From contig CAVYIM010000003.1 in the NCBI GenBank assembly GCA_963768655.1, forward strand, positions 544,001 through 608,000: a stretch of DNA of 64,000 nucleotides, given 5' to 3'. This document shows, one piece after another, positions 1 through 64,000 of the stretch (positions are counted from its first letter, which is position 1; every line of letters starts with the position of its first letter). Position numbers and translations under genes: made by a program. The notes below the pieces were generated by a model, which saw only the letters and a list, made by a program, of their open reading frames with translations, had not been told where the DNA came from and did no database searches. The stretch comes from an uncultured Chloroflexia bacterium (lineage in GTDB: Bacteria > Chloroflexota > Limnocylindria > Limnocylindrales > CSP1-4).

Positions 1-328
1 ACAGGCGGACCGCGGGACCTTTATCCTCGACGCCGAGGGGTTTGTGCGCTTTGCCGTGCACAACTCGTCGAACCAGGCGCGCGACGAGGGCGCGTACGTT
101 GCCGCGCTCGAGGCGATGGGCGCTGGCGGGCGTCCGGCGTAGGGCTACGAAGCTCGCTGGCTCCGCTACGGACCGGTGAGGTGACCTCGGGCGACATCCC
201 TGGGCTCGGGCCCGAGCAGGACGCGCGGTTAGTGCAGGACGCGCGGTTAGTGCGAGAGCCCTCGTCGTGTCGTCCGCTGGCGGGACACAGCATGGTCTCA
301 CTCGGCGCCGTGTCGCCCGATCGGTCGG

Positions 329-883
329 CTATGCGCTCGCCGACGCCGGAAGGCGATCAGATGGCAGCATGGCGGCAACGATGAGCAGCACCGGATTGCC
401 GATGAGGGCGAGGTCGATCCACGCGCGAGTTCCGAGCAGGCCCAACAGTGCGGGCGGCACATAGGTCGGCCCGGCGCTGGCACAGGCGCAGGCGGTGGCC
501 ATTATCGACAGGAAGAACATCAAGGGAGCGATGTACAACCACGCCACGGCGGCCACCAGAGTCGCGTGGCCGCGAAGCGTGGTCCAGTGACCGTGAACGG
601 GTAACAGGGCGAGCATGCCTGCCGTGGCGGCTTCCGCCAGGAGCAGCAACCCGAGGCCGGGTTGCGCGAGGATCGTCTGATCCGCGAGCGCGTACGCGGC
701 AGCCACGAGCGCCAGGGCGCAGGCCGCTCCAGCCAGCGCCGTCCGCCACACGTCGCGGCCCGGTGCGCTCGTCTCGGTTGCGATCGAGGGCACGCCACGC
801 GACCGCCGCCCCGCGCGAAACGCAAGCATCGGCCACAGCAGAATGAGCGCCAACGGCGGCAGCATGTAGATGAACCAGGCCAC
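329..883 (-). CDS. Hypothetical multi-pass membrane protein
   Basis: GTG start at 883 after GAGGAGG RBS; several hydrophobic segments; 3' part of ORF 329..1093. Confidence 0.55.
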   Translation of the reverse strand: MAWFIYMLPPLALILLWPMLAFRAGRRSRGVPSIATETSAPGRDVWRTALAGAACALALVAAAYALADQTILAQPGLGLLLLAEAATAGMLALLPVHGHWTTLRGHATLVAAVAWLYIAPLMFFLSIMATACACASAGPTYVPPALLGLLGTRAWIDLALIGNPVLLIVAAMLPSDRLPASASA

Positions 884-1511
884 GTGACCCCTCCTCGCAC
901 AGCTTTGCCGGACGCTCCCCGAGTCTGGACCAGGCCAGGTGGCAAGGTCAATAGACGATCGCCCGGCCGGCAGCCGTCCTGGGTGCGGTTCGCCCAAGCA
1001 CGAGCCGAACAACTCCTGCGGGCTGGCAGCGACCGGCGTCAGCCGCCCTGGGGAATGGCGGACATCCAGACTGGGCGCACCATGTTCACGCATCGTGGTG
1101 CCATCAGGACCTGGGCAAGCGGCCAGTAGGCGCTCGCGTCACCTGCGGCGATTGAGGTGGTCGACGAGCGGCGCGGCCGGCTCGACCAGCAGAGTCAGAC
1201 CCAACGCGTTTGCTTCGTCAGTCGTCGGCACCATTGCTCGCGTCTGTCCTGGCGTACCAGCAGGCGATCCACAGGCACCGTGTCGCCGACCAGGGGCCAC
1301 AACGGATCCCCGCACCGAGTGTCGGTGAGCAACAGCCTTGCACAGATGACTCTCCGGACGATGTCGCGCCACCGTTCCAAGAGGAATCGGAGTCGGAAAT
1401 CATCGACCGTGTACCTGTCCACGATGCCGCGCGCGTCGCAAAGCGCCCGCGGAGTGCGCCGGAATCGGTTTGTCTGCTTGATCTCCGTTCAGCAAGTCGA
1501 ACGGCAAGAGA

Positions 1512-2918
1512 TCATGGCGTCGCCTGACCGAACCAGGTTCCGTCCGGGCCGCTGAACAGGATCCCGTCGCGCATCAGGATGGCGCTGATCTGGCCGGGCG
1601 TCATGCTGGCCGAGGCGCCATCGCCGGTGATGGTCAGTCGCTTCCAGTGGGTTCCGTCGGCAGATATCCAGACCTGGTTGGGAACCGTGCCCGCGAACGT
1701 CGGGTTTCCGAAGACCTCCAGGCGGGCGCCGTCGCCGGTGAAGTCGCCGTTCGGATTCCCGACCCCCTCGCCCGTCGATTGCAGGCCGAGCGGATCGATC
1801 GTGCCGGGCTCGGCTTTCCAGCTCCGCCCGTCCACAGACGTCCAGAGCTGCGTCGTGCCCGGTGTCGCGCCGAGGTTGGACGTCTCCCCGAAGAGGCCGC
1901 CGCTGCCGGCGAACAGCTCCGTGAACGCGAAGCTGCGGCTGCTCGGGACCGTAGCCTGGGTCCAGTGCTCGCCATCGGTGGACCACCAGGCCAGCGGCTC
2001 CAGGCTCGCGTCGCCGGTCGAGCCCTTGCCCCCGGCGGCCACGAAACCGCCGCCGAACGCGGCGATCGTATCGACGAACGAACCTGCCGGTCCTGTCAGC
2101 GTTACCGGTTGCCAGGTCGTGCAGTCCGAAGTGAATTCGAGCCCCGCGTCGCCCGACGCGACCGCCCCGCTCGAGTTTCCGGCAAGGACGGTCGGTATCG
2201 TGGCAGTCGTCGGATCGACCCAAGTACTGCCATCGCTCGAATACCAGAGCTTGTGGCCGCCGGCCGTGTCATCGGTCGCGACGATCACGCCATCTCGACA
2301 GCTCGAACCGGCCGACACCGACACGTCGAGGTTGTCCAGGCCGAAGGTGGACGCCGGAAGCTGGGTCCACGACCGGCCGTCACGGGAGAGCCACACGGTC
2401 TCCGGGGCGGACACGTCCGTCTGCGCGATCGCCACGTAGCCGCCCGGCCACGGAATGACCCTCGATACGGCGAGAGGCGCGCCCGTCAGGGCCTGCACGT
2501 TCAGCCCCGTCCAGATCGAGGTCGAAAGCGGCGGGACCGTGCCGGCCGGCCCGGTCATGGTCGGCGTCGCCGAGGGCGTGGCCGACGGCGTGGCCGAGGG
2601 CGTGGCGGACGGCGTGGCGGACGGCGTGGCCGACGGCGCGACGGTCGGGCTTGCGGTGGACGTTGCCGTGGGCGCAGCTGATGTGGACGGCCCCACCGCG
2701 GGTGCAATCGCGAAGCGACTTGCCAGCACCACCACGGCAAAGGCGAGGAACACCGCCGCGGCCGCAGCCGGCATCCGCCACCGGATCGGTCGAGCGGGTT
2801 GGGCATCGCGCCGCAGTGTCCGGGTGACGCGGTCGCGCAGGGCCGGCGAGGCCACACCCGAGTCGAACCGGGCGTGCATGCGACGACTCAGTCGATCCTC
2901 GAATTCACGCTCGTCCAT
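1512..2918 (-). CDS. Putative anti-sigma-factor-like membrane protein with S/T/P-rich linker and extracellular repeat (beta-propeller-like) domain
   Basis: Overlaps end of ECF sigma gene; short charged N-terminus, one TM helix, (SATP)n linker, repeated WxSxDGxxW motifs. Confidence 0.7.
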   Translation of the reverse strand: MDEREFEDRLSRRMHARFDSGVASPALRDRVTRTLRRDAQPARPIRWRMPAAAAAVFLAFAVVVLASRFAIAPAVGPSTSAAPTATSTASPTVAPSATPSATPSATPSATPSATPSATPTMTGPAGTVPPLSTSIWTGLNVQALTGAPLAVSRVIPWPGGYVAIAQTDVSAPETVWLSRDGRSWTQLPASTFGLDNLDVSVSAGSSCRDGVIVATDDTAGGHKLWYSSDGSTWVDPTTATIPTVLAGNSSGAVASGDAGLEFTSDCTTWQPVTLTGPAGSFVDTIAAFGGGFVAAGGKGSTGDASLEPLAWWSTDGEHWTQATVPSSRSFAFTELFAGSGGLFGETSNLGATPGTTQLWTSVDGRSWKAEPGTIDPLGLQSTGEGVGNPNGDFTGDGARLEVFGNPTFAGTVPNQVWISADGTHWKRLTITGDGASASMTPGQISAILMRDGILFSGPDGTWFGQATP

Positions 2919-3417
2919 CGGTCGCCTCCAGGGTCGCGCGCATCTTCTTCAGCGCGTAGTGCAGCCGCGACTTGACCGTGCCGGCGGGCAGGCCCAGGCG
3001 ATCGGCGATCTCTTCTGCCGTCAGGTCGCGCCAGTAGCGCAGGACGACGACCGCGCGGTGATCCGCGTCGAGGGCGGCCAGCGCTTCGTCGAGGTTGTCA
3101 TCGACCGGACCTGGCGCGGTCCTGTCATCGGCTGCGGCCGCCTGGAGCGCGAGAGCACGCACCCGTTGGCGCTTTCTCCGCCGCAGCCGGTCTCGGCATA
3201 CGTTGATCACGACACGTTCGAACCAGGGCGAGAAGAGGTCGGAGTCGCGCAGGGAGTTGTTCTTCTGCCATGCGATCAGGCACGCGTCCTGAACGGCGTC
3301 TTCCGCCTCCCGATCGTCGAGCATGATCGCCCGCGCCAGGCGATATGCCCGGTCGAGCTCACGCTCGATACGCCGCGCCAGCATTTCTCGCCGGTCGACC
3401 ACCATCAAGGTCTCCAC
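2905..3417 (-). CDS. ECF-type sigma-70 family RNA polymerase sigma factor
   Basis: Region 2 (AEDAVQDA..AW, F..WF.R...N) and region 4 (EIA..LGLP.GTVKSRL) motifs. Confidence 0.9.
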   Translation of the reverse strand: METLMVVDRREMLARRIERELDRAYRLARAIMLDDREAEDAVQDACLIAWQKNNSLRDSDLFSPWFERVVINVCRDRLRRRKRQRVRALALQAAAADDRTAPGPVDDNLDEALAALDADHRAVVVLRYWRDLTAEEIADRLGLPAGTVKSRLHYALKKMRATLEATDGRA

Positions 3418-3473
3418 CCGAACCCTCTCGAGCCATGCGTTTCGCGGGACTCTTGCCGCGTTTCAGGCCAACA

Positions 3474-3500
3474 GACGATTGGACAGGCCCAGAAGGTTCA
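3474..3500 (-). promoter_or_regulatory. Putative ECF-type autoregulatory promoter (TGAACC-N17-CGTC)
   Basis: AAC/CGT bipartite motif typical of ECF promoters, about 60 nt upstream of the sigma gene. Confidence 0.45.
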
Positions 3501-3696
3501 CAAGCAGGCTCGGCAAACTCTCCGCGACCGACGCCGGTGGCTTCCACGGCTCCTCAAGTCGCGCAGACCCATCGAAGGGTACAGTCGGAAGGGGCTGCGG
3601 TCAGGATGATCCTGGAGGCGGCGAGACCCACTCGGGCCCCGGCGACTCGCCGCCCGGGTCGCCGCGACCGGCGTTTTCCGCCGCTACACTTGCGGC

Positions 3697-4722
3697 ATGG
3701 GGGAGTTGTCGGCGACCGATTCCAGCTCGGCGCTCATCGCTGCGCTGGCTGCGTCCGAAGATCCGATCCTCGCCTACAGGGCCGGACTGCTGCTGGCGGG
3801 CGCGTCCGGGGGCGACGCGCGGCACGACGTCGCGCTCGAGGCGGTTCGCGCCCGGATACCCGCGTCGCCGACGGCCCGGGCGCTGCTTCGTGGCCGCGAC
3901 ATCGACGAGCAATCTAACGCGTATCGCAAGTGGCAGGGCCCGCACTGGACGCTGGTCTGTTTGGCCCTGATCGACTACCCGCCCGGCGACGAATCGCTCG
4001 TCCCGCTCATCCGCCGGGTCGACGACTGGCTCTTCTCCCGGCAGCACCTGAGCCCGCCCGGAACTACCGTCTACAGAGGCGAGGAGGACCGCGTCCGGCG
4101 CTGCGGATCCCAGGAAGGAAACGCGATCTGGTATTCGGTCAGGCTCGGGCTGGAGAACGAGCGGACGGTCGAGCTGGTCGATCGGCTGATCGGCTGGCAG
4201 TGGCCGGACGGCGGCTGGAACTGCGACAAGCGGCGGGGCGTCCGGTGTTCGTCCTTCCAGGAAACGGCCATCCCGGCCCGCGGCCTGTGGGCCTTCGGGC
4301 AGCGGCACGCATACGAGCCGGCCATCCGGGCCGCGAACAGGGCGGCCGAGCTGATGCTCTCGCGCCGTTTGCTCTGGCGGCAGCGCGATGGCTCCCTGGT
4401 CGAGCCCGACTGGGGCGGCGCCGTGGACCGGATCCACTTCCCGATCCAGTTCTACGACGTTCTCTTCGCCCTGGAGGTCATGGCCGAGCTGGGACGAATC
4501 GGCGATCGCAGATGCGCCGACGCGCTGGCGCTGCTCGAGTCGAAGCGCCTGCCCGACGGCGGCTTTCCGATCGAAGACCTGAACGCGACCCCCTCCGATC
4601 GGATCGTCAGCCGCGGCAGCTTCGCCAGATGGGGGCCGGCCGGGCGGCGACAGGGCAACCCGCTGGTCAGCCTTCGGGCGTTCGAGGTCCTGGGGGCGGC
4701 CGAACGTTCGCGCGACGCCTGA
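3697..4722 (+). CDS. Hypothetical protein with prenyltransferase/squalene-oxidase-like repeats
   Basis: QWPDGGWNC and LPDGGF repeat motifs; leaderless start 6 nt after TACACT. Confidence 0.65.
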   Translation: MGELSATDSSSALIAALAASEDPILAYRAGLLLAGASGGDARHDVALEAVRARIPASPTARALLRGRDIDEQSNAYRKWQGPHWTLVCLALIDYPPGDESLVPLIRRVDDWLFSRQHLSPPGTTVYRGEEDRVRRCGSQEGNAIWYSVRLGLENERTVELVDRLIGWQWPDGGWNCDKRRGVRCSSFQETAIPARGLWAFGQRHAYEPAIRAANRAAELMLSRRLLWRQRDGSLVEPDWGGAVDRIHFPIQFYDVLFALEVMAELGRIGDRRCADALALLESKRLPDGGFPIEDLNATPSDRIVSRGSFARWGPAGRRQGNPLVSLRAFEVLGAAERSRDA

Positions 4723-5080
4723 CCCCGGAGGCGATCCTGACGAGGACCAAACCCCCGAGGCCGACGATCCATACGGTCAGGCCTGCCTCGAGGTACGTCT
4801 TCCAGCCCGCGCCGGGGAATCGGGGCGTCAGGGCCGTGAGCACGAGAACGGCCGTCGCGCAGGCGAGCGTCCAGCCTGCGGGGCCAACGAGGCGCGTCTC
4901 CGATCTCCACAGGACGGCGCACCAGAGAGCGAATACTCCCAGGTTGAAGAAGTCGGAGAGCAGGAAACCCGGGTACCAATCCTGCGAACCCGCGAAAAAG
5001 GACACAGCCCATACGAGGCCGGGCGCGGCCAGACACGCTGCCGTCCACACGGCTGCCCGCCGGCCCGGGGGCTGTCTCAT
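4667..5080 (-). CDS. Hypothetical membrane protein
   Basis: About four hydrophobic segments; convergent overlap with previous gene. Confidence 0.4.
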   Translation of the reverse strand: MRQPPGRRAAVWTAACLAAPGLVWAVSFFAGSQDWYPGFLLSDFFNLGVFALWCAVLWRSETRLVGPAGWTLACATAVLVLTALTPRFPGAGWKTYLEAGLTVWIVGLGGLVLVRIASGVRRRANVRPPPGPRTPEG

Positions 5081-5154
5081 CGTCGGCGCCTACAGAAGGT
5101 TACGGAAGAACGTTGCCGAGGCAACGCATCGGGTGCCGCTCAGGCGCGGCTCTG

Positions 5155-5487
5155 TCAGCGGCGCTGCTTGGCGTGGCAGTCGATGCAGTCCTGAGCCCAG
5201 GGCAACGCCTCCAGGCGCGCGGGTGCGATCGGCTTGCCGCACGTATGACACAGCCCGAAAGTGCCCGCCTCGATCCGGCGCAACGCGCCCTCGATCTGGC
5301 CGAGGTGCTGCTCCTCGCGCTCCCGGAGCTGCTGGCCGCGCTGGCTCTCGGAGACTTCTGTCGCCGCGGCGGTCTGGGCGCCGTGGGCGACGTGCGGGTG
5401 CTCGACCTCCTCGGAGAGCTCCAGCCGGATGCGCGCGCGCTCGGCTTCGAGCGTCTGGCGCGCGTTCTCGATCAGCTTGGAGTCCAT
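5155..5487 (-). CDS. TraR/DksA family C4 zinc-finger protein
   Basis: Coiled coil followed by ALRRIEAGTFGLCHTCGKPI..RLEALPWA..CIDC; TAGGAT -10 lies 7 nt before ATG. Confidence 0.85.
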   Translation of the reverse strand: MDSKLIENARQTLEAERARIRLELSEEVEHPHVAHGAQTAAATEVSESQRGQQLREREEQHLGQIEGALRRIEAGTFGLCHTCGKPIAPARLEALPWAQDCIDCHAKQRR

Positions 5488-5695
5488 GGGTGGCATCCTA
5501 CCCTTCTGGCTCAGGGCGTGTGGGCCTTCCAGCACATTCTCGACGCGCCGCCGCCAGGCTCCCGGACGGCGACTGTGTACAACTCGAACCGCCTGCCGGG
5601 CCGTTCTGGCCGGCGGAGCTAGACTCCAACCTGCGACCGAGCGAGTCAGGCCTGGAAGCCCGATGGCGACCGCCCTTTCGGCCGAAGGAGAACCG

Positions 5696-5863
5696 ATGGC
5701 TTACGCGAAGGACCCCGTGTGCGGCATGGAGGTCGACACGGACACCGACCTCAAGACCGAGCACGACGGCGAGACCTACTACTTCTGCAGTCGGGGCTGC
5801 AAGCTCGACTTCGAGGAAGATCCCGAGAAGTACCTCGATCCGGAGTACGAGCCGCATATGTGA
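5696..5863 (+). CDS. YHS domain protein
   Basis: KDPVCGMEV...GETYYFCSRGC..FEEDPEKY; AAGGAG RBS. Confidence 0.9.
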   Translation: MAYAKDPVCGMEVDTDTDLKTEHDGETYYFCSRGCKLDFEEDPEKYLDPEYEPHM

Positions 5864-6060
5864 AGCCGGGCCGAGAACGACGTTGCGCGGCCGGTCGCCC
5901 GCCGTATGCCGCCGGCCGCCCGAGCTGCCGCCGACGGCTGGGTGCAGGCGGAGCCGCCCCGCCGCCCACGCCCGCGTGGTACGCTCACCGCGACGTTGTG
6001 GAGTGCCGAGCCAGCCTCCTAGCCTGACGATCGAGAACCGAACCACCCAGGAGAAACCCG

Positions 6061-6345
6061 ATGACTTATGTGATCGCCGAGCCCTGCGTCGATGTGACCG
6101 ACCGCGCGTGTGTTTCCGTCTGCCCGGTCGACTGCATCCACGAGGAAGAGGGCGACCGGACTCTGTACATCGAGCCGAACGAGTGCATCGACTGTGGCGC
6201 CTGCGAGCCCGAGTGCCCGGTGAACGCCATCTTCACCGAGGATGCGCTCCCGCCCCAGTGGGCCGTCTACACGGAGATCAACGCGCTCTGGTTTACGGAC
6301 AAAGCCGCTGCCCGGGCGATGGTGGACAAGGCCAAGCCCCGCTGA
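6061..6345 (+). CDS. Dicluster (FdxA-like) ferredoxin
   Basis: MTYVIAEPC..CVSVCPVDCI..CIDCGACEPECPVNAI. Confidence 0.92.
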   Translation: MTYVIAEPCVDVTDRACVSVCPVDCIHEEEGDRTLYIEPNECIDCGACEPECPVNAIFTEDALPPQWAVYTEINALWFTDKAAARAMVDKAKPR

Positions 6346-6362
6346 CCGCCTCGAGTTCGAAC

Positions 6363-6390
6363 AAGCGCCCGGCCCACCGGCCGGGCGCTT
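6363..6390 (+). terminator. GC-rich hairpin after ferredoxin gene
   Basis: AAGCGCCCGGCC-CACC-GGCCGGGCGCTT perfect inverted repeat. Confidence 0.6.
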
Positions 6391-6445
6391 CGGATTCCGG
6401 GACTCGCGGTGGCGTGGGCTCGGGTGGGCGGCCCGCCTCTGACGC

Positions 6446-6527
6446 GGCCGCGGGCCGGGGTGTGGGCCGCGGGTCGGGCCGCGGGCCGGGGTGTGGGCCG
6501 CGGGTCGGGCCGCGGGCCGGGGTGGGG
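6446..6527. repeat. G-rich tandem repeat (30-bp unit built from GGGCCGCGGG subunits, about 2.7 copies)
   Basis: Directly visible in sequence. Confidence 0.75.
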
Positions 6528-6602
6528 GCAGGACTGCCCGCCCAGACGCTCAGTGCAGCGCCAGATAAGGGGCCGATAAGGCGCCGCGGCTAGACTTGTC
6601 CG

Positions 6603-7511
6603 ATGCGAATCGTCTCGCTCCTGCCCTCTGCCACCGAAATCGTATGCGCCCTGGGGTTGCGCGACGAACTCGTCGGCGTCAGCCACTGCTGCGACTACCC
6701 GCCGGAGATCGAGGGAGTCGCGGTTGTCACGCGGCCGCTGCCCGCCGCCGACCGGGCTCAATCGCTGCACCTGTTCATGGACAACGAGATCGGACCGGGC
6801 GAGCTGGACGTCGAGGCGCTTCGCGCCGCGCAGCCGGATCTCGTGATCGTGCGTGACGCGGTCGCCGGCATCGGCATCGGCACCCGCCAGGTCCGCGAGG
6901 CGCTGAGGGAGACGGCGGTCGAACCGGTCATCGTCTCGCTGGAGCCCGTCAGCGTTGAGGGCATCTTCCACTCCATCACCACGGTCGGGGCGATGGTCGA
7001 GGCCGAGGACGACGCCATGGAGCTCCTTGAAGCGCTCCGGGAGGAGATCGGCGACCTGGAACAGCAGGTCGTCGTTCGCCAGGACGCGGGCATCCGGGCT
7101 CCGCGCGTGGTCATGCTGGCGGGCCTGGAGCCGCCGTTCGCCAGCGGTCGCTGGGTTCCGGAGCAGGTTCGTCGCGCCGGCGGCTGGGACCTGCTCGGAA
7201 GCGAGGGCGACGCCGCGTCGCCGATCGACTGGGAGACGGTCCGCGACGTCGATCCCGAAATGCTGGTGATGGCGCCGGTGGGGATGCATCTGCCCGCGGC
7301 GAAGCGCGCATTCACACGGACGCAACTGCCGGAGTTCTGGCACGAGATCGAGGCAGTCCGCCGCGGTCGGATCTTCATCGTCGAGCCGGTCTACTTCGAG
7401 CGGCCGGGCCCGCGGATCGTGGACGGTGTTGGCATGCTGGCCGAAATCTTCGACCCCGACGCCTTCATCGACACGTCGCCCCCGGGCAGCTGGACGCCGG
7501 TGATGGAGTAG
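6603..7511 (+). CDS. Cobalamin/iron-siderophore-type substrate-binding protein (BtuF-like, no signal peptide)
   Basis: MRIVSLLPSATEIVCALGL.DELVGVSHCCDYP and RPGPRIVDG motifs; TAGACT -10 lies 6 nt before ATG. Confidence 0.85.
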   Translation: MRIVSLLPSATEIVCALGLRDELVGVSHCCDYPPEIEGVAVVTRPLPAADRAQSLHLFMDNEIGPGELDVEALRAAQPDLVIVRDAVAGIGIGTRQVREALRETAVEPVIVSLEPVSVEGIFHSITTVGAMVEAEDDAMELLEALREEIGDLEQQVVVRQDAGIRAPRVVMLAGLEPPFASGRWVPEQVRRAGGWDLLGSEGDAASPIDWETVRDVDPEMLVMAPVGMHLPAAKRAFTRTQLPEFWHEIEAVRRGRIFIVEPVYFERPGPRIVDGVGMLAEIFDPDAFIDTSPPGSWTPVME

Positions 7512-7521
7512 GGGGCGGGAG

Positions 7522-8223
7522 ATGGCAACCGGTGGCCCGCCCGAGAGCGTCGAGTCGGAGATGGTCCGCTACTACGCGGCCCGAGCCGACGAATACGACG
7601 ACTGGTACCTGCGCCGCGGTCGCTACTCGCACGGCCCCGCCAACGACGCAGCCTGGCGTTCAGACCTCGAGGCGGCCGCCGCGTGGCTGGCCAGCCGAGG
7701 GTTTCGTGGCCAGATCGTCGATCTGGCGGCGGGCACCGGCTGGTGGTCGCCGGCGCTGGCAAGGCAGGGGCAGCTCACCCTGTGCGATGCTGCGGCCCAG
7801 CCGCTCGAGAAGGCCCGGGCTCGACTGGCGGCGGCCGGCGTCACCGCGAGATTCGAGATTCGCGATGCCTGGCAGGAGCCCGACCGGTCCGTCGATGGCG
7901 TCTTCGCCGGCTTCTGGATCAGCCACGTCGATCGCCGCCAGCTTGACGAGTTCTTCGAGCTGGTCGCTCGGTGGCTCGTCCCGGGCGGGCTGTTCGCCTT
8001 CATCGACTCGCGCCAGGACCCTGAGTCGGGCGCCCGAGACCATCGCCCGCCCGTCGACGACGTCCAGGTCCGCCGCCTCGACGATGGCACGAGCTTCCAC
8101 GTCCGGAAGGTCTTCTACGAGCCCTCGGATCTCGCGGCGGCGCTGCAGCGAGCCGGTTTCTCGGAGGTCCAGGTAGTCGCCACGGATCGGTTCTTCGTGC
8201 TCGGCTCGGGTCGTCGCCGGTAG
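7522..8223 (+). CDS. Class I SAM-dependent methyltransferase
   Basis: YY.ARA.EYD, VDLAAGTGWW motif I, GFWISHV, LVPGG. Confidence 0.85.
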   Translation: MATGGPPESVESEMVRYYAARADEYDDWYLRRGRYSHGPANDAAWRSDLEAAAAWLASRGFRGQIVDLAAGTGWWSPALARQGQLTLCDAAAQPLEKARARLAAAGVTARFEIRDAWQEPDRSVDGVFAGFWISHVDRRQLDEFFELVARWLVPGGLFAFIDSRQDPESGARDHRPPVDDVQVRRLDDGTSFHVRKVFYEPSDLAAALQRAGFSEVQVVATDRFFVLGSGRRR

Positions 8224-8556
8224 CTCCGACACTCTGGCCGGGCAGCCGCTAGAGAGGCTGGAGTGAGGCTCCGATTTCAGGATTAACTCAGTCGATAGCT
8301 TGAATATTCCATTTGCCTCCTCCCCTCCTCCAAGGGCAAGACGAGAACAAACAAGCCGGTCGCCCCCCATCCCAGCGACCGGCTCTCGTCTGTCTGGGGC
8401 CCCGCGAAGCCACCGAAGACGAGCCGTCGGGCCGAACCCGGGTCCATGCCACGGCCGGGCCGTTGTTCGGCTTTTGGTCCCGGCGTCGCCCCCGGACGGC
8501 CAATTTCGCGCGCAACGGCCCCTCGCGGCCGCCCGGCGACGCCTATACTCCGCCGC

Positions 8557-9483
8557 ATGTCGCCGCTTTCGAACCGAACTGTCGCCACTATCGGCTCCGG
8601 CGTGATGGCCGAGTCGATCATCGCCGGGCTGCTCCGGGGCAAGCTCGTCGGCCCGGGTCAGATCGTCGGCAGCGAGCCGCGACCCGAGCGGCGCGAGGAG
8701 CTTGCGAGCCAGTACGGCGTGCGCATGGTCGCCTCCAACCTGGAGGCGGCGAGCGGCGCCGACGTGATCCTGCTTTCGGTCAAGCCACAGACGCTGACCA
8801 AGGTCGGGCACGAGCTGGGCGGCCACCTGTGGCCGAATCAGCTGGTGGTCTCGATCGTGGCCGGGGCCAACTGCAAGGTGCTCACGGCGCTGCTCGACCA
8901 CCGCGAGGTCGTCCGCAGCATGCCGAACACACCCGCCCAGATCGGCCGCGGCATCACCGTCTGGTACGCCACCCCGGAAGTCACCGAGGTGCAGTGCGAC
9001 CAGGCGCGCGTGCTGCTGAGGGCGCTCGGCACGGACCTGCAGGTCGAGGACGAGAAGTTCGTCGAAATGGCCACCGCGGTCAGCGGCACCGGGCCGGCCT
9101 ACGTCTTCCTGGTCATGGAGGCGCTCATCGACGCCGCCGTCCATCTCGGCTTCCCGCGCCACGTCGCCCACGACCTCGTCATCGAGACGCTCGAGGGCAG
9201 CACGGCCTTTGCCAAGGCGACAGCTCAGCACCCTGCGGTGCTGCGGAACATGGTCACCTCGCCGGGCGGCACCAGCGCCGCCGCGATCCACGAGCTCGAG
9301 TCGGGGCGCCTCCGGACTGTCCTCTCCGAGGCGGTTTGGGCGTCCTACCGGCGAACGGTCGAGCTGGGCGCGGAGCTCGAGCTGGGCCTTGGACTCAATG
9401 AGGGCGCGAGCGACGCCACGAACGGTCGGACTTCGAACGGAGCGCGTTCGAAGACATCGACCGCGCAGCGACCCGGTCGCTAG
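8557..9483 (+). CDS. proC: Pyrroline-5-carboxylate reductase
   Basis: IGSGVMA, LSVKPQ, VVRSMPNTP, AVSGTGPAYVF, VTSPGGTS; leaderless after TATACT. Confidence 0.95.
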   Translation: MSPLSNRTVATIGSGVMAESIIAGLLRGKLVGPGQIVGSEPRPERREELASQYGVRMVASNLEAASGADVILLSVKPQTLTKVGHELGGHLWPNQLVVSIVAGANCKVLTALLDHREVVRSMPNTPAQIGRGITVWYATPEVTEVQCDQARVLLRALGTDLQVEDEKFVEMATAVSGTGPAYVFLVMEALIDAAVHLGFPRHVAHDLVIETLEGSTAFAKATAQHPAVLRNMVTSPGGTSAAAIHELESGRLRTVLSEAVWASYRRTVELGAELELGLGLNEGASDATNGRTSNGARSKTSTAQRPGR

Positions 9484-9484
9484 C

Positions 9485-10363
9485 ATGCCTGGGTCCTCCG
9501 GCCCGAGCGGATCGGCCGGCCCGCGCGGCCTGCTGTCGATCTTTCCCCACCCCGACGACGAGAGCTACGGCGCCGGCGGGCTGATGGCCCTGGCCGCGGC
9601 CGCGGGCAATCCCGTCTGGGTCCTGTGCGTCACCAACGGCGACCAGGGCGGACGGCCCGGCGAGATGGGCGTCGATCACTCGCTCGATCCGCAGATCAGG
9701 CTCGAAGAGCTCCGCTGCGCGTGCCGAGAGATGGGCATCGCCGAGCCGATCTTCCTCGGCTACCGCGACTCGGGCATGGAGGGCTGGGGCGCGCCCGAGG
9801 GGTCGCTGGCGCTGGCAGATACGGAGGAAGTCGTGGGCCGGATGGTCGACGTCATCCGTCGCCTGCGGCCGGCCGTGGTCGTGACCTTCGACCCCGGCGG
9901 GATTTACGGCCACCCGGACCACGTCAGGTGCTCGGCCACGGCGACCGAGGCCTACCGGCGGGCTGCGGCCGAACCGGGCGGTCCGACCGCGCTCTACCAC
10001 CAGGTCATGCCGCGCTCCCGCATCGCCGCCATGCGCGCCGCGATGGAGGAGGAGCGGCGCAGCTCGGGTGACACGACTCCGCCGTCCGAGGACGACCGAC
10101 GCCAGCAGGAGGCGTTCGAGCGGCTGGCCCGGCCCGACGAGGAGATAACGACCGTCGTGGCGATCGACGAGGTGCTCGACCGCAAGCTTGCGGCGCTGGC
10201 CTGTCACGACAGCCAGATGCGCGGCCGGCGCTGGGACGACCCGGAGGTTCGGGAGCAGCTGACGAACATGTTCGGCCACGAAACGTTCGTGCGGGTCGAT
10301 CCTCCCCCCGGGCCCGGCGAGCGCGAGGACCGGCCCGTGGGCCTGCAATGGGGCAAGCGGTGA
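9485..10363 (+). CDS. PIG-L/LmbE family deacetylase (MshB-like)
   Basis: FPHPDDE, LGYRDSGM, GIYGHPDH, HDSQ motifs. Confidence 0.9.
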   Translation: MPGSSGPSGSAGPRGLLSIFPHPDDESYGAGGLMALAAAAGNPVWVLCVTNGDQGGRPGEMGVDHSLDPQIRLEELRCACREMGIAEPIFLGYRDSGMEGWGAPEGSLALADTEEVVGRMVDVIRRLRPAVVVTFDPGGIYGHPDHVRCSATATEAYRRAAAEPGGPTALYHQVMPRSRIAAMRAAMEEERRSSGDTTPPSEDDRRQQEAFERLARPDEEITTVVAIDEVLDRKLAALACHDSQMRGRRWDDPEVREQLTNMFGHETFVRVDPPPGPGEREDRPVGLQWGKR

Positions 10364-12348
10364 CCGCGCCGCAGCGCACGGGTCCGGACCGCGAGCGCGC
10401 GGTCGCAGAAGCTGCCCGAGGCGCCCAGGAGAACGGCCGCGTCCGCCGTCCATCCCGCGACGGGCTGACCATCGAGCAGGCCGGCGCGATCGAGGCGCCC
10501 CGCGAGTACCGACTCTCCCCTGACGGCCGCCGAGTGGCCTTCACAGCGGAGGCGGCCGGGGCCCGCCAGATCTTCCTGATGGCGTCGCGCGGCGGTTATC
10601 CGGAGCAGTTGACCGCGACCGAGAAGTCGGCCTCGGATCCGCAGTGGTCGCCAGACGGGCGCCGCCTCGCCTTCGTCCGCGACGAGGCGATCTGGATGAT
10701 CGACGTCGAAGGGGCGCACCAGGCCCTCGTGAGTCAGCACCCGGCCGGCAACCGCGCCCCGCGCTGGTGCGCCGACGGGCATCAGATCGCCTTCATCTCG
10801 CGGCGCCGCGGCTGGGACCAGCTGTGGGTCGTGGACGCGCCGGTCCCGCGTCGGGGCCGCCCCGCGACCCGCCCCCGCTCCCCCGAGCCCATCCCGCTGA
10901 CCGCGCCGGGCGTCGACGTCGACGAGTTCGTGTGGTCGCCGGACGGCCGCCAGATTGCCGTCACCTCGCAGCGTTTGCCGGACCTGCTCACCTCGCAGAT
11001 CCACCTGGTCGACGTGGTCACGGCCCAGGAGCGGCTCGTCGCCGGCGAGGACGCCTGGGAGACCGGCCCGCGCTGGCTGCCGGACGGCTCGGGCCTGTTG
11101 CTGATTTCGGACCGCGACGGCTGGTTCCAGGTCGTCCGAGTCCCGGCCGACGGCAAGGATCGGGCGGTTCTTACGACGGGCCTCCGCGACCATGGCGAGC
11201 CGGGCGGGGGCTGGGGGTACGTGCCCGTGCCATCGCCCGACGGGAAGCTCTTCGCCTGCGTGGAGATCCACGATGGGCTCGTCGATCTACTGATCGGCAA
11301 GCTGCCCGCGCGGGGCGTCTCCGCGGCCGGTCGGACCGGGCCGCGGCTGACGGTCGCGAACCCGTTCGAGGGCGTGTGGATGATCGTCGGCTGGACGCCC
11401 GACGCGACGGCCCTCCTGGCTATCGGGCGCAGCGACCACGCCCCCGACGATCTCTGGCTGCTGCCCGTCCCGGAGACCGCGGCCGGGGGCGCGAAACCCC
11501 GCCAGCTGACCCACTCGTTGCCGACCGTCGTGGACACGGCCCATTTCGCGACCGCCACGCGCATCGCCTTCGAGGCCCGCGACGGGCTGCGGATCGAAGG
11601 CAACCTCTATCTACCCTCGAACGCAACCGGCGAGGAAGCGGTCCGCGTGCCCTGCCTGGTCCACTCGCACGGCGGGCCCACCTCTCAGGCCCTGCGCGAC
11701 TGGCTGCCGTTCCGCCAGCTCGTGGCGGAGGCCGGGATCGCCTTCCTGTCCGTGGACTTTCGCGGATCGACGGGCTACGGCCGCCACTTCCGCTGGGCCA
11801 ACCGCGGCGAGTGGGGCCACGCCGACGCGTTCGACGTCATCGATGCCGCCCACTGGGCGGCGGCGCAGTCCTGGTGCGATGGCCGGCTGGCCCACTACGG
11901 CGCCTCGTACGGCGGCTACATGACGCTCTGCGTCCTGACGGAGGAGCCGTCCCTGTGGCGCGCCGGCATCGACCTGTACGGCGACTCGGACATCGCGGAG
12001 AGCTACCGCCACGGAGATCGTCTGGGTCGGATCGACCTGGAGCGGATGATGGGCCGGCCCGACGACCCCGCGGCCGCCGAGGCCTACCGCCGTGGCTCAC
12101 CGCTCAATCGGGTGGAGCGAATCGAGGCGCCGCTCTTGATCATGCACGGCCGCAAGGACAAGCGCGTCGTGCCGCTGATGACCGAGAAGATCGTCGAGGC
12201 GCTCGAGATCGAAGGTAAGCACTACCAGGTCCACTGGTACGACGAGGAGCCGCACGGCCTTCAGAAGCGCGACAACCGCCGTGACGCCTGGAAACGCTGC
12301 CTGGAATTCCTGAAGCGCCATCTGCTCGAGCAGGTCGACGAAGAGTAA
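10360..12348 (+). CDS. S9 family peptidase (prolyl oligopeptidase/acylaminoacyl peptidase) with PD40-like propeller
   Basis: WSPDG repeats, HGGP, GASYGG nucleophile motif, D and H triad motifs; GTGA overlap with previous gene. Confidence 0.9.
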   Translation: MTAPQRTGPDRERAVAEAARGAQENGRVRRPSRDGLTIEQAGAIEAPREYRLSPDGRRVAFTAEAAGARQIFLMASRGGYPEQLTATEKSASDPQWSPDGRRLAFVRDEAIWMIDVEGAHQALVSQHPAGNRAPRWCADGHQIAFISRRRGWDQLWVVDAPVPRRGRPATRPRSPEPIPLTAPGVDVDEFVWSPDGRQIAVTSQRLPDLLTSQIHLVDVVTAQERLVAGEDAWETGPRWLPDGSGLLLISDRDGWFQVVRVPADGKDRAVLTTGLRDHGEPGGGWGYVPVPSPDGKLFACVEIHDGLVDLLIGKLPARGVSAAGRTGPRLTVANPFEGVWMIVGWTPDATALLAIGRSDHAPDDLWLLPVPETAAGGAKPRQLTHSLPTVVDTAHFATATRIAFEARDGLRIEGNLYLPSNATGEEAVRVPCLVHSHGGPTSQALRDWLPFRQLVAEAGIAFLSVDFRGSTGYGRHFRWANRGEWGHADAFDVIDAAHWAAAQSWCDGRLAHYGASYGGYMTLCVLTEEPSLWRAGIDLYGDSDIAESYRHGDRLGRIDLERMMGRPDDPAAAEAYRRGSPLNRVERIEAPLLIMHGRKDKRVVPLMTEKIVEALEIEGKHYQVHWYDEEPHGLQKRDNRRDAWKRCLEFLKRHLLEQVDEE

Positions 12349-12378
12349 GGGCGATCTATGTGGGGTCGGCGGGGTGGA

Positions 12379-12775
12379 GTGAATCTGCTCGACACGGACG
12401 AGATGGCGGCCTTCTTCGAGCGGCTCGACCACCTCAATGAGGGTGAGCTTCTCGGCCTGCGCGCCGCCTGGCGATCGACGAGCCGCGGGGCGCACGAGGA
12501 AGCCTGGGCGGCCGTACGGGCCGTCGGTGTGCGCGAGGGCTTGAGCAAGGAGATCGACCGCGTGCGCAACCGGGCGCTTGGCTGGGCATCGCGCGGTTCT
12601 AACTCGAATTCCCTATCGGATCAGCAGCGACGTGACCTGGCTACAGATCAAGATCGAAGCCGGCGAGGCCATCGTCGACGCAGCGCTGGCGCTGGCTCTC
12701 GGCCCCCGCCTCGACGCGAGCACGCGCAAAATCCTGATCGGTCCCTGGTTGCGCGTCACCCAGGGTGCGGAGTAG
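12379..12775 (+). pseudogene. Hypothetical protein with an apparent +1 frameshift near 12607 (possibly a sequencing error)
   Basis: ORFs 12358..12984 (5' part) and 12578..12775 (3' part) join into one helical protein if one base is removed from TCGAATTCCC. Confidence 0.55.
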
Positions 12776-12920
12776 GGGCCGCTGCCTCCGGGCCCCATCG
12801 TGCAGATGTCCGGCTCAGCCGGACAGGATTGGGCTCTTCGGTTGCGCGTCACCCAGGGTGCGGAGTAGGGGCCGCTGCCTCCGGGCCCCATCGTGCAGAT
12901 GTCCGGCTCAGCCGGACAGG
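12747..12920. repeat. 81-bp perfect direct duplication (12747-12827 and 12840-12920) including a gene 3' end
   Basis: Directly visible; period 93 bp. Confidence 0.9.
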
Positions 12921-13123
12921 TTTCGGGCTCTTTGCAGATCGCCGGCCGATCGACGCCCGATCGGACCAGGAATTCGGCGTATAGAGGTCAATTCGGCCCT
13001 GCGGCCGGCTTCGGAGCGGCGTTTCAGCGTCACCGACCGTCCCGCCGGCGCCCGATCCCGCCGGCGGGCCGATTCGTGTCCGGTTGGGTCGGACGAATGC
13101 AACTTCGACCGCGCGACGATGGC

Positions 13124-13291
13124 GCCCGCCCGCCGCCGACCGCGGCACGTACCGCCCGCCGCCGACCGCGGCACGTACCGCCCGCCGCCGACCGCGGCAC
13201 GTACCGCCCGCCGCCGACCGCGGCACGTACCACCCGCCGCCGACCGCGGCACGTACCACCCGCCGCCGACCGCGGCACGTACCACCCGCCG
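13124..13291. repeat. 26-bp tandem repeat CGCCGCCGACCGCGGCACGTACC(G/A)CC, about 6 copies
   Basis: Directly visible, no spacers. Confidence 0.9.
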
Positions 13292-13357
13292 CGTCCAGGT
13301 GGCAACGTGAGTTCGCGCCCTTCGCACGGTTTTCGCGCACCGATGTAGGCTCAACGC

Positions 13358-13771
13358 GTGGCAGATCTTCGCGTTGAGCTGCTGGCCGTCGAGGACTGCC
13401 CGCACCTGGAGCAGGCGCGGCGCGATCTGGAGAGCGTGCTCCGCAAGGGGATCATCGAAACCCCGATCCAGCTGATCTTCGTCACCAGCCAGGAGGACGC
13501 CGAGTTCCTCGGCTTCCAGGGCTCGCCGACCATCCGCATCGGGGGTGAGGACGTCGTTCCCCAACCGGAGCTGCCGGTGGCGCTGGCATGCCGGATCTAC
13601 CGCGATGCGGACGGCCGAGCGCTCGGCTCGCCTCCGATCGAAGCCATCGCCGCAGCCGTGGATGCCCACCGCCGCGGCAGGCTCGAGACGTTCCAGCGCG
13701 AGGAGGCGGCGAAGGTCGCCGAGTTCGCGCGCCGCGCCGACGCAGCCGATGACTCCACCAAGGAAGGCTGA
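13358..13771 (+). CDS. Thioredoxin-like protein (DUF2703/alkylmercury-lyase-associated type)
   Basis: VELL..DCPH, FQGSPTIRIGGED, ACRIY motifs; TAGGCT -10 lies 6 nt before GTG. Confidence 0.7.
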   Translation: MADLRVELLAVEDCPHLEQARRDLESVLRKGIIETPIQLIFVTSQEDAEFLGFQGSPTIRIGGEDVVPQPELPVALACRIYRDADGRALGSPPIEAIAAAVDAHRRGRLETFQREEAAKVAEFARRADAADDSTKEG

Positions 13772-13775
13772 CCAG

Positions 13776-14750
13776 ATGAGCGTTGCCGATTCCGTTCGAG
13801 TGCTGCCGCAGCGAACGATGCGGTCCCTCTTCATCTCGCTGTCCCACCGCCGGTCGCTCGCCCGAATGGCCGTGCGGAGCCCGCTGACGCGGCCGGTCGT
13901 CGCCCGCTTCGTCGCCGGCGAAACGCTCGAGGCGGCCCTGCCCGCGATCGCGGCCCTCAAACGCGCCGGGATGCGAACCACCGTCGACGTCCTGGGCGAA
14001 TCGGTCAGCTCGGCGGAGCTCGCCTCCGCCGCCGCCGATCGCTACGTCGCGACCCTGCCCGCCCTGGCGTCGGGTGGGCTCGACGCCAACGTCAGCGTCA
14101 AGCTGACCCAGATGGGCCTGGAGATCGACCGCGACCTGTGCCGCTCCAACGTGATGCGGATCATCGACGCGGCGCGGGCCGTGGACGGCTTCGTGCGCTT
14201 CGACATGGAGGACCATACCGCGACCGATGCCACTCTCGCGATCTGGCGGGAGGCCCACGAGGCGTACCCGCAGACCGGCGTCGTGATCCAGGCGGCGTTG
14301 CGGCGGAGTGCCGTCGACGTCGGACGGATCCTCGCCGCGGGCGGCCGGGTTCGGCTGTGCAAGGGCGCCTACGACGAGCCGCGCAGCGTCGCCTACGTGA
14401 ACAAGTCGACGGTGGACGCCAACTACGCGAAGCTGATGGAGCGGCTGCTCAAGTCCGGCTCATACCATGCCCTGGCGACACACGACCCCAAGCTGATCGC
14501 GCAGGCCATCGCCATCGCCGAGCGCGAGGGGATCGGCTCCGGGCGCTTCGAGTTCCAGATGCTCTACGGCGTCCGGCGCGACCTGCAGCGGATGCTCGTC
14601 GCGCGCGGCTACACGGTCCGGATCTACGTGCCGTACGGGCACGAGTGGTATCCGTACTTCATGCGCCGCCTGGCCGAACGCCCGGCCAACGTCGGTTTCA
14701 TGCTGCGGGCGATCCTCAAGGAAGAGGGTCGCCGGGTCCGGGGGCACTGA
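13776..14750 (+). CDS. Monofunctional proline dehydrogenase
   Basis: RFVAGET, DVLGE, SVKLTQMG, DME, RLCKGAY, ATHD, EFQMLYG, YVPYG..WYPYFMRRLAERPAN. Confidence 0.95.
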   Translation: MSVADSVRVLPQRTMRSLFISLSHRRSLARMAVRSPLTRPVVARFVAGETLEAALPAIAALKRAGMRTTVDVLGESVSSAELASAAADRYVATLPALASGGLDANVSVKLTQMGLEIDRDLCRSNVMRIIDAARAVDGFVRFDMEDHTATDATLAIWREAHEAYPQTGVVIQAALRRSAVDVGRILAAGGRVRLCKGAYDEPRSVAYVNKSTVDANYAKLMERLLKSGSYHALATHDPKLIAQAIAIAEREGIGSGRFEFQMLYGVRRDLQRMLVARGYTVRIYVPYGHEWYPYFMRRLAERPANVGFMLRAILKEEGRRVRGH

Positions 14751-15151
14751 CCCAAGGCCTGGACCTGGCTTGCGGCGCCAGGGTCCTGAACCGACCCCTG
14801 ACCAGGGTGAACCCGCCCGGATTACTCGTCCGGACGGCGGTATGGGTTCGTTCTCGACCCGACGGAAGGCCCGGTGCCCGGGTGGTGGGCATATCCGACA
14901 GGGAAGCCAACGCGGAGGTCCCTACTCAGTCCCTGCCCATCCGGGGGACAAACGCGCCCACCCACCCGCTTCGGCCGGGAACCCGGTATCTGGCGTCAAA
15001 CGTGTGGGTCGAGTTGGGCAGATTCGGCGACTCAGGCGGGGCCCGGATGCAGTGACGTCTCATATGCCCACCAGGCGGGCAGTCAGCGCCAGATCTGGCC
15101 GGTGCGGTCGAATGTGTACCTATGTCTGGGCCGGGTCGACCAGATGCCCGG

Positions 15152-15250
15152 GCTCTGCCGCCCTCTGCCGCCCTCTGCCGCCCTCGCCAAGCCTCTGCCG
15201 CCCTCGCCAAGCCTCGGCCGCCCTCGTGCCCTCTTCCGCCTTCTGCCGAG
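15152..15250. repeat. Degenerate short tandem repeats (GCCCTCTGCC/GCCCTCGCCAA)
   Basis: Directly visible just downstream of the GyrI-like gene. Confidence 0.6.
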
Positions 15251-15254
15251 CCCG

Positions 15255-15935
15255 TCAGCCCTCGCTCACCGGCTGGCGCAGCACCGTCTTGAGCTTCGCG
15301 GGATCCGACCGGCGCGGGTCGCCCAGGTAGATCTCGTGGTGAGCGCCGCGCGGCCGGAGGCCCCGGACGGTGATGAAGGCGTGGAGCCGCTCGATAGTGG
15401 GGCGCTCCTGCGAGTACGGCCCGATGTGCATGACCTGGGCGGAGCGCCCTTCCCGCCAGCGCTCCAGGCGCAGCCGGTCCAGCTGATCCGAGTCGCCTTT
15501 CTTGCGCCGCACCTCCGCAACGGCCTCCTCGAATACCGCCGGGGTCACGTCGTCCGAGACCGCGAGCATCGCCCGCCAGCCCCACTTCTCGGGCGCGACG
15601 TTCATGTCGAAGGCTTCGTCCTCGCCGGTGAACCAGAGCGCCTCGAGCGGCAGGACCGGCATGGCCAGACCGTCGCGCTTGAGGCGGAACTTGATCGAGT
15701 AGACGAGCGGGAACAGGGCGGCGAAGGCCTTCTGGAAATCGGTCGTGGGGTAGTCGGCCCCTTCGTCGGGCGCTCCCCTGCCGTCGATCATCAGGTAGCC
15801 GAGCTCGGGCACGTCCACGAGGACCGGATCCCGAGGCGGGTTGAAGAGCGGCGCCAGCCTCTTCTTGAGGTCGGGAGCCGCCGGCGCGGTTGTCGGTGCA
15901 GTTCCCGACGCGGTCCTGGTCGTCGTCGTGGCCAT
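15255..15935 (-). CDS. GyrI-like small-molecule-binding domain protein
   Basis: YLMIDGRG.P, PLEALW, EGRSAQVMHIGPYS.E, HHEIYLGDPRR..P.KLKT.LRQP; GGAGG RBS. Confidence 0.85.
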   Translation of the reverse strand: MATTTTRTASGTAPTTAPAAPDLKKRLAPLFNPPRDPVLVDVPELGYLMIDGRGAPDEGADYPTTDFQKAFAALFPLVYSIKFRLKRDGLAMPVLPLEALWFTGEDEAFDMNVAPEKWGWRAMLAVSDDVTPAVFEEAVAEVRRKKGDSDQLDRLRLERWREGRSAQVMHIGPYSQERPTIERLHAFITVRGLRPRGAHHEIYLGDPRRSDPAKLKTVLRQPVSEG

Positions 15936-16031
15936 TGCTTCCTCCTGCGGCGAATGCAGGTGACTTCTACGGCCTCGGGCGGGGTTAGGGTCAAGCCTTC
16001 GGGCGCTGAGCGCCAGGGCCGTGCGGCGCGG

Positions 16032-16511
16032 CTATCCCAGCGAGGCCGCCATCTGGTCGCAATGCTCTTCGATGTGGCCCGCCAGCATCTCGTCCGCGAT
16101 CTGCTTGACGGTCATGTCGCCTTTGGTCTTATGCGACCCGCGGCGCGCGCACTGCCGGTCGTCCAGCTCGAGCAGGCGGCGAACCACTCGCTCCAGGTGG
16201 AAGTCCAGGCGGAAGTACAGCTCGGAAACGGGCAGGCTTCGGTCGCGGTCGACCGTCAGCAGCCGGATGAGATCGCTTGGTGCCCGGCCGAACGGAACCG
16301 GCTCCATCGGGGCGGCGAGGATGCGCTCGATCTCGCCCAGCCAGTAGGGGAGCATCTCATCGACGTGGGCGAGCGTCTCGCGGGCGACCCATTCGCGCGA
16401 ACGCGGCAGGTCGTCGGGCGCGGGCGGGCTCATCTCCACCTTGGTGCGGAGCCGGACGAGGCGGTCGCGGGCGACTCGCAGCCGCTCGACCTCCGGATAC
16501 AGGGTCGCCAT
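16032..16511 (-). CDS. DinB/YfiT-like four-helix-bundle protein
   Basis: W..RETLAHV.E and C-terminal HxxEH metal-binding motifs. Confidence 0.75.
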   Translation of the reverse strand: MATLYPEVERLRVARDRLVRLRTKVEMSPPAPDDLPRSREWVARETLAHVDEMLPYWLGEIERILAAPMEPVPFGRAPSDLIRLLTVDRDRSLPVSELYFRLDFHLERVVRRLLELDDRQCARRGSHKTKGDMTVKQIADEMLAGHIEEHCDQMAASLG

Positions 16512-16725
16512 ATCTCGGGCTTCTCTCCCTCCGGGGCGAGGTCGTGTGGTTTGGGCTGACCTCGCCCACAGAGATTACTCGAACCGGCGAGAGACCGGGA
16601 AGCTGGCCAGGAACGCGGTCGGGCCGATCCCTCAGGTTCCGGCGCCTCGAATCCGTCGTCCGGCTGGGAAGATGGTTGGCGCGTTTCTCCGGCCGGCCCC
16701 GGCTGACGCGCGACCTTTCTTCCGC

Positions 16726-17691
16726 CTACACCTCTTCGAGGAGAGTCGGGCGAGATTCGGACGGCGTCGCCGTCTGGGCCAGCAGAACGCCGGTCAGGAC
16801 CAGCAACGCGCCGACGATCTGCAGCGGGGCGAGCGTCTCGCCGAGGAAGCCCACACCCAGGGCAATGACCACGAGCGGCTCCACGGTTGCCATGAGGGAC
16901 GCCTGCGCCGCCCCGATTCGCGCCACCGACGCGTAGAACGCCTGGATGGCGATCGCGGCCGCGAACAGGCCTATGCCGAACAAGCCGGGCCACGCCTCCA
17001 CCGGGACGCCCCACGGCACGAGCGGCTCGCGGGCGGCTGCGGCGATGACGAACATCGTCAGCCACGTGCCGGTCATCATCACTGCGCCGGCGACGGGCGG
17101 CGAAACCTCGGCGCCCTTGCCCTTCGAGCGCATGTCGGCGGTCTGGCCCGGCCGCTCGCCTGCCATCCAGGCCGCGAGGATGATGTATACGGCGTAGGTC
17201 AGCGGCGAGAGCGCCCCGATCGCGACCCCCAGTCCGTCGACTCCGGCCTCGATTCCCCCGATCGTCAGGATCGCCCCCGTCAGCACGACCGCGAGCGAGC
17301 CCCAGGCCAGGCGGCCCCGGAACGGGTAGCCGAGCCTCATCGACAGCACCGCGACCACGGCCGGGTACGCGTACATCAGAAGCGCCTCGAGCGAGGTCGG
17401 GATGCGCTGGACGGCGGCGTAGTACACGCTCGCGGTCATGACGAAGGTCGCGCCGGTGAAGAGAAGGCGCCCGGTCGTCCGGCGGTCGAGCAGGCGAAGC
17501 TCGGCCCGTGCTCTCGGTTGGGCGAACAGCCACAGCCAGCTGATCACGGTCGCGAAGAAGAAGCGCCACGCCAGCAGCGCAATCCAGTCCAGCCCCGCGT
17601 GGTAGACGCTCTTGGCGAAGAGCGGCCCGGTACCGTACGCGACGCCCGAGAGGGCGCCGAGCGCGATGCCAACGACTTTTCGACGGTCCAT
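16726..17691 (-). CDS. EamA/DMT family transporter
   Basis: About ten TM helices, two EamA repeats, ATVEPL..LGETL..QIVG; TAGCCT -10 lies 6 nt before ATG. Confidence 0.9.
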   Translation of the reverse strand: MDRRKVVGIALGALSGVAYGTGPLFAKSVYHAGLDWIALLAWRFFFATVISWLWLFAQPRARAELRLLDRRTTGRLLFTGATFVMTASVYYAAVQRIPTSLEALLMYAYPAVVAVLSMRLGYPFRGRLAWGSLAVVLTGAILTIGGIEAGVDGLGVAIGALSPLTYAVYIILAAWMAGERPGQTADMRSKGKGAEVSPPVAGAVMMTGTWLTMFVIAAAAREPLVPWGVPVEAWPGLFGIGLFAAAIAIQAFYASVARIGAAQASLMATVEPLVVIALGVGFLGETLAPLQIVGALLVLTGVLLAQTATPSESRPTLLEEV

Positions 17692-17971
17692 CGCGCAAGG
17701 CTAGCAGGAGATGCCTGGAGGTTCCGGCGGCCTACCGTGGCGGGTAGGTATGATCTTCGAAGGAGCCTGGTGCGGGCACGCAAATGGCCCGTTGCGCCAG
17801 CGCACGATGCGTTCGGAGTAGGCCGAATCACACCTGTGGCCCCTACATGCAGACTACCGCCCGAGTACCTCTCAAACGGTACGAGTGAGTCATATGCCCG
17901 ATTCGCGGCCGGCCCTAGGATCTCCGACATCGAGGCGACCGATCGGTTGCCAGCTCCTGAGGTCGAATGCG

Positions 17972-18226
17972 ATGTCACGGGCCCGCGAACGCTGCCCTCG
18001 CTGCGGTAGGCGCCTCGTCAGCACGCGGTTCGACACCACGTTCCGCCTCCCCGACCGAAGCGAGCGTCTCTGCTTCGGGATCCCGGGTGGCCTGTGCGAA
18101 GACTGCCACCAGCTGTACATCGATCCCGAGCTGATCGAGCTGCTCGATCTGGGCCAGGGTCGCTGCGTCTTCGCCATCGAGAGCGACCTGGTCGTCCAGG
18201 AGCAGGCCTGGTCCAGCGCCGACTGA
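17972..18226 (+). CDS. Small zinc-ribbon protein (YgiT-like, CPRC...CEDC)
   Basis: Two CxxC pairs in 84 aa; start uncertain. Confidence 0.6.
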   Translation: MSRARERCPRCGRRLVSTRFDTTFRLPDRSERLCFGIPGGLCEDCHQLYIDPELIELLDLGQGRCVFAIESDLVVQEQAWSSAD

Positions 18227-18273
18227 CAGGTACGGGCGCGCTCTCCCCTCAGGTCATTCGCCGCGGTCCCGCT

Positions 18274-18711
18274 GGGCTCATATCCCTGCCCGTGAGGCGG
18301 CCGGGGTGGTCGGGCTCATACCCCTGGCGAATGAACGCGACGTGTTCGGGCCCGTGAGGCGGCCGGGGTTGGCGGGCCCATATCCCTGGCGAATGAACGC
18401 GACGTGTTCGGGCCCGTGAGGACCGGCGGGCGGCCGGAGTGGTCGGGCCCATATCCCTGGCGAATGAACGCGACGTGTTCGGGCCCGTGGGGAGCGGCGG
18501 GCGGCCGGAGTGGTCGGGCTCATGTCCCTGGCGAATGAACGCGACGTGTTCGGGCCCGTGGGGAGCGGCGGGCGGCCGGAGTGGTCGGGCTCATGTCCCT
18601 GGCGAATGAACGCGACGTGTTCGGGCCCGTGAGGCGGCCGGGGTTGGCGGGCTCATATCCCTGGTGAATGAACGCGACGTGTTCGGGCCCGTGGGGAGCG
18701 GCGGGCGGCCG
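18274..18711. repeat. Intergenic tandem repeat array: six copies of a ~40-bp core (CATATCCCTGGCGAATGAACGCGACGTGTTCGGGCCCGTG) with related linkers, periods about 62 or 71 bp, plus one truncated copy
   Basis: Directly visible between convergent genes. Confidence 0.9.
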
Positions 18712-19755
18712 TCAGCGCGCGCCCGATTTGCGAACGTGGTCCGCGATCCACAGCGTGATGGCCGAGCGGCGTCGTAGCTCGCCCCCACCGTCGTGGCCCT
18801 TCAGCGTCGCATCCAGCTCCAGCAGGCCGGCCAGCGCGGCGTCCAGCTCGGGCAGCGTCCATGTCCGCGCCTGGTTGGCAAGCATCTCGGCCCGGTACGG
18901 GTTGAGCTTGAGCGTCCGCACGAGAGTGGCAGCGGGCGTCCCCGCGGCCAGGAGGTCGGCGATCTGGATCAACTCGCGCAAGCGGCGATGGAGGTGGACG
19001 ATCAGGACGGGGGAGGGAACGTCGTCCAGGCGATCCGCCAGCTCGGCGGCCTCGGCCGCGTGGCGCATGCCGACGGCGTCGAGGAAGGCCCAGGTCGAGC
19101 CGGGAACGGCGTCGGCGACGAGAGCCCTGACATCCTCGGGGCCGATCTGGCCGTCGAGGCGGTAGAGGGCCAGCTTCTCCAGTTCCGACACGGCCAGCTC
19201 ACCCTGGCGGCGACGATCGACGTCGCGCTCGCGGACGAACGCGCCGACGCGTTCCGCCAGCAGCGCGGCCGCCGGGCCGGTGATGCGGATGCCGCGCTCC
19301 CCTGCGCGATCGGCGATCCAGCGCGCCATGCCCTCGCGGGTTGGGGCTTTGAATTCGCGGACGTCGCCGCCGGCCGCGGCCACCGCGTTCCGGAGCGCTT
19401 CCAGCGAGGCGGGGCGCCGGGCGGTGCCGTCCACCAGGTCCAGGAACGCCAGGCCGTTGCCGTCCGCCACGGCGTCGAAGACCGCCACGAGGCGAGCCGC
19501 CAGTGGCTTGTTCACGATGAGCGGCGCCGGTTCGGCCACGACCACCAGCGTGCCGCCGCCGAACATGGTGGCCGTGGCCACTTTCTCGGCAATCTCGTCA
19601 GCGGAGGTGGAGCTGCCGGAGAGGCGGATTCGTTCGAGCGCGGGGCCGCCGCCCGCCAGCCGAGCGGCCAGCGCGTCGGACCCGCGGGCGACGCTGTACG
19701 AATCGTCGCCCCAGTAGTAGCCGAGCGGCGCAGGCCGCGTGGTCGGTGCGGCCAC
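18712..19755 (-). CDS. holA: DNA polymerase III delta subunit
   Basis: YYWGDD, MFGG..LVVV, ELEKLALY, W.FLDAV, LLELDATLKG; canonical position after comEC. Confidence 0.85.
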   Translation of the reverse strand: MAAPTTRPAPLGYYWGDDSYSVARGSDALAARLAGGGPALERIRLSGSSTSADEIAEKVATATMFGGGTLVVVAEPAPLIVNKPLAARLVAVFDAVADGNGLAFLDLVDGTARRPASLEALRNAVAAAGGDVREFKAPTREGMARWIADRAGERGIRITGPAAALLAERVGAFVRERDVDRRRQGELAVSELEKLALYRLDGQIGPEDVRALVADAVPGSTWAFLDAVGMRHAAEAAELADRLDDVPSPVLIVHLHRRLRELIQIADLLAAGTPAATLVRTLKLNPYRAEMLANQARTWTLPELDAALAGLLELDATLKGHDGGGELRRRSAITLWIADHVRKSGAR

Positions 19756-19756
19756 G

Positions 19757-20452
19757 TCAGGTCTCCCGAGCGAGGAGCGGCGCGGCGGGCGGCGCGGGCG
19801 GCGCGAGCGGTGGCGCGGGATGCCGCGCAGGATGCCGCGCGAGTCGCAGGGCCCGGCCCGTCCACTTGAGGCGGCGCATCTCTGCCGGCGCGACGCCCAC
19901 GAATTCGCATACCCGAGCCTCCAACGCCTCCGCCCGCTGCCGGACGGCAGCCAGCGTCTCGGGCGTCCATGTCCCTCGGGCTTTCTCGGCGCGCACTTCG
20001 GGCGGGTAGCGGCGCTCCCACGACGCGAACCGCTCAGCCATCGACTCGACCTTCTGCCCGGCGCGCTTGTCCGCATAGGCGACGATCAGGGCCTCACTCG
20101 ATGCGCCGGCGAACCAGCGGTCGAACCAGGCGCCGTCGGCCAGGCGCGTCGCCGGATGACCGGCGATCGCCTCGCCGAGCTCCGGATGGCCGCGTCGGGC
20201 CAGCCATTCGGCCGAGCCGGCGCCGTGGGCCAGGTCCGCCACCGACGGTCGCGCGGCCGGCAGCTTGTCGACGTCATGCAGGAGAGCGGCCGCTTCCACG
20301 AGGCGGCGATCGAGCGATCGCCCAGCCGAAACCGCCCGCCACGCCAGCCAGCCCGCCGTCTCGGCCACGGCCCGTGAGTGACGGAGGTGCCAGGCCGGCG
20401 GCTCGAGCGAGAGCAGCAGGGCCGCGCTTTCTCGACGGCTCGGGACTGACAT
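19757..20452 (-). CDS. HD-domain phosphohydrolase
   Basis: RHSRAV, AALLHDVDK, H...GH, VAYADK motifs; TACAAT -10 lies 7 nt before ATG. Confidence 0.85.
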   Translation of the reverse strand: MSVPSRRESAALLLSLEPPAWHLRHSRAVAETAGWLAWRAVSAGRSLDRRLVEAAALLHDVDKLPAARPSVADLAHGAGSAEWLARRGHPELGEAIAGHPATRLADGAWFDRWFAGASSEALIVAYADKRAGQKVESMAERFASWERRYPPEVRAEKARGTWTPETLAAVRQRAEALEARVCEFVGVAPAEMRRLKWTGRALRLARHPARHPAPPLAPPAPPAAPLLARET

Positions 20453-23013
20453 AGATCGAATTGTACAGGAGCCCGGGCGGGGTGGAGGGGCCCACGCCCG
20501 CACCCACGCCGGCTCCGGCGGCCAGCGCCGAGCGCCCCTCCGCAGGTCGCCGGCCGTAATCGGAGCGGGCAGACGAGACGGTCACCGCCGCGGCGTCCAG
20601 CGTGGTCTCGACCGTGCCGACCTGATCGGTCCGCAGAACCGTTTGGGCGTGGGTTCGCAGTCGGGCCATCGTCGAAGGTGCCGGATGTCCGTACGGGTTC
20701 CCGGCCCCGACCGAAACGACCGCCACGCCAGGCCGAAGGGCCGCCAGCAGATCGTCGGAGGACGCGGTCGCGCTGCCGTGGTGGGCGACCTTGAGCATGT
20801 CGACGGTCGGCAGCCCGCGTCCCAGCAGGATGGGGTCGACGTCGTCCTCGGCGTCGCCCGTGAGCAGGAAGCGGCGGTTCTCGTATTCGCCGAGCAGGAC
20901 GATCGAGGCGTCATTGGTCTTTCGATTGTCCGTCGCGGTGGGGTCGAGACAGGCCGGCCGCACCGTTCCGTCGTCGGGCCACAACACGCGCAGCGTGGCG
21001 TCGTCGAGTCGCAGCGCGTCGCCCGTCCGCAGACGCTCGGGCCTCAGGCCGTGGGCGGTCAGCGCGTCGAGCCAGGCGCGGTAGGCGGGCGTGGAGACCG
21101 ACCAGCCCGACTCGAACGCCCGCCCGACCCGGTACTTGTCGACGACGGTCACCAGGCCGCTGACATGGTCGTCGTGCGGGTGCGTCAGGACGATCGCGTC
21201 GAGCCGTCGATCCCAGGCCGGCACGTACCGATCCAGGACGTTGAGTAGGAGGCTGCCGTCGGGGCCGCCGTCTATCAGGATCCGGCCGCCGTGATCGCCT
21301 TCGAGGAGGATCGCGTCGCCCTGGCCGACATCCAGGACGATCACGTGGACGGCGCCGTCGGGCCGCGACGCGACCACGCAGCCGGCCAGGGCGACGACGA
21401 AGGCGGCCGCGACGAAGACTCGGCGGTGGTTGGGCCGGCGGGCCGGCTTTCCAGCGTCCCCGGCGCGGCCGGCACGCGCCGAGGGGCCGGTACACCGGGT
21501 CGGCCGATCGGCCTTGCCGGACGAGGGCGCGCGGAGCTGTCGATGGAGCAAACACAGCGCCAGCCCGGCCGCGGTCGCGGCCAGGGCGTTCGCCGGGAAG
21601 GCAAGCGTCTCATTCGCGCCGGGAACCGAGGCGGCCACGTGCACCACCGAGATCAGCCCCGCCAGTAGTGCCCACGCCGGGAGTGCCAGAAGGCCGCACA
21701 GCCAGGATGGCGCTCCAAGCGCGCCCAGCCCGCCCGCCACGAACGCCAGGGCGCCCGCCGCCATGGCCGGGGGAACGAGTGGGACCGCGACCAGGTTCGC
21801 CGCCGGGGCGATGAGGGCCAGCCGGCCGAAGGTCAGAAGGGCGATCGGCAGTGTTGCCGCCTGGGCTGCCAGCGAGACCCCCAGGCTTTCGCGCAGAGGA
21901 CCGGGCAGCCAGGGAGCGGCCGCCTCCAGGCGGCGAGTGAGTGGCGTCGCCCATGCCACCAGCCCGGCCGTGGCCGCCGCCGAGAGCTGGAACCCTGCGT
22001 CGCCGACCGTGCCGGGTTCGGCGACCACCATCGCGGCGACGGCCCACGCGAGGCCGACCATCGCCCTCGAGCCGCGCCCGCTCTCGACGGCGAGAAGCGC
22101 CACCGCCGCCATCGAAGCGGCTCGAATTCACCGAAGGTGACGCGCCGGCGAACAGCGTGTAGGCCACGATCGCGGCAAGCGTGACGACGGCCCGTCGGCG
22201 GCGGCCGACGAGAGAGCCCAGGAGCGCCGCCACGGTCGCAGCCACGATGGCGATGTTCCAGCCGGAGATGGCGACGATGTGGCTGACGCCGGCGGTCGTG
22301 AAGTCCGCCGCCACCTCCTTGTCCACGCGGTCGCGGAGCCCGATCAGGATGGCGGCGGCGAGCCCGCCCTCGGGCTCGGGCAGGACACGCTGGAGCGCGT
22401 CGCCCGAGGCCTGGCGGAAGCCTTCGAGGCGCCCCGCCGGTGAGTCGTCGTGAGCGAGAAGCGCCACTTCTGTCGCCTCGCACGAGGCGGTGATGCCCTG
22501 CGACGCCAGCCAGTCGTCGTAAGCGCTCTGAGTCAGCGGCCGGATACGGCCGGACCAGCTGACGACGTCGCCGCCGATGAGCCGTGGATACGCCGGCAGG
22601 TTGGCCGAGCAGGTGAGTGGCGGCGCGGCGATCTCGATCGTGGCGATCTGGACGCCTTTGGTCGCATGCGCGCCGATCACGGTCGCCTGCCACGTGTCCG
22701 TCCCGGCGGGGAGTGGCGCCGTTCCGGGCGATCCGCCGGCTGCCCCGCCCAGGGCCGCGCCGGCCGCAAGGCGAGCGGCCACGATCGCCGCCCCGAGCGC
22801 GGCAACGGCCAATCTCGGCGCCCAGGCCGGCCGGCGCGCCAATCCGCATACACACGCAGCCGCGAGGATCGCCGCCGAGATACTGGCGGCTGCCACGGTC
22901 GGCGCCGCGTCGGGCGCAATCGCTCCTTGCGCAACGGCCGTGGCCCCGACGCCGACGCCCGCGCCCGCAGCCGCAGTCACGCCGACCGCCAGCCACGCCG
23001 GCCGGGGGAGCAT
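20274..23013 (-). CDS. comEC: ComEC/Rec2 competence protein (OB + competence + MBL domains) with an apparent +1 frameshift near 22127
   Basis: GVSHIVAISGWN, GFQLS, DVGQGDA, THPHDDHV, KVAHHGS, NPYGHP; two ORFs join at SPSV(I)RAASM. Confidence 0.9.
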
Positions 23014-23016
23014 CGC

Positions 23017-23706
23017 TCAGCCGACCGTGACCAGGGCGCGGAACTTGGCGAGTGTGGACGCGGCCACGATCTTGCGGGTCACGAGATCGTCGATGCTGCG
23101 GAATGGCTGCTGCTCGCGGGCGGCGATGATCTTCTGCGCCGTCACCGGCCCGACGCCAGGCAGCGTGTCGAGCTGTTCGGCCGTCGCCGTATTGAGGTTG
23201 ATCAGTCCCGCGGTCGCCGCCTGGCTCCCGGCCGCGCCGGGCGACGTCCCGCCCGCTTCTCCGCGTCTGGGCACGTGGATCAGCTGGGCATCCACGAGCT
23301 TCGCCGCCAGGTTCAGCTGCGCCTCCGCCATGCGCGGGTCCACGTCCGCGGAGTACCCACCCGCGGCCTTGATCGCGTCCGCGACCCTCGACCCGATCGG
23401 AAGGGAGTAGACGCCCGGACTCAGTACCGCCCCGGACACCTCCACGACCAGCATCGCCTGCGTGGCCGCCGGCGCGGTCGACGCGCCGCTGCCGCCGGTA
23501 TCGCCGGCGCCCGAAACCATCTCCACCTGACCGCCGCCCTGTCCCGCGACGAGCAGCGCCGCGCCGACGGAAACGACCACCAGCACACCGACCGCGGCCA
23601 GCAGCAGCCGCGAGGCGTCGAGGCGCAATCGCTGGGGAGGCGGTTCGGGCGGGGCTGTCTCCGGCGTTTCGATCGCCCGCCAGGGCGCGCTCGTGTCCAT
23701 CGGCAT
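23017..23706 (-). CDS. comEA: ComEA DNA-binding protein
   Basis: TM anchor, SLBB (VEVSGAV..PGVY.L..GSRV.DAI.AAGG), HhH (INLNTATAEQLDTLPGVGP..AQKII). Confidence 0.92.
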   Translation of the reverse strand: MPMDTSAPWRAIETPETAPPEPPPQRLRLDASRLLLAAVGVLVVVSVGAALLVAGQGGGQVEMVSGAGDTGGSGASTAPAATQAMLVVEVSGAVLSPGVYSLPIGSRVADAIKAAGGYSADVDPRMAEAQLNLAAKLVDAQLIHVPRRGEAGGTSPGAAGSQAATAGLINLNTATAEQLDTLPGVGPVTAQKIIAAREQQPFRSIDDLVTRKIVAASTLAKFRALVTVG

Positions 23707-23925
23707 CTCCGACTGCGTGCTCGGCGGGGTTCGCCGCAAACACTATCGGAGGCCGATCACCCTGCGCTTATCGCGCGCTTATCGCGCGCCCGGCAGCCGG
23801 GGCATTCCTCGTCGGCTCGGAGCTGGGGAAAGGATCGACCTTCCGGAGTCCGTCTCCAGCCCGGTCGTTCGTGTCCCGCCGTTCGTCTCCCGCCGAGCAC
23901 GGCGAGTCTGGCGAGCCAGACTTCG

Positions 23926-26475
<2,550 letters not shown>

Positions 26476-26709
26476 GGTGGACCTCTCAGTGGCTGGTTCG
26501 GGCCGCGGCGACCCTCCGGATCTGCCGCCCGAGTGAGGCTTCAGTTTATCCGAGGGACCCGCCACGCGGGATCAGCGCGCCGCCGCGGACGGCGCCGTGG
26601 CAGCCATGCCCGACGGCGCCGGACGGCTTCCCGCCGGCCCTGGCTCGGCAGCATCGGACGGCTCCCCGTCGGGCCCTGGCTCGCCGCGCCGGACGGGTCC
26701 CTGATAGCC

Positions 26710-26747
26710 GATCTGGACAAATGCAAATCCCCGTAGCACGAGTCCAG
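26710..26747. repeat. Dispersed repeat; inverted homologue of 59936-59975
   Basis: GATCTGGACAAATGCAAATCCCCGTAGCAC vs reverse complement GACCTGGACATATGCAAACCCGGGTAGCAC. Confidence 0.6.
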
Positions 26748-27129
26748 GACCGAGCATTCGAACGGCACGTCCCAGTGCTGGATTGGGCTCTGGCCCGCCC
26801 CGTTTCGCGCTCAATCTGGCCTGCCGGAGGCCCGAACGGCCGATCCCTGGCCCGGAGATGAGCCTGCCCTGCCTCGCGCACCCGGACGATCTGATCTCGC
26901 GCTACCCCCGTGAAGACCAACAGGCGCCACGCGGCGGAGCACGCAACTCTGGTTCACAGCAGGTTCAGGCTCGACGGCCGGCAACTACGGGGGTGGCTGA
27001 TGAACCCGACCGAGCCAACGACGGGGCTGGCATTCTGGACAAATTCAAGCATCGCGTCGACCCGGAGATCCGGACACTCCTGCTACACATCGGGCGAGAC
27101 GAGTAAGAGGCCTGAAGGAGGGAAGGCGC

Positions 27130-27593
27130 ATGAACTCGAGGTTCGCCACAATCGTCGAATCCTTGGAGCCGGCATTCCAGGCGCTCATTCAGATGGCGCC
27201 GGTGTGCGTGGAGCGGCTACCTAAATCAACGCCGATGCGGGGGATCTACTTGTTCTCGGACGGTGCCAAACATCTATACGTTGGGCGTAGCGACAACATC
27301 CGGCGGCGAGTTCGCCTTCACTGCCGCCCCGGCAGCCAGCACAGGCGACCTTTGCCTTTCGAATGGCGCGACGCGAGACCGGCCATATCGAGGCGGCCTA
27401 CACGGCTACGGGCTCCCGCAGGGCCATTGTCAACGATGCCGTGTTCGGCGCCGCGTTCCTCGCCTGCAAGGCGCGGATCAGATCCTTGGACCTGCGCTAT
27501 GTGGAGGAGAGCGACCCCACTCGACAGGCCCTGCTAGAGATCTACGCGGCCACGGTCCTTGAGACGCCACTCAACGATTTCGAGAATCACTGA
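27130..27593 (+). pseudogene. GIY-YIG family nuclease, frameshifted near 27343
   Basis: GIYLF....LYVGRS.NIRRR..H in the first frame; ALLEIYAATVLETPLNDFENH in a second frame. Confidence 0.75.
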
Positions 27594-27679
27594 GCAGCCA
27601 CGCTAGCGCTTCGGCCCGGACCTCGCCTTGGGAACCGATCGCGACTTCGCCTTGGGCCGATATGTCTTTGACATTTGGG

Positions 27680-28486
27680 TCATGCCCCCAAGATGTCGCG
27701 CCTGGCGACCGCGAACACGCCGATTGCCGTCAGGATGACCGACGGCACCGCGAGCGCCGCGTAGCGCCAGAGCTCAGTTGCGTGGTCGAGCGGGTTGCCG
27801 CCGAATGCCCAGTCCCAGGGCGAGATGTGTCGCCACGGCGCGAGCACGCTGCTCAACTGGAACAGGGAGGAGACGATCAAACCGACGAGGGCCACGCCGA
27901 GACCGATCGCCAGGACCAGGGAAGGGCGCCCGCGGATGCCGGCGACGGCAACGGCGAGGCTCCCGTGGAACGCGGCGAGCAGACCGGACAACACGATCGT
28001 GGAGAGGACAAATCCGCTGTCGATGCGAAGATCGAAGGCCGCGTCGCTGGCGAGCTGAGCGAGCAGCAGGACGATTGTGATAGCGGCCAGGGCGATCAGG
28101 GCTGCGACCACGCGACCGACCAGGACGGCCCGTCGGGAGACGGGCTGGGCGAGATACAGCTCCATTCGGCCGCTGGCCTCCTCGCCGGCAGTCTGTCCGT
28201 TCACGAACAGCACCGCCGCAGCGGCGAGCAGGAGTGGCACGAAGAAGTCATAAAGGTTGCCTCGCAGGAACCCTGCTGGGGTTCCGAAGTCCTGGAGGCC
28301 GAATGCCTGGACGACACCCGAGGGCAACTGATCCATTGCCTGAGAGATGCCCGACGAACCCTTGAACGCTGGCCAGACGGAGATCGTGCCGGCGACCAAG
28401 GCCGCCAGCCCGATGGACCACCACAATGTCGCCCGCCGCATGGCGCGAAGCGGTCCGGCGACGAGTTCGAGCATCCGCGCGTTCAT
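27680..28486 (-). CDS. ABC-2 type transporter permease
   Basis: AGEEASGRMELYLAQPVSR motif, multiple TM helices, ISPWDW. Confidence 0.88.
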   Translation of the reverse strand: MNARMLELVAGPLRAMRRATLWWSIGLAALVAGTISVWPAFKGSSGISQAMDQLPSGVVQAFGLQDFGTPAGFLRGNLYDFFVPLLLAAAAVLFVNGQTAGEEASGRMELYLAQPVSRRAVLVGRVVAALIALAAITIVLLLAQLASDAAFDLRIDSGFVLSTIVLSGLLAAFHGSLAVAVAGIRGRPSLVLAIGLGVALVGLIVSSLFQLSSVLAPWRHISPWDWAFGGNPLDHATELWRYAALAVPSVILTAIGVFAVARRDILGA

Positions 28487-29385
28487 ACCGTCTCACCGTC
28501 GTAGAGGTCGAGGAATGCCTCTTCCAGATCTGGTTCCTCGATCAGCATCGAACCGACCTGATGGCGGGCGAGCAGGCCAAGCAGTGGCTGGATAGAGCCC
28601 GAGAGAGTCGCCGTGAAGCGATGTTCGTCGACGACCGGGTCAACCATGTCCGGCAGGGCTTTGAGTTCGGCCTCCGGCGGGTCGTCTTCGAACCAGACCT
28701 CGATGCGCTGGCGGGCACGCCCGCGAAGTTCCGCCACAGTCCCCTGTGCCACGAGCTTGCCGGCCCGCAGGATAGCCACGCGATCGGCCGCCCTCTGGAC
28801 TTCGCTCAGCGAATGAGAGGAGAGGAAGACCGTCGCGCCGGCCGCGCGCGCATCCCGCACCATCGCCAGAAACTCGCGCTGCATCAATGGATCCAGACCG
28901 ATGGTCGGCTCATCGAGGACGATCAACTCGGCGTCGAAGAGGAACGCGAGCAGGAGGGCGACCTTGCGCCGATTGCCAGTCGAGAGGTCGCGCAAGTGAC
29001 GGCGGAGATCGAGCCGCAGTCGCTCGGCGAGCTGGTCGCGACGTGCCGGATCGAAGCCGCCCCGCGATCGGCCGATGCTCGCGACGAACTCCATCCCGGA
29101 TAGCCGGTCGGGCAGTCTCAGCTCGCCGGGCACATAGGTGAGCCTGCGCCGCAGCGCGACCCCGTCGCGGGTGGCATCGAGGCCGAAGGCGCCGATCCTG
29201 CCCGCGGTGGGCAGCAAGAGGCCGAGCAGGCAGCGGATCGTGGTGGTCTTGCCCGAACCGTTGGGACCGAGAAATCCGAAGACCTCGCCCCGGGCGACTC
29301 GCAGGTCGATCCCGCGAACGGCCTCGACCTTTCCGTAGTGCTTCACAAGGCCGTCGATCTGGACGACCGACTCCGCTCCATTCAT
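28483..29385 (-). CDS. ABC transporter ATP-binding protein
   Basis: GPNGSGKTT, LSTGN, LDEPT, SSH. Confidence 0.93.
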   Translation of the reverse strand: MNGAESVVQIDGLVKHYGKVEAVRGIDLRVARGEVFGFLGPNGSGKTTTIRCLLGLLLPTAGRIGAFGLDATRDGVALRRRLTYVPGELRLPDRLSGMEFVASIGRSRGGFDPARRDQLAERLRLDLRRHLRDLSTGNRRKVALLLAFLFDAELIVLDEPTIGLDPLMQREFLAMVRDARAAGATVFLSSHSLSEVQRAADRVAILRAGKLVAQGTVAELRGRARQRIEVWFEDDPPEAELKALPDMVDPVVDEHRFTATLSGSIQPLLGLLARHQVGSMLIEEPDLEEAFLDLYDGETV

Positions 29386-31412
29386 CGGTCCTTCGCTCCT
29401 GCAGCGATCCGGCTCGACAGGAGGGTTTGAAGCTCATCCCGCACTGCAGTAGCCGAGAAGATGGTCAGCCGATCCCCGGTCTCCAACACAACATCGCCGC
29501 GAGGCACGATCAACCGATCACCCCGCGCGATCGACACGAGCACGCTGTCGCGTGGCCACTTGGTGTCCGCGACGCGCTTTCCGGCAAGGACCGATCCGGC
29601 TGTGATTTCAGCTTCGAGCATCGACCCCGTCGATCCGACCGACCGCACCTGGCGGACGTTGGCTGCTAGGGCGCGGCGGTACTCCGCCATCGCATCGCGC
29701 GCCGAGAGAACGCCAGCGAGCCGATCATCCGCGACGACCGGAGCCCAAGAGCGATGCCCGTCGGCGAGAACTCCGAGCGCGTCGTCCAGCGAGTCGTCGG
29801 CGGAGATCACAGCTCCGTCCAGCGCCAGCCCGCCTACTTTCGCTGTCGGATCGGCCGCTTCGAGTACGGCCAGGTCGACGGTTCCCCGAACTGCGCCGTG
29901 CCGGTCGACCACGGGCGCTCCGGGTACGGCGGCGGTTACGAGCCTGGCAATCGCTTCAGCCACCGTCAGATCCACGCTGAGGACCGCTCGCGCCGCCCGT
30001 GCTGCGTCGCCCGCTGGGATTGCCGCCATGAGCGGGAGGGCGAACCGGAACCGGTGGGCGGGCAATTCGGCGCGGCTCCGGATCTGAGAGGCATAGATCG
30101 AGCGGTCGCCCACGATCAGGGTGGCGATCCCGATCGCGAGCATCGCCGGGGCGAGCATCGCCAGGCTGTCGGTCATCTCGGCGACCATCAGCATCACCGC
30201 GAGAGGAGCCCTTGCCACGCTCCCGAACAGAGCCATCATCGCCACGATGACGAAGGGCGACGGATCAACCGGAACCCCCGGCGCGACCGGTTCGAGCAGT
30301 CTCCAGATCCCGGCGCCGAGCAGTCCGCCGATGACCATTCCCGGACCGAAGATGCCGCCGGAGCCGCCTGAGCCGATCGAGAGCGAGGTCGCCAGGATCT
30401 TGGCGAACGGCAGCGCCAGGATCACCCACAACGGCAGGCCGAGAAGCGTCGTCCGGTCGAATCCCGCCTGGACCCAGCCGTAGCCGGTGCCCAACACACC
30501 CGGCAGCGCGAGGCCAAGGCAGCCAACGGCGAAGCCGGCGATGGCGGGACGAAGCTCGCGTGGAAGCTGCCAGCGCTTGAACCAGCGGGTCAGCCCGTAG
30601 AAGCTCCCGATGTAGAGCCGCCCGACCACCCCGCACGCCAGGCCGATCAGTGAGTAGTAGGCGAGCTGGCGCGGATCGGTGAACCCGGCCCCGGCCACAG
30701 GGCCGAATATCGGGTTGAAGCTGATGATCGCGCCGAAGATCGAGAAGGCGACGATCGAGCCGACGAAAGCCGGCACCAGGGCATCCGACTCCACGTCGTC
30801 GCGGTAAGGGATCTCGACGGCGAGGACCGCGCCGCCGAGCGGTGCGCGGAAGATCGCCCCGATGCCGGCGCCGATGCCTGTGCTCACCGCGATCCGAGCA
30901 TCCCGGGCGTCGAGATCGAGAACCCGCGCCAGTAACGAACCGAACCCGGCGCCGATCTGCGCCGTCGGGCCCTCGCGGCCACCGGAGCCGCCGGAACCTA
31001 TCGTGATGGCTGATGCGACCAGCTTGATCAGCGGAATCCGGGCGCGGATGCGGCGCGGCCCATGGTGGAAAGCGGCGATGGCCGCGTCGGTGCCGTGCCC
31101 CTCGGCCTCGGGCGCGAGCCTGAAGACGACGATCCCGGATATGAGGCCGCCGAGGGCAACGACGAGCGGGATCGCCCACGGCCGCGCGGCGTCGGTGATG
31201 GGCCGAGCGCCCTCTCCGAGCGGTGATGCGGGCGTGAACCCGGCCAGCGTGCCGAGGAAGAACCGCGTACCGAGGTCCAGCGCTACGAAGAAAAGGGCCG
31301 CGCCCAGGCCGCTTATCACGCCGATGATCGCGCCGAGCACGATCCATTTGCGCAGATAGGCCGTCGAGCGGACGCGAAGGCGAACCGACCGCAGAAGCGC
31401 TGCGCCGTTCAC
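29382..31412 (-). CDS. ClC chloride channel/antiporter with CBS pair and TrkA-C domain
   Basis: GHGTD, GGSGGREGP, GGIFGP motifs; C-terminal VPRGD..L..GDRL. Confidence 0.9.
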   Translation of the reverse strand: MNGAALLRSVRLRVRSTAYLRKWIVLGAIIGVISGLGAALFFVALDLGTRFFLGTLAGFTPASPLGEGARPITDAARPWAIPLVVALGGLISGIVVFRLAPEAEGHGTDAAIAAFHHGPRRIRARIPLIKLVASAITIGSGGSGGREGPTAQIGAGFGSLLARVLDLDARDARIAVSTGIGAGIGAIFRAPLGGAVLAVEIPYRDDVESDALVPAFVGSIVAFSIFGAIISFNPIFGPVAGAGFTDPRQLAYYSLIGLACGVVGRLYIGSFYGLTRWFKRWQLPRELRPAIAGFAVGCLGLALPGVLGTGYGWVQAGFDRTTLLGLPLWVILALPFAKILATSLSIGSGGSGGIFGPGMVIGGLLGAGIWRLLEPVAPGVPVDPSPFVIVAMMALFGSVARAPLAVMLMVAEMTDSLAMLAPAMLAIGIATLIVGDRSIYASQIRSRAELPAHRFRFALPLMAAIPAGDAARAARAVLSVDLTVAEAIARLVTAAVPGAPVVDRHGAVRGTVDLAVLEAADPTAKVGGLALDGAVISADDSLDDALGVLADGHRSWAPVVADDRLAGVLSARDAMAEYRRALAANVRQVRSVGSTGSMLEAEITAGSVLAGKRVADTKWPRDSVLVSIARGDRLIVPRGDVVLETGDRLTIFSATAVRDELQTLLSSRIAAGAKDR

Positions 31413-31834
31413 GCGAAGGGCTCGAACGACTGTGCCAGCTTGGCGATCGCTTCCGCCTCGATGGGCGTAACGGCCGCCGACGCGAGCACGGCAGCGAGGT
31501 CACGGCTGCGCCGCTCCAGGATACGGGTACGCAGCTCGCGGCCCGCCTCGGTCAATCGAACGCAAACCACGCGTTTGTCGAGGTCGTCTTTGTCGGTCCG
31601 CACGAGGCCGCGCGCTTTGAGGCGCGAGACGACACGACTCGCCGGCGAGGCATGGGCTCCGACGCGACTGGCGATCTCCCCAACGGCTGCGCCATCGCCG
31701 TCCTCACCGACAACGAACAAGACGCGCCACTGCATGAATGTGAGTTCGGAATCAGTGGCAGCTATCGCTCGGGCGGTGATGGCGACTGCGCCCACGACCA
31801 GGCGTTCGAGCACGGCCACCAGAGGATCTCGCAT
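31409..31834 (-). CDS. MarR family transcriptional regulator
   Basis: LTFMQWRVL, SRVVSRL..RGLV...DKRVV.VRLT..G; leaderless after TACACT. Confidence 0.88.
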   Translation of the reverse strand: MRDPLVAVLERLVVGAVAITARAIAATDSELTFMQWRVLFVVGEDGDGAAVGEIASRVGAHASPASRVVSRLKARGLVRTDKDDLDKRVVCVRLTEAGRELRTRILERRSRDLAAVLASAAVTPIEAEAIAKLAQSFEPFA

Positions 31835-31850
31835 AGCGCCCAGTGTAGCG

Positions 31851-31878
31851 CAGGTATATTCCGGTCGGAATATACCTG
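31851..31878. promoter_or_regulatory. Perfect 13-2-13 palindrome, putative MarR operator
   Basis: CAGGTATATTCCG-GT-CGGAATATACCTG immediately upstream of the marR -10. Confidence 0.7.
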
Positions 31879-31919
31879 GACCCGTCGCGCTCAATACCGC
31901 ACGGCCCCCGTAGTGCGGC

Positions 31920-31956
31920 CGAGTGCCGACAGCCGAGGTTCGCATGCCGGAGGATT
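31920..31956 (+). mobile_element. Putative remnant of a large serine recombinase C-terminus running into the antisense tRNA (RVPTAEVRMPEDL-VELQGFEP)
   Basis: Same peptide pattern and CGAGTGCCG start as the remnant before the second tRNA-Ala. Confidence 0.45.
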
Positions 31957-32032
31957 TGGTGGAGCTACAGGGATTCGAACCCTGGACCTCCTGCATGCCA
32001 TGCAGGCGCTCTCCCAGCTGAGCTATAGCCCC
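31957..32032 (-). tRNA. tRNA-Ala(GGC)
   Basis: GGGGCTATAGCTCAGCTGGGAGAGCGCCTGCATGGCATGCAGGAGGTCCAGGGTTCGAATCCCTGTAGCTCCACCA, 76 nt, encoded CCA. Confidence 0.97.
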
Positions 32033-32336
32033 ACGCGCCCGCGAATGGTACAGCAACGAGGCGAACTTGCGCGATATCGGCGATGCGAGAAGGCTCGGGA
32101 GGCGGCGGCTGTGGGCCATCTCAGAAACGAACCAGGGGCCCGTTTCCGGGCCCCTGGTGTTCCCCTCGATTCCCCCTCGTACCTTGACTACCGCCGGGCC
32201 CCTGGCCCCTCACCACCGGCGGCCCCCTCAGCCTCCCCGTGCGTCCTTCGTTGCGGGCATCCAGACGGAGCCCGCCCGGCGCGTGTGACGGCGCCGCTGA
32301 AGCAGGACTGAGGCCTCCGGGGTTACGCTTCGGCCG

Positions 32337-33119
32337 ATGGCGACGACGACCGAATGGCGCGCTTCTCTTCGACTGGCGGACGGGCGCCTCGAATGCACCA
32401 TCCGGCGCTCGCCTCGAGCCAGGCTCCTGCGACTGACCGTCGACCCACAACACACCGCCGTCGTCACCATCCCGTCCCGGGCCGCACGTAACAAAGGCGA
32501 GGCGGAGCGGCTGGCCACAGCGTTCGTGGCCGAGCGAGAGGGCTGGCTGCGGGGTCATCTCGAGCGACAGGCCCGCCAGATAGCGGCGCTGGATGCGCTG
32601 GGGCCTCTCCGCGACGGAGGCACTTTCCTGTTCCGCGGGGAGCCGCACCGGCTCCGTATCGTGGCCGAGCCCGGGCGGCGTCGCACGGTCGTGACGCGCG
32701 AGGGCGCAGACGCGGGCGACGAACTGGTCGTGCGCCCCGGCGGCGGGGAGCGGCGTGAGCTGGCCGCCATCCTCGAGGCGTGGTTGCGGGTGCGGGCCCG
32801 ATCCGCCATCGAGCGTGAGATAGAGCGGCACGCCCCGGCTCTCGCGGTCGAGCCGGCCTCGGTGACGGTTCGGGACACCCGAAGCCGGTGGGGGAGCTGC
32901 TCCCGCGCGCGCCGGCTGTCCTTTTCCTGGCGGCTTGTCCTCGCCCCGCCGGAGGCGCTCGAGACCGTGGTCGTCCACGAGCTGGCGCACCTGCGGGTAT
33001 TCGGCCACGGGCCGCAGTTCTGGGAGCTGGTCGCCGGCCGGCGACCGGATCATCGGCGCTGGCGACGCTGGCTGCGAGACCACTCGGTGGAGTTGCACGG
33101 AGCCCTGGCGGCCGCCTGA
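32337..33119 (+). CDS. YgjP/M48-like metal-dependent hydrolase (DUF45)
   Basis: SRWGSCS, LSFSWRLV.AP, VVHELAHL, HGPQFW; TACGCT -10 before ATG. Confidence 0.9.
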   Translation: MATTTEWRASLRLADGRLECTIRRSPRARLLRLTVDPQHTAVVTIPSRAARNKGEAERLATAFVAEREGWLRGHLERQARQIAALDALGPLRDGGTFLFRGEPHRLRIVAEPGRRRTVVTREGADAGDELVVRPGGGERRELAAILEAWLRVRARSAIEREIERHAPALAVEPASVTVRDTRSRWGSCSRARRLSFSWRLVLAPPEALETVVVHELAHLRVFGHGPQFWELVAGRRPDHRRWRRWLRDHSVELHGALAAA

Positions 33120-33323
33120 TCCGCGCCGCTCGCGGCTTCGGGCCGTTCGCCCGAAGGTCGTCGCCCGATCCCCGCCCCTCGCGGCTTCGGGCCCCGGTCG
33201 CCGTTCCGCAGGTGCCGACGGCCCTTCCCTCTCTTGCGCGGGCGGCCTAGAGTGACTCCGAGCCGATCGATCCGGACCGAACGGCCGCGGGCGCGCCGGC
33301 GAGCAGGCACAGAGGAGCCCGAG

Positions 33324-33974
33324 ATGCCAGTCGTGACCATCTCCCGCCAGTTCGGTGCTGGTGGCTCGAGCGTTGCGGAGATCGTCGCCGCCGAGCTGCA
33401 CGCCGAGGTCGTCGACAAGAAGCTCATCGAGGAAGTGGCGCGACGGCTCCAGATCTCCACGACCGACGTGGCAGCCGAGGACGAGCGGCCCCGGCCGCTG
33501 CTCGAGCGCCTGGTCCGTTCCTTCTCCACGCTGGAGCCGACGATGGGCGCCGGCTGGTCGCCGCCGTATCCGGACCCGCTCTTCGACCCGCGCAACGCGA
33601 TCATCGAGCTCACCGAGCAGGTCATCCATGAGGTCGCGGACGGCGGCAACGTCGTCATCGTCGGCCGCGGCGCCGGCTTCTGCCTGCGCGACCGGCCAAA
33701 CGTCTTTCGGGTGTTCCTGCGCGCTCCGGAGGCGGTGCGAGTCAAGACGCTGATGGAACGGTTCGGCCTCAGCGAGGCCGAGGCACGGCGCAAGATGCAC
33801 GAAACCGACGCCAACCGGGCCGCCTACACGCACCAGCTCTACAAGAAGGACTGGTGCGACCCGGCCGAGTACGACCTGATCGTGAACACGGGTCGGTTGG
33901 GATACCAGGCCACGGCCGAACTCATCCTGCGCGGTCTGCGCGAGCCCGCCCGGGTCGCGATGCCCGTCGGCTGA
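33324..33974 (+). CDS. Cytidylate kinase-like family protein
   Basis: VTISRQFGAGG, VVIVGRG, D..RA.Y, YDLIVNT; GAGGAG RBS. Confidence 0.88.
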   Translation: MPVVTISRQFGAGGSSVAEIVAAELHAEVVDKKLIEEVARRLQISTTDVAAEDERPRPLLERLVRSFSTLEPTMGAGWSPPYPDPLFDPRNAIIELTEQVIHEVADGGNVVIVGRGAGFCLRDRPNVFRVFLRAPEAVRVKTLMERFGLSEAEARRKMHETDANRAAYTHQLYKKDWCDPAEYDLIVNTGRLGYQATAELILRGLREPARVAMPVG

Positions 33975-34017
33975 AGCTCGAACCGCCGCCGGAACTCCGC
34001 TCGACAGGGACCGGGCC

Positions 34018-34218
34018 TCAGTTCCCCGGCGCCCCGGCGGGCATGACCCAGGCCGGCCCGGCCTGGGGAGCCTGATCCCACTGGGCGTTGCTCAGCGGCG
34101 CCCGCGAGAGCGTGATGAAGCTCCAGGCCACGAAGAGGGTGAGTACCCAGATCACCACGACCACGTCGAAATGCCGGGCCAGTTCTGCTCGCATGGCGAA
34201 CCCTACGAAGCGCTTCAT
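34018..34218 (-). CDS. Small single-TM hypothetical protein
   Basis: One clear hydrophobic helix; start uncertain. Confidence 0.4.
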   Translation of the reverse strand: MKRFVGFAMRAELARHFDVVVVIWVLTLFVAWSFITLSRAPLSNAQWDQAPQAGPAWVMPAGAPGN

Positions 34219-34523
34219 CGGGCCGGTTCGTGCCCGGGCCTGCAGCGGAAGGTTCGACCGACAGAGGCTCGCCAGACAGGGCCCCGGGACCTCGATTCCC
34301 AATGTCCGGCGGCCCTAAGTAAACCGCTTATCTATGAATATCCGGGTCATTATTACGACATAAGTGCCCGATTCTGGACTACCCGGCGGGTTCGAACGAG
34401 CCGGGACCGGCCGCCCGGAAGGATGGCCGCTCGAACGAAACCGGTCAGGCGCCTGCGCCGCGCCGCGGATCGGCCGCTACGGCCGGGCCCCGCGCGTCGA
34501 GCGCCACGGCCCGGCGTCGCGCG

Positions 34524-35468
34524 TCAGGGGACCGCGACGGCCTCCGGTTCGACATCGAAGAGGCCCGGCACGGACAGATACCGCTCCCCGGTGTCGTAGG
34601 TGAAGGCCAGGATGCGGGCACCGTCCTTGATCTCGGGCAGCTTCCTGGCCACGGCAGCAAGTACCGCCCCCGACGAAACACCGATCAACAGCCCTTCCTC
34701 GCGCGCCGCCCGAACCGCGTAGCTGAACGCGTCCGGGGCCGCCACCGCGATGACCCCGGTTACGGCATCGGCGTGGTAGTTGCCGGGCACGAACCCCGCG
34801 CCGATGCCCTGGATGGGATGCGGGCCGGGGATACCGCCGCTCAGGACCGGGGAGAGCTCGGGCTCGACCGCGAAGACCTGCAGTCGCGGCCAGCGCGGCC
34901 GGAGCACCTCGCCGATGGCCGTAACGTGCCCGCCCGTCCCGACGCCGGCGAAGACGTAGTCGAGGCCATCGGGGAAGTCGCGGGCGACCTCTTCGGCCGT
35001 GGTCCGCTTGTGGACCTCGAGGTTCGCCGGGTTGTCGAACTGCATCGGCAGCCACGCGCCCGGGGTCTCGGCCACGATCTCGCGGGCCTTGGCGATGGCG
35101 CCCTTCATGCCCAGCTCACGTGGCGTCAGCTCGAAGGTCGCGCCGTAGGCGGCCATCAGCTTGCGTCGCTCGACGGAGAAGGACTCGGGCATGACGAGGA
35201 TCAGCTTGTAGCCCTTCACGGCGGCGACGAGGGCGAGCCCGACTCCGGTGTTGCCCGAAGTCGGCTCGACGATGATGCTGCCCGGCTTCAGGACGCCGCG
35301 CTTCTCGGCGTCTTCGATCATCGACAGCGCGATGCGGTCCTTGATCGAGCCGCCGGGGTTCTGCCGTTCGAGCTTGACCCAGACCTCGACGCGCGGGTCG
35401 AAGAGTTTGTTGATGCGAAGTTCGGTCGTGTTGCCGATGGTTTCGAGGATGCTGTTGGCCTTTGCCAC
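34524..35468 (-). CDS. cysK: Cysteine synthase A
   Basis: [11 protein letters not shown] (PLP Lys), [29 protein letters not shown]; GTG start after AGGAG. Confidence 0.95.
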
Positions 35469-35551
35469 GGGTATCTCCTGCGAGTTGGTTGGGACACGCC
35501 AAACCGGGGTCCGGCCGGCGCCGGTCCTTCGAAGATGGGTTGGATTCGAAC

Positions 35552-36439
35552 CTAGATGACGAAGTCGGGCGCCTCGAAGTCGGCCCGGCCCTGCCGGACG
35601 TGGACCTCGCTGCGTTGGTAGACGATCGAATTGGGCGGGACGCTGGAGGTGATCCAGGTGTTGCCGCCGATGACGCTCCCCTCGCCGATGACCGTCTCGC
35701 CGCCCAGAATCGTGGCGTTGGCGTAGATGACAACGTCGTTGCCGATCGTCGGGTGGCGCTTGGTCGAGGCTAGGGACTTGGTCACGGAGAGCGCGCCAAG
35801 GGTCACGCCCTGGTAGAGCTTCACGTTGTTGCCCAGCACGGCCGTCTCGCCGATGACGATGCCGGTGCCGTGGTCGATGACGACGGGGTGGCCCAGGGTC
35901 GCTCCCGGGTGGATGTCGATGCCGGTTCGCTCGTGCGCCCATTCGGTCAGGACGCGGGGCAGCAGCGGCACTCGCAGCTCGTAGAAACGATGGCCGATGC
36001 GGTGGGCGGCGATGGCGAGGAATCCCGGATAGGCCAGGATCACCTCGTCCACGCTCTCGGCCGCGGGATCGCCTCGTTCGATCGCCGTCGCGTCGACCAA
36101 CAACTGGCGATGGATCTCGGGCAGCATCTTGAAGAAAGCGGCGGCGATCCGGGCCGGATCGTCGATCTCGCCCTCCAGCGGCCGGAGCAGCGACCGCAGC
36201 TCGGTCGCGGAGGCGTCGAGCGCGTCTCGGATGTCTCCCGGCGTGGCGTAGGTCTGCTCCGCGGTCTGTGGGAAGAGCGTGTCGAGCAGGGTCCGCAGCC
36301 ACGTCCCGACTCGGGCTTTTGCCAGCCGCGCCTGGGTGTCGTTGGCGAGCATGTCGTAGACGCGGCCCGCCAGCCCGTCCAGCGGGTCACTGGATGGCTT
36401 GGTCGTCTTCGCGGTGTGGATTGATCTGGGGAGAGCCAT
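35552..36439 (-). CDS. cysE: Serine O-acetyltransferase
   Basis: [46 protein letters not shown]. Confidence 0.93.
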
Positions 36440-36597
36440 GTGTTCCTCGGTGGCGTTTCTCGCGGGAGCTGCGGATCGGGGCGCGGGCGGCTCGGGCAGG
36501 GCTGGTGGGGAAGGCCGAGCGGGCAGTCGGTGCCGGCCAGATTCGGGCCTGCGGACGGCGGCTCGACGCGAGCGCGGCGGCGTCCGCGAGGAGTAAC

Positions 36598-36628
36598 AAA
36601 AAGCCGCGGGTCCTGTAGGAACCGCGGC
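36598..36628 (-). terminator. Intrinsic terminator in the cysE leader (attenuator)
   Basis: GCCGCGGTTCC-TACA-GGACCCGCGGC followed by TTTTTG on the minus strand. Confidence 0.75.
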
Positions 36629-36674
36629 CCCTGGGCGACTCGACCCGCTCCCGGTGGGAGCGCGAGACAGCCTG

Positions 36675-36734
36675 CTACCTCCTGCGGCGGGGCCGCCGCC
36701 AGGGACAGAGGCAGTTGTGGTTGTGCGAGTCCAT
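36675..36734 (-). CDS. Putative cys leader peptide MDSHNHNCLCPWRRPRRRR (leaderless)
   Basis: ATG 6 nt after CATGAT -10 with TTGACG -35; two Cys codons; directly precedes the terminator. Confidence 0.65.
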   Translation of the reverse strand: MDSHNHNCLCPWRRPRRRR

Positions 36735-36740
36735 GTCCGA

Positions 36741-36770
36741 ATCATGCGGGCTCGAGTCGATAGCCGTCAA
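36741..36770 (-). promoter_or_regulatory. Sigma-70-type promoter TTGACG-N18-CATGAT of the cys operon
   Basis: Near-consensus hexamers with plausible spacing. Confidence 0.6.
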
Positions 36771-37011
36771 GCGACTGTCGCCTGAAGACCCGCTGAGGGC
36801 GGATCCAGATCGCACCGTGGAACGAGACGGGTGAGCGCGGCCGCGGTCCGTCGCTGCCTCGGTGTGCCGGAAGAGGTCGCGCAGCAGAAGACAATTCGAG
36901 GCGGCGGGATCCGTGATAACTTGGATCAACGCCGGTTGACCATTGTCTCCGGCCTGCCGTCCGCGGGTCGTCGCCGTGGCCGGCATCCGCACGAACCCGG
37001 AGAGGTGGTGG

Positions 37012-37818
37012 ATGTCTCACGTAATCAGCAGGCACGGACGGATCCTGCTCATCCTGCTGGCGGTCGCCGCTATCGCCCTGGCCGCCTGCTCGGGCAGCTC
37101 CGCCTCGGCGACTCCTGCCCCGGGGGGTAACGGCACACCTGCGGCTGCCAACACGCCGGCGGGCGGTGGCAGCGCCCTGGCTCCCGTCTCGAGTGCCAGC
37201 GGCGGCACCTCCGCGCTGAACGGTGCGGCGGCCGCGCTGTCGAACATCAGCAGCTACAAGTTCAAGATGACCGTCGCAGGCGGCGATTGGGGACAGACCC
37301 TCTCGGCCTTCAGCGGCGCCGCCACGACCGGCAACACGCCCACCGTCATCAGCGGCACGATCATTCTCAAGCCCGCCAGCGCGATGGACCTCACCGTTGG
37401 TGTCATGCACGTGATCGAGGTTGGCGGCAATGACTACCTCGATTTGACCGGAAGCGGCACCTTCATCTCATCGCCGGCTACCACTAGCATGGACGCGTTC
37501 GCGCCGTCGACGATGTTCTCCTCGATGATCGATCCCGAAACCATGAGCGATTTCACTGAGGTCGGGACCGAGCCGAAGAACGGCGTCACCGCCGACCACT
37601 ACCAGGGCACCCAGGCGGCGCTCGCCGATCTGGGCCCGCTCACGAATGTCCAGGGCGCGACCTGGACGGCCGACCTCTGGATCGCCACCGATGGCGGCTA
37701 TCCGGTCAGCATGGCGATCGTGGGCACGGCCGCAGACAACACCGTCGCCTACGAGATACTCTTCGACATTACGAACGTCAACGATCCGGCGAACACGGTC
37801 ACAGCTCCCAATGTCTGA
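37012..37818 (+). CDS. Lipoprotein (possible LppX/LolA-like fold)
   Basis: Lipobox LAAC, S/T/P/G-rich linker, paralogous to next gene. Confidence 0.75.
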   Translation: MSHVISRHGRILLILLAVAAIALAACSGSSASATPAPGGNGTPAAANTPAGGGSALAPVSSASGGTSALNGAAAALSNISSYKFKMTVAGGDWGQTLSAFSGAATTGNTPTVISGTIILKPASAMDLTVGVMHVIEVGGNDYLDLTGSGTFISSPATTSMDAFAPSTMFSSMIDPETMSDFTEVGTEPKNGVTADHYQGTQAALADLGPLTNVQGATWTADLWIATDGGYPVSMAIVGTAADNTVAYEILFDITNVNDPANTVTAPNV

Positions 37819-38033
37819 TGGCCCCGTCGGATCGGGCCGCGATGGTCGCGGTGGGGTAGAGGCATTCGAGGCCTCGGTCATTCGGCCGGGACCTGTTCCG
37901 GACCAGACGCCGGGCTGCCACGTGCCGCCTGACGAGACAACGAGGCGTGTGCGGCCGGTGAGCCGGCCGCCCCGCTAGTTTCCAATCAAGGCCGGCTCGT
38001 TCGGGCCCGGCCACCGCCCCCGGAGGAGGGAGA

Positions 38034-38807
38034 TTGATGATCGGATCGGCAAACAGGACGACTCGAAGCCTCGTGGCCGCGAGTCTGGCATTCGCTCTCG
38101 TCGTCGCTGCATGCGGCTCTTCGACGAAGCCCACAATCGGAATTCCCGTCAGCGGGAACAGCACCAACGCCGGAAACAACCCCGGCGGCAGCGGCTCACT
38201 CACTTCCGGCCTGACCTCGAATCTCGACGCTCTCGACAGCTATCAGTTCTCCTGGCAGATGACGACGGCCGCAACCGGCGCCGGCGCGAGCGGGACGGGG
38301 TCGTTCGGAATCTCGGGGACGGTTGTCAACAAGCCGACCCAGTCGTACGAGATCAACGACGCCGGCATGATGGAGATCATCGTCATCGGCACCCAGGGTT
38401 GGATCTCCATGGACAATGGGAGCACCTGGATGGCGAGCTCGGATTACTCGAACGGGAGTTCCGATCTGAGCTCCCTGCTGCCGGACTCGATGTACGGCTC
38501 CGACTTCGACTCCAACGCGGGTGACTTCAAGGTCGTCGGCGAGGAGACCAAGAACGGCATCGACTGCATCCACTACTCGGCCAGCACGGACCTTGGCGCG
38601 GGCGGTGCGATCCTCGGCATCGCCGGCAACTTCTCGGCCGACCTCTGGATCGCCAAGAGCGGCGACTATCCCGTCAGCGGCTTCTACGGCTACAGCGCCT
38701 CGGCGGGCGGACAATCCGGCGCCTGGGGCTACTCGTTCGACATTACCCACGTCAACGACGCGTCCGCCAACGCGATCACCGCGCCGGCCAACGTGACCAC
38801 GCCATAG
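38034..38807 (+). CDS. Lipoprotein, paralog of the preceding gene
   Basis: Lipobox VAAC; shared ADLWIA..G.YPVS and FDIT.VND..N..TAP motifs. Confidence 0.75.
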   Translation: MMIGSANRTTRSLVAASLAFALVVAACGSSTKPTIGIPVSGNSTNAGNNPGGSGSLTSGLTSNLDALDSYQFSWQMTTAATGAGASGTGSFGISGTVVNKPTQSYEINDAGMMEIIVIGTQGWISMDNGSTWMASSDYSNGSSDLSSLLPDSMYGSDFDSNAGDFKVVGEETKNGIDCIHYSASTDLGAGGAILGIAGNFSADLWIAKSGDYPVSGFYGYSASAGGQSGAWGYSFDITHVNDASANAITAPANVTTP

Positions 38808-38826
38808 GCGCATTTCGGGCAAATCG

Positions 38827-38859
38827 AAGAGGCCCCGGCCGTTTGGTCGGGGCCTCTTT
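38827..38859 (+). terminator. Intrinsic terminator
   Basis: GAAGAGGCCCCGGCC...GGTCGGGGCCTCTTT hairpin. Confidence 0.7.
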
Positions 38860-38909
38860 CTATGTCCGCGGAGACAACGAGCTTGCCGGGCGCCTCGCTC
38901 CCTGCGTAA

Positions 38910-38943
38910 TGACCTGAGGTCAGTATATGATGACCCGAGGTCA
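38910..38943. promoter_or_regulatory. Two TGACC-N3-GGTCA palindromes flanking a TATGAT -10; putative TetR operators
   Basis: TGACCTGAGGTCA (38910-38922) and TGACCCGAGGTCA (38931-38943). Confidence 0.75.
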
Positions 38944-38965
38944 CCAACCGGAAAGGAGCACCGGG

Positions 38966-39679
38966 ATGACGGGAACTGGCGCACGCGGCGACGCGGGCGA
39001 CGCGCCATCCGCCCCAACGGCACGGCGGACAGGCCGCGAGCTGGCTGCCGTAACCCCGGGCCGGCGGCGGCTGGCGCCCGACGATCGCCGGGCCGAGTTG
39101 GTCGAAGCCGCCATCGCGGTGTTGCGCGCCGGTGTCGACGAGGGCAACTGGGTCGCGGAGGTCACGCGCGCCGCGGGTGCGGCCAAGGGGACGTTCTACG
39201 TGTACTTCCCGTCCTGGGAGGACATGCTCGCCGTGGTCCGCGGGCGGCTCATTGACGAGTGCAACGCCCCGATCCGACACGCTCTCGCCACCGCTGACTC
39301 CGTCGACTGGTGGGCCGTCCTGGAGGACCAATGCGGGCGCTTCGTCGACGTAGTGAACGAGTTCGGCCGGCACCACGCCGTGATCTTCCATGCGGCCCTG
39401 CCGCACGATCCGGTCGGGGCCTCGAGGTCAGGTCCGGCAGTGCTCGCCGTGGCAATCGAGCGAGGGATTGCCGAGGGGTTCTTTGCCCCGGTCGACGTCG
39501 AGGCCGCAGCTCAGTTGCTCTTTGCCGCCGTCCACGCCGCGGCCGACGCGGTGCTCGCCGGCGGAGAGCGTGAGCGGTGGATCTCGGCCTGCACTGAACT
39601 CGCCCGCAGCTACCTCATGCCAGCGGCGCAGCCGATCGACAGGCTTCTCCAGCCACCCGAAGAAACTCCGCCGGCATGA
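38966..39679 (+). CDS. TetR/AcrR family transcriptional regulator
   Basis: VAEVTRAAGAAKGTFYVYFPS HTH; AAAGGAG RBS. Confidence 0.88.
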   Translation: MTGTGARGDAGDAPSAPTARRTGRELAAVTPGRRRLAPDDRRAELVEAAIAVLRAGVDEGNWVAEVTRAAGAAKGTFYVYFPSWEDMLAVVRGRLIDECNAPIRHALATADSVDWWAVLEDQCGRFVDVVNEFGRHHAVIFHAALPHDPVGASRSGPAVLAVAIERGIAEGFFAPVDVEAAAQLLFAAVHAAADAVLAGGERERWISACTELARSYLMPAAQPIDRLLQPPEETPPA

Positions 39680-41115
39680 CGGCTCGTCAGGATCTCACCT
39701 ACCGGCGGCGGATGCTCGTCCTCGCCATCTGCTGCCTGAGCCTGTTCATGGTGGGCTTGGACACCACGATCGTGAACATCGCCCTGCCCACGATCCAGCA
39801 GGACCTGCGTGCCGGGATCTCCGGCCTGCAATGGACTATCGACGCCTACGCCCTCGTCCTCGGCAGCCTGCTCATGCTCTCGGGCTCCATGGCGGATCGA
39901 TTCGGGCGGCGCCGGGTCTTTCTTGCCGGCCTGGCCCTGTTCGGCACCGCCTCGCTGCTCTGCAGCCTGGCCCCCAGCATCGATTGGCTCATTGCGTTCC
40001 GAGCGATCCAGGGCATCGGGGGTTCGATGCTGAACCCGGTGGCCCTCTCGATCGTCAGCAACGTCTTCACCGACGATCGCGAGCGGGCTCGGGCGGTCGG
40101 CGTCTGGGCCGGGGTGTTCGGGCTCAGCATGGCGCTCGGTCCGTTGGTAGGCGGGCTGCTCATCGGCGCCTCGCTGGGCTGGCGGTCCCTTTTCTGGATC
40201 AACGTGCCCGTCGCGCTGGTGGCGGTGTTCCTCACCTGGCGCTTCATCCCGGAGTCCAGAGCTGCCCACCCGCGGCGAGTCGACCCGGTGGGCCAGGGGC
40301 TCATCATCGGACTGATCGCGGCCTTGACATACGCCATCATCGAGGGGCCGGACTCCGGCTGGACGTCGCCCACGATCCTCGCCTGTGTCGCCATCGCGGC
40401 TCTCGTCCTGATCGGCCTCCTGGTCTACGAGCCACGCCGCCGTGAACCCCTGCTGGAACTGCGGTTCTTCGCCAGCGTGCCGTTCTCGGGGGCGTCGGCC
40501 ATCGCGCTAATCGCCTTCGCCGCAGTGGGCGGCTTCGCCTTGATGACCACCCTATATCTCCAGGAAGTGCGCGACTACTCGGCGCTGCAAGCCGGGCTCC
40601 TCTTCCTGCCCGTGGCCGCGGCGGCCATTTTGTCGGGTCCTATCTCGGGCCGACTGGTCGCCAGCCGCGGCCCGCGAGCCTCGCTGATCGGGGCCGGCGC
40701 GGCCCTGACGCTCTGCGCGGTGATGCTCACGGGGCTGACCGCGACGACGTCGGTCGGCTGGCTCGTCGCTTCCTACGTCGTCTTCGGGCTCGGTTTCGGC
40801 ATGGTCAGCGCCCCGGTCAACAACACCGCGCTCTCCGGCATGCCGCGATCGCAATCGGGCGTGGCGGCCGCGATCGTCTCGACCGGCCGGCAAGTCGGCC
40901 AGACCCTCGGCGTCGCCGTGGCAGGCGCGCTCCTCGCCTCGGGCCTCCACGGCTCGCTCCGCACGGGGCTCGCTCCGGCCAGTCAGCCGGTCTGGTGGGT
41001 CATGGCCGGCTTCGGTGTCGTCGTTGTCGCGCTCGCCATCGTAACCACCACCACATGGGCACGCGGTACGGCTGCCGCGGTGGGCCGGGAAGCGGCCGGC
41101 GAGGCGGGCTCCTGA
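39676..41115 (+). CDS. DHA2-type (14-TM) MFS efflux transporter
   Basis: LDTTIVNIALP, G.MADRFGRRR, RAIQGIGG, FWINVP. Confidence 0.92.
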   Translation: MTARQDLTYRRRMLVLAICCLSLFMVGLDTTIVNIALPTIQQDLRAGISGLQWTIDAYALVLGSLLMLSGSMADRFGRRRVFLAGLALFGTASLLCSLAPSIDWLIAFRAIQGIGGSMLNPVALSIVSNVFTDDRERARAVGVWAGVFGLSMALGPLVGGLLIGASLGWRSLFWINVPVALVAVFLTWRFIPESRAAHPRRVDPVGQGLIIGLIAALTYAIIEGPDSGWTSPTILACVAIAALVLIGLLVYEPRRREPLLELRFFASVPFSGASAIALIAFAAVGGFALMTTLYLQEVRDYSALQAGLLFLPVAAAAILSGPISGRLVASRGPRASLIGAGAALTLCAVMLTGLTATTSVGWLVASYVVFGLGFGMVSAPVNNTALSGMPRSQSGVAAAIVSTGRQVGQTLGVAVAGALLASGLHGSLRTGLAPASQPVWWVMAGFGVVVVALAIVTTTTWARGTAAAVGREAAGEAGS

Positions 41116-41170
41116 GCTGATGCGTCGTGCCGGTTCGGGGTAGTGAAGTTGGCACCTGGGGAAGGTGGTG

Positions 41171-41232
41171 TGGCGGAGCTGGGCCGACTGACTGCGAACC
41201 GGCCGGCCGGATCGATCCGGAGTTGTCTGGCA
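41171..41232 (+). repeat. att-like direct repeat, copy A
   Basis: TGGCGGAGCTGGGCCGACTGACTGCGAACCG...GGATCGATCC; colinear with copies B and C. Confidence 0.7.
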
Positions 41233-41463
41233 CCAATCTGCCGCGCCCGGCGCACGTGACCTGGCCGGCGTGACGAGATGGGCTTCTTGGGGGGAGGACG
41301 GCCGCCCGGCCAACGCTGCCTGCCAGCGAATAGCTGGCAGGCGCTACGATTGCCGAGCCACTCCTCTGGGTGGGGGAGAGGAGGAACGGTTCGTCGTTGG
41401 TCCGAGGGCGCGGTTCATCCGATTGATGCGCCGCTCGCTCTCTCCGGAGCTTAGGAGACTGCG

Positions 41464-42333
41464 ATGCCGTTTGGAATCGGGGAGCATTGGGTCAAGGCGC
41501 AAGGTCTGGTCGTCGCGAGCCGCGAGATCGGCAGCAAGGGCCTGGGAACGTGGCGCGAGGAGTGGGTGGTCGAGGTCCACACAGCGGAGGGGGAAACGTT
41601 CCGGTCCCCGATCAAGTGGCCGCTGGTCGAACATGATGATTTCAGTTTCATTCCGTGCTCAGAGGGCGAGACGGTCAGAATCGAGTACGACCCCAAGAAC
41701 CACAACCTCCGCTGGGACAAGTCAGATCCGGCGAGAAACATGCTCGCGAAGACGCCCTCCGACGAGCTTGCGCGGCAGAACCAGGCTTTCAACGACGCGT
41801 TGGCGGGACGGACTCCCTCTGCGTCAGGTCCGTCTGTCGCCGGGCTGGATCCGGATCTACAGGAGCTTGTGAACCTTCAGGCCAGGGCGGGCGCTCAGGC
41901 ACCGGCCGCGGACGGCAAGGTGGGCCTCGACTTCCAGTTCGATGCCAGCGGCCGGCCGGCAGCCGGTCAGGTGGAGAACGTGGTCGGCGCGGTTGCCAGC
42001 GGCCAGATGCGGACGATCAGGGGCAAGGCGGACGAGATTCTTGCGACCGGGACTCACGGCACCGCGGTGATCACCACGGCCTCGCCGCTCGGCAAGACGG
42101 TCCGCGACATCAACCCGAACGCCGATCCCTCGCGTCTCAACGACCCCATGTGGCTTTTCACACTCGAGGTCAGTCTGGCCGGCCAACAGCCATTTCCGGC
42201 GGTCTTCGGTCATCGTGTGCCGCTGGCCAAGCTGGCTTCCGTCGCTCCGGGCGTGAAGCTGGCCGTCGCGGTCAACCCGGCGAACCCCAACAACGAGGTC
42301 GCGATCGACTGGGACAAGTCGCCGCTCTCCTGA
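41464..42333 (+). CDS. Hypothetical protein (two small beta-rich domains)
   Basis: 289-aa ORF, AGGAG RBS, typical codon usage. Confidence 0.65.
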   Translation: MPFGIGEHWVKAQGLVVASREIGSKGLGTWREEWVVEVHTAEGETFRSPIKWPLVEHDDFSFIPCSEGETVRIEYDPKNHNLRWDKSDPARNMLAKTPSDELARQNQAFNDALAGRTPSASGPSVAGLDPDLQELVNLQARAGAQAPAADGKVGLDFQFDASGRPAAGQVENVVGAVASGQMRTIRGKADEILATGTHGTAVITTASPLGKTVRDINPNADPSRLNDPMWLFTLEVSLAGQQPFPAVFGHRVPLAKLASVAPGVKLAVAVNPANPNNEVAIDWDKSPLS

Positions 42334-42521
42334 AGCCCACTCGCCTCGGGCACGACGCGCACGGCTCAAGTCACGGCCGCGGTCCTCTGAGTCAGACGAA
42401 GTCCGCGCCGGGCAGGCCTCGAGGTGGATTACTCTCCGCCGACCGGTGCTAGCCTGGCTTCGGTCGAGCACGCGCGGGCTGGCGGCCGTGGACCGGAAGC
42501 GAAAGCCACGTGGGGAGATGC

Positions 42522-42983
42522 ATGGAACACACATACAAGGTCGGCAGCACAGAGCGGATCGGCAACCTGGTCGCGAAGGTGTTGGTGAGAGCGGGAGTCG
42601 GGCCGAAGCGCATGCGCCTCCTCACCATCCAGGGACGCAAGACCGGCAAGCCCCACACGATACCGCTAACTGTGGTCGAGACCGACGGGCAAAGATGGCT
42701 CGTGGCGCCCTATGGCGGCGTGGCCTGGGCCAAGAACGCCAGGGCGTCCGGCACCGCGAAACTGAGCCGGGGTCGAGTGACGGAGCAGGTGAAGGTCGAG
42801 CCGGTCGACGCCCATGAGAGCGCACCCGTGCTGAAGGCCTACATCGGCATAGAGCCGATCACAAGGTCCGCGTTCGAAGTCGGGCCGGACGCGAGCCTGG
42901 AGGAGTTCGAAGCCATCGCGCCGAACCATCCGGTCTTCCGAATCCTCCCGGTCCGGCCGGCCGACTCTGTCGCTTCGGAGTAG
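42522..42983 (+). CDS. Deazaflavin (F420)-dependent nitroreductase family protein
   Basis: LLT..GRKTGK.H..PL, WLVAPYG...WAKNARA.G, HPVFRI. Confidence 0.85.
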   Translation: MEHTYKVGSTERIGNLVAKVLVRAGVGPKRMRLLTIQGRKTGKPHTIPLTVVETDGQRWLVAPYGGVAWAKNARASGTAKLSRGRVTEQVKVEPVDAHESAPVLKAYIGIEPITRSAFEVGPDASLEEFEAIAPNHPVFRILPVRPADSVASE

Positions 42984-43058
42984 CGCCCCCGCTGCGCTGG
43001 TCGTCGACGATCCCGGCCCCCGCTGGGCCAGTTCGAGCAGCGGCGCCGGGGGCATATC

Positions 43059-43721
43059 ATGCAGGCCAACGGAAGGGGGCCATTGGTGGCAGACGCATCG
43101 GTGGGCGCATCCGATCTTCACGGGGCACCGACAAAGCCGGCGCGTCGCGGCCCGATCCCACGCGCCCGGCTGTTTCTAGGTGGCCTGGGCGCGATCGCGC
43201 TGGCGGTCGTGGTCGGGGGAAGCTGGTCGCTGTCGCACTCCAGCTCGCCGTCGGCGCAGGCCAGCCCGTCCTTCGCCGTGTACGCGGTCAATCCCGGCGC
43301 CAGATTGGCGGACATCGCCACGTGCTCCACGCCGGCTCAGACCTACGGCCAGACTCAAGCCGACTGGGGCGAGGACTACTTCATCGGGGTTTACCTCTAT
43401 GTAAACTTCACCGGCCAGCCCGACGCCCACGTCGCTGCCCTGCGGGCGCTCTTGCCGTCCAGTTGTGCGGTCTACGTCCGGATCGTCCCGATCTCGTCGG
43501 CCGCAGGCCGAGCGCTTCAAGAACGGATAGAAGGCGACATGGCGTCGCTCCAGGCCGCGGGGATACCCATCAACTCTGTCGGTTTCAACCCGATGAGCGA
43601 CAAGGTCGAAGTGGGCGTCTATCCGCTGACGCCACAGGCTCAAGCCGAGTTGGAGCGGCGATACCCAACGGGGATGCTGGACATCCACCAAGAGGCACCC
43701 GCCGTGCCGGTAGCGTCATAA
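43059..43721 (+). CDS. Hypothetical membrane-anchored protein
   Basis: One TM helix, Ser-rich linker, small extracellular domain. Confidence 0.55.
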   Translation: MQANGRGPLVADASVGASDLHGAPTKPARRGPIPRARLFLGGLGAIALAVVVGGSWSLSHSSSPSAQASPSFAVYAVNPGARLADIATCSTPAQTYGQTQADWGEDYFIGVYLYVNFTGQPDAHVAALRALLPSSCAVYVRIVPISSAAGRALQERIEGDMASLQAAGIPINSVGFNPMSDKVEVGVYPLTPQAQAELERRYPTGMLDIHQEAPAVPVAS

Positions 43722-43767
43722 GGTAGTCCGTCGATGCGGCACTGGGCACGGATCTCGCGGAAAGGAG

Positions 43768-43829
43768 TGGTGGACCTCGCCCGACTGACGGCGAACCGCC
43801 CCGGGGGATCGATCCAGCGTTCCTTGGTA
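43768..43829 (+). repeat. att-like direct repeat, copy B
   Basis: TGGTGGACCTCGCCCGACTGACGGCGAACCGCCC; 33/34 identical to copy C. Confidence 0.85.
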
Positions 43830-43891
43830 CTGGTCCGGCCGTCTCGTCCTGCGGTCTGCAGTTCGTCCGCTCGCCCTGTGGCCGGGGCACC

Positions 43892-45205
43892 CTAGCCCGA
43901 GTGTTCCGAGGTCAGGACCGACAGCGGCACGCCGCGGATCCTCTCTTGCAGCGGGTCATCACGCCCGAACTCCTCACTCCAGACGAGCCAGTCGCCACGG
44001 ACGGAAACCTCGTAGCTCTCGCTGCCTTCAGTGTCGACCTGCACCGGCGACGACCAGCCCGGTTGCCAGATGGTCAGCACATCGTGCCAGGCCTGTCCCC
44101 AGGCCTCCTGCTCCCACCAGGCCACGGCGCCCGAGCCGCATGCCATGCCGTCTATCCCCTTGGTGCCGGTGTCGCTGTCTGCGGGGCTGATCGGCTGGGC
44201 ACCTGTGTAAGGAGCGGCTCCGGTGTAGAGGCGCGGAGCCTGGAAGAAGCCTCCGGTCTCCGCATCCGCAATGGGATCGACTACCCACGCAGCCAGATCG
44301 GCCGCTGCATTGATCTGGTAGGCGGCTGCACCGATCTGCCTGGACCCACCCGAAGGCGTCCAGTGCCAGAGATGCGTGTGGCTGACGGTCCCCATGGTCG
44401 CGTCGTAGGCACCCGCCGAGTAGAGCAGACCGTCACCCACCAGGGCCATGTCGAACGGGTCCTGCGACGTCTGGATCGTGGCCTGGACCTTGCCCGAGAG
44501 GTCTCTGATCTCGATCTGCCAGCCGCGCGCGAGAGACTCGAGCATTGCGATGCGGCTCCCGTCGAATCGGATCTCGGTGACCTCGGAGTGGCCCCCGAAC
44601 CTCGGTGTCAGGCCCTGGGTCACGATCTTGACCGCGCCAGTCGCGAGATCCATGGCCTTGACGGCCCACTCCTTTGTAGGCGCGTAAACGTCTGAACCCG
44701 CGTGAGCTACTTCGAGCCAAACCAGCTGGCCGCCGGCGAGCTGGGGGTCGACTATCGCCACGCGCAGCGAGGTGCTCTCCTTCGCCTGGTAGACGATCTT
44801 GACCGACTTGGTCGTGAGATCCCCGTACCAGAGATCACCATCGTTCTCGTAGTCCGCGCTGTTGAACGCGATCTTGGAGCCGTCATTGGTGAGGTACTTG
44901 ATCTGTGGGTGGGTGAAGGGTCCGATGTCCTGGCAGGCGTCCGAGCCGAGCGGAATGGAGATGTGCGCGAAGGCGTACTGGGGCTCGGGACGCGTGCCGT
45001 GGGAGTCCCCGCAAGCTGTTCCCGAAGACGGGCTGGCGGTCGCGGCCGGCTCGGTCGACGACGGGCTCGCAGCCTGCTCCGAAGGTGATCCGACCGCGGA
45101 AGCACTGCTTGGGCTGGGGCTTGGCGTGCTGGTCGTCGTCGTGGGACTGTTCGATCCACAGCCCGAGATCACGAGGGCGATGGCGAGGGCACGCGCCCCC
45201 GCCAT
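43892..45205 (-). CDS. Lipoprotein with S/T/P linker and probable beta-propeller domain
   Basis: Lipobox ISGC; repeated Trp-containing beta motifs (LVW.E, VAWWE, LVWSE). Confidence 0.7.
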   Translation of the reverse strand: MAGARALAIALVISGCGSNSPTTTTSTPSPSPSSASAVGSPSEQAASPSSTEPAATASPSSGTACGDSHGTRPEPQYAFAHISIPLGSDACQDIGPFTHPQIKYLTNDGSKIAFNSADYENDGDLWYGDLTTKSVKIVYQAKESTSLRVAIVDPQLAGGQLVWLEVAHAGSDVYAPTKEWAVKAMDLATGAVKIVTQGLTPRFGGHSEVTEIRFDGSRIAMLESLARGWQIEIRDLSGKVQATIQTSQDPFDMALVGDGLLYSAGAYDATMGTVSHTHLWHWTPSGGSRQIGAAAYQINAAADLAAWVVDPIADAETGGFFQAPRLYTGAAPYTGAQPISPADSDTGTKGIDGMACGSGAVAWWEQEAWGQAWHDVLTIWQPGWSSPVQVDTEGSESYEVSVRGDWLVWSEEFGRDDPLQERIRGVPLSVLTSEHSG

Positions 45206-45215
45206 CACAGCTGCC

Positions 45216-46169
45216 CTAGTACCAGAGCGGCGCCTGAATGCCACTGCCAGTCGCCTCTTTGTCCATGGCCTGGTAGTAGTTGGCCTGGGGCATCACCCAG
45301 TAGCAGCCCCACGTCCCTGATCCGTACGCGGTGCTAATGCACGCGGCATTGCTGCTGCTGGTCCGCTTCGACCAAGGATCGTAGCTCGTGACCGTGCCCG
45401 CGTTGTCGTCATAGCCCGTCGCCTCAGTGGCATGCAACCCGCCAGACGTGAAGTTGCCGTAACCGCCGTTGGCCAGGCTGACCCTCACGTAGTTGGCTTC
45501 CAGGTAGCCCCAGAGGTCCTCCCGCACGAAGCTCATGAACGTCGCGGTCGATGTCGGCTTCACAGGATAGTAATAGAAGGTGTACCCGTGATTCGAGAAC
45601 TGGGCATTGATCCAGGGGAGCGCGTGGATGTCGTTCACACCGCTCGCGGTCCCTTGAAGAGCGGCGAAGATCGCGTCTTGGCCCTTCCTGACAGTCCCTT
45701 TTCCCATCGTCTCATATGACGTGCCCAGGTCGAACACCGCGAACGACTGTACGGCAGCCACAACGCAGTAGATCGTTGTCTGCTCGTGCATGCCCGGGAA
45801 GAAGCTTGTGATGTCAAAACTGCAAGGGAACCCGTCAACGCAAGTGGCGTACATCGGCTGCACTGCACCTGTGCTCAGGGCCGCCCCAACACCAGTCTTG
45901 ATGCCTCGGCTCACGGGCTGGGCCGTGATGGTACCAGCGTCGATCTCAGCTGTAATGGCGTCCTTCAGCTGCTTGTAGGCGGCGGGAACACCGTCGTCTA
46001 CGGCCGGCCCCCCGGACCCGATCGGAATGGCAATTCCGGTGCCGGTACCGGTGTAGGCGGGCGCAACCGCGTTCGGATTCGCCGCGTAGGCGACGGAAGA
46101 CGACGCGCAACCCAATGCCAGAGCAGCCAACACTGCTGCTAGCGCGCGTCGGCCCACGAGACATACCAT
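45216..46169 (-). CDS. Secreted protein with putative C39-like (papain-fold) peptidase domain
   Basis: Signal peptide ending AYA; EQTTIYC..A and H....GYD.......YDPW motifs. Confidence 0.6.
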   Translation of the reverse strand: MVCLVGRRALAAVLAALALGCASSSVAYAANPNAVAPAYTGTGTGIAIPIGSGGPAVDDGVPAAYKQLKDAITAEIDAGTITAQPVSRGIKTGVGAALSTGAVQPMYATCVDGFPCSFDITSFFPGMHEQTTIYCVVAAVQSFAVFDLGTSYETMGKGTVRKGQDAIFAALQGTASGVNDIHALPWINAQFSNHGYTFYYYPVKPTSTATFMSFVREDLWGYLEANYVRVSLANGGYGNFTSGGLHATEATGYDDNAGTVTSYDPWSKRTSSSNAACISTAYGSGTWGCYWVMPQANYYQAMDKEATGSGIQAPLWY

Positions 46170-46269
46170 GGAACCCCCACTCGGACAGCCCCGGGTCCCT
46201 CGCCCGGGCTCGATGTCTGTCCACTAGGACACTACATGCTAGGCATCACCCAGTCAACACGAACGTTGC

Positions 46270-46334
46270 TGGTGGACCTCGCGCGACTGACGGCGAACCG
46301 CCCGTGCGGAAAGATCCGATGCTCGCTAGCGATG
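46270..46334 (+). repeat. att-like direct repeat, copy C
   Basis: TGGTGGACCTCGCGCGACTGACGGCGAACCGCCC...GATCCGATGCTCGCT. Confidence 0.85.
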
Positions 46335-46544
46335 GCCCGGAAGTCCGGCCGGGTGGGTCGTGGCCGGCTTGAGGCCGACTGCCCGGCGTGAAGTCGCGTC
46401 GGGACTTCGTAGTTCATAGCCGATCGTTGTGATACGCCGCTGTGCCTACATTGGGGCGAACAGTCCCGGCCGGCTACTCGCCATCAGAACACGGATAGGT
46501 AGCGGCTCCTGAGCGGCAAGGCAGAGGACCACCCTGAAGTAAGG

Positions 46545-46571
46545 TGCAACGGCGGCCCGGGGTCAGGCGTT
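46545..46571 (+). promoter_or_regulatory. Putative ECF promoter TGCAAC-N17-CGTT
   Basis: AAC/CGT motif 17 nt upstream of the ECF sigma start. Confidence 0.5.
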
Positions 46572-46588
46572 AGACCTGATAGAAGGGA

Positions 46589-47086
46589 GTGGCGGTGGAA
46601 TCGGTCGCGGACGCGAGCCGAAGCGAAGCAGAGGGTTTCGACGCGGCCGTCCGCCGGCACGAGAGCTGGCTGATCGGGCGGCTCGCGCTCGTCGTCGGCG
46701 ACCGCGAGGAGGCCCGCGATCTCGCTCAGCAGACGTTCCTCAGAGCCGCCGAGCGCTGGCCCATCGGCACGGACGGCGAGGTCGCGCGCTGGCTCTCTGT
46801 GGTAGGCGTGCGGCTCGCGATCGACGAGCGCAGGCGGCGCCGGCGCTGGGGCTTCCTGCCTATCGAAGAGGCGGATTCGACCTGGGCTCTTGCCGCCGAC
46901 CCCGACGTGTGGCGGGCCCTATCGCGGCTCGACCGTCGTACCCGAGCGGCGCTGGTGCTCACGGTGATCGAGGGCTACTCGCAGGATGAAGTCGCGGAGG
47001 CTCTCGGCGTACCCCGCGGGACGCTGGCCAGCTGGCTGTCTCGGGCGCGGAGTCGCCTTCGCGCGGCACTAGAGGAGCGTGAGTAG
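46589..47086 (+). CDS. ECF-type sigma-70 family sigma factor
   Basis: ARDLAQQTFLRA, WL..V..RLAID..RR, EVAEALGVPRGT..S.LSRAR. Confidence 0.88.
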   Translation: MAVESVADASRSEAEGFDAAVRRHESWLIGRLALVVGDREEARDLAQQTFLRAAERWPIGTDGEVARWLSVVGVRLAIDERRRRRRWGFLPIEEADSTWALAADPDVWRALSRLDRRTRAALVLTVIEGYSQDEVAEALGVPRGTLASWLSRARSRLRAALEERE

Positions 47087-47088
47087 CG

Positions 47089-47727
47089 ATGGACGATCTC
47101 GACGCTCGGATCCGGACCCGCCTCGTCGCCCTGGCGGACGCAGCCACGCGAGAACCGGTCACTCCCGCGGCCGCGACTCTCGGGCAGCGTCCTCGGGTGC
47201 GGAGTGCCGCGCCTGTCGGAGTGCTGGCTCTCGGTGCGGTCCTTCTTGCTGCGGTCGTGATCGGAGTCCGCCTGGGCCGGCAGCCCGGCGTCGCGCCCTC
47301 TCCGGCCGCTCAGTCACCGTCTGCGATCGTGGCGAGCCCCTCTACGAGCCTCGCTTCGGTCGTGCCGACGGTCACCCCATCGCCCTCGCCCACCATTGCT
47401 TCGGCCGCACCCACCGTGACCCCGTCGCCGCTGCCGTCGGGCGGGATCTCCGAGGAGCGCGCCATCGAGCTTGCCAGGCAGCAGGGCTTCTATACCTTCG
47501 TCAGCGCCGTCGCTGGTACGTTCGAACAGAACAACATAGGGATCGGGCCGGGCGCAGGGATCGCGCAGGATCGAATGGTCTGGGCCGTCACACTTTCGGG
47601 CACTGCCGCTCCCTGCCCGCCCAACGGAGCGACGTGTGGGCCGCCCAGGGCCGGCACTGTGATTTACTACTTCGACTACTACACGGGCGCCTTCCTAGCC
47701 AGCTACGGCTCATTCCCTGCGCCATAG
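47089..47727 (+). CDS. Putative anti-sigma-like membrane protein
   Basis: Follows sigma gene; MDDLDARIR N-terminus, TM helix, S/P/T linker, small Cys-pair domain. Confidence 0.7.
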   Translation: MDDLDARIRTRLVALADAATREPVTPAAATLGQRPRVRSAAPVGVLALGAVLLAAVVIGVRLGRQPGVAPSPAAQSPSAIVASPSTSLASVVPTVTPSPSPTIASAAPTVTPSPLPSGGISEERAIELARQQGFYTFVSAVAGTFEQNNIGIGPGAGIAQDRMVWAVTLSGTAAPCPPNGATCGPPRAGTVIYYFDYYTGAFLASYGSFPAP

Positions 47728-47752
47728 GCTCAGCGCGTTCCGCTGCGCCGGA

Positions 47753-47806
47753 GCCCGACTGACGGCGAACCGCCTGGGTGGGATGGTGCGGTGCTCGCTG
47801 GCAATG
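47753..47806 (+). repeat. att-like direct repeat, copy D (5'-truncated)
   Basis: GCCCGACTGACGGCGAACCGCC...GTGCTCGCTGGCAATG. Confidence 0.75.
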
Positions 47807-48133
47807 CCGAGCGACTGGCGTCGGAGCGGGGCGTCGCATTTGGCGACGGTATCGAGGCCGATCGCCTGGCCTTTGGCTGGGCCGCCTCGAAGTGCGAGTG
47901 GCCTCAGATAAGCGGCGGCGCCTGGCCAAGCATCGCCGTGAGCTCCAACGTTGGGGACGTGCCCGACTCTCCGGCGACCAGCGCCGAGCACAGGTGTTGC
48001 GGCCCTGGACGCTGCGCGGCGTGGTGCGCCGGGGCCGAAGACGCGAGCCGTGAGGCGGTTCCGCGAGGCTTGGAGGCTCGGTACGTCACAATTGTCGATG
48101 GGGCGAATCTCGCGCGATCTCGGAGGAGACAAG

Positions 48134-48901
48134 GTGGGCGATCGGCTGACATTCCTCGGCCATTCGACCGTCCTGGTCGACCTCGATGGCGCCCGAGTGT
48201 TGACGGATCCGCTGCTGGGCCACCTGGCGATAGCCATCCGGCGCCAGGTGCCTGCCGTGCCTCCTGACACCCTCCGTGACCTTTCGGCGGTCTTCATCAG
48301 CCACGGTCACCTGGATCATCTGGATCTCGAATCCCTTCGGGCTCTTCCGGGCCAACCGGCGCTCATCGTCCCGGTCGGCCTGGGGCGCGTCGTGGCAAAG
48401 GTCGCGCGCGGCGCGGTCCGCGAGGTGCGGGCCGGCGACCGGCTGCAGGTCGGCGATCTGACGCTGGAGGCCGTCCACGCAGAGCACAGCCGCCGCCGCT
48501 CGCTCTTCACGGCCGCCGAGGGTCCTCTGGGCATCCTCATCGTCGGGTCGACGCGCGTCTACTTCGCCGGCGACACCGGCCTCTTCCCGGGAATGCGGCA
48601 GCTGGCCGGGCGGGTCGACGTGGCGCTCCTGCCGGTGAGCGGTTGGGGTCCCACGCTCGGGCGCGGCCATCTGGACCCGCAGACGGCGGCCGAGGCGGCC
48701 GTACGGATCGGCCCCGCGATCGCCACTCCCATCCACTGGGGCACGCTTTATCCACTCGGCCTCCGGCGCCTTGCGAGCCGCCAGTTCGAGGGACCGGGCG
48801 AGGCTTTCCGCCAGGCGGTCGCCGCGCGCGACGCTCGAATTGACGTGCGCGTTCTGCAGCCGGGGCAATCGATGGCCCTCGACGGGAGGGCCGGGCGATG
48901 A
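48134..48901 (+). CDS. MBL-fold metallo-hydrolase (UlaG-like)
   Basis: FLGHST, LTDP, SHGHLDHLD, YFAGDT, PIHWGT. Confidence 0.88.
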   Translation: MGDRLTFLGHSTVLVDLDGARVLTDPLLGHLAIAIRRQVPAVPPDTLRDLSAVFISHGHLDHLDLESLRALPGQPALIVPVGLGRVVAKVARGAVREVRAGDRLQVGDLTLEAVHAEHSRRRSLFTAAEGPLGILIVGSTRVYFAGDTGLFPGMRQLAGRVDVALLPVSGWGPTLGRGHLDPQTAAEAAVRIGPAIATPIHWGTLYPLGLRRLASRQFEGPGEAFRQAVAARDARIDVRVLQPGQSMALDGRAGR

Positions 48902-50985
48902 CGCCCGAGATCGGCAAGGGGTCCGCGCCCCTGGCCCGCCGCGCGTTCGACTTCTATCGCCTCCAGGCTCGCCTGATGTGGGAGTGGCGGCCGAGCCGCC
49001 TGGCGATCCTGCGCCGCGCGGTCCTGTCGTTCGTGGGGGCCTGTCTGGTGCTGGCCATCACGGACGCCGTGCTCCCGGGGTTGAGCATCGACAGCCCCGG
49101 CCCGCTGCTGCTTGCCGGGCTCCTGCTGGCGGCCCTCGACAGCTGTTCCGACATGGTCCTCCACTGGCTGCTCGTAGCCTGGCCCATCTTCGTCGCCCAG
49201 ACCGTGGGCCTGGCCGTCCAGTTCGTGGCCATCATCATCATCGGGCAGGTGCTGCCGGGAGTACGGGTGGACGGCATGGGGACTGCAGTCTGGGGAGCTG
49301 TGCTGCTGACGTTGCTCAACAGCCTGTTCGCCGACATCGTCTCGGTCAGTGACGACAATTCCTGCTACAGCGTTCTTGTCCGGCGGTTGGTGGCACGAGA
49401 CTTCGGACGCGCCAAGGATCGGACCCCGGGCCTGCTGGTCGTCCAGATCGACGGACTGAGCTTGCCCGTCCTGCAGCAGGCGATTCGGGCTGGCCGGGTG
49501 CCCATCCTCGGTCGGTTGCTGCGCGACGGCGAGGCCACCCTCCACCCGTGGATCGCTTTGCTCCCGCCCACGACGCCGGCCAGTCAGGCCGGCATCCTGC
49601 ACGGCCGCAACGACGGCATCCCCGGCTTCCGCTGGTACGAAAAGGCGAGCAATCGGTTGATGGTGGCCAACCATCCGGACGATGCGGCCGAGATCGTCCG
49701 TCGCATCAGCGATGGCACGGGCCTGCTGGTCGACGACGGGGCCAGCGTCGGCAATCTCGTGACCGGCGACGCGCCGCGCAGCTACCTGACCATGGCCACG
49801 ATCGCGGAGGGCGCGTCGACCGACGACGAACGGCGCCTGCGCGGCTTGTTCGTTACCACCGTCGACTACATCCGCCTGGCGGTGCTGATGGTCGGCGAGA
49901 TGGCCAAGGAGCTGTACCAGGCGGAGCGCCAGCGTGCCCGATCGGTCGAGCCCCGCATGCACCGCGATCTGCACTTCGCCCTCGAAAGAGCCGTCACCAA
50001 TGTCGCGCTGCGGACGGTATCGACCGCCCTCGTCATCGAGGAGATGCACAGCTCGGCGCCGACCATCTATGTCGACTACACGGGCTACGATGCTATCTCG
50101 CACCACTGCGGCCCTGAGCGCGAGGAGGCGATCGACGCGCTCAGAGGCATCGATCGGGCCATCGGGTCCCTGATGAAGGCCGCTCGCCACGCCAGGCGGG
50201 CGTATCGGCTGGTCGTGCTGTCCGACCACGGCCAGTGCCTGGGCGCAACCTTCAGCCAGCGCCACGGCGAGCCGCTCGAGGCCGCGATAGCGGCGCTCCT
50301 TCCTCGCACGATGACCGTTTTCGGCACCACCGCCGCGGTCGAATCGGCCGGCATCGGCCGGCGCATCGCGGCCGAATTCAGCCGCGGCTCCAGCCTTGCA
50401 CCGTTGGTCGCTCGCCGGCTGCGCCGCGCGCTCGGCCGCCCCGAGGCTGCTTCCGGGGCGCCGGGGGACGTCATCGTGTGCTCCTCCGGCAGCCTGGCTC
50501 ACGTCTACTTCACGGGCGAGCCCTATCGCTTGAGCTGCGAGACGATCGAGGCGCGCTACCCAGGCCTGATCGAAGGGCTAGCGAATCATCCTGACATAGG
50601 AGCGCTGCTGGTCAGGTCCGACGCCGGTCATATGCTGGTGCGGGGGCCGCGCGGCCCGCTCGACGTGACCGCAGGCCAGCCCGAGGGCAGCGACCCCCTG
50701 CCCGACTACGGTCCGCGGGCCGCCGAAGACCTGCGGCACCTCGGGGGCTTTCCGAACGCCGGCGACCTGATACTGCTGGGCGCCGTCGACCGCGAGTCAG
50801 GCGAGGTCACCGCATTCGAGGAGCTCATCGGCTCGCATGGCGGCCTAGGCGGCTGGCAGGGCGAGCCATTCATCCTGTGCCCGGCAACCCTGAACCTGGC
50901 CGAGGATGCACTGCTGGGGGCGCCGGCCGTGTATCGCCAGTTGGTGGCGTGGCGGGCGCAATTGCAGGGCGAGCAGGGGGGCTGA
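48898..50985 (+). CDS. 4-TM phage-holin-like membrane domain fused to alkaline phosphatase/phosphodiesterase superfamily domain
   Basis: N-terminal four TM; QIDGL, TPASQ, YD..SHH, LSDHGQ, GSHGG motifs. Confidence 0.8.
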   Translation: MTPEIGKGSAPLARRAFDFYRLQARLMWEWRPSRLAILRRAVLSFVGACLVLAITDAVLPGLSIDSPGPLLLAGLLLAALDSCSDMVLHWLLVAWPIFVAQTVGLAVQFVAIIIIGQVLPGVRVDGMGTAVWGAVLLTLLNSLFADIVSVSDDNSCYSVLVRRLVARDFGRAKDRTPGLLVVQIDGLSLPVLQQAIRAGRVPILGRLLRDGEATLHPWIALLPPTTPASQAGILHGRNDGIPGFRWYEKASNRLMVANHPDDAAEIVRRISDGTGLLVDDGASVGNLVTGDAPRSYLTMATIAEGASTDDERRLRGLFVTTVDYIRLAVLMVGEMAKELYQAERQRARSVEPRMHRDLHFALERAVTNVALRTVSTALVIEEMHSSAPTIYVDYTGYDAISHHCGPEREEAIDALRGIDRAIGSLMKAARHARRAYRLVVLSDHGQCLGATFSQRHGEPLEAAIAALLPRTMTVFGTTAAVESAGIGRRIAAEFSRGSSLAPLVARRLRRALGRPEAASGAPGDVIVCSSGSLAHVYFTGEPYRLSCETIEARYPGLIEGLANHPDIGALLVRSDAGHMLVRGPRGPLDVTAGQPEGSDPLPDYGPRAAEDLRHLGGFPNAGDLILLGAVDRESGEVTAFEELIGSHGGLGGWQGEPFILCPATLNLAEDALLGAPAVYRQLVAWRAQLQGEQGG

Positions 50986-51054
50986 CGCCGCGTCCGACCG
51001 GACCGCGTCGCGAACAGTCCGGCCACCAGAACGGAGGGTCGCCGGGACTCAGGT

Positions 51055-51585
51055 CTAGGCGCCGCCGCTCGGTGCCCCTCGGTAACCGTCTTCGAGGTCG
51101 TTCTTGGCGTTCAGCATCGCCTTCTTGAAGTCGATCACGTGGGAAAGCATGTGGTAGCGGTCTATGGCGTCGTCGTTCGCGGTCAGGATCTCGAGGTCTC
51201 CGTAGCGCAGCATCCGCGCGAGCAGGCCCTGCTTGAGGACCGCGTCGTTGATCTTGTCGAGCGAGCTGTCGCCGCTCTTCTTGTCCAGCAGGCCTTGGAC
51301 CTTGAGCACCCGACGACCGGTGACGATGTACTCCTCTGCGCGCCAGGTGAGGTAGACAATCGCGATCCAGACGATGCCGATGATGAGGAGCAATGCGCTA
51401 ATGCCGGCCATGATCTGCCAGCCGGTGCCGGTGGCCTTCCAGAGCGTGGCCAGGAAGAAGATCACCAGCCCCAGGAGCACGATCACGATGGGCCGCAACG
51501 AGTGGGACAGGGGCGCCAGCCAGTGCTGTCTGCCCCGATAGAGGACCTTTTCGTCCTTCGCCATCAACGAGTCCGCGTAGCTCAT
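51055..51585 (-). CDS. Bacterial PH (bPH_2) domain membrane protein
   Basis: Two TM helices then YIVTGRRV..V.GLL.K....L.KIND..QG...R...YGDLEI. Confidence 0.8.
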   Translation of the reverse strand: MSYADSLMAKDEKVLYRGRQHWLAPLSHSLRPIVIVLLGLVIFFLATLWKATGTGWQIMAGISALLLIIGIVWIAIVYLTWRAEEYIVTGRRVLKVQGLLDKKSGDSSLDKINDAVLKQGLLARMLRYGDLEILTANDDAIDRYHMLSHVIDFKKAMLNAKNDLEDGYRGAPSGGA

Positions 51586-51756
51586 CCTCGTCTCCTTCAT
51601 GGCCCGTCCACCGCCGGGCGAGTGCGCTCTCAAGCCCGTGGGTGGGGCGGGCGCAGACATCTTCGATCAGGCCCGCTCGACCCGCACATCGTGATCGTAT
51701 GTCTGACCGTGCAGGCCCGCGGGCGCGAGGGTTTCGACCGTCGGGATGCCCGACCC

Positions 51757-51828
51757 TCAGCGACGACTGACACGCAACCCGCCGAACAGGAAGAGCACGA
51801 TGAGGATGACGACCAGGAGTTCCAACAC
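51757..51828 (-). CDS. 23-aa single-TM microprotein MLELLVVILIVLFLFGGLRVSRR
   Basis: GTG start after GAAAGAAGG RBS; one hydrophobic helix; shared upstream box. Confidence 0.55.
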   Translation of the reverse strand: MLELLVVILIVLFLFGGLRVSRR

Positions 51829-51874
51829 AGGACACCTTCTTTCATGATCAGCCTGCTCGTCTTCACCCGCGGGT

Positions 51875-51892
51875 GCGAGGATGAAAACCCCC
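51875..51892 (-). promoter_or_regulatory. Conserved box GGGGGTTTTCATCCTCGC (copy 1)
   Basis: Identical to 53450-53467. Confidence 0.65.
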
Positions 51893-52026
51893 GCCGTAAC
51901 CCACCTGGCGTTCTCTGGGCGGCTGGCAGAGCGAGCCGTCCATCCTCCCGGCGACCTGAGGCTGGCCGAGGATCCGCCGATAGTCGTAGCTCGACTCCCG
52001 GGTGCATCGATTCCAGCCGGGCCTGC

Positions 52027-52042
52027 GGGTCTTCATCCTCAC
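52027..52042 (+). promoter_or_regulatory. Conserved box GGGTCTTCATCCTCAC (plus-strand copy)
   Basis: Variant of the box, oriented toward the small plus-strand gene. Confidence 0.55.
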
Positions 52043-52136
52043 AATCGATCGTCAGGCAGGGTAAGACTCGAAGCGGACCTCCTTAGACTCCGCCCGTTCC
52101 GGGCGAGCAGGCCAGGTCCCGATCGAGGAGACTCCC

Positions 52137-52304
52137 TTGGCTCGCAACAAGATGTTCAGCAACCCCAAGTCGGTGTTGGTCATCGTGGCCTGTATCTGCT
52201 TCGCGATCGCCGTGCTCACGACGGCTGGGATCCTCTCGATCGGCAGCAAGATCGACTGGACCAACCTGGGCCTGTTCTTCGGCTTCCTCTCCTTCATCGT
52301 CTGA
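52137..52304 (+). CDS. Small two-TM membrane protein (55 aa)
   Basis: GAGGAG RBS, TTG start (alternative ATG 52152); MFSNPKSVLVIVACICFAIAVL...LGLFFGFLSFIV. Confidence 0.6.
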   Translation: MARNKMFSNPKSVLVIVACICFAIAVLTTAGILSIGSKIDWTNLGLFFGFLSFIV

Positions 52305-52572
52305 CGCGTCGGGCGCGCCCGCCAAACTGGAGCGCCCGGTTCACGGTCGTGGAACGCCACCTGGGCGGTTAGCCCTGCTGGCTACCCCGACGAGCCCCCA
52401 CGAGACGCGCGGCTCGAGCATCCTGCGCCCCGCTGCGCCGTACGGGACCTCGGCGCTGTGCACAGCCTGACGGACCACGTTGGCATGAAAGAGCAGGACC
52501 GGCCCCTCGTCCGGGGACCGATCCTGCTGGATGAGATCAGAGCGAGGCAAGAGCCCCGCGAGCGTTCTCGGC

Positions 52573-52857
52573 TCAGCGCCAGCCGAACGAGCGACGCCGG
52601 CCGCCGAGGCTTCCGACGACGAAGACCACGATCAGCGCACCGACCACCGCGACGATGATGCTCGTGGTGTTGACGCCGGTCACGTTGGCGATCTTGAGGA
52701 CATCTGCGGCAATCCATCCGCCGACGATGGCGCCCACGATACCGAGCACGACCATCATCACCAGGCTCTCACGGGACCCGGAAATGAGGCTGGCGAGGAA
52801 GCCGGCGATCGCGCCGACGACGAGCCAGGTGAGGAGAGTCATATTGGGAATATCCAC
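52573..52857 (-). CDS. GlsB/YeaQ/YmgE family stress-response membrane protein
   Basis: WLVVGAIAGFLA, LGIVGAIVGGW, SIIVAVVGALIV. Confidence 0.88.
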   Translation of the reverse strand: MDIPNMTLLTWLVVGAIAGFLASLISGSRESLVMMVVLGIVGAIVGGWIAADVLKIANVTGVNTTSIIVAVVGALIVVFVVGSLGGRRRSFGWR

Positions 52858-52926
52858 GGGATTCCTTCTTTCTTGTTGAGCGCATGCCGGAAGCCGGGCG
52901 ACGGGGCTGCGCGAGTAGCGGCCGGA

Positions 52927-53340
52927 TTATGCGAGGGCGGGCTCGTGCCGGAAGATCGCGAGGCCCCAGAGAACGATCAGTTCGACGATCGTCCAGCCGA
53001 CAAAGGCGACGACTGCGGCGACATCGAGCACGGAGCCGCCGGAGGAAGCGGCGCTGATGCGCAGGATCCCCTGGAACGGCGCGGCGACGAGCCCGCCAAC
53101 GTTGTTGATGATCGCAACGAGCAGGTTCCCTGTGCGTGCGTCGAGCAGCAGCAAGACGATCCGCAGGCCGAGCACGATCTGGATCAGGCCGAAGACGAGG
53201 ACGACGATGCGGCGGGTTGTCTCATTGTTGCTGGGCCGATAGTCGAACTGGCGCCTGGTGGTGGTCCGGTTGCGAAGGCCACCGGACTCGGTGGGCGTCG
53301 GCGCGTCGGTGGTGACGCTCCGCTGTTCCTGAACTGTCAC
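52927..53340 (-). CDS. YggT-like membrane protein
   Basis: LGLRIVL.LL.A...N, LVAPFQGI, D.AAVVA..GW. Confidence 0.7.
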   Translation of the reverse strand: MTVQEQRSVTTDAPTPTESGGLRNRTTTRRQFDYRPSNNETTRRIVVLVFGLIQIVLGLRIVLLLLDARTGNLLVAIINNVGGLVAAPFQGILRISAASSGGSVLDVAAVVAFVGWTIVELIVLWGLAIFRHEPALA

Positions 53341-53416
53341 GGTGGTCTTCTTCCCGGCGACGGACGATGGACCTGCACCCGGCCATCAAGCCGGTGGGGC
53401 CTTCGATCCGTTGTCA

Positions 53417-53890
53417 CTATTCGATAGTGGACCTGCCGCCGGGCGTGTCGCGAGGATGAAAACCCCCTGCTGAACAGGCGTCGGAGTGGGCGCCGCCGCT
53501 ACGGCAGAGCCGGGTGCGGGGCCTGGTGAGACCGGCGCGTCGGGACACGATCGCGAAGCCGAGGATCGACGCGGGTGCAAAGCCGGCCAGCGTGACCAGG
53601 CGCGGCGCCCTCGCCAGACGGAGGCCAGCACCCAGACCGATCGAGGCGACCGCCAGGAGTCGCAGCGCCGAATCGGGCATCGTTTGCAGGCCGGTTACCG
53701 TGCTCCCCGCGCCGGATTGCACGCGGTCGAAGGCCCCCGGAAGCCGATCGCCGACCTGACCCGCGCGATGGCGCGCCGCGCCGGCGATTTCCGGCACGTG
53801 CCCGATAGCCTTGGCCACCCCGGTGCGTGCCTGATCGATCGCAGCTCGCGCGCCGGCGAACGACGCCTGTCCGTTGTCCTGGGTTTCCAT
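53417..53890 (-). CDS. Hypothetical protein (amphipathic N-terminus, C-terminal TM segment)
   Basis: GGAG RBS before METQD; 3' end runs into the next promoter so the true end is uncertain. Confidence 0.5.
   Translation of the reverse strand: METQDNGQASFAGARAAIDQARTGVAKAIGHVPEIAGAARHRAGQVGDRLPGAFDRVQSGAGSTVTGLQTMPDSALRLLAVASIGLGAGLRLARAPRLVTLAGFAPASILGFAIVSRRAGLTRPRTRLCRSGGAHSDACSAGGFHPRDTPGGRSTIE
53450..53467 (-). promoter_or_regulatory. Conserved box GGGGGTTTTCATCCTCGC (copy 2)
   Basis: Identical to 51875-51892; CACTAT lies 20 nt downstream. Confidence 0.65.
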
Positions 53891-54013
53891 CGTGATCTCC
53901 GTCGTAGTCATGTTGAGGTGCTGGGTCGTGTCCACGGCCCAAGGCCTGGCGGGTTGGACGCCGGACGACGTACTCGCCCTCATGTAGCAACGTGGGCGTC
54001 CGCAGACAGTCTT

Positions 54014-54029
54014 GCGAGGATGGAAACCC
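54014..54029 (-). promoter_or_regulatory. Conserved box GGGTTTCCATCCTCGC (copy 3)
   Basis: One mismatch to copies 1 and 2; lies in the divergent intergenic region before the kinase. Confidence 0.6.
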
Positions 54030-54120
54030 TGCCCTGAGGACGTCGGTTGTGCCGGTCTCTGTTGGGCCGGTCGGGACCTGGGTCCACTTCACTCGATCGC
54101 CAACCTAGAATGTGAACAAC

Positions 54121-57100
54121 ATGGCGCGACCGGCGATCCCAGCGGAATCTCAGCTCGTCGTGATCGGATCCTCGGCGGGCGGAATCGAGGCGCTCTCGCG
54201 CGTGGTCGCGAGCCTGCCGGCCGACTTCCCGGCGCCGATCGTGATCGCGCAGCACCTCGACCCCCGCCGCCCCAGCCATCTGCACGAGATCCTGGCCCGC
54301 CACGCAACTCTGCCCGTCCGAGTGGTCGAGGAGCGCGAAGCCCTGGAGGACGGCGTGATCTTCGTCGTTCCTTCGAACCGGATCGTGGAGATCAGCCACG
54401 GCGACCTCCGGCTTCGCGCAGCCAAAGCCGGTGCCGTCGCACCCTCCATCGATGTGCTGTTCGAGAGCGCGGCCAGTGTCTTCGGCCCCGGGCTCATCGC
54501 CGTGATCCTGACCGGCAGCGGGTCCGACGGATCCTCGGGAGCCTGGCACGTCAAGAAGGCCGGCGGAGCGGTCGTCATCGAGAACCCCGCGACGGCCATG
54601 TTTCCCTCGATGCCCAGCTCGATACCCCCGTCCCTGGTCGACGCGACAGCTGATCTCGACTCGATTGGATCGATCCTGTGCGATCTGCTGGCGGCCGGCA
54701 ATGCTCCGGCGGAGGGGCCCGACTACGACGAGCTTGGCAAGCTCCTCGAGCGGATCCACGCGCGAAGCGGCATCGATTTCCGCAGCTACAAGCCGGCTAC
54801 GATCCTGCGGCGTTTGCGCGGCCGGATGAACGCCACTTCTCGCCCAACGCTCGCCGGGTACGCGGCGTTGCTGGAATCCGATCCCGAGGAGTTCGCCAGG
54901 CTCCTCAACAGCCTCCTGATCAAGGTCACGGAGTTCTTCCGGGACCCGAAACTCTTCGAGTACCTGGGCGCCCATGTCCTCCCCGAGTTGATCGCGGAGG
55001 CCCGGCGCGAACAGCGGGAACTCCGCATCTGGTCGGCCGGGTGCTCCACGGGCGAAGAGGCCTACTCCCTGGCCGTCGTCGTTGCCGAAGCCCTCGGAGA
55101 CGAGCTCCCGTGGCCGGATGTCCGGATCTTCGCGACTGACATCGACCGTGAGGCGATCGCCTTCGCCCGCCGGGGGATCTATCCGCCGGCAGCCCTCAAG
55201 GGCCTGCCCGCAGGCGCTCGAGACCGCTACTTCGTGAAATCGGACGGGGGATACGAGGTCGCCAAACGGTTGCGCACCCTGATGGTGTTCGGCGAGCACG
55301 ACCTCGGCGAGCGAGGGCCCTTCCCGCGAATCGATCTGCTGCTCTGCCGGAACGTGCTGATCTACTTCGCCGCGCCGATGCAGCGGATCGCCCTCGAGAC
55401 GTTCGCGTTCTCGTTGCGGCCAGGCGGTCGGCTGGCCCTCGGCACGTCCGAGAGCGTCATGGCCCTGCCGGAGCCGTTCGAAGAGGAGCACGCGCGACTG
55501 CGGGTCTATCGGCGGCGGCCCGGGAGCTACGCGATCCCACCGATGCGACCGGTGGCGCTCCACCCGCGTCGGAGCCAGGAATCTCAGCTCGATCAGGCCA
55601 TCCGAGTCACGCACCGCGACGTCCAGCGCGTGGCGGAATCGTCGTCGTCGGCGGATAGCCTGCTGCTCAACCTGACGGTGGGCATCGTCGTCGTCGACCC
55701 GCGCTACTACATCGTGCGGATCAACTCCGCGGCCCGCCAGATGCTCGGGATCCACGGCGCGGCCTACGACCAGGACTTCGTCCATCTCGCCGAGGTTCTT
55801 CCGCCCAGTGCGATCCGAGCTGCCATCGACTCCGCGCTGGCGGGCAAGAAGACCACGTCCGTGTTCGAGGTGGAGCCCACGGATGCCGCCAGCGAGACAG
55901 CCCATTTCGTGGAGGCCACCGTCCGCCCTTACCGGGTCGAGGACCGCGCCATCGAAGGCGTCGTCGTCGAGCTGACGGACGTAAGCAGGCTCGAGCAGGA
56001 GCGTCGAGCCGGCGTCCGGACACGGGAGCGACTCGAGAAGGCGGTCGCCACGAACGGCCGGCTCCTTCGAGCGAACGAGGAGCTGACCGCCCTGGTCGCC
56101 GAGCTCAGGTCGGCGAACGAAGCGATGCTCCTGGCCAGCGAGGACGCGCAGGCCACTCGCGAGGAAGTGGAAACCGTCAACGAGGAGTTCCAGGCCACCA
56201 ACGAGGAGCTCGAAACCCTCAACGAGGAGCTGACTGCCAGCGTCGAGGAGCTGCGGGTCGCGAACGAGGATCTCGCGACTCGCACCGAAGAGCTCAGCGA
56301 GCAGGCGGTCGTGCTGGAGCAGCAGCGGTTGAGCATCCAGGAGGAGCACGATCGTCTGCGATCGATCCTGGCGAGCCTGGGCGACGCGGTCGTCGCGGTC
56401 GACTACGAGGGCCGCATTATGACGACAAACGACGCCTACGATCGGCTCTTTGGCAACGCCGAGATCGAGCCCGAGGATGCCGCCGGCCTCCCGATTCCAC
56501 CGGCAGACTGGCCTCTGAGACGGGCTGCCCGAGGCGAACGGTTCCGTATGGAATTCGCGGTCGCCCGGCCCGGGCAGAGTAGACGCTGGTTCGAGGCCGT
56601 GGCGGAGCCGCTCACCGCCGGTGACCGAACCTGGGGCGGCGTGCTGACGATCCGGGACCTTTCCGAACGCACGATGCGGCTCAGCCTGGAGCGGCTGATG
56701 GCCGCTGCGGGTCACGAGCTCAAGACCCCGGTGGCCGCCCTGCATGGATACCTCCAGCTCGTCGAAAGGAACCTCGGCCCGGAGAGCTCCACGCAGGCCC
56801 GGACTTATGCGGCCCGGTCGCTGGTGCAGACCAGGCAGATCGGGGAACTCATCGAGCGTCTCTTCGACGTCAGCCTCATCCAGGGCGGCAACCTCGAGCT
56901 CATCACCGCGCCGATCGATCTCATTGCGGTCGTGCGCGATGCAGTCGACGTTGCCGGGACATTGCCGAAGGCGCCGCCGATCCGGGTCTCGGCGACCGCT
57001 GGACCGATCCTCGTCCAGGCGGATGCTGTTCGCCTGGAGCAGGTCTTCGTCAATCTCCTCTCGAACGCCGTCGAGCACGCGGGCAGCTCGCCGACCATCG

Positions 57101-57396
57101 GCGTGTCCGTGAGCCGATCCGGCACGACGGCCGTCGTCGAGGTCCGCGACCACGGTCCGGGGATAGCCAGCGAGGTTCTGCCGCAGCTGTTCCAGCCCTA
57201 CGCGCGGCTGGGGCACAAGCCGTCTGGCGGGCTGGGTCTTGGACTCTACCTGGCACGCGAGATCGTGATCGCGCATGGCGGAACGATCGAAGCCGAATCG
57301 ACCCTCGGCGAGGGAACTACCCTCACCGTTCGGCTCCCGCTCCGGCGGCGGAGGTCTCGCCGCGAGGCCGCTCCGGCGGCGGAGGCAGGATTGTGA
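54121..57396 (+). CDS. CheB-CheR fusion with PAS domains, coiled coil and histidine kinase
   Basis: CheB GSSAGG/QH/LTGSGSDG; CheR WSAGCSTGEE/CRNVLIYF; EELETLNEEL coiled coil; H-box GHELKTP, N/G1/G2 boxes. Confidence 0.93.
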   Translation: MARPAIPAESQLVVIGSSAGGIEALSRVVASLPADFPAPIVIAQHLDPRRPSHLHEILARHATLPVRVVEEREALEDGVIFVVPSNRIVEISHGDLRLRAAKAGAVAPSIDVLFESAASVFGPGLIAVILTGSGSDGSSGAWHVKKAGGAVVIENPATAMFPSMPSSIPPSLVDATADLDSIGSILCDLLAAGNAPAEGPDYDELGKLLERIHARSGIDFRSYKPATILRRLRGRMNATSRPTLAGYAALLESDPEEFARLLNSLLIKVTEFFRDPKLFEYLGAHVLPELIAEARREQRELRIWSAGCSTGEEAYSLAVVVAEALGDELPWPDVRIFATDIDREAIAFARRGIYPPAALKGLPAGARDRYFVKSDGGYEVAKRLRTLMVFGEHDLGERGPFPRIDLLLCRNVLIYFAAPMQRIALETFAFSLRPGGRLALGTSESVMALPEPFEEEHARLRVYRRRPGSYAIPPMRPVALHPRRSQESQLDQAIRVTHRDVQRVAESSSSADSLLLNLTVGIVVVDPRYYIVRINSAARQMLGIHGAAYDQDFVHLAEVLPPSAIRAAIDSALAGKKTTSVFEVEPTDAASETAHFVEATVRPYRVEDRAIEGVVVELTDVSRLEQERRAGVRTRERLEKAVATNGRLLRANEELTALVAELRSANEAMLLASEDAQATREEVETVNEEFQATNEELETLNEELTASVEELRVANEDLATRTEELSEQAVVLEQQRLSIQEEHDRLRSILASLGDAVVAVDYEGRIMTTNDAYDRLFGNAEIEPEDAAGLPIPPADWPLRRAARGERFRMEFAVARPGQSRRWFEAVAEPLTAGDRTWGGVLTIRDLSERTMRLSLERLMAAAGHELKTPVAALHGYLQLVERNLGPESSTQARTYAARSLVQTRQIGELIERLFDVSLIQGGNLELITAPIDLIAVVRDAVDVAGTLPKAPPIRVSATAGPILVQADAVRLEQVFVNLLSNAVEHAGSSPTIGVSVSRSGTTAVVEVRDHGPGIASEVLPQLFQPYARLGHKPSGGLGLGLYLAREIVIAHGGTIEAESTLGEGTTLTVRLPLRRRRSRREAAPAAEAGL

Positions 57397-58001
57397 TCCG
57401 CTTGGCGATAGTCGAGGATCATCCTGCAATCGCCGAGGGGCTCACGGCGCTGCTGCGGGGCGAGCCCGACGTGACCGTCGTCGGGACGGCCCCGGACGAT
57501 GTGGCGGCCGACCATCTCATCGCTGCCCAATCCCCCGACGTCGTCTTGTGCGACATCCGTCTGGCCGGGACCGTGGACGGGCTGGAGGTCCTCGCCCGCC
57601 ACACGCCGGGCCCGGCATTCATCATGCTGAGCGCGTACTCGTATCCAAGCTATTACGTCGCCGCGGTCGAGCACGGAGCGAAGGGCTACCTCTCGAAGAT
57701 GGCGACCATCGAGCAAATCCTCAGAGCAGTGCGCACGGTCGCTGCTGGAGGCACCGCATTCCCGGACGGCGTCCGCCGAGCCGTCCGCACGGCGCTTCGT
57801 TCGCCGACTCCGCGCGAGGCCCAGATCCTGGCGCTCGTGGCCGAGGGCCTCGGTAACGCGGAGATCGCCGAACGTCTGTCGCTCCGGCTCAAGACTGTCG
57901 AGAGCCAGCTCCGGCGCATGTTCGATCGCTACGACGTGACGAACCGGACCTCGCTGGTGCGCGTCGCCCAACGGCAGGGCTGGATCGAAGGCGATCGCTA
58001 G
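57393..58001 (+). CDS. NarL/LuxR family response regulator
   Basis: VEDH, DVVLCDI, GYLSK; TPRE.QIL.LVAEG..NAEIA..L.....TV; GTGA overlap with kinase. Confidence 0.92.
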   Translation: MIRLAIVEDHPAIAEGLTALLRGEPDVTVVGTAPDDVAADHLIAAQSPDVVLCDIRLAGTVDGLEVLARHTPGPAFIMLSAYSYPSYYVAAVEHGAKGYLSKMATIEQILRAVRTVAAGGTAFPDGVRRAVRTALRSPTPREAQILALVAEGLGNAEIAERLSLRLKTVESQLRRMFDRYDVTNRTSLVRVAQRQGWIEGDR

Positions 58002-58025
58002 TCCGTGCCGGGGACTGTCAGGTCG

Positions 58026-58070
58026 GTGGTAGACCTGCGGCTTGAGGCACCACGAAGGCCCGCGAACCGG
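58026..58070 (+). repeat. Degenerate att-like repeat, copy E
   Basis: GTGGTAGACCTG...GCGAACCGG with a longer internal segment. Confidence 0.35.
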
Positions 58071-58125
58071 ACTAACCCAGCCTCAGCCGGTTGCGGCGCC
58101 GTTTCGTAGATGGTATATATAACCC

Positions 58126-58716
58126 ATGACAGCTAACCCGCCGGATAACCGGTACCGCCGACGTTTCCTGGTCGAATTCACCCCCGCCGAGTCCGATCTT
58201 GCGGAGCGGCTCGGGGCTGTTCACGGCTCCAAGCGCCGGGCGATCGTGACCGGGTTGGGATTGCTGGAGAGCGGCGAAGTAGAGGCGCTCCGCGGCCAAG
58301 TCGCCGCGCTGGAGAAGGAGCGTGATGCCGCCAGGGCGGCCGCCTCCAGGGCCGGTGAGAGCCTCAAGGCCGCGAAGGAGCGGGCTGCAAACGCGAAGGA
58401 AGCCGCCGCCGAGCTGCGCGCCGAGCGGGCTGCCCACAACAAGACGAAGGCGGAACTCGCCCAAGCTCGCCGCGAAATGGCATCAACTCTAGAGGCGCTC
58501 ACAGCTGCACAATCTGAGCTGCAGCGCTACGCGTCGAGCCTTCCGACCATGGCCTACTGCCGCGAATGCGACAAGTTCGTGCCACTGACCGAATGGAGCG
58601 AACGGGCCGCCGAGGGTGGCGTCGTGCACGTCTACCACAACAAGCACGAATATCGACCCAGGGGCTCGATAACGAAGTACGCCACAGTCATGTTCATGAG
58701 AGGAGGGACCAAGTGA
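58126..58716 (+). CDS. Hypothetical coiled-coil protein with C-terminal CxxC/His cluster
   Basis: 196-aa ORF; long Ala/Glu/Lys heptads; YCRECDK...HVYHNKH; AT-rich -10 just upstream. Confidence 0.6.
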   Translation: MTANPPDNRYRRRFLVEFTPAESDLAERLGAVHGSKRRAIVTGLGLLESGEVEALRGQVAALEKERDAARAAASRAGESLKAAKERAANAKEAAAELRAERAAHNKTKAELAQARREMASTLEALTAAQSELQRYASSLPTMAYCRECDKFVPLTEWSERAAEGGVVHVYHNKHEYRPRGSITKYATVMFMRGGTK

Positions 58717-58914
58717 GCGAACAACTTGCCGGAATGCCGGCCTCGATCCTCGGGCCGGAGCCGAGTCTGCTGACCATCATCGCCCTGCTCTTGCTCTGGA
58801 TCTCGGGCGCGTTCGAGCGGGCCCTTGCGGAGGCCTTCCTGCCCGCAGCTCCAGCCCGACCGCCTTCGATCCACCTGGCAAGGCCGCGCCTGGTACCCAT
58901 GTCCGCGGAGAGGG

Positions 58915-59293
58915 CTGCCATCGGCAGCCAGACGCCCGTCGAGCCTGTCAGCGCCGACGACGTGGCCTTGATCAGCTGGTCGCTCACCGAGGCCCTCGAC
59001 GAGGTCCTCAAGGCCATCCCGACGCCGCGGGCCAAGGCGCTGTTAAGACTGCTAATAGAGGAGATCCGTCCTTATTCAGGCGGGCCTGGTCGCAATGGCT
59101 CGTCCCGTATCGGCTGCGGGCGTAGCAGGTGTAGTAGGCGTTAGCGCTTACCGCCGCGACCGCGAGCAGCTGCGCCGATCATCCGTGGTCGTCTCGCCGA
59201 TGGACATCCGGCCCACCTACCGAGTGCCGGCGATGACGGCCCCGGCAGAACCGCTGCCGGCCTCCGCCGACGCGGTTTGCCGTGCGGAGGCTA
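58915..59293 (+). pseudogene. Putative C-terminal remnant of a large serine recombinase, interrupted by about 115 bp, reading into the antisense tRNA
   Basis: PTPRAKALLRLLIEEIR ... VVSPMDIRPTYRVPA ... MVEMRGLEPLT, a pattern I recognise from serine integrase C-termini. Confidence 0.6.
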
Positions 59294-59369
59294 TGGTGGA
59301 GATGAGGGGACTCGAACCCCTGACCCCCGCGATGCGAACGCGGTGCTCTCCCAGCTGAGCTACATCCCC
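59294..59369 (-). tRNA. tRNA-Ala(CGC)
   Basis: GGGGATGTAGCTCAGCTGGGAGAGCACCGCGTTCGCATCGCGGGGGTCAGGGGTTCGAGTCCCCTCATCTCCACCA, 76 nt. Confidence 0.97.
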
Positions 59370-59557
59370 ACGCGAGCGAGGGGCAGTCTAGCACAGGCCC
59401 CGGCGAACAAACCCCAGGATCTCGTGCATTGAATGCAACTTGGGCGCGGCCCGAGGCGGCCCGCGGCCACGCGCGATGTCGGGGCCGGTTCGAGCGCGGC
59501 CCGGGCGGGCATTCTGGTCAGATTCGTCATCTAGGACCTGTAGGCGGCCCTGGAGGG

Positions 59558-59803
59558 CTTCTACGCGACGAGCTGGAGCAAGCGGTGATGGCTCAGATGC
59601 GCGAGGTCTACTCCAGCACTGCGCTGATCGAGTCGGCGCTGACCGAGGCTCAGGCCGAGCTGGCGCAGACGGAGACCGCGCAATCCGAACGCCTGGCCGG
59701 GATCGAAGCGGAAGCGGTCGACCTGCGGACCCGGATCGAGCGTTACTTCGCGAGCTTCGAGGCAGGAGAGTTGAGCCCGCAGATGGCCGGGAAGCCGGGG
59801 TAG
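59558..59803 (+). pseudogene. Putative internal coiled-coil fragment of a large serine recombinase
   Basis: DELEQAVMAQMREVY...LIESAL...IERYFASFEAGELSP; no start codon or catalytic domain. Confidence 0.55.
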
Positions 59804-59975
59804 CACAGGTCCAGATTTCGCCTTGGCTCGGGCTTGTTTTCGATCCGAGATACCGGTCTGGATCGCGAGATCAAGCGTGGATCCGAGATCGATCGAGCTG
59901 TTGCGGGCTCCAAGCGCGCCGTCCACGACCCTCGGAATTGGTCCGGTGCTACCCGGGTTTGCATATGTCCAGGTC
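59795..59975. repeat. MITE/REP-like element with ~22-bp imperfect terminal inverted repeats
   Basis: CCGGGGTAGCACAGGTCCAGATT (59795-59817) vs AATTGGTCCGGTGCTACCCGGG (59936-59957). Confidence 0.5.
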
Positions 59976-60043
59976 GCGGCGGCCGAGCGGCGAGCGGCGC
60001 CGCGGGCGCGGGCGGCGGGGCGGTCGAGCCGGAGGCTCGGGGG

Positions 60044-60074
60044 TTGACTATTAGAACACATGTTCTAGTATAGG
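60044..60074 (+). promoter_or_regulatory. Promoter with LexA (SOS) box TAGAACACATGTTCTA between -35 and -10
   Basis: TTGACT at 60044; GAAC-N4-GTTC palindrome at 60052-60067; directly upstream of the imuA-like gene. Confidence 0.85.
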
Positions 60075-60081
60075 TGGTCCC

Positions 60082-61344
60082 ATGGCCACCCCTTCCCCAA
60101 CCGTCCAGGCCGCTCTCGCGTCCCTTCGGGAACGCTGGGGCGGGGCAGCTCCACGCTGGGGCGGGGAGGTTCTGGGGGCGCTGGCAGTTGCGCCGCGGCC
60201 TATTCCGGAAGACGAGGTGCGGCCGATGGGCCGCCCGGCGATCGCGCCGGTCACCTCGGACGAGCGCGCTGTACCTACCGGCTTTCGTGCACTGGATGCC
60301 ATCCTCGGTCTGGGTGGGCTGCCTCGGACCTCGACCATCGCCCTCCAGGGAGACGGAACGAGCGGCAAGACCACCCTTGCGCTGCGGGCCGTCGCCCAGG
60401 TCCAGGCCGCCGGCGGGATAGCAGCCTACCTGGACCTCGCGCGGAGCCTCGATCCGGTGGAAGCGGCAGCCCGGGGCGTTGCGCTCGAATGGCTGGTCGT
60501 CCTCACGCCGGACACTTTCGAGGAGGCGCTGTCGATGGCGGCGATGCTCCTCCAGGATCGAACGGTCGACCTGCTGCTGCTGGACCTGCCGCAGCTGACG
60601 GGCGATCGCACGGGACTGCCCGCGGCCGCTCTTGGCGAGCGATTGCACCGCCTGGCGGCGCTGGCGCGTCGAGCCGAGATCCAGCTGCTGGTGCTCGAGC
60701 CGCCGAATCTGCCCGCTCCTATGGCTGGCGCACTTGCCCAGGTCGCGGCGCTCCGCCTGGAGCTGAGCCGGCGGGCATGGATCAGGCTCGGCCGTGACGT
60801 CGTAGGGCAGCGGACCGAGGTGCGTGTCTCGAGGGATCGGTACGGGCCGCCGGGGCGAAAGGCGGAGGTTCGAATCCTGTACGCGGAGGGAGGTCTACGG
60901 GATGCGTGCCTGGCCCGCGACGAACTGCTCGGGAAGATGGAGCCTCGAGGCGGGCCGCGCGTTGCCGCCGCCCTGGGCGCCGCCGCCTCGCAGGCTGGGG
61001 CCGCGCACTTTGGGGCCGCGCCGCCCGGTGGCTCGCGGCCGGTCCCCGGCTATTCAGCGGCCCGGCCGTCGCCGCTCCCTGGTCATATCCCTCTCCCGGT
61101 TTCCACCGATGCGACTCCTCCATCTCTACTGGCCCCACCTTCTAATTCGCCTGGCACGAGCCCGGTCTTCCGCACCCTTCGAGGCGGAGCCGATCGTGCT
61201 GGGAGGCATGCCGTGGATCAACGGGCCGGTTCTAGACGCGAGCAGGTCGGCGCTGGAGCTGGGGGTCCGGCCGGGCATGCCGCTCGGCGCGGCTCACCGG
61301 CTGGTGCCGGAGGCGCGATTCCTCGACCCGAGCCCGGAGGCTGA
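60082..61344 (+). CDS. RecA-like protein (ImuA-like)
   Basis: PTGFRALDAILGLGGLPR, Walker A GDGTSGKTT, DLLLLD; low-complexity tail overlapping the next gene. Confidence 0.8.
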   Translation: MATPSPTVQAALASLRERWGGAAPRWGGEVLGALAVAPRPIPEDEVRPMGRPAIAPVTSDERAVPTGFRALDAILGLGGLPRTSTIALQGDGTSGKTTLALRAVAQVQAAGGIAAYLDLARSLDPVEAAARGVALEWLVVLTPDTFEEALSMAAMLLQDRTVDLLLLDLPQLTGDRTGLPAAALGERLHRLAALARRAEIQLLVLEPPNLPAPMAGALAQVAALRLELSRRAWIRLGRDVVGQRTEVRVSRDRYGPPGRKAEVRILYAEGGLRDACLARDELLGKMEPRGGPRVAAALGAAASQAGAAHFGAAPPGGSRPVPGYSAARPSPLPGHIPLPVSTDATPPSLLAPPSNSPGTSPVFRTLRGGADRAGRHAVDQRAGSRREQVGAGAGGPAGHAARRGSPAGAGGAIPRPEPGG

Positions 61345-62482
61345 CGGTGCCGCACTGGAGGCGGCGCTCGATCGACTGGCCGGCTTCAGCCCGGGCGTGG
61401 CCGCCGAGGCGGACCCGACCATGCCGGGCTTCGGGCGGGCGGAGGTTCAGCTCGATGGCCTGGAGCGACTGTGGGGACCGGAGCCGCTGATCGCTAGCAG
61501 GATCGGAAAGGCGCTGGCGGAGGTACTGCCCGGGCCGCCGCTGGCGGGCATCGGCGGGACGCGTTTCGTGGCGGCCGTGGCGGCGCACGAGGCCTCGTCG
61601 CGAGCCACGGGAGTGGCGGCGGGAGTGGCGTCGCCCGGGGTCACGGCGATCGCCGGTGACGTTGTTCGGCTGCACGTGGTGGAATCGGGCGCCGACGCGG
61701 ACTTCCTGGCGCCACTCCCTGCCGCCATGCTGAGCCGCGATCCGGAGGTGCGGGCCCGCCTGGATCGATTCGGGTTGCGGCGGATCGGGCAGATCGCCGA
61801 GCTGCCACTCTCCGCGGTCGTGGCGCGGTTCGGGGCGGAGGGGGAGCGGATCCATGGGCGGGCACGGGGTCTGGAGACGGAGCCGTTCCGGCCGCGCCGC
61901 GTCCCTGAGCGCATGGCGCTGACTCTCCCCATAGAACCGCCCGTTACGGACGTCGAGGCTCTGCGCTTCGTGCTGCACAGGCTGGCGGCGGCGTTCGGGG
62001 ATCAGCTGGCGGCGCGCGGCGCGGCCGCCGGCCGGGCCCGGCTGACCCTCGGGCTGGACGGCACGTTCGTGGCCGGGGAGACGCCGCCGACGCTGGTCAT
62101 CGACCAGCGCCTGCCCGAGCCCACGTTGGAGGGCCTGGCCGTCGAGCGGCTGCTCCTGGCCCGGATCGAGGCATCTCCTCTGCCGGCGCCGGTGGCGAGC
62201 CTGGAGCTGGAGCTGGGCGAAGTGGCGCCGGCGGCCGGCACTCAGCTGACCCTGTTCACGCCGCAGACCGGCAGGACAGGGCGGCTCGGCTGGCAGCTGG
62301 CCCGGCTCGGTCTCCGCTTCGGCGAGCACCGGATCGGCTGGATGGAGATCGGCGACCCGGAGGCGCCGCTGGCCGAGACGCGCTGGACGTGGCGCCGCCC
62401 GATCGGCGCAGGAACGCCCGCCACCGACGTCGTCGCCACCGATGGCGTCGCCCCCGATCGCGATCGCGAGCGCCGCCGATGA
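61109..62482 (+). CDS. imuB: Catalytically inactive Y-family DNA polymerase (ImuB-like)
   Basis: S..A..LGVRPGMPL..A, L.GLERLWG.E, GLRRIGQIA.LP, RFG, QLTLF clamp-binding motif; lacks N-terminal catalytic Asp motif. Confidence 0.8.
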   Translation: MRLLHLYWPHLLIRLARARSSAPFEAEPIVLGGMPWINGPVLDASRSALELGVRPGMPLGAAHRLVPEARFLDPSPEADGAALEAALDRLAGFSPGVAAEADPTMPGFGRAEVQLDGLERLWGPEPLIASRIGKALAEVLPGPPLAGIGGTRFVAAVAAHEASSRATGVAAGVASPGVTAIAGDVVRLHVVESGADADFLAPLPAAMLSRDPEVRARLDRFGLRRIGQIAELPLSAVVARFGAEGERIHGRARGLETEPFRPRRVPERMALTLPIEPPVTDVEALRFVLHRLAAAFGDQLAARGAAAGRARLTLGLDGTFVAGETPPTLVIDQRLPEPTLEGLAVERLLLARIEASPLPAPVASLELELGEVAPAAGTQLTLFTPQTGRTGRLGWQLARLGLRFGEHRIGWMEIGDPEAPLAETRWTWRRPIGAGTPATDVVATDGVAPDRDRERRR

Positions 62483-62727
62483 CCCGACTGCTGCGCGAGC
62501 ACCCCCCGATCGAGGCCGAGCTGGACTCGAGCGGCACGCTCGTCGCTTTCCGCTGGAACGGCCGCCGCGAGGCGGTCGAAATCTGCAATCGCTGGCGCGT
62601 GGAGGAGAGCTGGTGGAGCCAGCCGATCGCCCGCGACTACTTCAAGGTGGCCGGACCTCGCTGGCTGGCACTCATCTACCTGGATCGAGTCGACGGCTCC
62701 TGGCACCTGGAGCGTCTGTACGACTGA
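62479..62727 (+). CDS. DUF6504-like small protein
   Basis: FRWNGR, WRVEESWW, RDYFKV, W.LERLYD; ATGA overlap with imuB. Confidence 0.75.
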   Translation: MTRLLREHPPIEAELDSSGTLVAFRWNGRREAVEICNRWRVEESWWSQPIARDYFKVAGPRWLALIYLDRVDGSWHLERLYD

Positions 62728-62842
62728 TCCGCGCGAGCGCTCCGGGCCGTCCTCCACGCTGCCAGGCCGGTAACATTGGCCGGGTCCGAGAAGAGAGCGG
62801 CGCGGTGTCGCACGCGACCTCCAGGCGGGCACAGGAGAGGGA

Positions 62843-64000
62843 ATGCAGGAGTTCTGGTTCTGCGAAGCCTGCAGGTCGATGAACCGCGGCGACGCCGACC
62901 GCTGCTACCGCTGCCGGGCTCCCAAAGCCCGCGCCACCATGGCCACGGTCCACGAGCGCCGCATCGAGGACGTCTTGATGCCCGGCGTCGACCGCCTCGA
63001 ACCAGGCGAGGCCCGGGCGCTGCTGGCTCAGAGTCCCTACACAACCGCGTGGCCGATTGGATACGTCTCGGCCGTGTTGCTGGTCGTCCCTGCGGTGTTC
63101 CAGTTCGTGCTTGCGCTGGTTCTGGCCACTCCTCTGCTCTCCCTGATCAGGCCTTCATTCGTTCTCGGTAACGGCTGGTACGTGGCCGTTGCAGGCTTGT
63201 CGCTCGGATTCACCGTCGCCGAGCTGGTCGCGGCCGTGGCTCACAGCGTCTTCCTGGGCTTGACGGACATGAACGTCCCGTCTCTGGGAGGTGGCCAGCC
63301 GAGATTCGAGCCGCTGCGAGCGGGCCTGTGGTGGATCGAGGCCGCCGGGTGGGCCGTCAGGGCCTACCTGACGGTGTGGATTCCTCTGTTCATCGGCCTC
63401 AGGGTCACGGAGGTCCTGGGCGTGTTCGGAATCCTGCTGGCGATGGCGCTGCTGTACATGTCGGGGCGGCTCTTCCGCAACCCGCTATACAGCCTGCGCA
63501 AGCCGGTCCGGCTGCTGGACGATCTGATTCGACGCCTCTCCGTCCGCGCTGATACCGGCGGTTTCGCAAGCACGTGGTCGATCGCGTGGATTGCGGCTCG
63601 ACTCGTAGACGCGCTCGGACCGGTGTTTCTGACGTGTGCCTGGCTGGTCGCCGTCGCAGCGGCCTTCGTGCAGGCGGTCCGTTCCGCCAACGGCGGGGGC
63701 CCGCTCTACGACCTTGGCCAGATCGTCACGGAGGTCTACGCCCTCTCGGTCCTGCTCGTGGTGCTGGAGGTGATCGCGAACGCGCTAGCTCTCTGCCTGC
63801 TGGCACGCCTGACCCTGTCGCTCTCGAGCTCGCAGAGGGTCCGGCGCGACTGGGTGGTCCAGAGCGCGAGCCGGCCGTCCGGCCCGTACCCGGCCGGCCG
63901 TCCCGTCGGGGCCGTGGCTTCCCCAACCTATCCACCCGCAGTCGCCCCAGTCGCCCCAGTCGGCCCAGTCGCCCCCGTCGCCTCTGCCGCCGCGCCTCTC
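62843..64000 (+). CDS. Membrane protein with N-terminal RanBP2-type zinc finger (partial, runs off window end)
   Basis: AGGAGAGG RBS; MQEFWFCEACRSMNRGDADRCYRCRAP, followed by multiple TM helices; no stop seen in window. Confidence 0.7.
   Translation, partial: MQEFWFCEACRSMNRGDADRCYRCRAPKARATMATVHERRIEDVLMPGVDRLEPGEARALLAQSPYTTAWPIGYVSAVLLVVPAVFQFVLALVLATPLLSLIRPSFVLGNGWYVAVAGLSLGFTVAELVAAVAHSVFLGLTDMNVPSLGGGQPRFEPLRAGLWWIEAAGWAVRAYLTVWIPLFIGLRVTEVLGVFGILLAMALLYMSGRLFRNPLYSLRKPVRLLDDLIRRLSVRADTGGFASTWSIAWIAARLVDALGPVFLTCAWLVAVAAAFVQAVRSANGGGPLYDLGQIVTEVYALSVLLVVLEVIANALALCLLARLTLSLSSSQRVRRDWVVQSASRPSGPYPAGRPVGAVASPTYPPAVAPVAPVGPVAPVASAAAPL

Follow-up and report, generated by a model that had tools for sequence, protein, structure and literature searches.

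The cysE-cysK operon in the window, the whole 64,000-nucleotide stretch of DNA that was analysed, is most probably controlled by a transcription attenuator in which the ribosome acts as the sensor of charged tRNA-Cys. The proposed design, in which a leaderless reading frame with Cys codons and an antiterminator that competes with an intrinsic terminator control cysE-cysK, is supported at the level of sequence, where it passes the comparative tests described below. Sequence elements, their conservation, coding constraint, covariation of the terminator and a predicted structural switch were computed here; from them we infer where transcription starts, that the leader is translated, that transcripts terminate and that they do so in response to cysteine. 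The literature searched records leader-peptide attenuation for few amino acids and chiefly from Proteobacteria and Actinobacteria, and the cysteine version is otherwise translational only and found in mycobacteria. The locus offers a testable cysteine case with a terminator/antiterminator pair, in a phylum without such control in that literature.

Table 1. Coordinates of the leader elements and of the genes downstream of them
Feature	Position	Strand	Basis
Promoter: -35 TTGACG (36770-36765), 18-nt spacer, -10 CATGAT (36746-36741)	36741..36770	(-)	
Leader frame, 19 codons and TAG, product MDSHNHNCLCPWRRPRRRR*	36675..36734	(-)	translation
Sensor triad TGC-CTC-TGT, Cys8-Leu9-Cys10	36705..36713	(-)	
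Hairpin P2/P3	36667..36715	(-)	part of minimum-energy fold
Antiterminator segment GCGGCCCC, in frame part of Arg-Arg-Pro-Arg	36689..36696	(-)	
Hairpin P4, GCGCUCCC / GGGAGCG, between frame and terminator	36646..36662	(-)	predicted fold
Long-range helix P1, GACUCG (36731-36726, codons 2-3) with CGAGUC (36642-36637)	36637..36731	(-)	predicted fold
Intrinsic terminator: GGGG, stem 36628-36603, then UUUUUGUU at 36602-36595	36595..36631	(-)	
Untranslated spacer, 155 nt, terminator to cysE	36440..36594	(-)	
cysE, serine O-acetyltransferase, 295 aa, GAGGA 5 nt 5' of ATG	36439-35552	(-)	
cysK, cysteine synthase A, 314 aa, GTG start preceded by AGGAG	35468-34524	(-)	

The elements named by the first-pass annotation were all found in place on the minus strand: a TTGACG-N18-CATGAT promoter, an ATG (36734-36732) 6 nt past its -10 box, a 19-codon frame with Cys-Leu-Cys (36734-36675), an intrinsic terminator upstream of cysE with a stem (36628-36603) and a U-run, and an exact 8-nt complementarity between 36696-36689 and 36631-36624. 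The gene identities that it had assigned downstream of the leader are backed by profile scores. The cysE product scores 157 bits with NF041874 (cut-off 150) and 166 bits with TIGR01172, which is under the cut-off of that profile, and the cysK product scores 366 bits with TIGR01139 (cut-off 351). Neither gene contains a single Cys codon, so that both would be translatable during cysteine shortage. The promoter is the sole promoter-like site in 36300-37100, where shuffled sequences predict 0.0. Among 26 aligned relatives, its -35 box reads TTGACG in 24 and TTGACC in 2, and the distance from this box to the start codon is nearly constant, being ungapped in 22 of the 26 rows and changed by a 1-nt indel in L005, L006, L011 and L019. 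The stretch from the -10 box to the leader start holds no Shine-Dalgarno-like sequence, and since the start codon lies only 6 nt past the end of the -10 box, the leader mRNA is presumably leaderless.

For cysE, 25 genomes of the genus supplied the 26 leaders that were compared; a DNA search found the leader in all 24 other genomes. The first-pass annotation had suggested looking for conserved Cys codons upstream of cysE in relatives, and the frame and both codons are indeed kept in every one of the 26 leaders. The frame is open from a start codon in one aligned column (ATG in 19, GTG in 7), the distance from start codon to TGC is 21 nt throughout, and TGC-x-TGT is invariant, with CTC (Leu), TTC (Phe) or TCC (Ser) as the middle codon in 8, 10 and 8 leaders, respectively. 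This C-x-C pattern occupies codons 8-10 of 19 and is followed by 9 more codons; a CCC triad occurs in one relative only, L124. A 3-nt indel leaves the frame intact, and in two leaders where a 2-nt insertion shifts it, a point mutation close to the former stop supplies a TGA; these two also gain a third Cys codon. These alignments show coding constraint on the leader frame, with start, frame, Cys codons and stop held through indels. The peptide lacks conservation in its N-terminal half, and RNA helices fix the nucleotides that encode its basic tail. At the two Cys codons, TGC and TGT are never interchanged, which makes a constraint at the RNA level possible for them as well. The triad lies 14 nt upstream of the antiterminator segment in 16 leaders; 2 leaders have it at 16 nt and 8, the window's own among them, at 17 nt.

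The terminator stem consists of 7 G-C pairs, one mismatch and 3 further pairs closed by a 4-nt loop, with a computed hairpin energy of -21.4 kcal/mol. A simple terminator scanner called no terminator-like site in 36300-37100 despite the hairpin and U-run, presumably because of the internal mismatch. Across the cysE leaders, the stem is 97.1% paired and shows compensatory changes; in homologous leaders of metY type (see below), G-C, A-U and C-G are swapped at two positions. The four Gs that precede the G-C stem are needed by the antiterminator and are invariant, even though within the terminator they can pair with the U-tract alone.

The antiterminator segment GCGGCCCC is the exact complement of GGGGCCGC, which overlaps 5 nt of the terminator 5' arm; the duplex has an energy of -18.3 kcal/mol. 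Counting both strands, the 64-kb window holds 14 copies of GCGGCCCC, with 17 expected. A copy on the right strand of a given 100-nt leader would thus arise by chance about 1% of the time for this word, and a few percent of the time if any 8-mer from the terminator arm is admitted. The complementarity in one sequence is only suggestive; it is its conservation across relatives that exceeds chance. All 8 pairs form in all 26 cysE leaders, 7 of them invariant and one changed from G-C to G-U in 4 leaders, 99% of cells pair in metY-type leaders, and the antiterminator is kept throughout the family of 95 leaders. The covarying stems anticipated by the first-pass annotation are thus present in the terminator; the antiterminator helix shows no covariation among cysE leaders, nor among metY leaders, and a compensatory pair appears only in the lysine-type paralogs, where C-G at the last antiterminator position is replaced by U-A in 13 leaders and by U.G in 8, with a mismatch in 5 of 27. 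Coming from a paralogous lineage, this lone compensatory pair may represent one evolutionary event.

Competing with the antiterminator, P2/P3 pairs the Cys-codon region with AGGAGGUAGCAGG at the frame end and holds the antiterminator segment within a local CGGCG/CGCCG stem (-25.9 kcal/mol; P3 alone -10.8). The columns of P2 (5 counted pairs, upper part) and P3 are 97.7% paired and nearly invariant. P4 is 88.9% paired, with 2 pairs that change on both sides, and P1, which closes the off-state domain in the predicted fold, is 80.6% paired, with 3 of its 6 pairs changing on both sides. For the terminator state overall, 92.4% of 776 cells pair, compared with 35-52% in slid controls, and 7 pairs change on both sides, a number that was reached in 8 of 500 shuffles. 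An RNAalifold consensus of the 26 leaders was set aside; it mixed parts of both states, and the named helices were tested instead. A pairing of the conserved post-terminator tail GUUACUCCUCG with the frame end AGGAGGUAG (-11.9 kcal/mol) was rejected as not significant, 15% of random pieces doing equally well.

With these elements, the attenuator would work as follows. Transcription would start at or next to the ATG at 36734 to give a leaderless mRNA, and the first ribosome would translate the 19-codon leader while RNA polymerase proceeds. When Cys-tRNA is ample, this ribosome would cross GCGGCCCC and reach the TAG 19 nt farther on, from where it would cover the segment; after its release, the Cys-codon region would re-pair with the frame end in P2/P3, GCGGCCCC would be sequestered, and the terminator hairpin could form and end transcription at the U-run. 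When Cys-tRNA is scarce, the ribosome would stall with Cys8, or less surely Cys10, in its A site and block P2, with GCGGCCCC just outside the ribosome. The exposed segment would pair with GGGGCCGC upon the emergence of the latter, removing five bases of the terminator 5' arm, and the disrupted terminator would let the polymerase read through into cysE-cysK. The cysE leader has just two sensor codons.

Folding with and without a ribosome mask, another check proposed by the first-pass annotation, predicts the switch on transcripts cut before the terminator 3' arm. Such transcripts were used, with ribosome leading edges from A+7 to A+13, as equilibrium folding of the full-length leader cannot discriminate: it always yields the terminator, masked or unmasked, so that the model relies on co-transcriptional kinetics. 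On the cut transcripts, the antiterminator forms in 3 of the 26 cysE leaders without a ribosome, in all 26 with Cys8 in the A site at every leading edge tried, and in none when the ribosome stands two codons past Cys10 or at the stop. Stalling at Cys-Leu-Cys had been expected to free the antiterminator, and in the folding this holds for the first Cys codon; for a stall at Cys10, the number of leaders in which it is freed varies with where the ribosome edge is placed (22, 19, 10 or 0 of 26). According to the model, the first Cys codon is thus the robust stall site, and the second works only with a short ribosome leading edge. A stall at any of the three or four codons that precede Cys8 would have the same effect in the model. 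Among eight metY-type examples, the antiterminator is also predicted in 5 without a ribosome and in 3 with the ribosome at the stop; the off state proposed here is less sure for leaders of metY and dapB type.

Together with its homologs, the cysE leader makes up a family of 95 distinct leaders that share one core: an antiterminator GCGGCCC(C/U) that is read as Arg-Pro, (G/A)GGGCCGC as the terminator arm, and a U-run. A search of 151 genomes of the class Limnocylindria with covariance models identified homologous leaders in 45, a count that takes in one unpublished genome (G154) otherwise unused. The host genome carries three types, located ahead of cysE, metY and dapB, and the sensor triad matches the operon: C-x-C for cysE/cysK, M-x-M for metY and K-x-K for dapB, the latter two 14 nt upstream of the antiterminator segment. 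Cys-x-Cys stands ahead of cysE in 26 of 26 leaders, at least two Met are present among the 7 residues before Arg-Pro in 31 of 33 metY leaders, and at least two Lys are present in all 27 dapB leaders. The two exceptional metY leaders comprise a mis-parsed M-C-M and a C-I-C-M. Some sensor codons differ synonymously: AAA replaces AAG once, and TGC replaces TGT as the middle codon of M-C-M. The downstream match lies within about 200 nt of the terminator in 31 of 33 metY and 27 of 27 dapB leaders. Since leaders of one type are inherited copies, the match between codons and operons amounts to about three lineages and not to 86 independent cases. We consider it more likely than not that all three types, those of cysE, metY and dapB, are paralogs built on one portable chassis, whose specificity was re-set in evolution by exchange of the triad.

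Screening with model R1 also returned L133, L139 and L141, in which only a terminator-like hairpin was matched; L139 and L141 were dropped, and L133 is a lysine-type leader under model R2. In a sister family with 1.1-Mb genomes, the covariance models found the leader in none of 6, and two weak DNA matches among 16 consisted of 31 nt of the spacer, not of the leader.

The paralogs bear on two other readings of the locus. A riboswitch or protein-binding leader could sense a metabolite or regulator directly, the short frame being incidental. Such a leader would account for GGCGGCCCCGCCGCAGGAGGUAGC, which is nearly invariant in nucleotides beyond the need of a peptide-only constraint, and for the lack of any synonymous Cys-codon change among the 26 leaders. 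It would not account for the start codon, frame and stop position being kept through indels, nor for one RNA core carrying Cys, Met or Lys codons according to pathway, which a single ligand pocket would not explain, and the variable parts differ among the three leader types. Moreover, an Rfam 15 scan of 30000-42000 at E values up to 1 matched no family in 36400-36800, neither a T-box nor a riboswitch. We regard direct sensing as highly improbable. The sole real Rfam match in 30000-42000 is a tRNA at 31960-32032.

Alternatively, the frame could stand alone as a small gene that encodes a polybasic peptide and has a terminator to itself, and the promoter of cysE-cysK could lie in the 155-nt spacer. 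The distance of 155 nt between terminator and cysE would be consistent with this arrangement, as would contigs from RNA libraries, mostly of relatives and of at least 85% likeness, which cover 36556-36731 and much of cysE and leave 36380-36555 and everything above 36731 uncovered; this is weak evidence, as such contigs cannot show RNA starts, ends or levels, DNA carry-over is possible, and the uncovered spacer is the unconserved part. Against a separate gene stand the unconserved N-terminal half of its peptide, a basic tail that is set by RNA helices, and a spacer in which the scan of 36300-37100 found no promoter-like site. The leader, furthermore, precedes cysE in 25 of 26 cases, the remaining one being cut by the contig end, and homologous leaders stand ahead of metY and dapB. 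A separate gene is, in our judgement, no more plausible than direct sensing. The RNA contigs come from a wetland metatranscriptome run, in which 5% of the sampled words were present.

Classical attenuators are those of trp, his, leu, thr, ilv and pheA in E. coli and Salmonella, and of trp and ilvB in Corynebacterium and Streptomyces. The accessible parts of two sources (10.1101/834739; PMC1262725) describe such systems as a short translated frame with codons for the end product and a terminator before the first gene, with a competing antiterminator and the position of the ribosome deciding between the two. The cysE leader resembles them in its short frame with end-product codons, its intrinsic terminator and an antiterminator directed against the terminator 5' arm. 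It differs in that cysteine is sensed (methionine and lysine in the paralogs), in its probably leaderless start, in having only two sensor codons, C-x-C, in an antiterminator strand that lies within the coding frame, and in the presence of three leaders of differing specificity on one homologous core. As far as the accessible part of another survey goes, leader peptides are listed only for Proteobacteria and Actinobacteria, in addition to its own his case in Firmicutes (PMC2965389).

Further close counterparts are the polycysteine leaderless short ORFs of mycobacteria, Ms5788A and Rv2334A, the latter located before cysK1-cysE (Canestrari et al., bioRxiv 10.1101/834739). According to the accessible part of that study, their Cys codons are consecutive, C-terminal and paired with the Shine-Dalgarno region of the gene that follows; control there operates on translation, and a reporter of transcription did not respond to cysteine. 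Going by that text, the cysE leader has in common with them a short frame with Cys codons, leaderless (here putatively), ahead of cysteine genes including a cysK-cysE pair, and stalling at Cys codons, the signal in mycobacteria, is proposed here likewise. In contrast, its Cys codons lie mid-frame, there is no run of consecutive Cys at the 3' end, a covarying intrinsic terminator and an antiterminator are present, and no sequence relationship exists; the host, a member of the Chloroflexota (class Limnocylindria) that is represented by a genome assembly alone, is neither an actinobacterium nor a mycobacterial relative. Cys leader peptides have also been predicted for cys operons of Mycobacterium and Propionibacterium acnes and for cbs of Bifidobacterium longum (Seliverstov et al. 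2005, PMC1262725), where, in the part of the paper available, no conserved terminator hairpin is reported and Rho is proposed by the authors. Those predictions, as set out there, resemble ours in calling a Cys-codon leader ahead of cysteine genes by comparative genomics; unlike them, the cysE leader has a classical terminator/antiterminator pair.

These precedents raise the question of whether a Cys-sensing frame at the present locus acts on translation, by unmasking the cysE ribosome-binding site upon stalling, or through Rho, by keeping it from loading on the spacer, with the hairpin and U-run not being the regulated step. The accessible account of known Cys-sensing leaderless frames, translational and without termination (10.1101/834739), points this way, as do L126, a relative with the hairpin but without the U-run, and the 155-nt spacer, which is C-rich and G-poor (49% C and 28% G, compared with 35% and 34% for the same strand of the window) and resembles a Rho loading site. 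However, pairing between the Cys-codon region and the cysE ribosome-binding region has nothing special about it (-10.0 kcal/mol; 63% of 300 random pieces of the window are at least as stable), which sets the leader apart from the mycobacterial ORFs. The spacer is poorly conserved and can be aligned in the closest relatives alone. Conservation of the hairpin, of the U-run and of the antiterminator complement extends through the class, and the stem covaries. Action on translation or through Rho is therefore quite unlikely, if slightly less so than direct sensing or a separate gene.

T-box, SAM (S-box) and lysine (L-box) leaders cause premature termination before Cys, Met and Lys genes that is relieved by shortage, and they sense uncharged tRNA or the metabolite directly via structured RNA. 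The present leaders would do the same job with a translated frame as the proposed sensor, and the cysE leader has no Rfam match. In uncultured Chloroflexota of soil and peat, tRNA charging appears to control the cysE-cysK, metY and dapB-dapA operons in place of riboswitches or T-boxes. In the literature searched, we found no terminator-type leader peptide for Cys, Met or Lys and no paper on a cysE-cysK leader attenuator of this kind; the suggestion of the first-pass annotation that a two-Cys transcriptional attenuator may be undescribed in this lineage agrees with that search. If the reading as one chassis with exchanged triads is true, the leaders would amount to a natural, reprogrammable ribosome-sensing switch. 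An uncultured Chloroflexota class would then have a ribosome-read regulon, and no attenuator with a leader peptide and a terminator would precede these for cysteine, methionine or lysine.

One RNA module that carries Cys, Met or Lys codons according to operon suggests that specificity evolves by swapping two or three codons, and it could be engineered in the same way. Because the sensor triad is separable from the switch, the idea is directly testable. Annotation of uncultured Chloroflexota from soil and peat would gain as well. One further leader was read by eye among the plus-strand matches of model R2, at a single place that was fetched twice (L136/L175): it carries TTMAM, stands ahead of a ThrC-family gene and was left out of the count of 95.

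The promoter, the start codon close behind it and the intrinsic terminator ahead of cysE described by the first-pass annotation are all present on the minus strand (see the table). The complementarity it had noticed between the leader and the terminator 5′ arm is exact, GCGGCCCC (the antiterminator segment) being the perfect complement of GGGGCCGC. This promoter is the sole promoter-like site in 36300-37100, where shuffled sequences lead one to expect none; the terminator at 36628-36595 was missed by a simple terminator scanner. Because the two strands of the window together contain 14 copies of the antiterminator 8-mer, against 17 expected, the complementarity within a single sequence is only a few-percent event.

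Coordinates of the cysE leader, its surroundings and the two related leaders of the same genome (G000)
Feature	Position	Strand	Details
Promoter	-35 TTGACG 36770-36765; -10 CATGAT 36746-36741	minus	18-nt spacer
Leader frame	ATG at 36734; TAG 36677-36675	minus	MDSHNHNCLCPWRRPRRRR, then stop; start 6 nt past -10 box
Codon triad TGC-CTC-TGT	36713-36705	minus	Cys8-Leu9-Cys10
Antiterminator segment	36696-36689	minus	GCGGCCCC
Target on terminator 5′ arm	36631-36624	minus	GGGGCCGC
Terminator	stem 36628-36603; U-run 36602-36595	minus	stem, then UUUUUGUU; -21.4 kcal/mol
Spacer, terminator to cysE	36440-36594	minus	155 nt; C 49%, G 28%
cysE, serine O-acetyltransferase	36439-35552	minus	NF041874, 157 bits vs cut-off 150
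cysK	35468-34524	minus	83 nt after cysE; TIGR01139, 366 bits vs 351
Predicted lipoprotein gene	37012-37818	plus	divergent; lipoprotein-type signal sequence MSHVISRHGRILLILLAVAAIALAAC...
tRNA gene	31960-32032	minus	Rfam tRNA, 66.7 bits; unrelated to leader
metY-type leader (L112/L162)	G000:C9:234922-235063	minus	peptide MNARTSRHRENSRQASCLRGSMMSMPGRPRSAEDGV, then stop; homologous, before metY
Lysine-type leader (L185)	G000:C9:227063-227207	minus	peptide MFVQILAKPKSKRRRPSREARP, then stop; Lys-x-Lys-x-Lys, before dapB-dapA

Leader DNA was matched in all 24 other genomes of the genus, and is best kept over the stretch that begins with the Cys codons and ends with the terminator. We aligned 26 cysE leaders from 25 genomes, one genome contributing two. 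The -35 box is present throughout (TTGACG in 24, TTGACC in 2), and every leader has its start codon at the same alignment column (ATG in 19, GTG in 7), exactly 21 nt from the TGC. The Cys codons, which relatives were expected to keep, are unchanged as TGC-x-TGT in 26/26, with Leu (8), Phe (10) or Ser (8) between them. Leader residues 2-7 vary freely, except for one Ser codon that belongs to a helix (P1, see below), and a 3-nt indel 3′ of the triad preserves the frame. TAG closes the frame in 24 leaders. L017 and L022, which have a 2-nt insertion in place of the 3-nt indel, also have a G-to-T change that creates a TGA near the old stop, and gain a third Cys codon (peptide MNSF.FACSCPCGGPAV, then stop). 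Judged from the alignment, this is the conservation pattern of a translated frame in which length and Cys codons appear to matter and peptide sequence does not. Reading the leader as a stand-alone small gene that has a terminator of its own explains neither this unconserved peptide nor the constant association with cysE, metY and dapB (see below).

In the minimum-energy fold, codons 2-3 pair with CGAGUC immediately 5′ of the terminator (P1), AGGAGGUAGCAGG from the end of the frame binds the Cys-codon region (P2), and a small stem holds the antiterminator segment (P3); P2 and P3 jointly contribute -25.9 kcal/mol and are followed by a hairpin, P4, and the formed terminator. Across the 26 leaders this terminator state is paired in 92.4% of 776 cells, against 35-52% in slid controls, and seven of its pairs have changed on both sides, a number equalled by 8 of 500 shuffles. 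The covariation that was anticipated for the stems is thus found in the terminator state and not, among cysE leaders, in the antiterminator: GCGGCCCC and GGGGCCGC can pair in 26/26, with seven of the eight pairs invariant and the other a G-U in four leaders, so that covariation lends it no support there. The four G residues that the antiterminator needs are invariant; they sit 5′ of the terminator's G-C stem and have the U-tract as their only other partner.

The full-length leader adopts the terminator fold under every ribosome mask, as is usual for attenuators. We therefore folded transcripts cut just 5′ of the terminator 3′ arm, with the ribosome footprint masked. Placing Cys8 in the A site let all eight antiterminator pairs form in 26/26 leaders, irrespective of whether the leading edge was set at A+7 or as far as A+13, compared with 3/26 without a ribosome and 0/26 with one at the stop codon. 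With Cys10 in the A site, the antiterminator formed in 22, 19, 10 and 0 of 26 as the leading edge lengthened, and two codons beyond Cys10 it formed in none. In these simulations, the proposal that stalling at Cys-Leu-Cys frees the antiterminator holds for Cys8 at all edges and for Cys10 at the shorter ones, failing for Cys10 at the longest; the sensor codons would thus be the last stall positions that leave the antiterminator free.

The best reading of the cysE leader is classical ribosome-mediated attenuation. When Cys-tRNA is ample, the ribosome would cross the triad, unwind and cover GCGGCCCC and halt 19 nt on; after its release, P2/P3 would re-form, followed by the terminator, and transcription would end at 36602-36595. 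When Cys-tRNA is scarce, the ribosome would wait at Cys8, and perhaps also at Cys10, holding P2 open and exposing GCGGCCCC just past its leading edge, where it would capture the emerging GGGGCCGC in a duplex of -18.3 kcal/mol and let the polymerase continue. From the observed sequence and conservation and the predicted switch, we infer a transcription start, translation, termination and a response to cysteine for this leader. Comparative evidence supports the control of cysE-cysK by a leader peptide with terminator and antiterminator, as first proposed.

A riboswitch or protein-binding RNA is disfavored, as the frame is maintained, codons are exchanged between paralogs (see below) and the leader matches no Rfam family. 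Control through translation or Rho, on the mycobacterial pattern, is not favored either: pairing between the Cys region and the ribosome-binding site of cysE is no better than that with random pieces, and the terminator and antiterminator are conserved whereas the spacer is not. Canestrari et al. (10.1101/834739) showed that the mycobacterial polycysteine leaderless frames control translation by unmasking a Shine-Dalgarno site, without using termination, and stated that attenuation by a uORF was previously undescribed for cysteine; PMC13236596 also cites that system as translational. The cysE leader, in contrast, has a predicted terminator/antiterminator. It also differs from the Cys leader peptides predicted in Actinobacteria by Seliverstov et al. 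2005 (PMC1262725), which lack terminators. Naville and Gautheret 2010 (PMC2965389) give leader peptides as known from Proteobacteria and Actinobacteria only, and add a Firmicutes his case. In full-text searches of papers outside subscription, we found no leader-peptide attenuator for Met or Lys, none with a terminator for Cys, and no description of such leaders in Chloroflexota, in agreement with the suggestion that a two-Cys transcriptional attenuator may be undescribed.

The main added interest lies in what appears to be a single attenuator core that, by exchange of its codon triad, serves three amino acids. R1, a covariance model based on the cysE leader, revealed another, weaker copy in this genome and matches in 29 of 151 class genomes; the new matches retain GGCGGCCCCG and the terminator arm, with different codons. 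R2, the model made from these new matches, hit 45 of 151 class genomes, by family 33/44, 10/50, 1/49, 0/6 and 0/1; these class counts include one unpublished genome, G154, used in the tally only. In a phylum sample R2 matched 6 of 151 genomes, all six of class Limnocylindria, and none of the 136 remaining genomes. The genome studied here holds exactly three copies. After duplicate removal, 95 distinct leaders remained, in which the triad starts 14 nt upstream of the antiterminator, except in ten cysE leaders (17 nt in the window and seven others, 16 nt in two).

The triad follows the downstream gene. Before cysE it is C-x-C in 26/26. Before metY (O-acetylhomoserine sulfhydrylase; TIGR01326, 672 bits vs 495) it is M-C-M, M-S-M, M-V-M, M-A-M or M-Q-M, with at least two Met codons in 31/33; one exception is a parsing slip, really M-C-M, and the other is C-I-C-M. 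Before dapB it is K-S-K, K-K-K, K-A-K, K-R-K or M-K-K in 27/27; these lysine-type leaders of the class are all distinct and carry at least two Lys codons each. The metY leader L112/L162 places Met-Met-Ser-Met directly 5′ of the same antiterminator segment; M-S-M or M-V-M leaders precede metY in all nine other genus genomes (of 24) covered by the R2 search, and metY leaders of other genera carry M-C-M. Leader L185 is followed by dapB (121 bits vs cut-off 122) and dapA (282 bits vs 206). Since leaders of one type are inherited, the match between codons and operons amounts to about three lineages plus constancy within each, rather than 86 independent trials. Synonymous sensor-codon changes occur (AAA for AAG once; TGC for TGT as the central codon of M-C-M). 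The metY-type terminator stem covaries, one pair being G-C in 14 and A-U in 9, and the next G-C in 20, C-G in 2 and A-U in 1; the antiterminator-pairing portion of the arm is invariant. The sole compensatory change seen in the antiterminator is its last pair, which in the lysine type is U-A (13), U.G (8), C-G (1) or mismatched (5) and is C-G in 64 of 65 leaders of other cysteine and methionine genes. The off state of the metY and dapB types is less clear in the folding model: the antiterminator was predicted without a ribosome in 5/8 metY-type examples and with a ribosome at the stop in 3/8, and in those leaders the stop lies farther from the antiterminator than in the cysE type.

Other members precede other genes. 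In another genus of the family, C-C-C and R-C-M leaders (L124, L193) stand before a gene resembling beta-carbonic anhydrase (Pfam Pro_CA, 42 bits), which hints at a role for that gene in sulfur or cysteine metabolism. Likewise in another genus, L126 is a C-S-C leader ahead of a cysK/CBS-like gene, with antiterminator and hairpin and without a U-run behind the hairpin (GGCCUCCGUGUGU); the switch may act differently in that genome. M-C-M leaders also precede genes of unknown role. In another family of the class, two back-to-back leaders (L136/L175) share one intergenic region, M-C-M facing a small SCO4226-like gene and T-T-M-A-M a threonine-synthase-family gene that might serve methionine rather than threonine synthesis. 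All three leader types have a conserved tail, GUU(A/U)CC(U/C)C(C), after the U-run (36585-36600, minus strand, in the window); its complement is AGGAGGUAG, in the last part of the cysE leader frame, with a duplex energy of -11.9 kcal/mol that 15% of random pieces equal.

Cys codons are absent from both cysE (295 codons) and cysK (314 codons), so the two enzymes can be made during cysteine shortage. The gene upstream is divergent, its product matching no Pfam family, and a cytidylate-kinase-like gene converges on cysK from downstream; the operon therefore consists of cysE-cysK alone. The spacer before cysE is C-rich and G-poor, resembling a Rho loading site, and is conserved among the closest relatives only; judged by its composition, Rho may add a second layer of control. 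The close CysE relatives (78-96% identity) come from Chloroflexi, Candidatus Limnocylindrales and Candidatus Limnocylindria, the last a class of Chloroflexota; the lineage is non-actinobacterial.

Follow-up and report, generated by a model that had tools for sequence, protein, structure and literature searches.

The short repeats that punctuate a variable island beside a tRNA-Ala(CGC) gene in this genome are, with a probability that we put at roughly 85%, attL-type (B|P') junctions, each marking where an element equipped with a large serine recombinase (LSR) inserted at the tRNA gene's 3' tip. This reading, like the mechanism as a whole, rests on comparing metagenome-assembled genomes. The window, by which we mean the whole stretch of 64,000 nucleotides that was analyzed, contains the following copies, referred to below as scars, together with one stretch that had been counted among them in a preliminary description of the same DNA:

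41167-41259, + strand: scar 1, attL-type, with core TGGCGG at 41171-41176 and P' outer motif GCGAACC at 41194-41200
43764-43895, + strand: scar 2, attL-type, with core TGGTGG at 43768-43773 and GCGAACC at 43791-43797
46266-46391, + strand: scar 3, attL-type, with core TGGTGG at 46270-46275 and GCGAACC at 46293-46299
47750-47911, + strand: scar 4, 5'-truncated, with no core and GCGAACC at 47765-47771
58026-58090, + strand: the 'degenerate copy' of the preliminary description, unsupported as a member of the repeat family

The four real copies of this ~75-nt repeat start at 41167, 43764, 46266 and 47750, and all lie on the + strand between the ORFs taken as genes, in agreement with the uniform, intergenic placement described earlier. 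The 31-mer core occurs without mismatch at 43768 and with 1 mismatch at 46270, against 0.00 matches expected from 100 shuffles, and the repeat search returned a 54-nt family with four members (41182, 43779, 46281 and 47753; 67-100% identity to the reference) as well as a 76-nt family with three (41171, 43768 and 46270). The frame of a relic LSR tail stays open in scar 1 as far as the stop at 41257-41259, and reaches stops at 43893-43895 in scar 2 and at 46389-46391 in scar 3. Scar 4, which abuts the end of a putative anti-sigma ORF (47089-47727), is without the first ~12 nt of the repeat, including the TGGTGG core. A fifth copy had been claimed at 58026 but is not borne out: by eye it joins a core-like GGTGGTAGACC to GCGAACC at a spacing ~12 nt too large, a profile of 35 copies misses it at E<=1, and the stretch that holds it, upstream of a homologous coiled-coil gene, is unconserved in two relatives, G001 and G005:C72.

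In the 3.37-Mb assembly, six-frame and profile searches located 12 copies in three clusters, every one of them downstream of and antisense to a tRNA gene, rather than the scatter irrespective of tRNAs that had been named as grounds for abandoning the att-site reading. Five of nine further clusters outside this assembly (G000) are placed in the same way, and three of the four without a tRNA reach a contig end within 1.7-4.7 kb. Being short, intergenic and present in several copies per genome, the repeat might be taken for a REP- or MITE-like dispersed sequence or a structured RNA unrelated to recombination; yet the copies number only 12, fall into three tRNA-linked clusters and share one orientation, and with no terminal inverted repeats, no Rfam match at E<=1 and a weak consensus fold (-0.6 kcal/mol on the + strand, -4.1 on the - strand), this is barely credible. 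The core covaries with the target tRNA, so that the central dinucleotide is the same in attP and attB. A TGGTAG core occurs in five copies, with tRNA-Ile(TAT) antisense downstream in all four examined of these five, and the end of tRNA-Ile(TAT) reads TGGTAG, matching the core of its neighboring repeats; TGGTGG and TGGCGG cores accompany Ala, Leu and Val tRNAs. The C5 cluster of G000 comprises three near-identical scars interleaved with paralogous Kelch genes, and some of these copies probably arose through duplication, not integration.

The anchor itself is located where it had been described, surrounded by the remains of a resident LSR:

59294-59369, - strand: tRNA-Ala(CGC), whose 3' end (59294-59299) reads TGGTGG, the crossover core, on the + strand
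58126-58716, + strand: coiled-coil protein gene, the immediate upstream neighbor of the LSR gene in both G001 and G005:C72
58869-59078, + strand: LSR fragment, residues 421-490 of the G001 enzyme, 64% identity
59068-59139, - strand: inverted LSR fragment, residues 321-344 of the G001 enzyme, 100% identity
59188-59358, + strand: LSR C-terminal stump, residues 488-544 of the G001 enzyme, 96% identity
59564-59791, + strand: displaced LSR fragment on the 5' side of the tRNA, residues 343-418, 78% identity

The reference for these fragments is an intact 543-aa LSR in G001, a genome of the same genus as the window, whose gene ends antisense inside the orthologous tRNA-Ala(CGC); it has all three of the Pfam domains Resolvase, Recombinase and Zn_ribbon_recom, and the LSR matches PHROG 'integrase' at E 1e-112. 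The ORF fused to the tRNA corresponds to the last 57 residues of this enzyme, which confirms its earlier identification as a recombinase stump. It carries the P arm (GGTTTGC at 59274-59280) and, reading antisense through the tRNA, ends ...AEAMVEMRGLEPLTPAMRTRCSPS*. The array is probably immobile now, since the LSR in the window consists of four scrambled fragments only and the assembly, 88.6% complete, yielded no intact member of the family. The coiled-coil gene is 75-79% identical in DNA to its counterparts in G001 and G005:C72; family searches match its product to nothing beyond SMC-like coiled coil, and we consider it a candidate accessory or directionality factor.

A tRNA-less locus in G005:C72 (L047) connects the recombinase with the repeat. 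Here, the LSR ORF runs into the repeat (...AVRRAEA-MVVLACQTANRSAGTVRC...), whereas integrated copies end ...AEA-MVEMRGLEPLTPAMRTRCSPS*, the DNA of the two being identical as far as GGCTATGGTGG and divergent afterwards. Recombinase genes ending in the repeat sequence, whose absence would have spoken against the att-site reading, do exist, and the continuation of the L047 ORF directly into the repeat places the VDLARLTANR frame, as had been noticed, in the frame of the stump's VEMRGLEP. This junction, together with the LSR stump at the tRNA, argues that the repeats are indeed serine-recombinase att sites anchored at tRNA-Ala(CGC). The LSR family is large, 567 relatives having been confirmed among 600 candidate stretches from Actinomycetota, Chloroflexota and Dormibacterota, and sequence comparison links LSR genes to tRNA genes. 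In 9 of 14 loci scanned (one stump among them), the LSR gene meets or overlaps an antisense tRNA at its 3' end, with Ala-CGC, Ala-GGC, Val-CAC, Leu-TAG and Ile-TAT represented; the stump in the window is a tenth locus. At five LSR loci, the contig also carries repeats 6-12 kb upstream, on the strand of the LSR gene.

The architecture of the sites can be read from the same loci. attP consists of GGTTCGC and its inverted repeat, 50 bp overall and centered on TGGTG|G; the inverted repeat measures 12-13 bp in both LSR clades, between which the P/P' half-sites covary (GCGGTTCGCCGT/ACGGCGAACCGC versus GGTTCGCATACTG/CAGTATGCGAACC). At attP-type junctions, 43 nt separate the start of the P-arm 7-mer from that of its inverted repeat, an offset present in 6 of 25 tRNA-less loci, including L066 (same place as L047). 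The offset is 38 nt, not 43, in 8/8 tRNA-linked loci with a dyad (10 loci shown), 38 nt marking the loci where a tRNA or tRNA-like sequence follows. According to passages of PMC3783163, the outer motifs are 5 bp closer to the center in attB than in attP. On the tRNA side this shortening is observed, with the T-loop of tRNA-Ala(CGC), TCGAACC on the + strand, serving as B' outer motif. The preliminary description likened the repeat to the antisense 3' end of tRNA-Ala, which holds for the 6-nt core but not for the remainder. The notion of a tRNA fragment extending beyond the core was rejected: the rest is the element's P' arm, and its CGAACC is the outer binding motif of the recombinase, lying 5 bp further out than the T-loop copy.

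Within the frame of the LSR tail, pN/pS is 0.64-0.68 over codons 13-25, compared with 0.94-1.33 in the other two frames. A weak codon-like pattern of this kind (0.69 versus 1.1-1.2 in the other + strand frames), along with a purine-rich tract before NTG-GTG in many copies, could indicate that the repeats are stand-alone small genes or leader peptides of ~30-45 aa with a conserved N-terminus, (V)DLARLTANRPxGxVR. We regard this as very improbable: the frame continues the LSR ORF at the attP-type junction, several copies have no usable start (CTG-GTA, or none), and P arms and empty-site flanks have the purine tract as well. In addition, terminator hairpins end 10-15 nt upstream of the repeat and so leave no space for a promoter, downstream genes are sometimes convergent, and the invariant third codon positions of GCG-AAC-C point to constraint at the DNA level. 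Word-seeded profile searches of 5.8 billion proteins recovered only three called proteins with the repeat frame.

The DNA in which the scars lie differs between close relatives:

38808-59293, no strand assigned: variable island, from the conserved left flank to the tRNA 3' end, 20.5 kb

Six genomes of the genus, including that of the window, share the flanks, between which the island measures 2.1-25.3 kb; homology resumes no more than 8 nt from the tRNA 3' end, and exactly there in four of five cases. The repeats are confined to the three largest of the six islands, with four, three and two copies. Metagenome contigs from three runs in three studies keep 43770-46249/50 at 93-97% identity, and their left DNA differs from 43770-43772 onwards, that is, at the core of scar 2, as expected from the earlier proposal that flanks change at the repeats. 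Given these flank changes, the recombinase genes that end in the repeat and the ties to tRNAs, the observations put forward as ways to overturn that proposal are all contradicted. Excision or circle junctions were absent from the metagenome contig data, the one joint that 'goes back' being accounted for by the next scar.

The cargo described for the modules is partly upheld. Pfam assigns TetR, MFS, F420H2-dependent quinone reductase-like, ECF sigma, MBL, phosphodiesterase, CheB-CheR-PAS-histidine kinase and LuxR-type response regulator domains in the window, which supports the labels F420 reductase, ECF, MBL/phosphodiesterase and CheBR kinase/response regulator, but the 'C39-like peptidase + lipoprotein' finds no support in Pfam, NCBIfam or PHROGs. 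Nor does the large 'module' at 47951-58001 hold as a unit of the array, its orthologues sitting at ordinary chromosomal loci in three relatives (G001, G017 and G003) at 73-84% identity, like the flanks. Judged from these orthologues, the DNA between scars is not all imported cargo.

Sequence comparison shows that the LSR gene contains attP in its 3' end, where the last conserved codons make up the P arm; GGTTCGC stands 20 nt ahead of the core, and TGGTGG and a P' arm with GCGAACC 17 nt past the core follow. The ~40 nt beyond the P' arm encode the C-terminal tail of the enzyme when the element is excised. attB comprises the CCA, discriminator and first acceptor bases of the tRNA (antisense TGGTGG), with the T-loop as B' outer motif 5 bp nearer the center. 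Integration would join the LSR 3' end to the tRNA, thereby keeping the tRNA intact and turning the LSR tail into antisense tRNA, and would deposit the core, the P' arm and the tail-coding stretch at the opposite end of the element. If the repeat is the footprint of each insertion, the array would record how the island was assembled and, in the window, would represent a decayed record of several integrations. Elements may have integrated repeatedly, in some order and number, with mobilization in trans and regeneration of an attB-like site, and the tail swap may have a function.

Several observations do not fit the simplest version of this scheme. Stacking by attP x attR recombination would leave P arms and LSR relics to the left of the scars. 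Rather, GGTTCGC at the P position is matched at no more than 5 of 7 positions in those copies whose core is recognizable (26 of 35), the left arms of scars are B-type, not P-type, and tblastn at E<=1e-3 detects no LSR relic left of scars 1-4. In standard LSR chemistry, as set out in PMC3783163, attP is not recombined with attL or attR, and repeated insertion at one site that is already occupied would therefore call for a further step. G015 has three scars, yet also a hairpin-arm|tRNA junction that resembles an unoccupied attB, and almost the same hairpin arm stands ahead of several scars.

These arms bear on a different possibility, that the units are non-autonomous, integron-like cassettes without a recombinase (scar, cargo and right-end arm) that depend on an LSR acting in trans. 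In the circle, the conserved hairpin arm would act as P-type, and beside the tRNA as B-type, so that a usable attB is restored by each insertion and the array extends at its tRNA end. A ~45-nt hairpin and T-rich left arm is common to at least seven junctions, from four genomes, and to the tRNA flank of G015, with cargo and DNA further left differing; G015 reads scar-cargo-hairpin|tRNA, and G001 has this order too, except that an LSR element has entered after the hairpin. The arms at L015 and L034 contain two sites like the outer motif (GGTTCTG at ~21 nt and GGTTGTG at 15 nt ahead of the core), and the module 43770-46250 moves as a unit while its neighbors change. A GGTTGT-like motif 15 nt before the core, on the other side of attB from the tRNA, occurs in four of five listed hairpin arms and in none of the window's own scars. 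Against such cassettes, the four scars of the window lack the hairpin arm, the outer GGTTC motif lies at no fixed distance (21 to 24 nt), no circular form appears in the metagenome contig data, and published LSRs, according to PMC3783163, do not recombine attL-type sites with attB. We consider cassettes of this kind unlikely, although they could coexist with the LSR-insertion reading; a shade less likely again is that the scars are working serine-integrase cassette sites, at which recombinase-less units are inserted and retrieved in trans by a visiting integrase with regeneration of the target, and tail exchange acts as a switch between free and inserted states.

The LSR resembles the A118/LI, Bxb1 and phiC31 integrases in its Resolvase, Recombinase and zinc-ribbon domains, and large serine integrases generally in its attP half-sites, inverted over 50 bp, and the target outer motif 5 bp nearer the center. 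It departs from them in that the target is a tRNA 3' tip and attP lies within the integrase coding sequence. Passages of the 2014 Islander paper (PMC4383910) state that serine integrases were then not known to target tRNA genes, and the literature searched yielded no description of an LSR family that combines a tRNA-tip target with attP in its own gene. A gene that crosses attP, a tRNA target and an enzyme altered by integration are shared with Mx8 IntP/IntX and SSV-type archaeal integrases, which are, however, tyrosine recombinases. The Mx8 integrase was reportedly studied by Tojo et al. in 1996. Its gene is described as spanning attP in passages of PMC4383910. SSV-type integration, according to part of PMC8371274, splits the integrase gene in two, whereas here only residues past the last conserved LSR segment are swapped for antisense-tRNA residues.

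A tRNA-side island that varies between relatives while its flanks are conserved is also seen in Prochlorococcus tycheposons and tandem tRNA islands. Passages of the tycheposon study (bioRxiv 10.1101/2020.12.28.424599) report a large serine recombinase in 27 of 937 elements and tyrosine integrases for 910 of 937. Tycheposons leave partial tRNAs, whereas only 6 nt are common with the tRNA here, the remnant consisting of the P' arm and tail-coding stretch of the integrase itself, and the host belongs to the Chloroflexota (Limnocylindria). With integrons the array shares ordered gene modules, recombination sites between them and a fixed adjoining anchor, but its modules are multigene and in either orientation. 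No IntI-type tyrosine recombinase was found by Pfam among the 24 window ORFs scanned, the associated enzyme being a serine recombinase, and the repeat is conserved in sequence, not in an attC-type structure. The term 'integron-like' is thus an analogy only.

These comparisons provide a sequence-level account of the assembly of one variable island in an uncultured soil and peat lineage of Chloroflexota. The LSR family breaks two textbook habits, with serine integrases at tRNA genes and a bacterial attP inside its own integrase gene. Both predicted sites, attP with 50 bp and attB with 40 bp centered on the tRNA 3' end, are directly testable, and with the conserved tRNA tip as target these enzymes become candidate DNA-insertion tools for organisms without the usual landing sites. 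The integration-dependent tail swap may constitute a built-in sensor of the integration state.

The repeat lies in intergenic sequence at all copies in the window (genes were called from codon-position GC content together with Pfam). The 31-nt core reported from the sequence alone recurs exactly at 43768 and with one mismatch at 46270, where 100 shuffles give a chance expectation of none, and a repeat search of the window resolves two overlapping families, listed here with the tRNA:

41182, 43779, 46281, 47753 (+): 54-nt repeat family, four copies
41171, 43768, 46270 (+): 76-nt repeat family, three copies
59294–59369 (−): tRNA-Ala(CGC)

The fourth copy lacks the first ~12 nt. A fifth copy, proposed at 58026, is not retained: it gives no match at E ≤ 1 with a profile built from 35 copies, and its interpretation as an internal attL before the coiled-coil gene was rejected since the stretch is not kept in either of the two relatives that share the coiled-coil gene downstream of it (genome G001 and contig C72 of genome G005).

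The copies share a reading frame, (V)(D/E/V)(L/E/Q)..AN(R/Q)PxGx(V/I)R(C/R)SLA, which is followed by an unconserved tail and a stop codon after 0–35 codons. The pN/pS ratio is 0.69 in this frame versus 1.1–1.2 in the other two forward-strand frames, and 0.64–0.68 versus 0.94–1.33 across codons 13–25. A stand-alone small gene is argued against by the absence of a usable start codon from several copies, by terminator-like hairpins that finish 10–15 nt upstream of some copies and by the invariant third positions of GCG-AAC-C. A stump of a longer gene was also rejected, as profile searches of a protein collection gave two short proteins and one longer one (P0001, 217 aa), the latter of which looks like a run-on ORF and not a recombinase; such a scarcity of called proteins with the motif is expected if normally only integrated forms get assembled. 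With respect to structured RNA, folding the consensus of 32 copies gives negligible stability (−0.6 kcal/mol on the forward and −4.1 kcal/mol on the reverse strand), and Rfam gives no match at the repeats in a search of 30000–64000 at E ≤ 1. An ECF promoter would require a GAAC-to-GTC spacing that, by eye, is 2–3 nt longer than observed, and the conserved block is much longer than any promoter. Lastly, a tRNA fragment is disfavoured because none of 20 repeat loci has a tRNA closer than 1.5 kb and T-arm pairing, judged by eye, is not maintained across subtypes.

The related genome G001 encodes a large serine recombinase (LSR) of 543 aa (L046:1501–3132, − strand) whose domains are Resolvase, Recombinase and Zn_ribbon_recom and whose 3' end is antisense within tRNA-Ala(CGC). 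Its neighbours are a homologue of the coiled-coil gene (58126–58716 in the window; its product is a candidate directionality factor), an OLD-family ATPase/TOPRIM nuclease and an AbiJ-like gene (locus L039 2443–6952, contig G001:C2), and the occurrence of the latter two in this intact element therefore places anti-phage defence genes among the cargo of the LSR element family. Just upstream of the coiled-coil gene, which precedes the LSR, a conserved stretch, GTAGATGGTATATATAACC, is present at 58100–58130 of the window and at the homologous places in G001 and G005:C72; it is AT-rich and promoter-like, in a genome of 69% G+C. The window itself retains four LSR fragments only (residues numbered as in the G001 LSR):

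58869–59078: residues 421–490
59068–59139: residues 321–344, inverted
59188–59358: residues 488–544
59564–59791: residues 343–418, on the opposite (5') side of the tRNA

With one piece inverted and another located 5' of the tRNA, the destruction across 58869–59791 therefore went beyond simple deletion. No intact family member is encoded in the assembly to which the window belongs (G000; 3.37 Mb, 9 contigs, 88.6% complete), where the only two LSRs, on contig C7, are 25% identical. Within the genus, LSR homologues occur in 11 of 51 genomes, the G000 fragments included, and G001, G023 and G005 carry intact elements. At nine of the 14 loci scanned, one of these being a stump, the LSR 3' end overlaps with or adjoins an antisense tRNA, and the stump in the window adds a tenth case; the tRNAs involved are Ala(CGC), Ala(GGC), Val(CAC), Leu(TAG) and Ile(TAT). 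Five LSR loci have a repeat copy 6–12 kb upstream, carried by the same contig and strand as the LSR. The family is widespread, with a relative encoded in 567 of 600 candidate stretches, from Actinomycetota, Chloroflexota and Dormibacterota MAGs; of the 80 best family loci, 39 have an ORF whose end is overlapped by an antisense tRNA, and about 12 more ORFs read through a nearby antisense tRNA.

The link between the LSR and the repeat comes from locus L047 on contig G005:C72, where the tRNA is absent and the LSR frame passes straight into the repeat (...AVRRAEA-MVVLACQTANRSAGTVRC...), as opposed to the integrated LSR copies, which end in ...AEA-MVEMRGLEPLTPAMRTRCSPS*. The DNA of the two forms is shared through GGCTATGGTGG and diverges thereafter. 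From this comparison of sequences, we infer that the repeat very probably (roughly 0.85) consists of the core together with the P' half of an attP located inside the LSR gene, each copy being an attL-type junction (B then P'), or scar. The frame of the repeat would correspond to the C-terminal tail of the LSR in its non-integrated configuration, and crossover is predicted to occur inside TGGTGG, the antisense of the CCA, discriminator and first acceptor bases of the tRNA, such that integration would leave the tRNA undisrupted. The two ends of G005:C72 do not overlap by 16 nt or more, which fits a free element or a tandem array alike.

The geometry of the sites is consistent with this assignment. 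The P arm, GGTT(C/T)GC, begins 20 nt before the core in 11 of the 11 LSR 3' ends listed, and GCGAACC of the repeat begins 17 nt after the core, with the starts of the P and P' 7-mers 43 nt apart in a 50-bp site centred at TGGTG/G. On the tRNA side, the T-loop sequence TCGAACC begins 12 nt past the core, so that the offset there is 38 nt. In the 80 best family loci, which come from several phyla, six junctions at the 25 tRNA-less loci have an offset of 43, and an offset of 38 is seen in every case where a tRNA or tRNA-like sequence comes next (8 of the 8 with a dyad found, 10 shown). According to PMC3783163, the outer (zinc-ribbon) motif is shifted by 5 bp between attP and attB in LI integrase and other LSRs, which accounts for the 5-nt insertion relative to the tRNA that had been noted in the preliminary description. 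In addition, the half-sites differ between two LSR clades and match within each, and copies with a TGGTAG core are paired with tRNA-Ile(TAT), which ends in TGGTAG, in four of five cases, the fifth being outside the comparison; this pairing was predicted before two of the four (on contigs G015:C1 and G002:C98) were discovered. The tRNA-Ile-linked TGGTAG copies also served to place the putative central dinucleotide (GG, or AG in these copies). Both covariations support function.

A DNA profile and a six-frame peptide profile identify 12 repeat copies in G000, in three clusters:

Window: four copies
C5, 39.8–52.9 kb: six copies
C9, 171.1 and 174.2 kb: two copies

Each cluster is antisense to a tRNA gene and downstream of the tRNA 3' end, the tRNAs being Ala(CGC), Leu(TAG) and Ile(TAT), a distribution that runs counter to the genome-wide, tRNA-independent scatter considered at the outset. 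Copies are present in 12 of 24 same-genus genomes, and a second family of the same order yields weak matches only, in 3 of 16 genomes. In a blind test on nine clusters beyond those first used, an antisense tRNA is located 1.3–13 kb downstream in five: tRNA-Ile(TAT) for G015:C1 and G002:C98, tRNA-Ala(CGC) for G006:C23 and G020:C130, and tRNA-Val(CAC) for G012:C6. The G009:C33 cluster has no antisense tRNA within 20 kb downstream, and for the remaining three the contig stops 1.7–4.7 kb past the repeat. On G000:C5 (39800–54416; locus L007 3790–18416), a tandem run of nine Kelch-repeat genes occupies one strand, with the six scars set between them on the opposite strand, and the array terminates at tRNA-Leu(TAG). 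Three of these scars are near-identical and the scars alternate with Kelch genes that are paralogous, which suggests that the gene family expanded by duplication across scars and that duplication therefore also generates scar copies.

Both flanks of the G000 locus are also present in five other genomes of the genus, and homology restarts within 8 nt of the 3' end of tRNA-Ala(CGC), exactly there in four of the five. The islands have almost nothing in common but the repeat.

Islands at tRNA-Ala(CGC): genome, island length, repeat copies
G003: 2.1 kb, 0
G017: 3.3 kb, 0
G016: 5.6 kb, 0
G015: 11.3 kb, 3
G000 (genome of the window): 20.5 kb, 4
G001: 25.3 kb, 2

The segment 43770–46249/50 is kept whole in Logan contigs from three runs of three studies (93–97% alike), in which the DNA to the left is unlike the window from 43770–43772 on, that is, inside the core; in one contig, the arm of the 43770–46250 piece comes next, and after it another scar and then unlike DNA. 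A change of flank at the repeats, proposed earlier as a check, is thus observed. None of the sequencing runs contains more than 0.11 of the sampled words, and uncovered parts carry no meaning. The joint 42984→43771 in metagenome contig X2 is weak, its shorter side comprising just 27 letters, and the joint 46250→43768 in contig X3, considered as a circle, is explained by the next scar. Together, the repeats bear out the central idea of the preliminary description, namely that a serine recombinase left them as attachment scars, with tRNA-Ala(CGC) as the anchor; they form the seams of a mosaic island.

The block 47951–58001 contains MBL, phosphodiesterase, stress-gene, CheB-CheR-kinase and response-regulator genes. 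Its orthologues in G001, G017 and G003 (73–84% identity) are located elsewhere on the chromosome, and the block appears to consist of core DNA that was moved into the island; its neighbours on G001:C4 map to several G000 contigs. Separately, a ~70-nt GC-rich stem-loop at 42985–43054 (about −45 kcal/mol for 80 nt folded) separates the F420H2 reductase-like gene from the following ORF. Copies with 79–92% identity to it are present at many loci in four relatives, G000 has a further copy at C6:106651, and the stem-loop has the look of a small repeat family in its own right.

If elements had simply been stacked (attP x attR), an LSR gene and a P arm would be expected left of each inner scar. To the left of the core of the window scars, the P-arm motif reaches at most 5/7 matches and no LSR relics are found by tblastn at E ≤ 1e-3. 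P/P' junctions do exist, at L047 and at L105 and L137, two family LSRs 16 kb apart on one complete chromosome of a Solirubrobacterales MAG, each of which enters an attP-type junction (43-nt offset) and not a tRNA; the pair would make up a tandem array whose integrases are intact, in a phylum other than that of the window. In other genomes, a common arm of ~45 nt (hairpin and T-rich) precedes at least seven scars as well as the tRNA flank of G015; it has a GGTTGT-like motif 15 nt before the core, the B-type spacing. G015 thus has the appearance of three attL-type scars together with a vacant attB, an arrangement that is not derivable from the standard LSR reactions as laid out in PMC3783163. 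Decay or imprecise loss of the recombinase end might recreate a usable target, or recombinase-less cassettes might be moved in trans; we place low confidence in any particular route of array growth.

The literature searched contains no description of this LSR family. As of 2014, no serine integrase was known to have a tRNA gene as its target, according to the Islander paper (PMC4383910), which also describes Mx8 and SSV integrases that extend across attP. Self-disrupting integrases are found only in archaea according to a review of archaeal tyrosine recombinases (PMC8371274), and tycheposons, as presented in the preprint, are tRNA islands arising from successive integrations, with an LSR in 27 of 937 elements (bioRxiv 10.1101/2020.12.28.424599). 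The enzyme and sites described here behave like those of classical LSRs, but differ in that the tip of the tRNA is the target and attP sits inside the integrase gene. The array in the window belongs to the tRNA-anchored integrative elements with LSR site-specific recombination, of which it is a variant.
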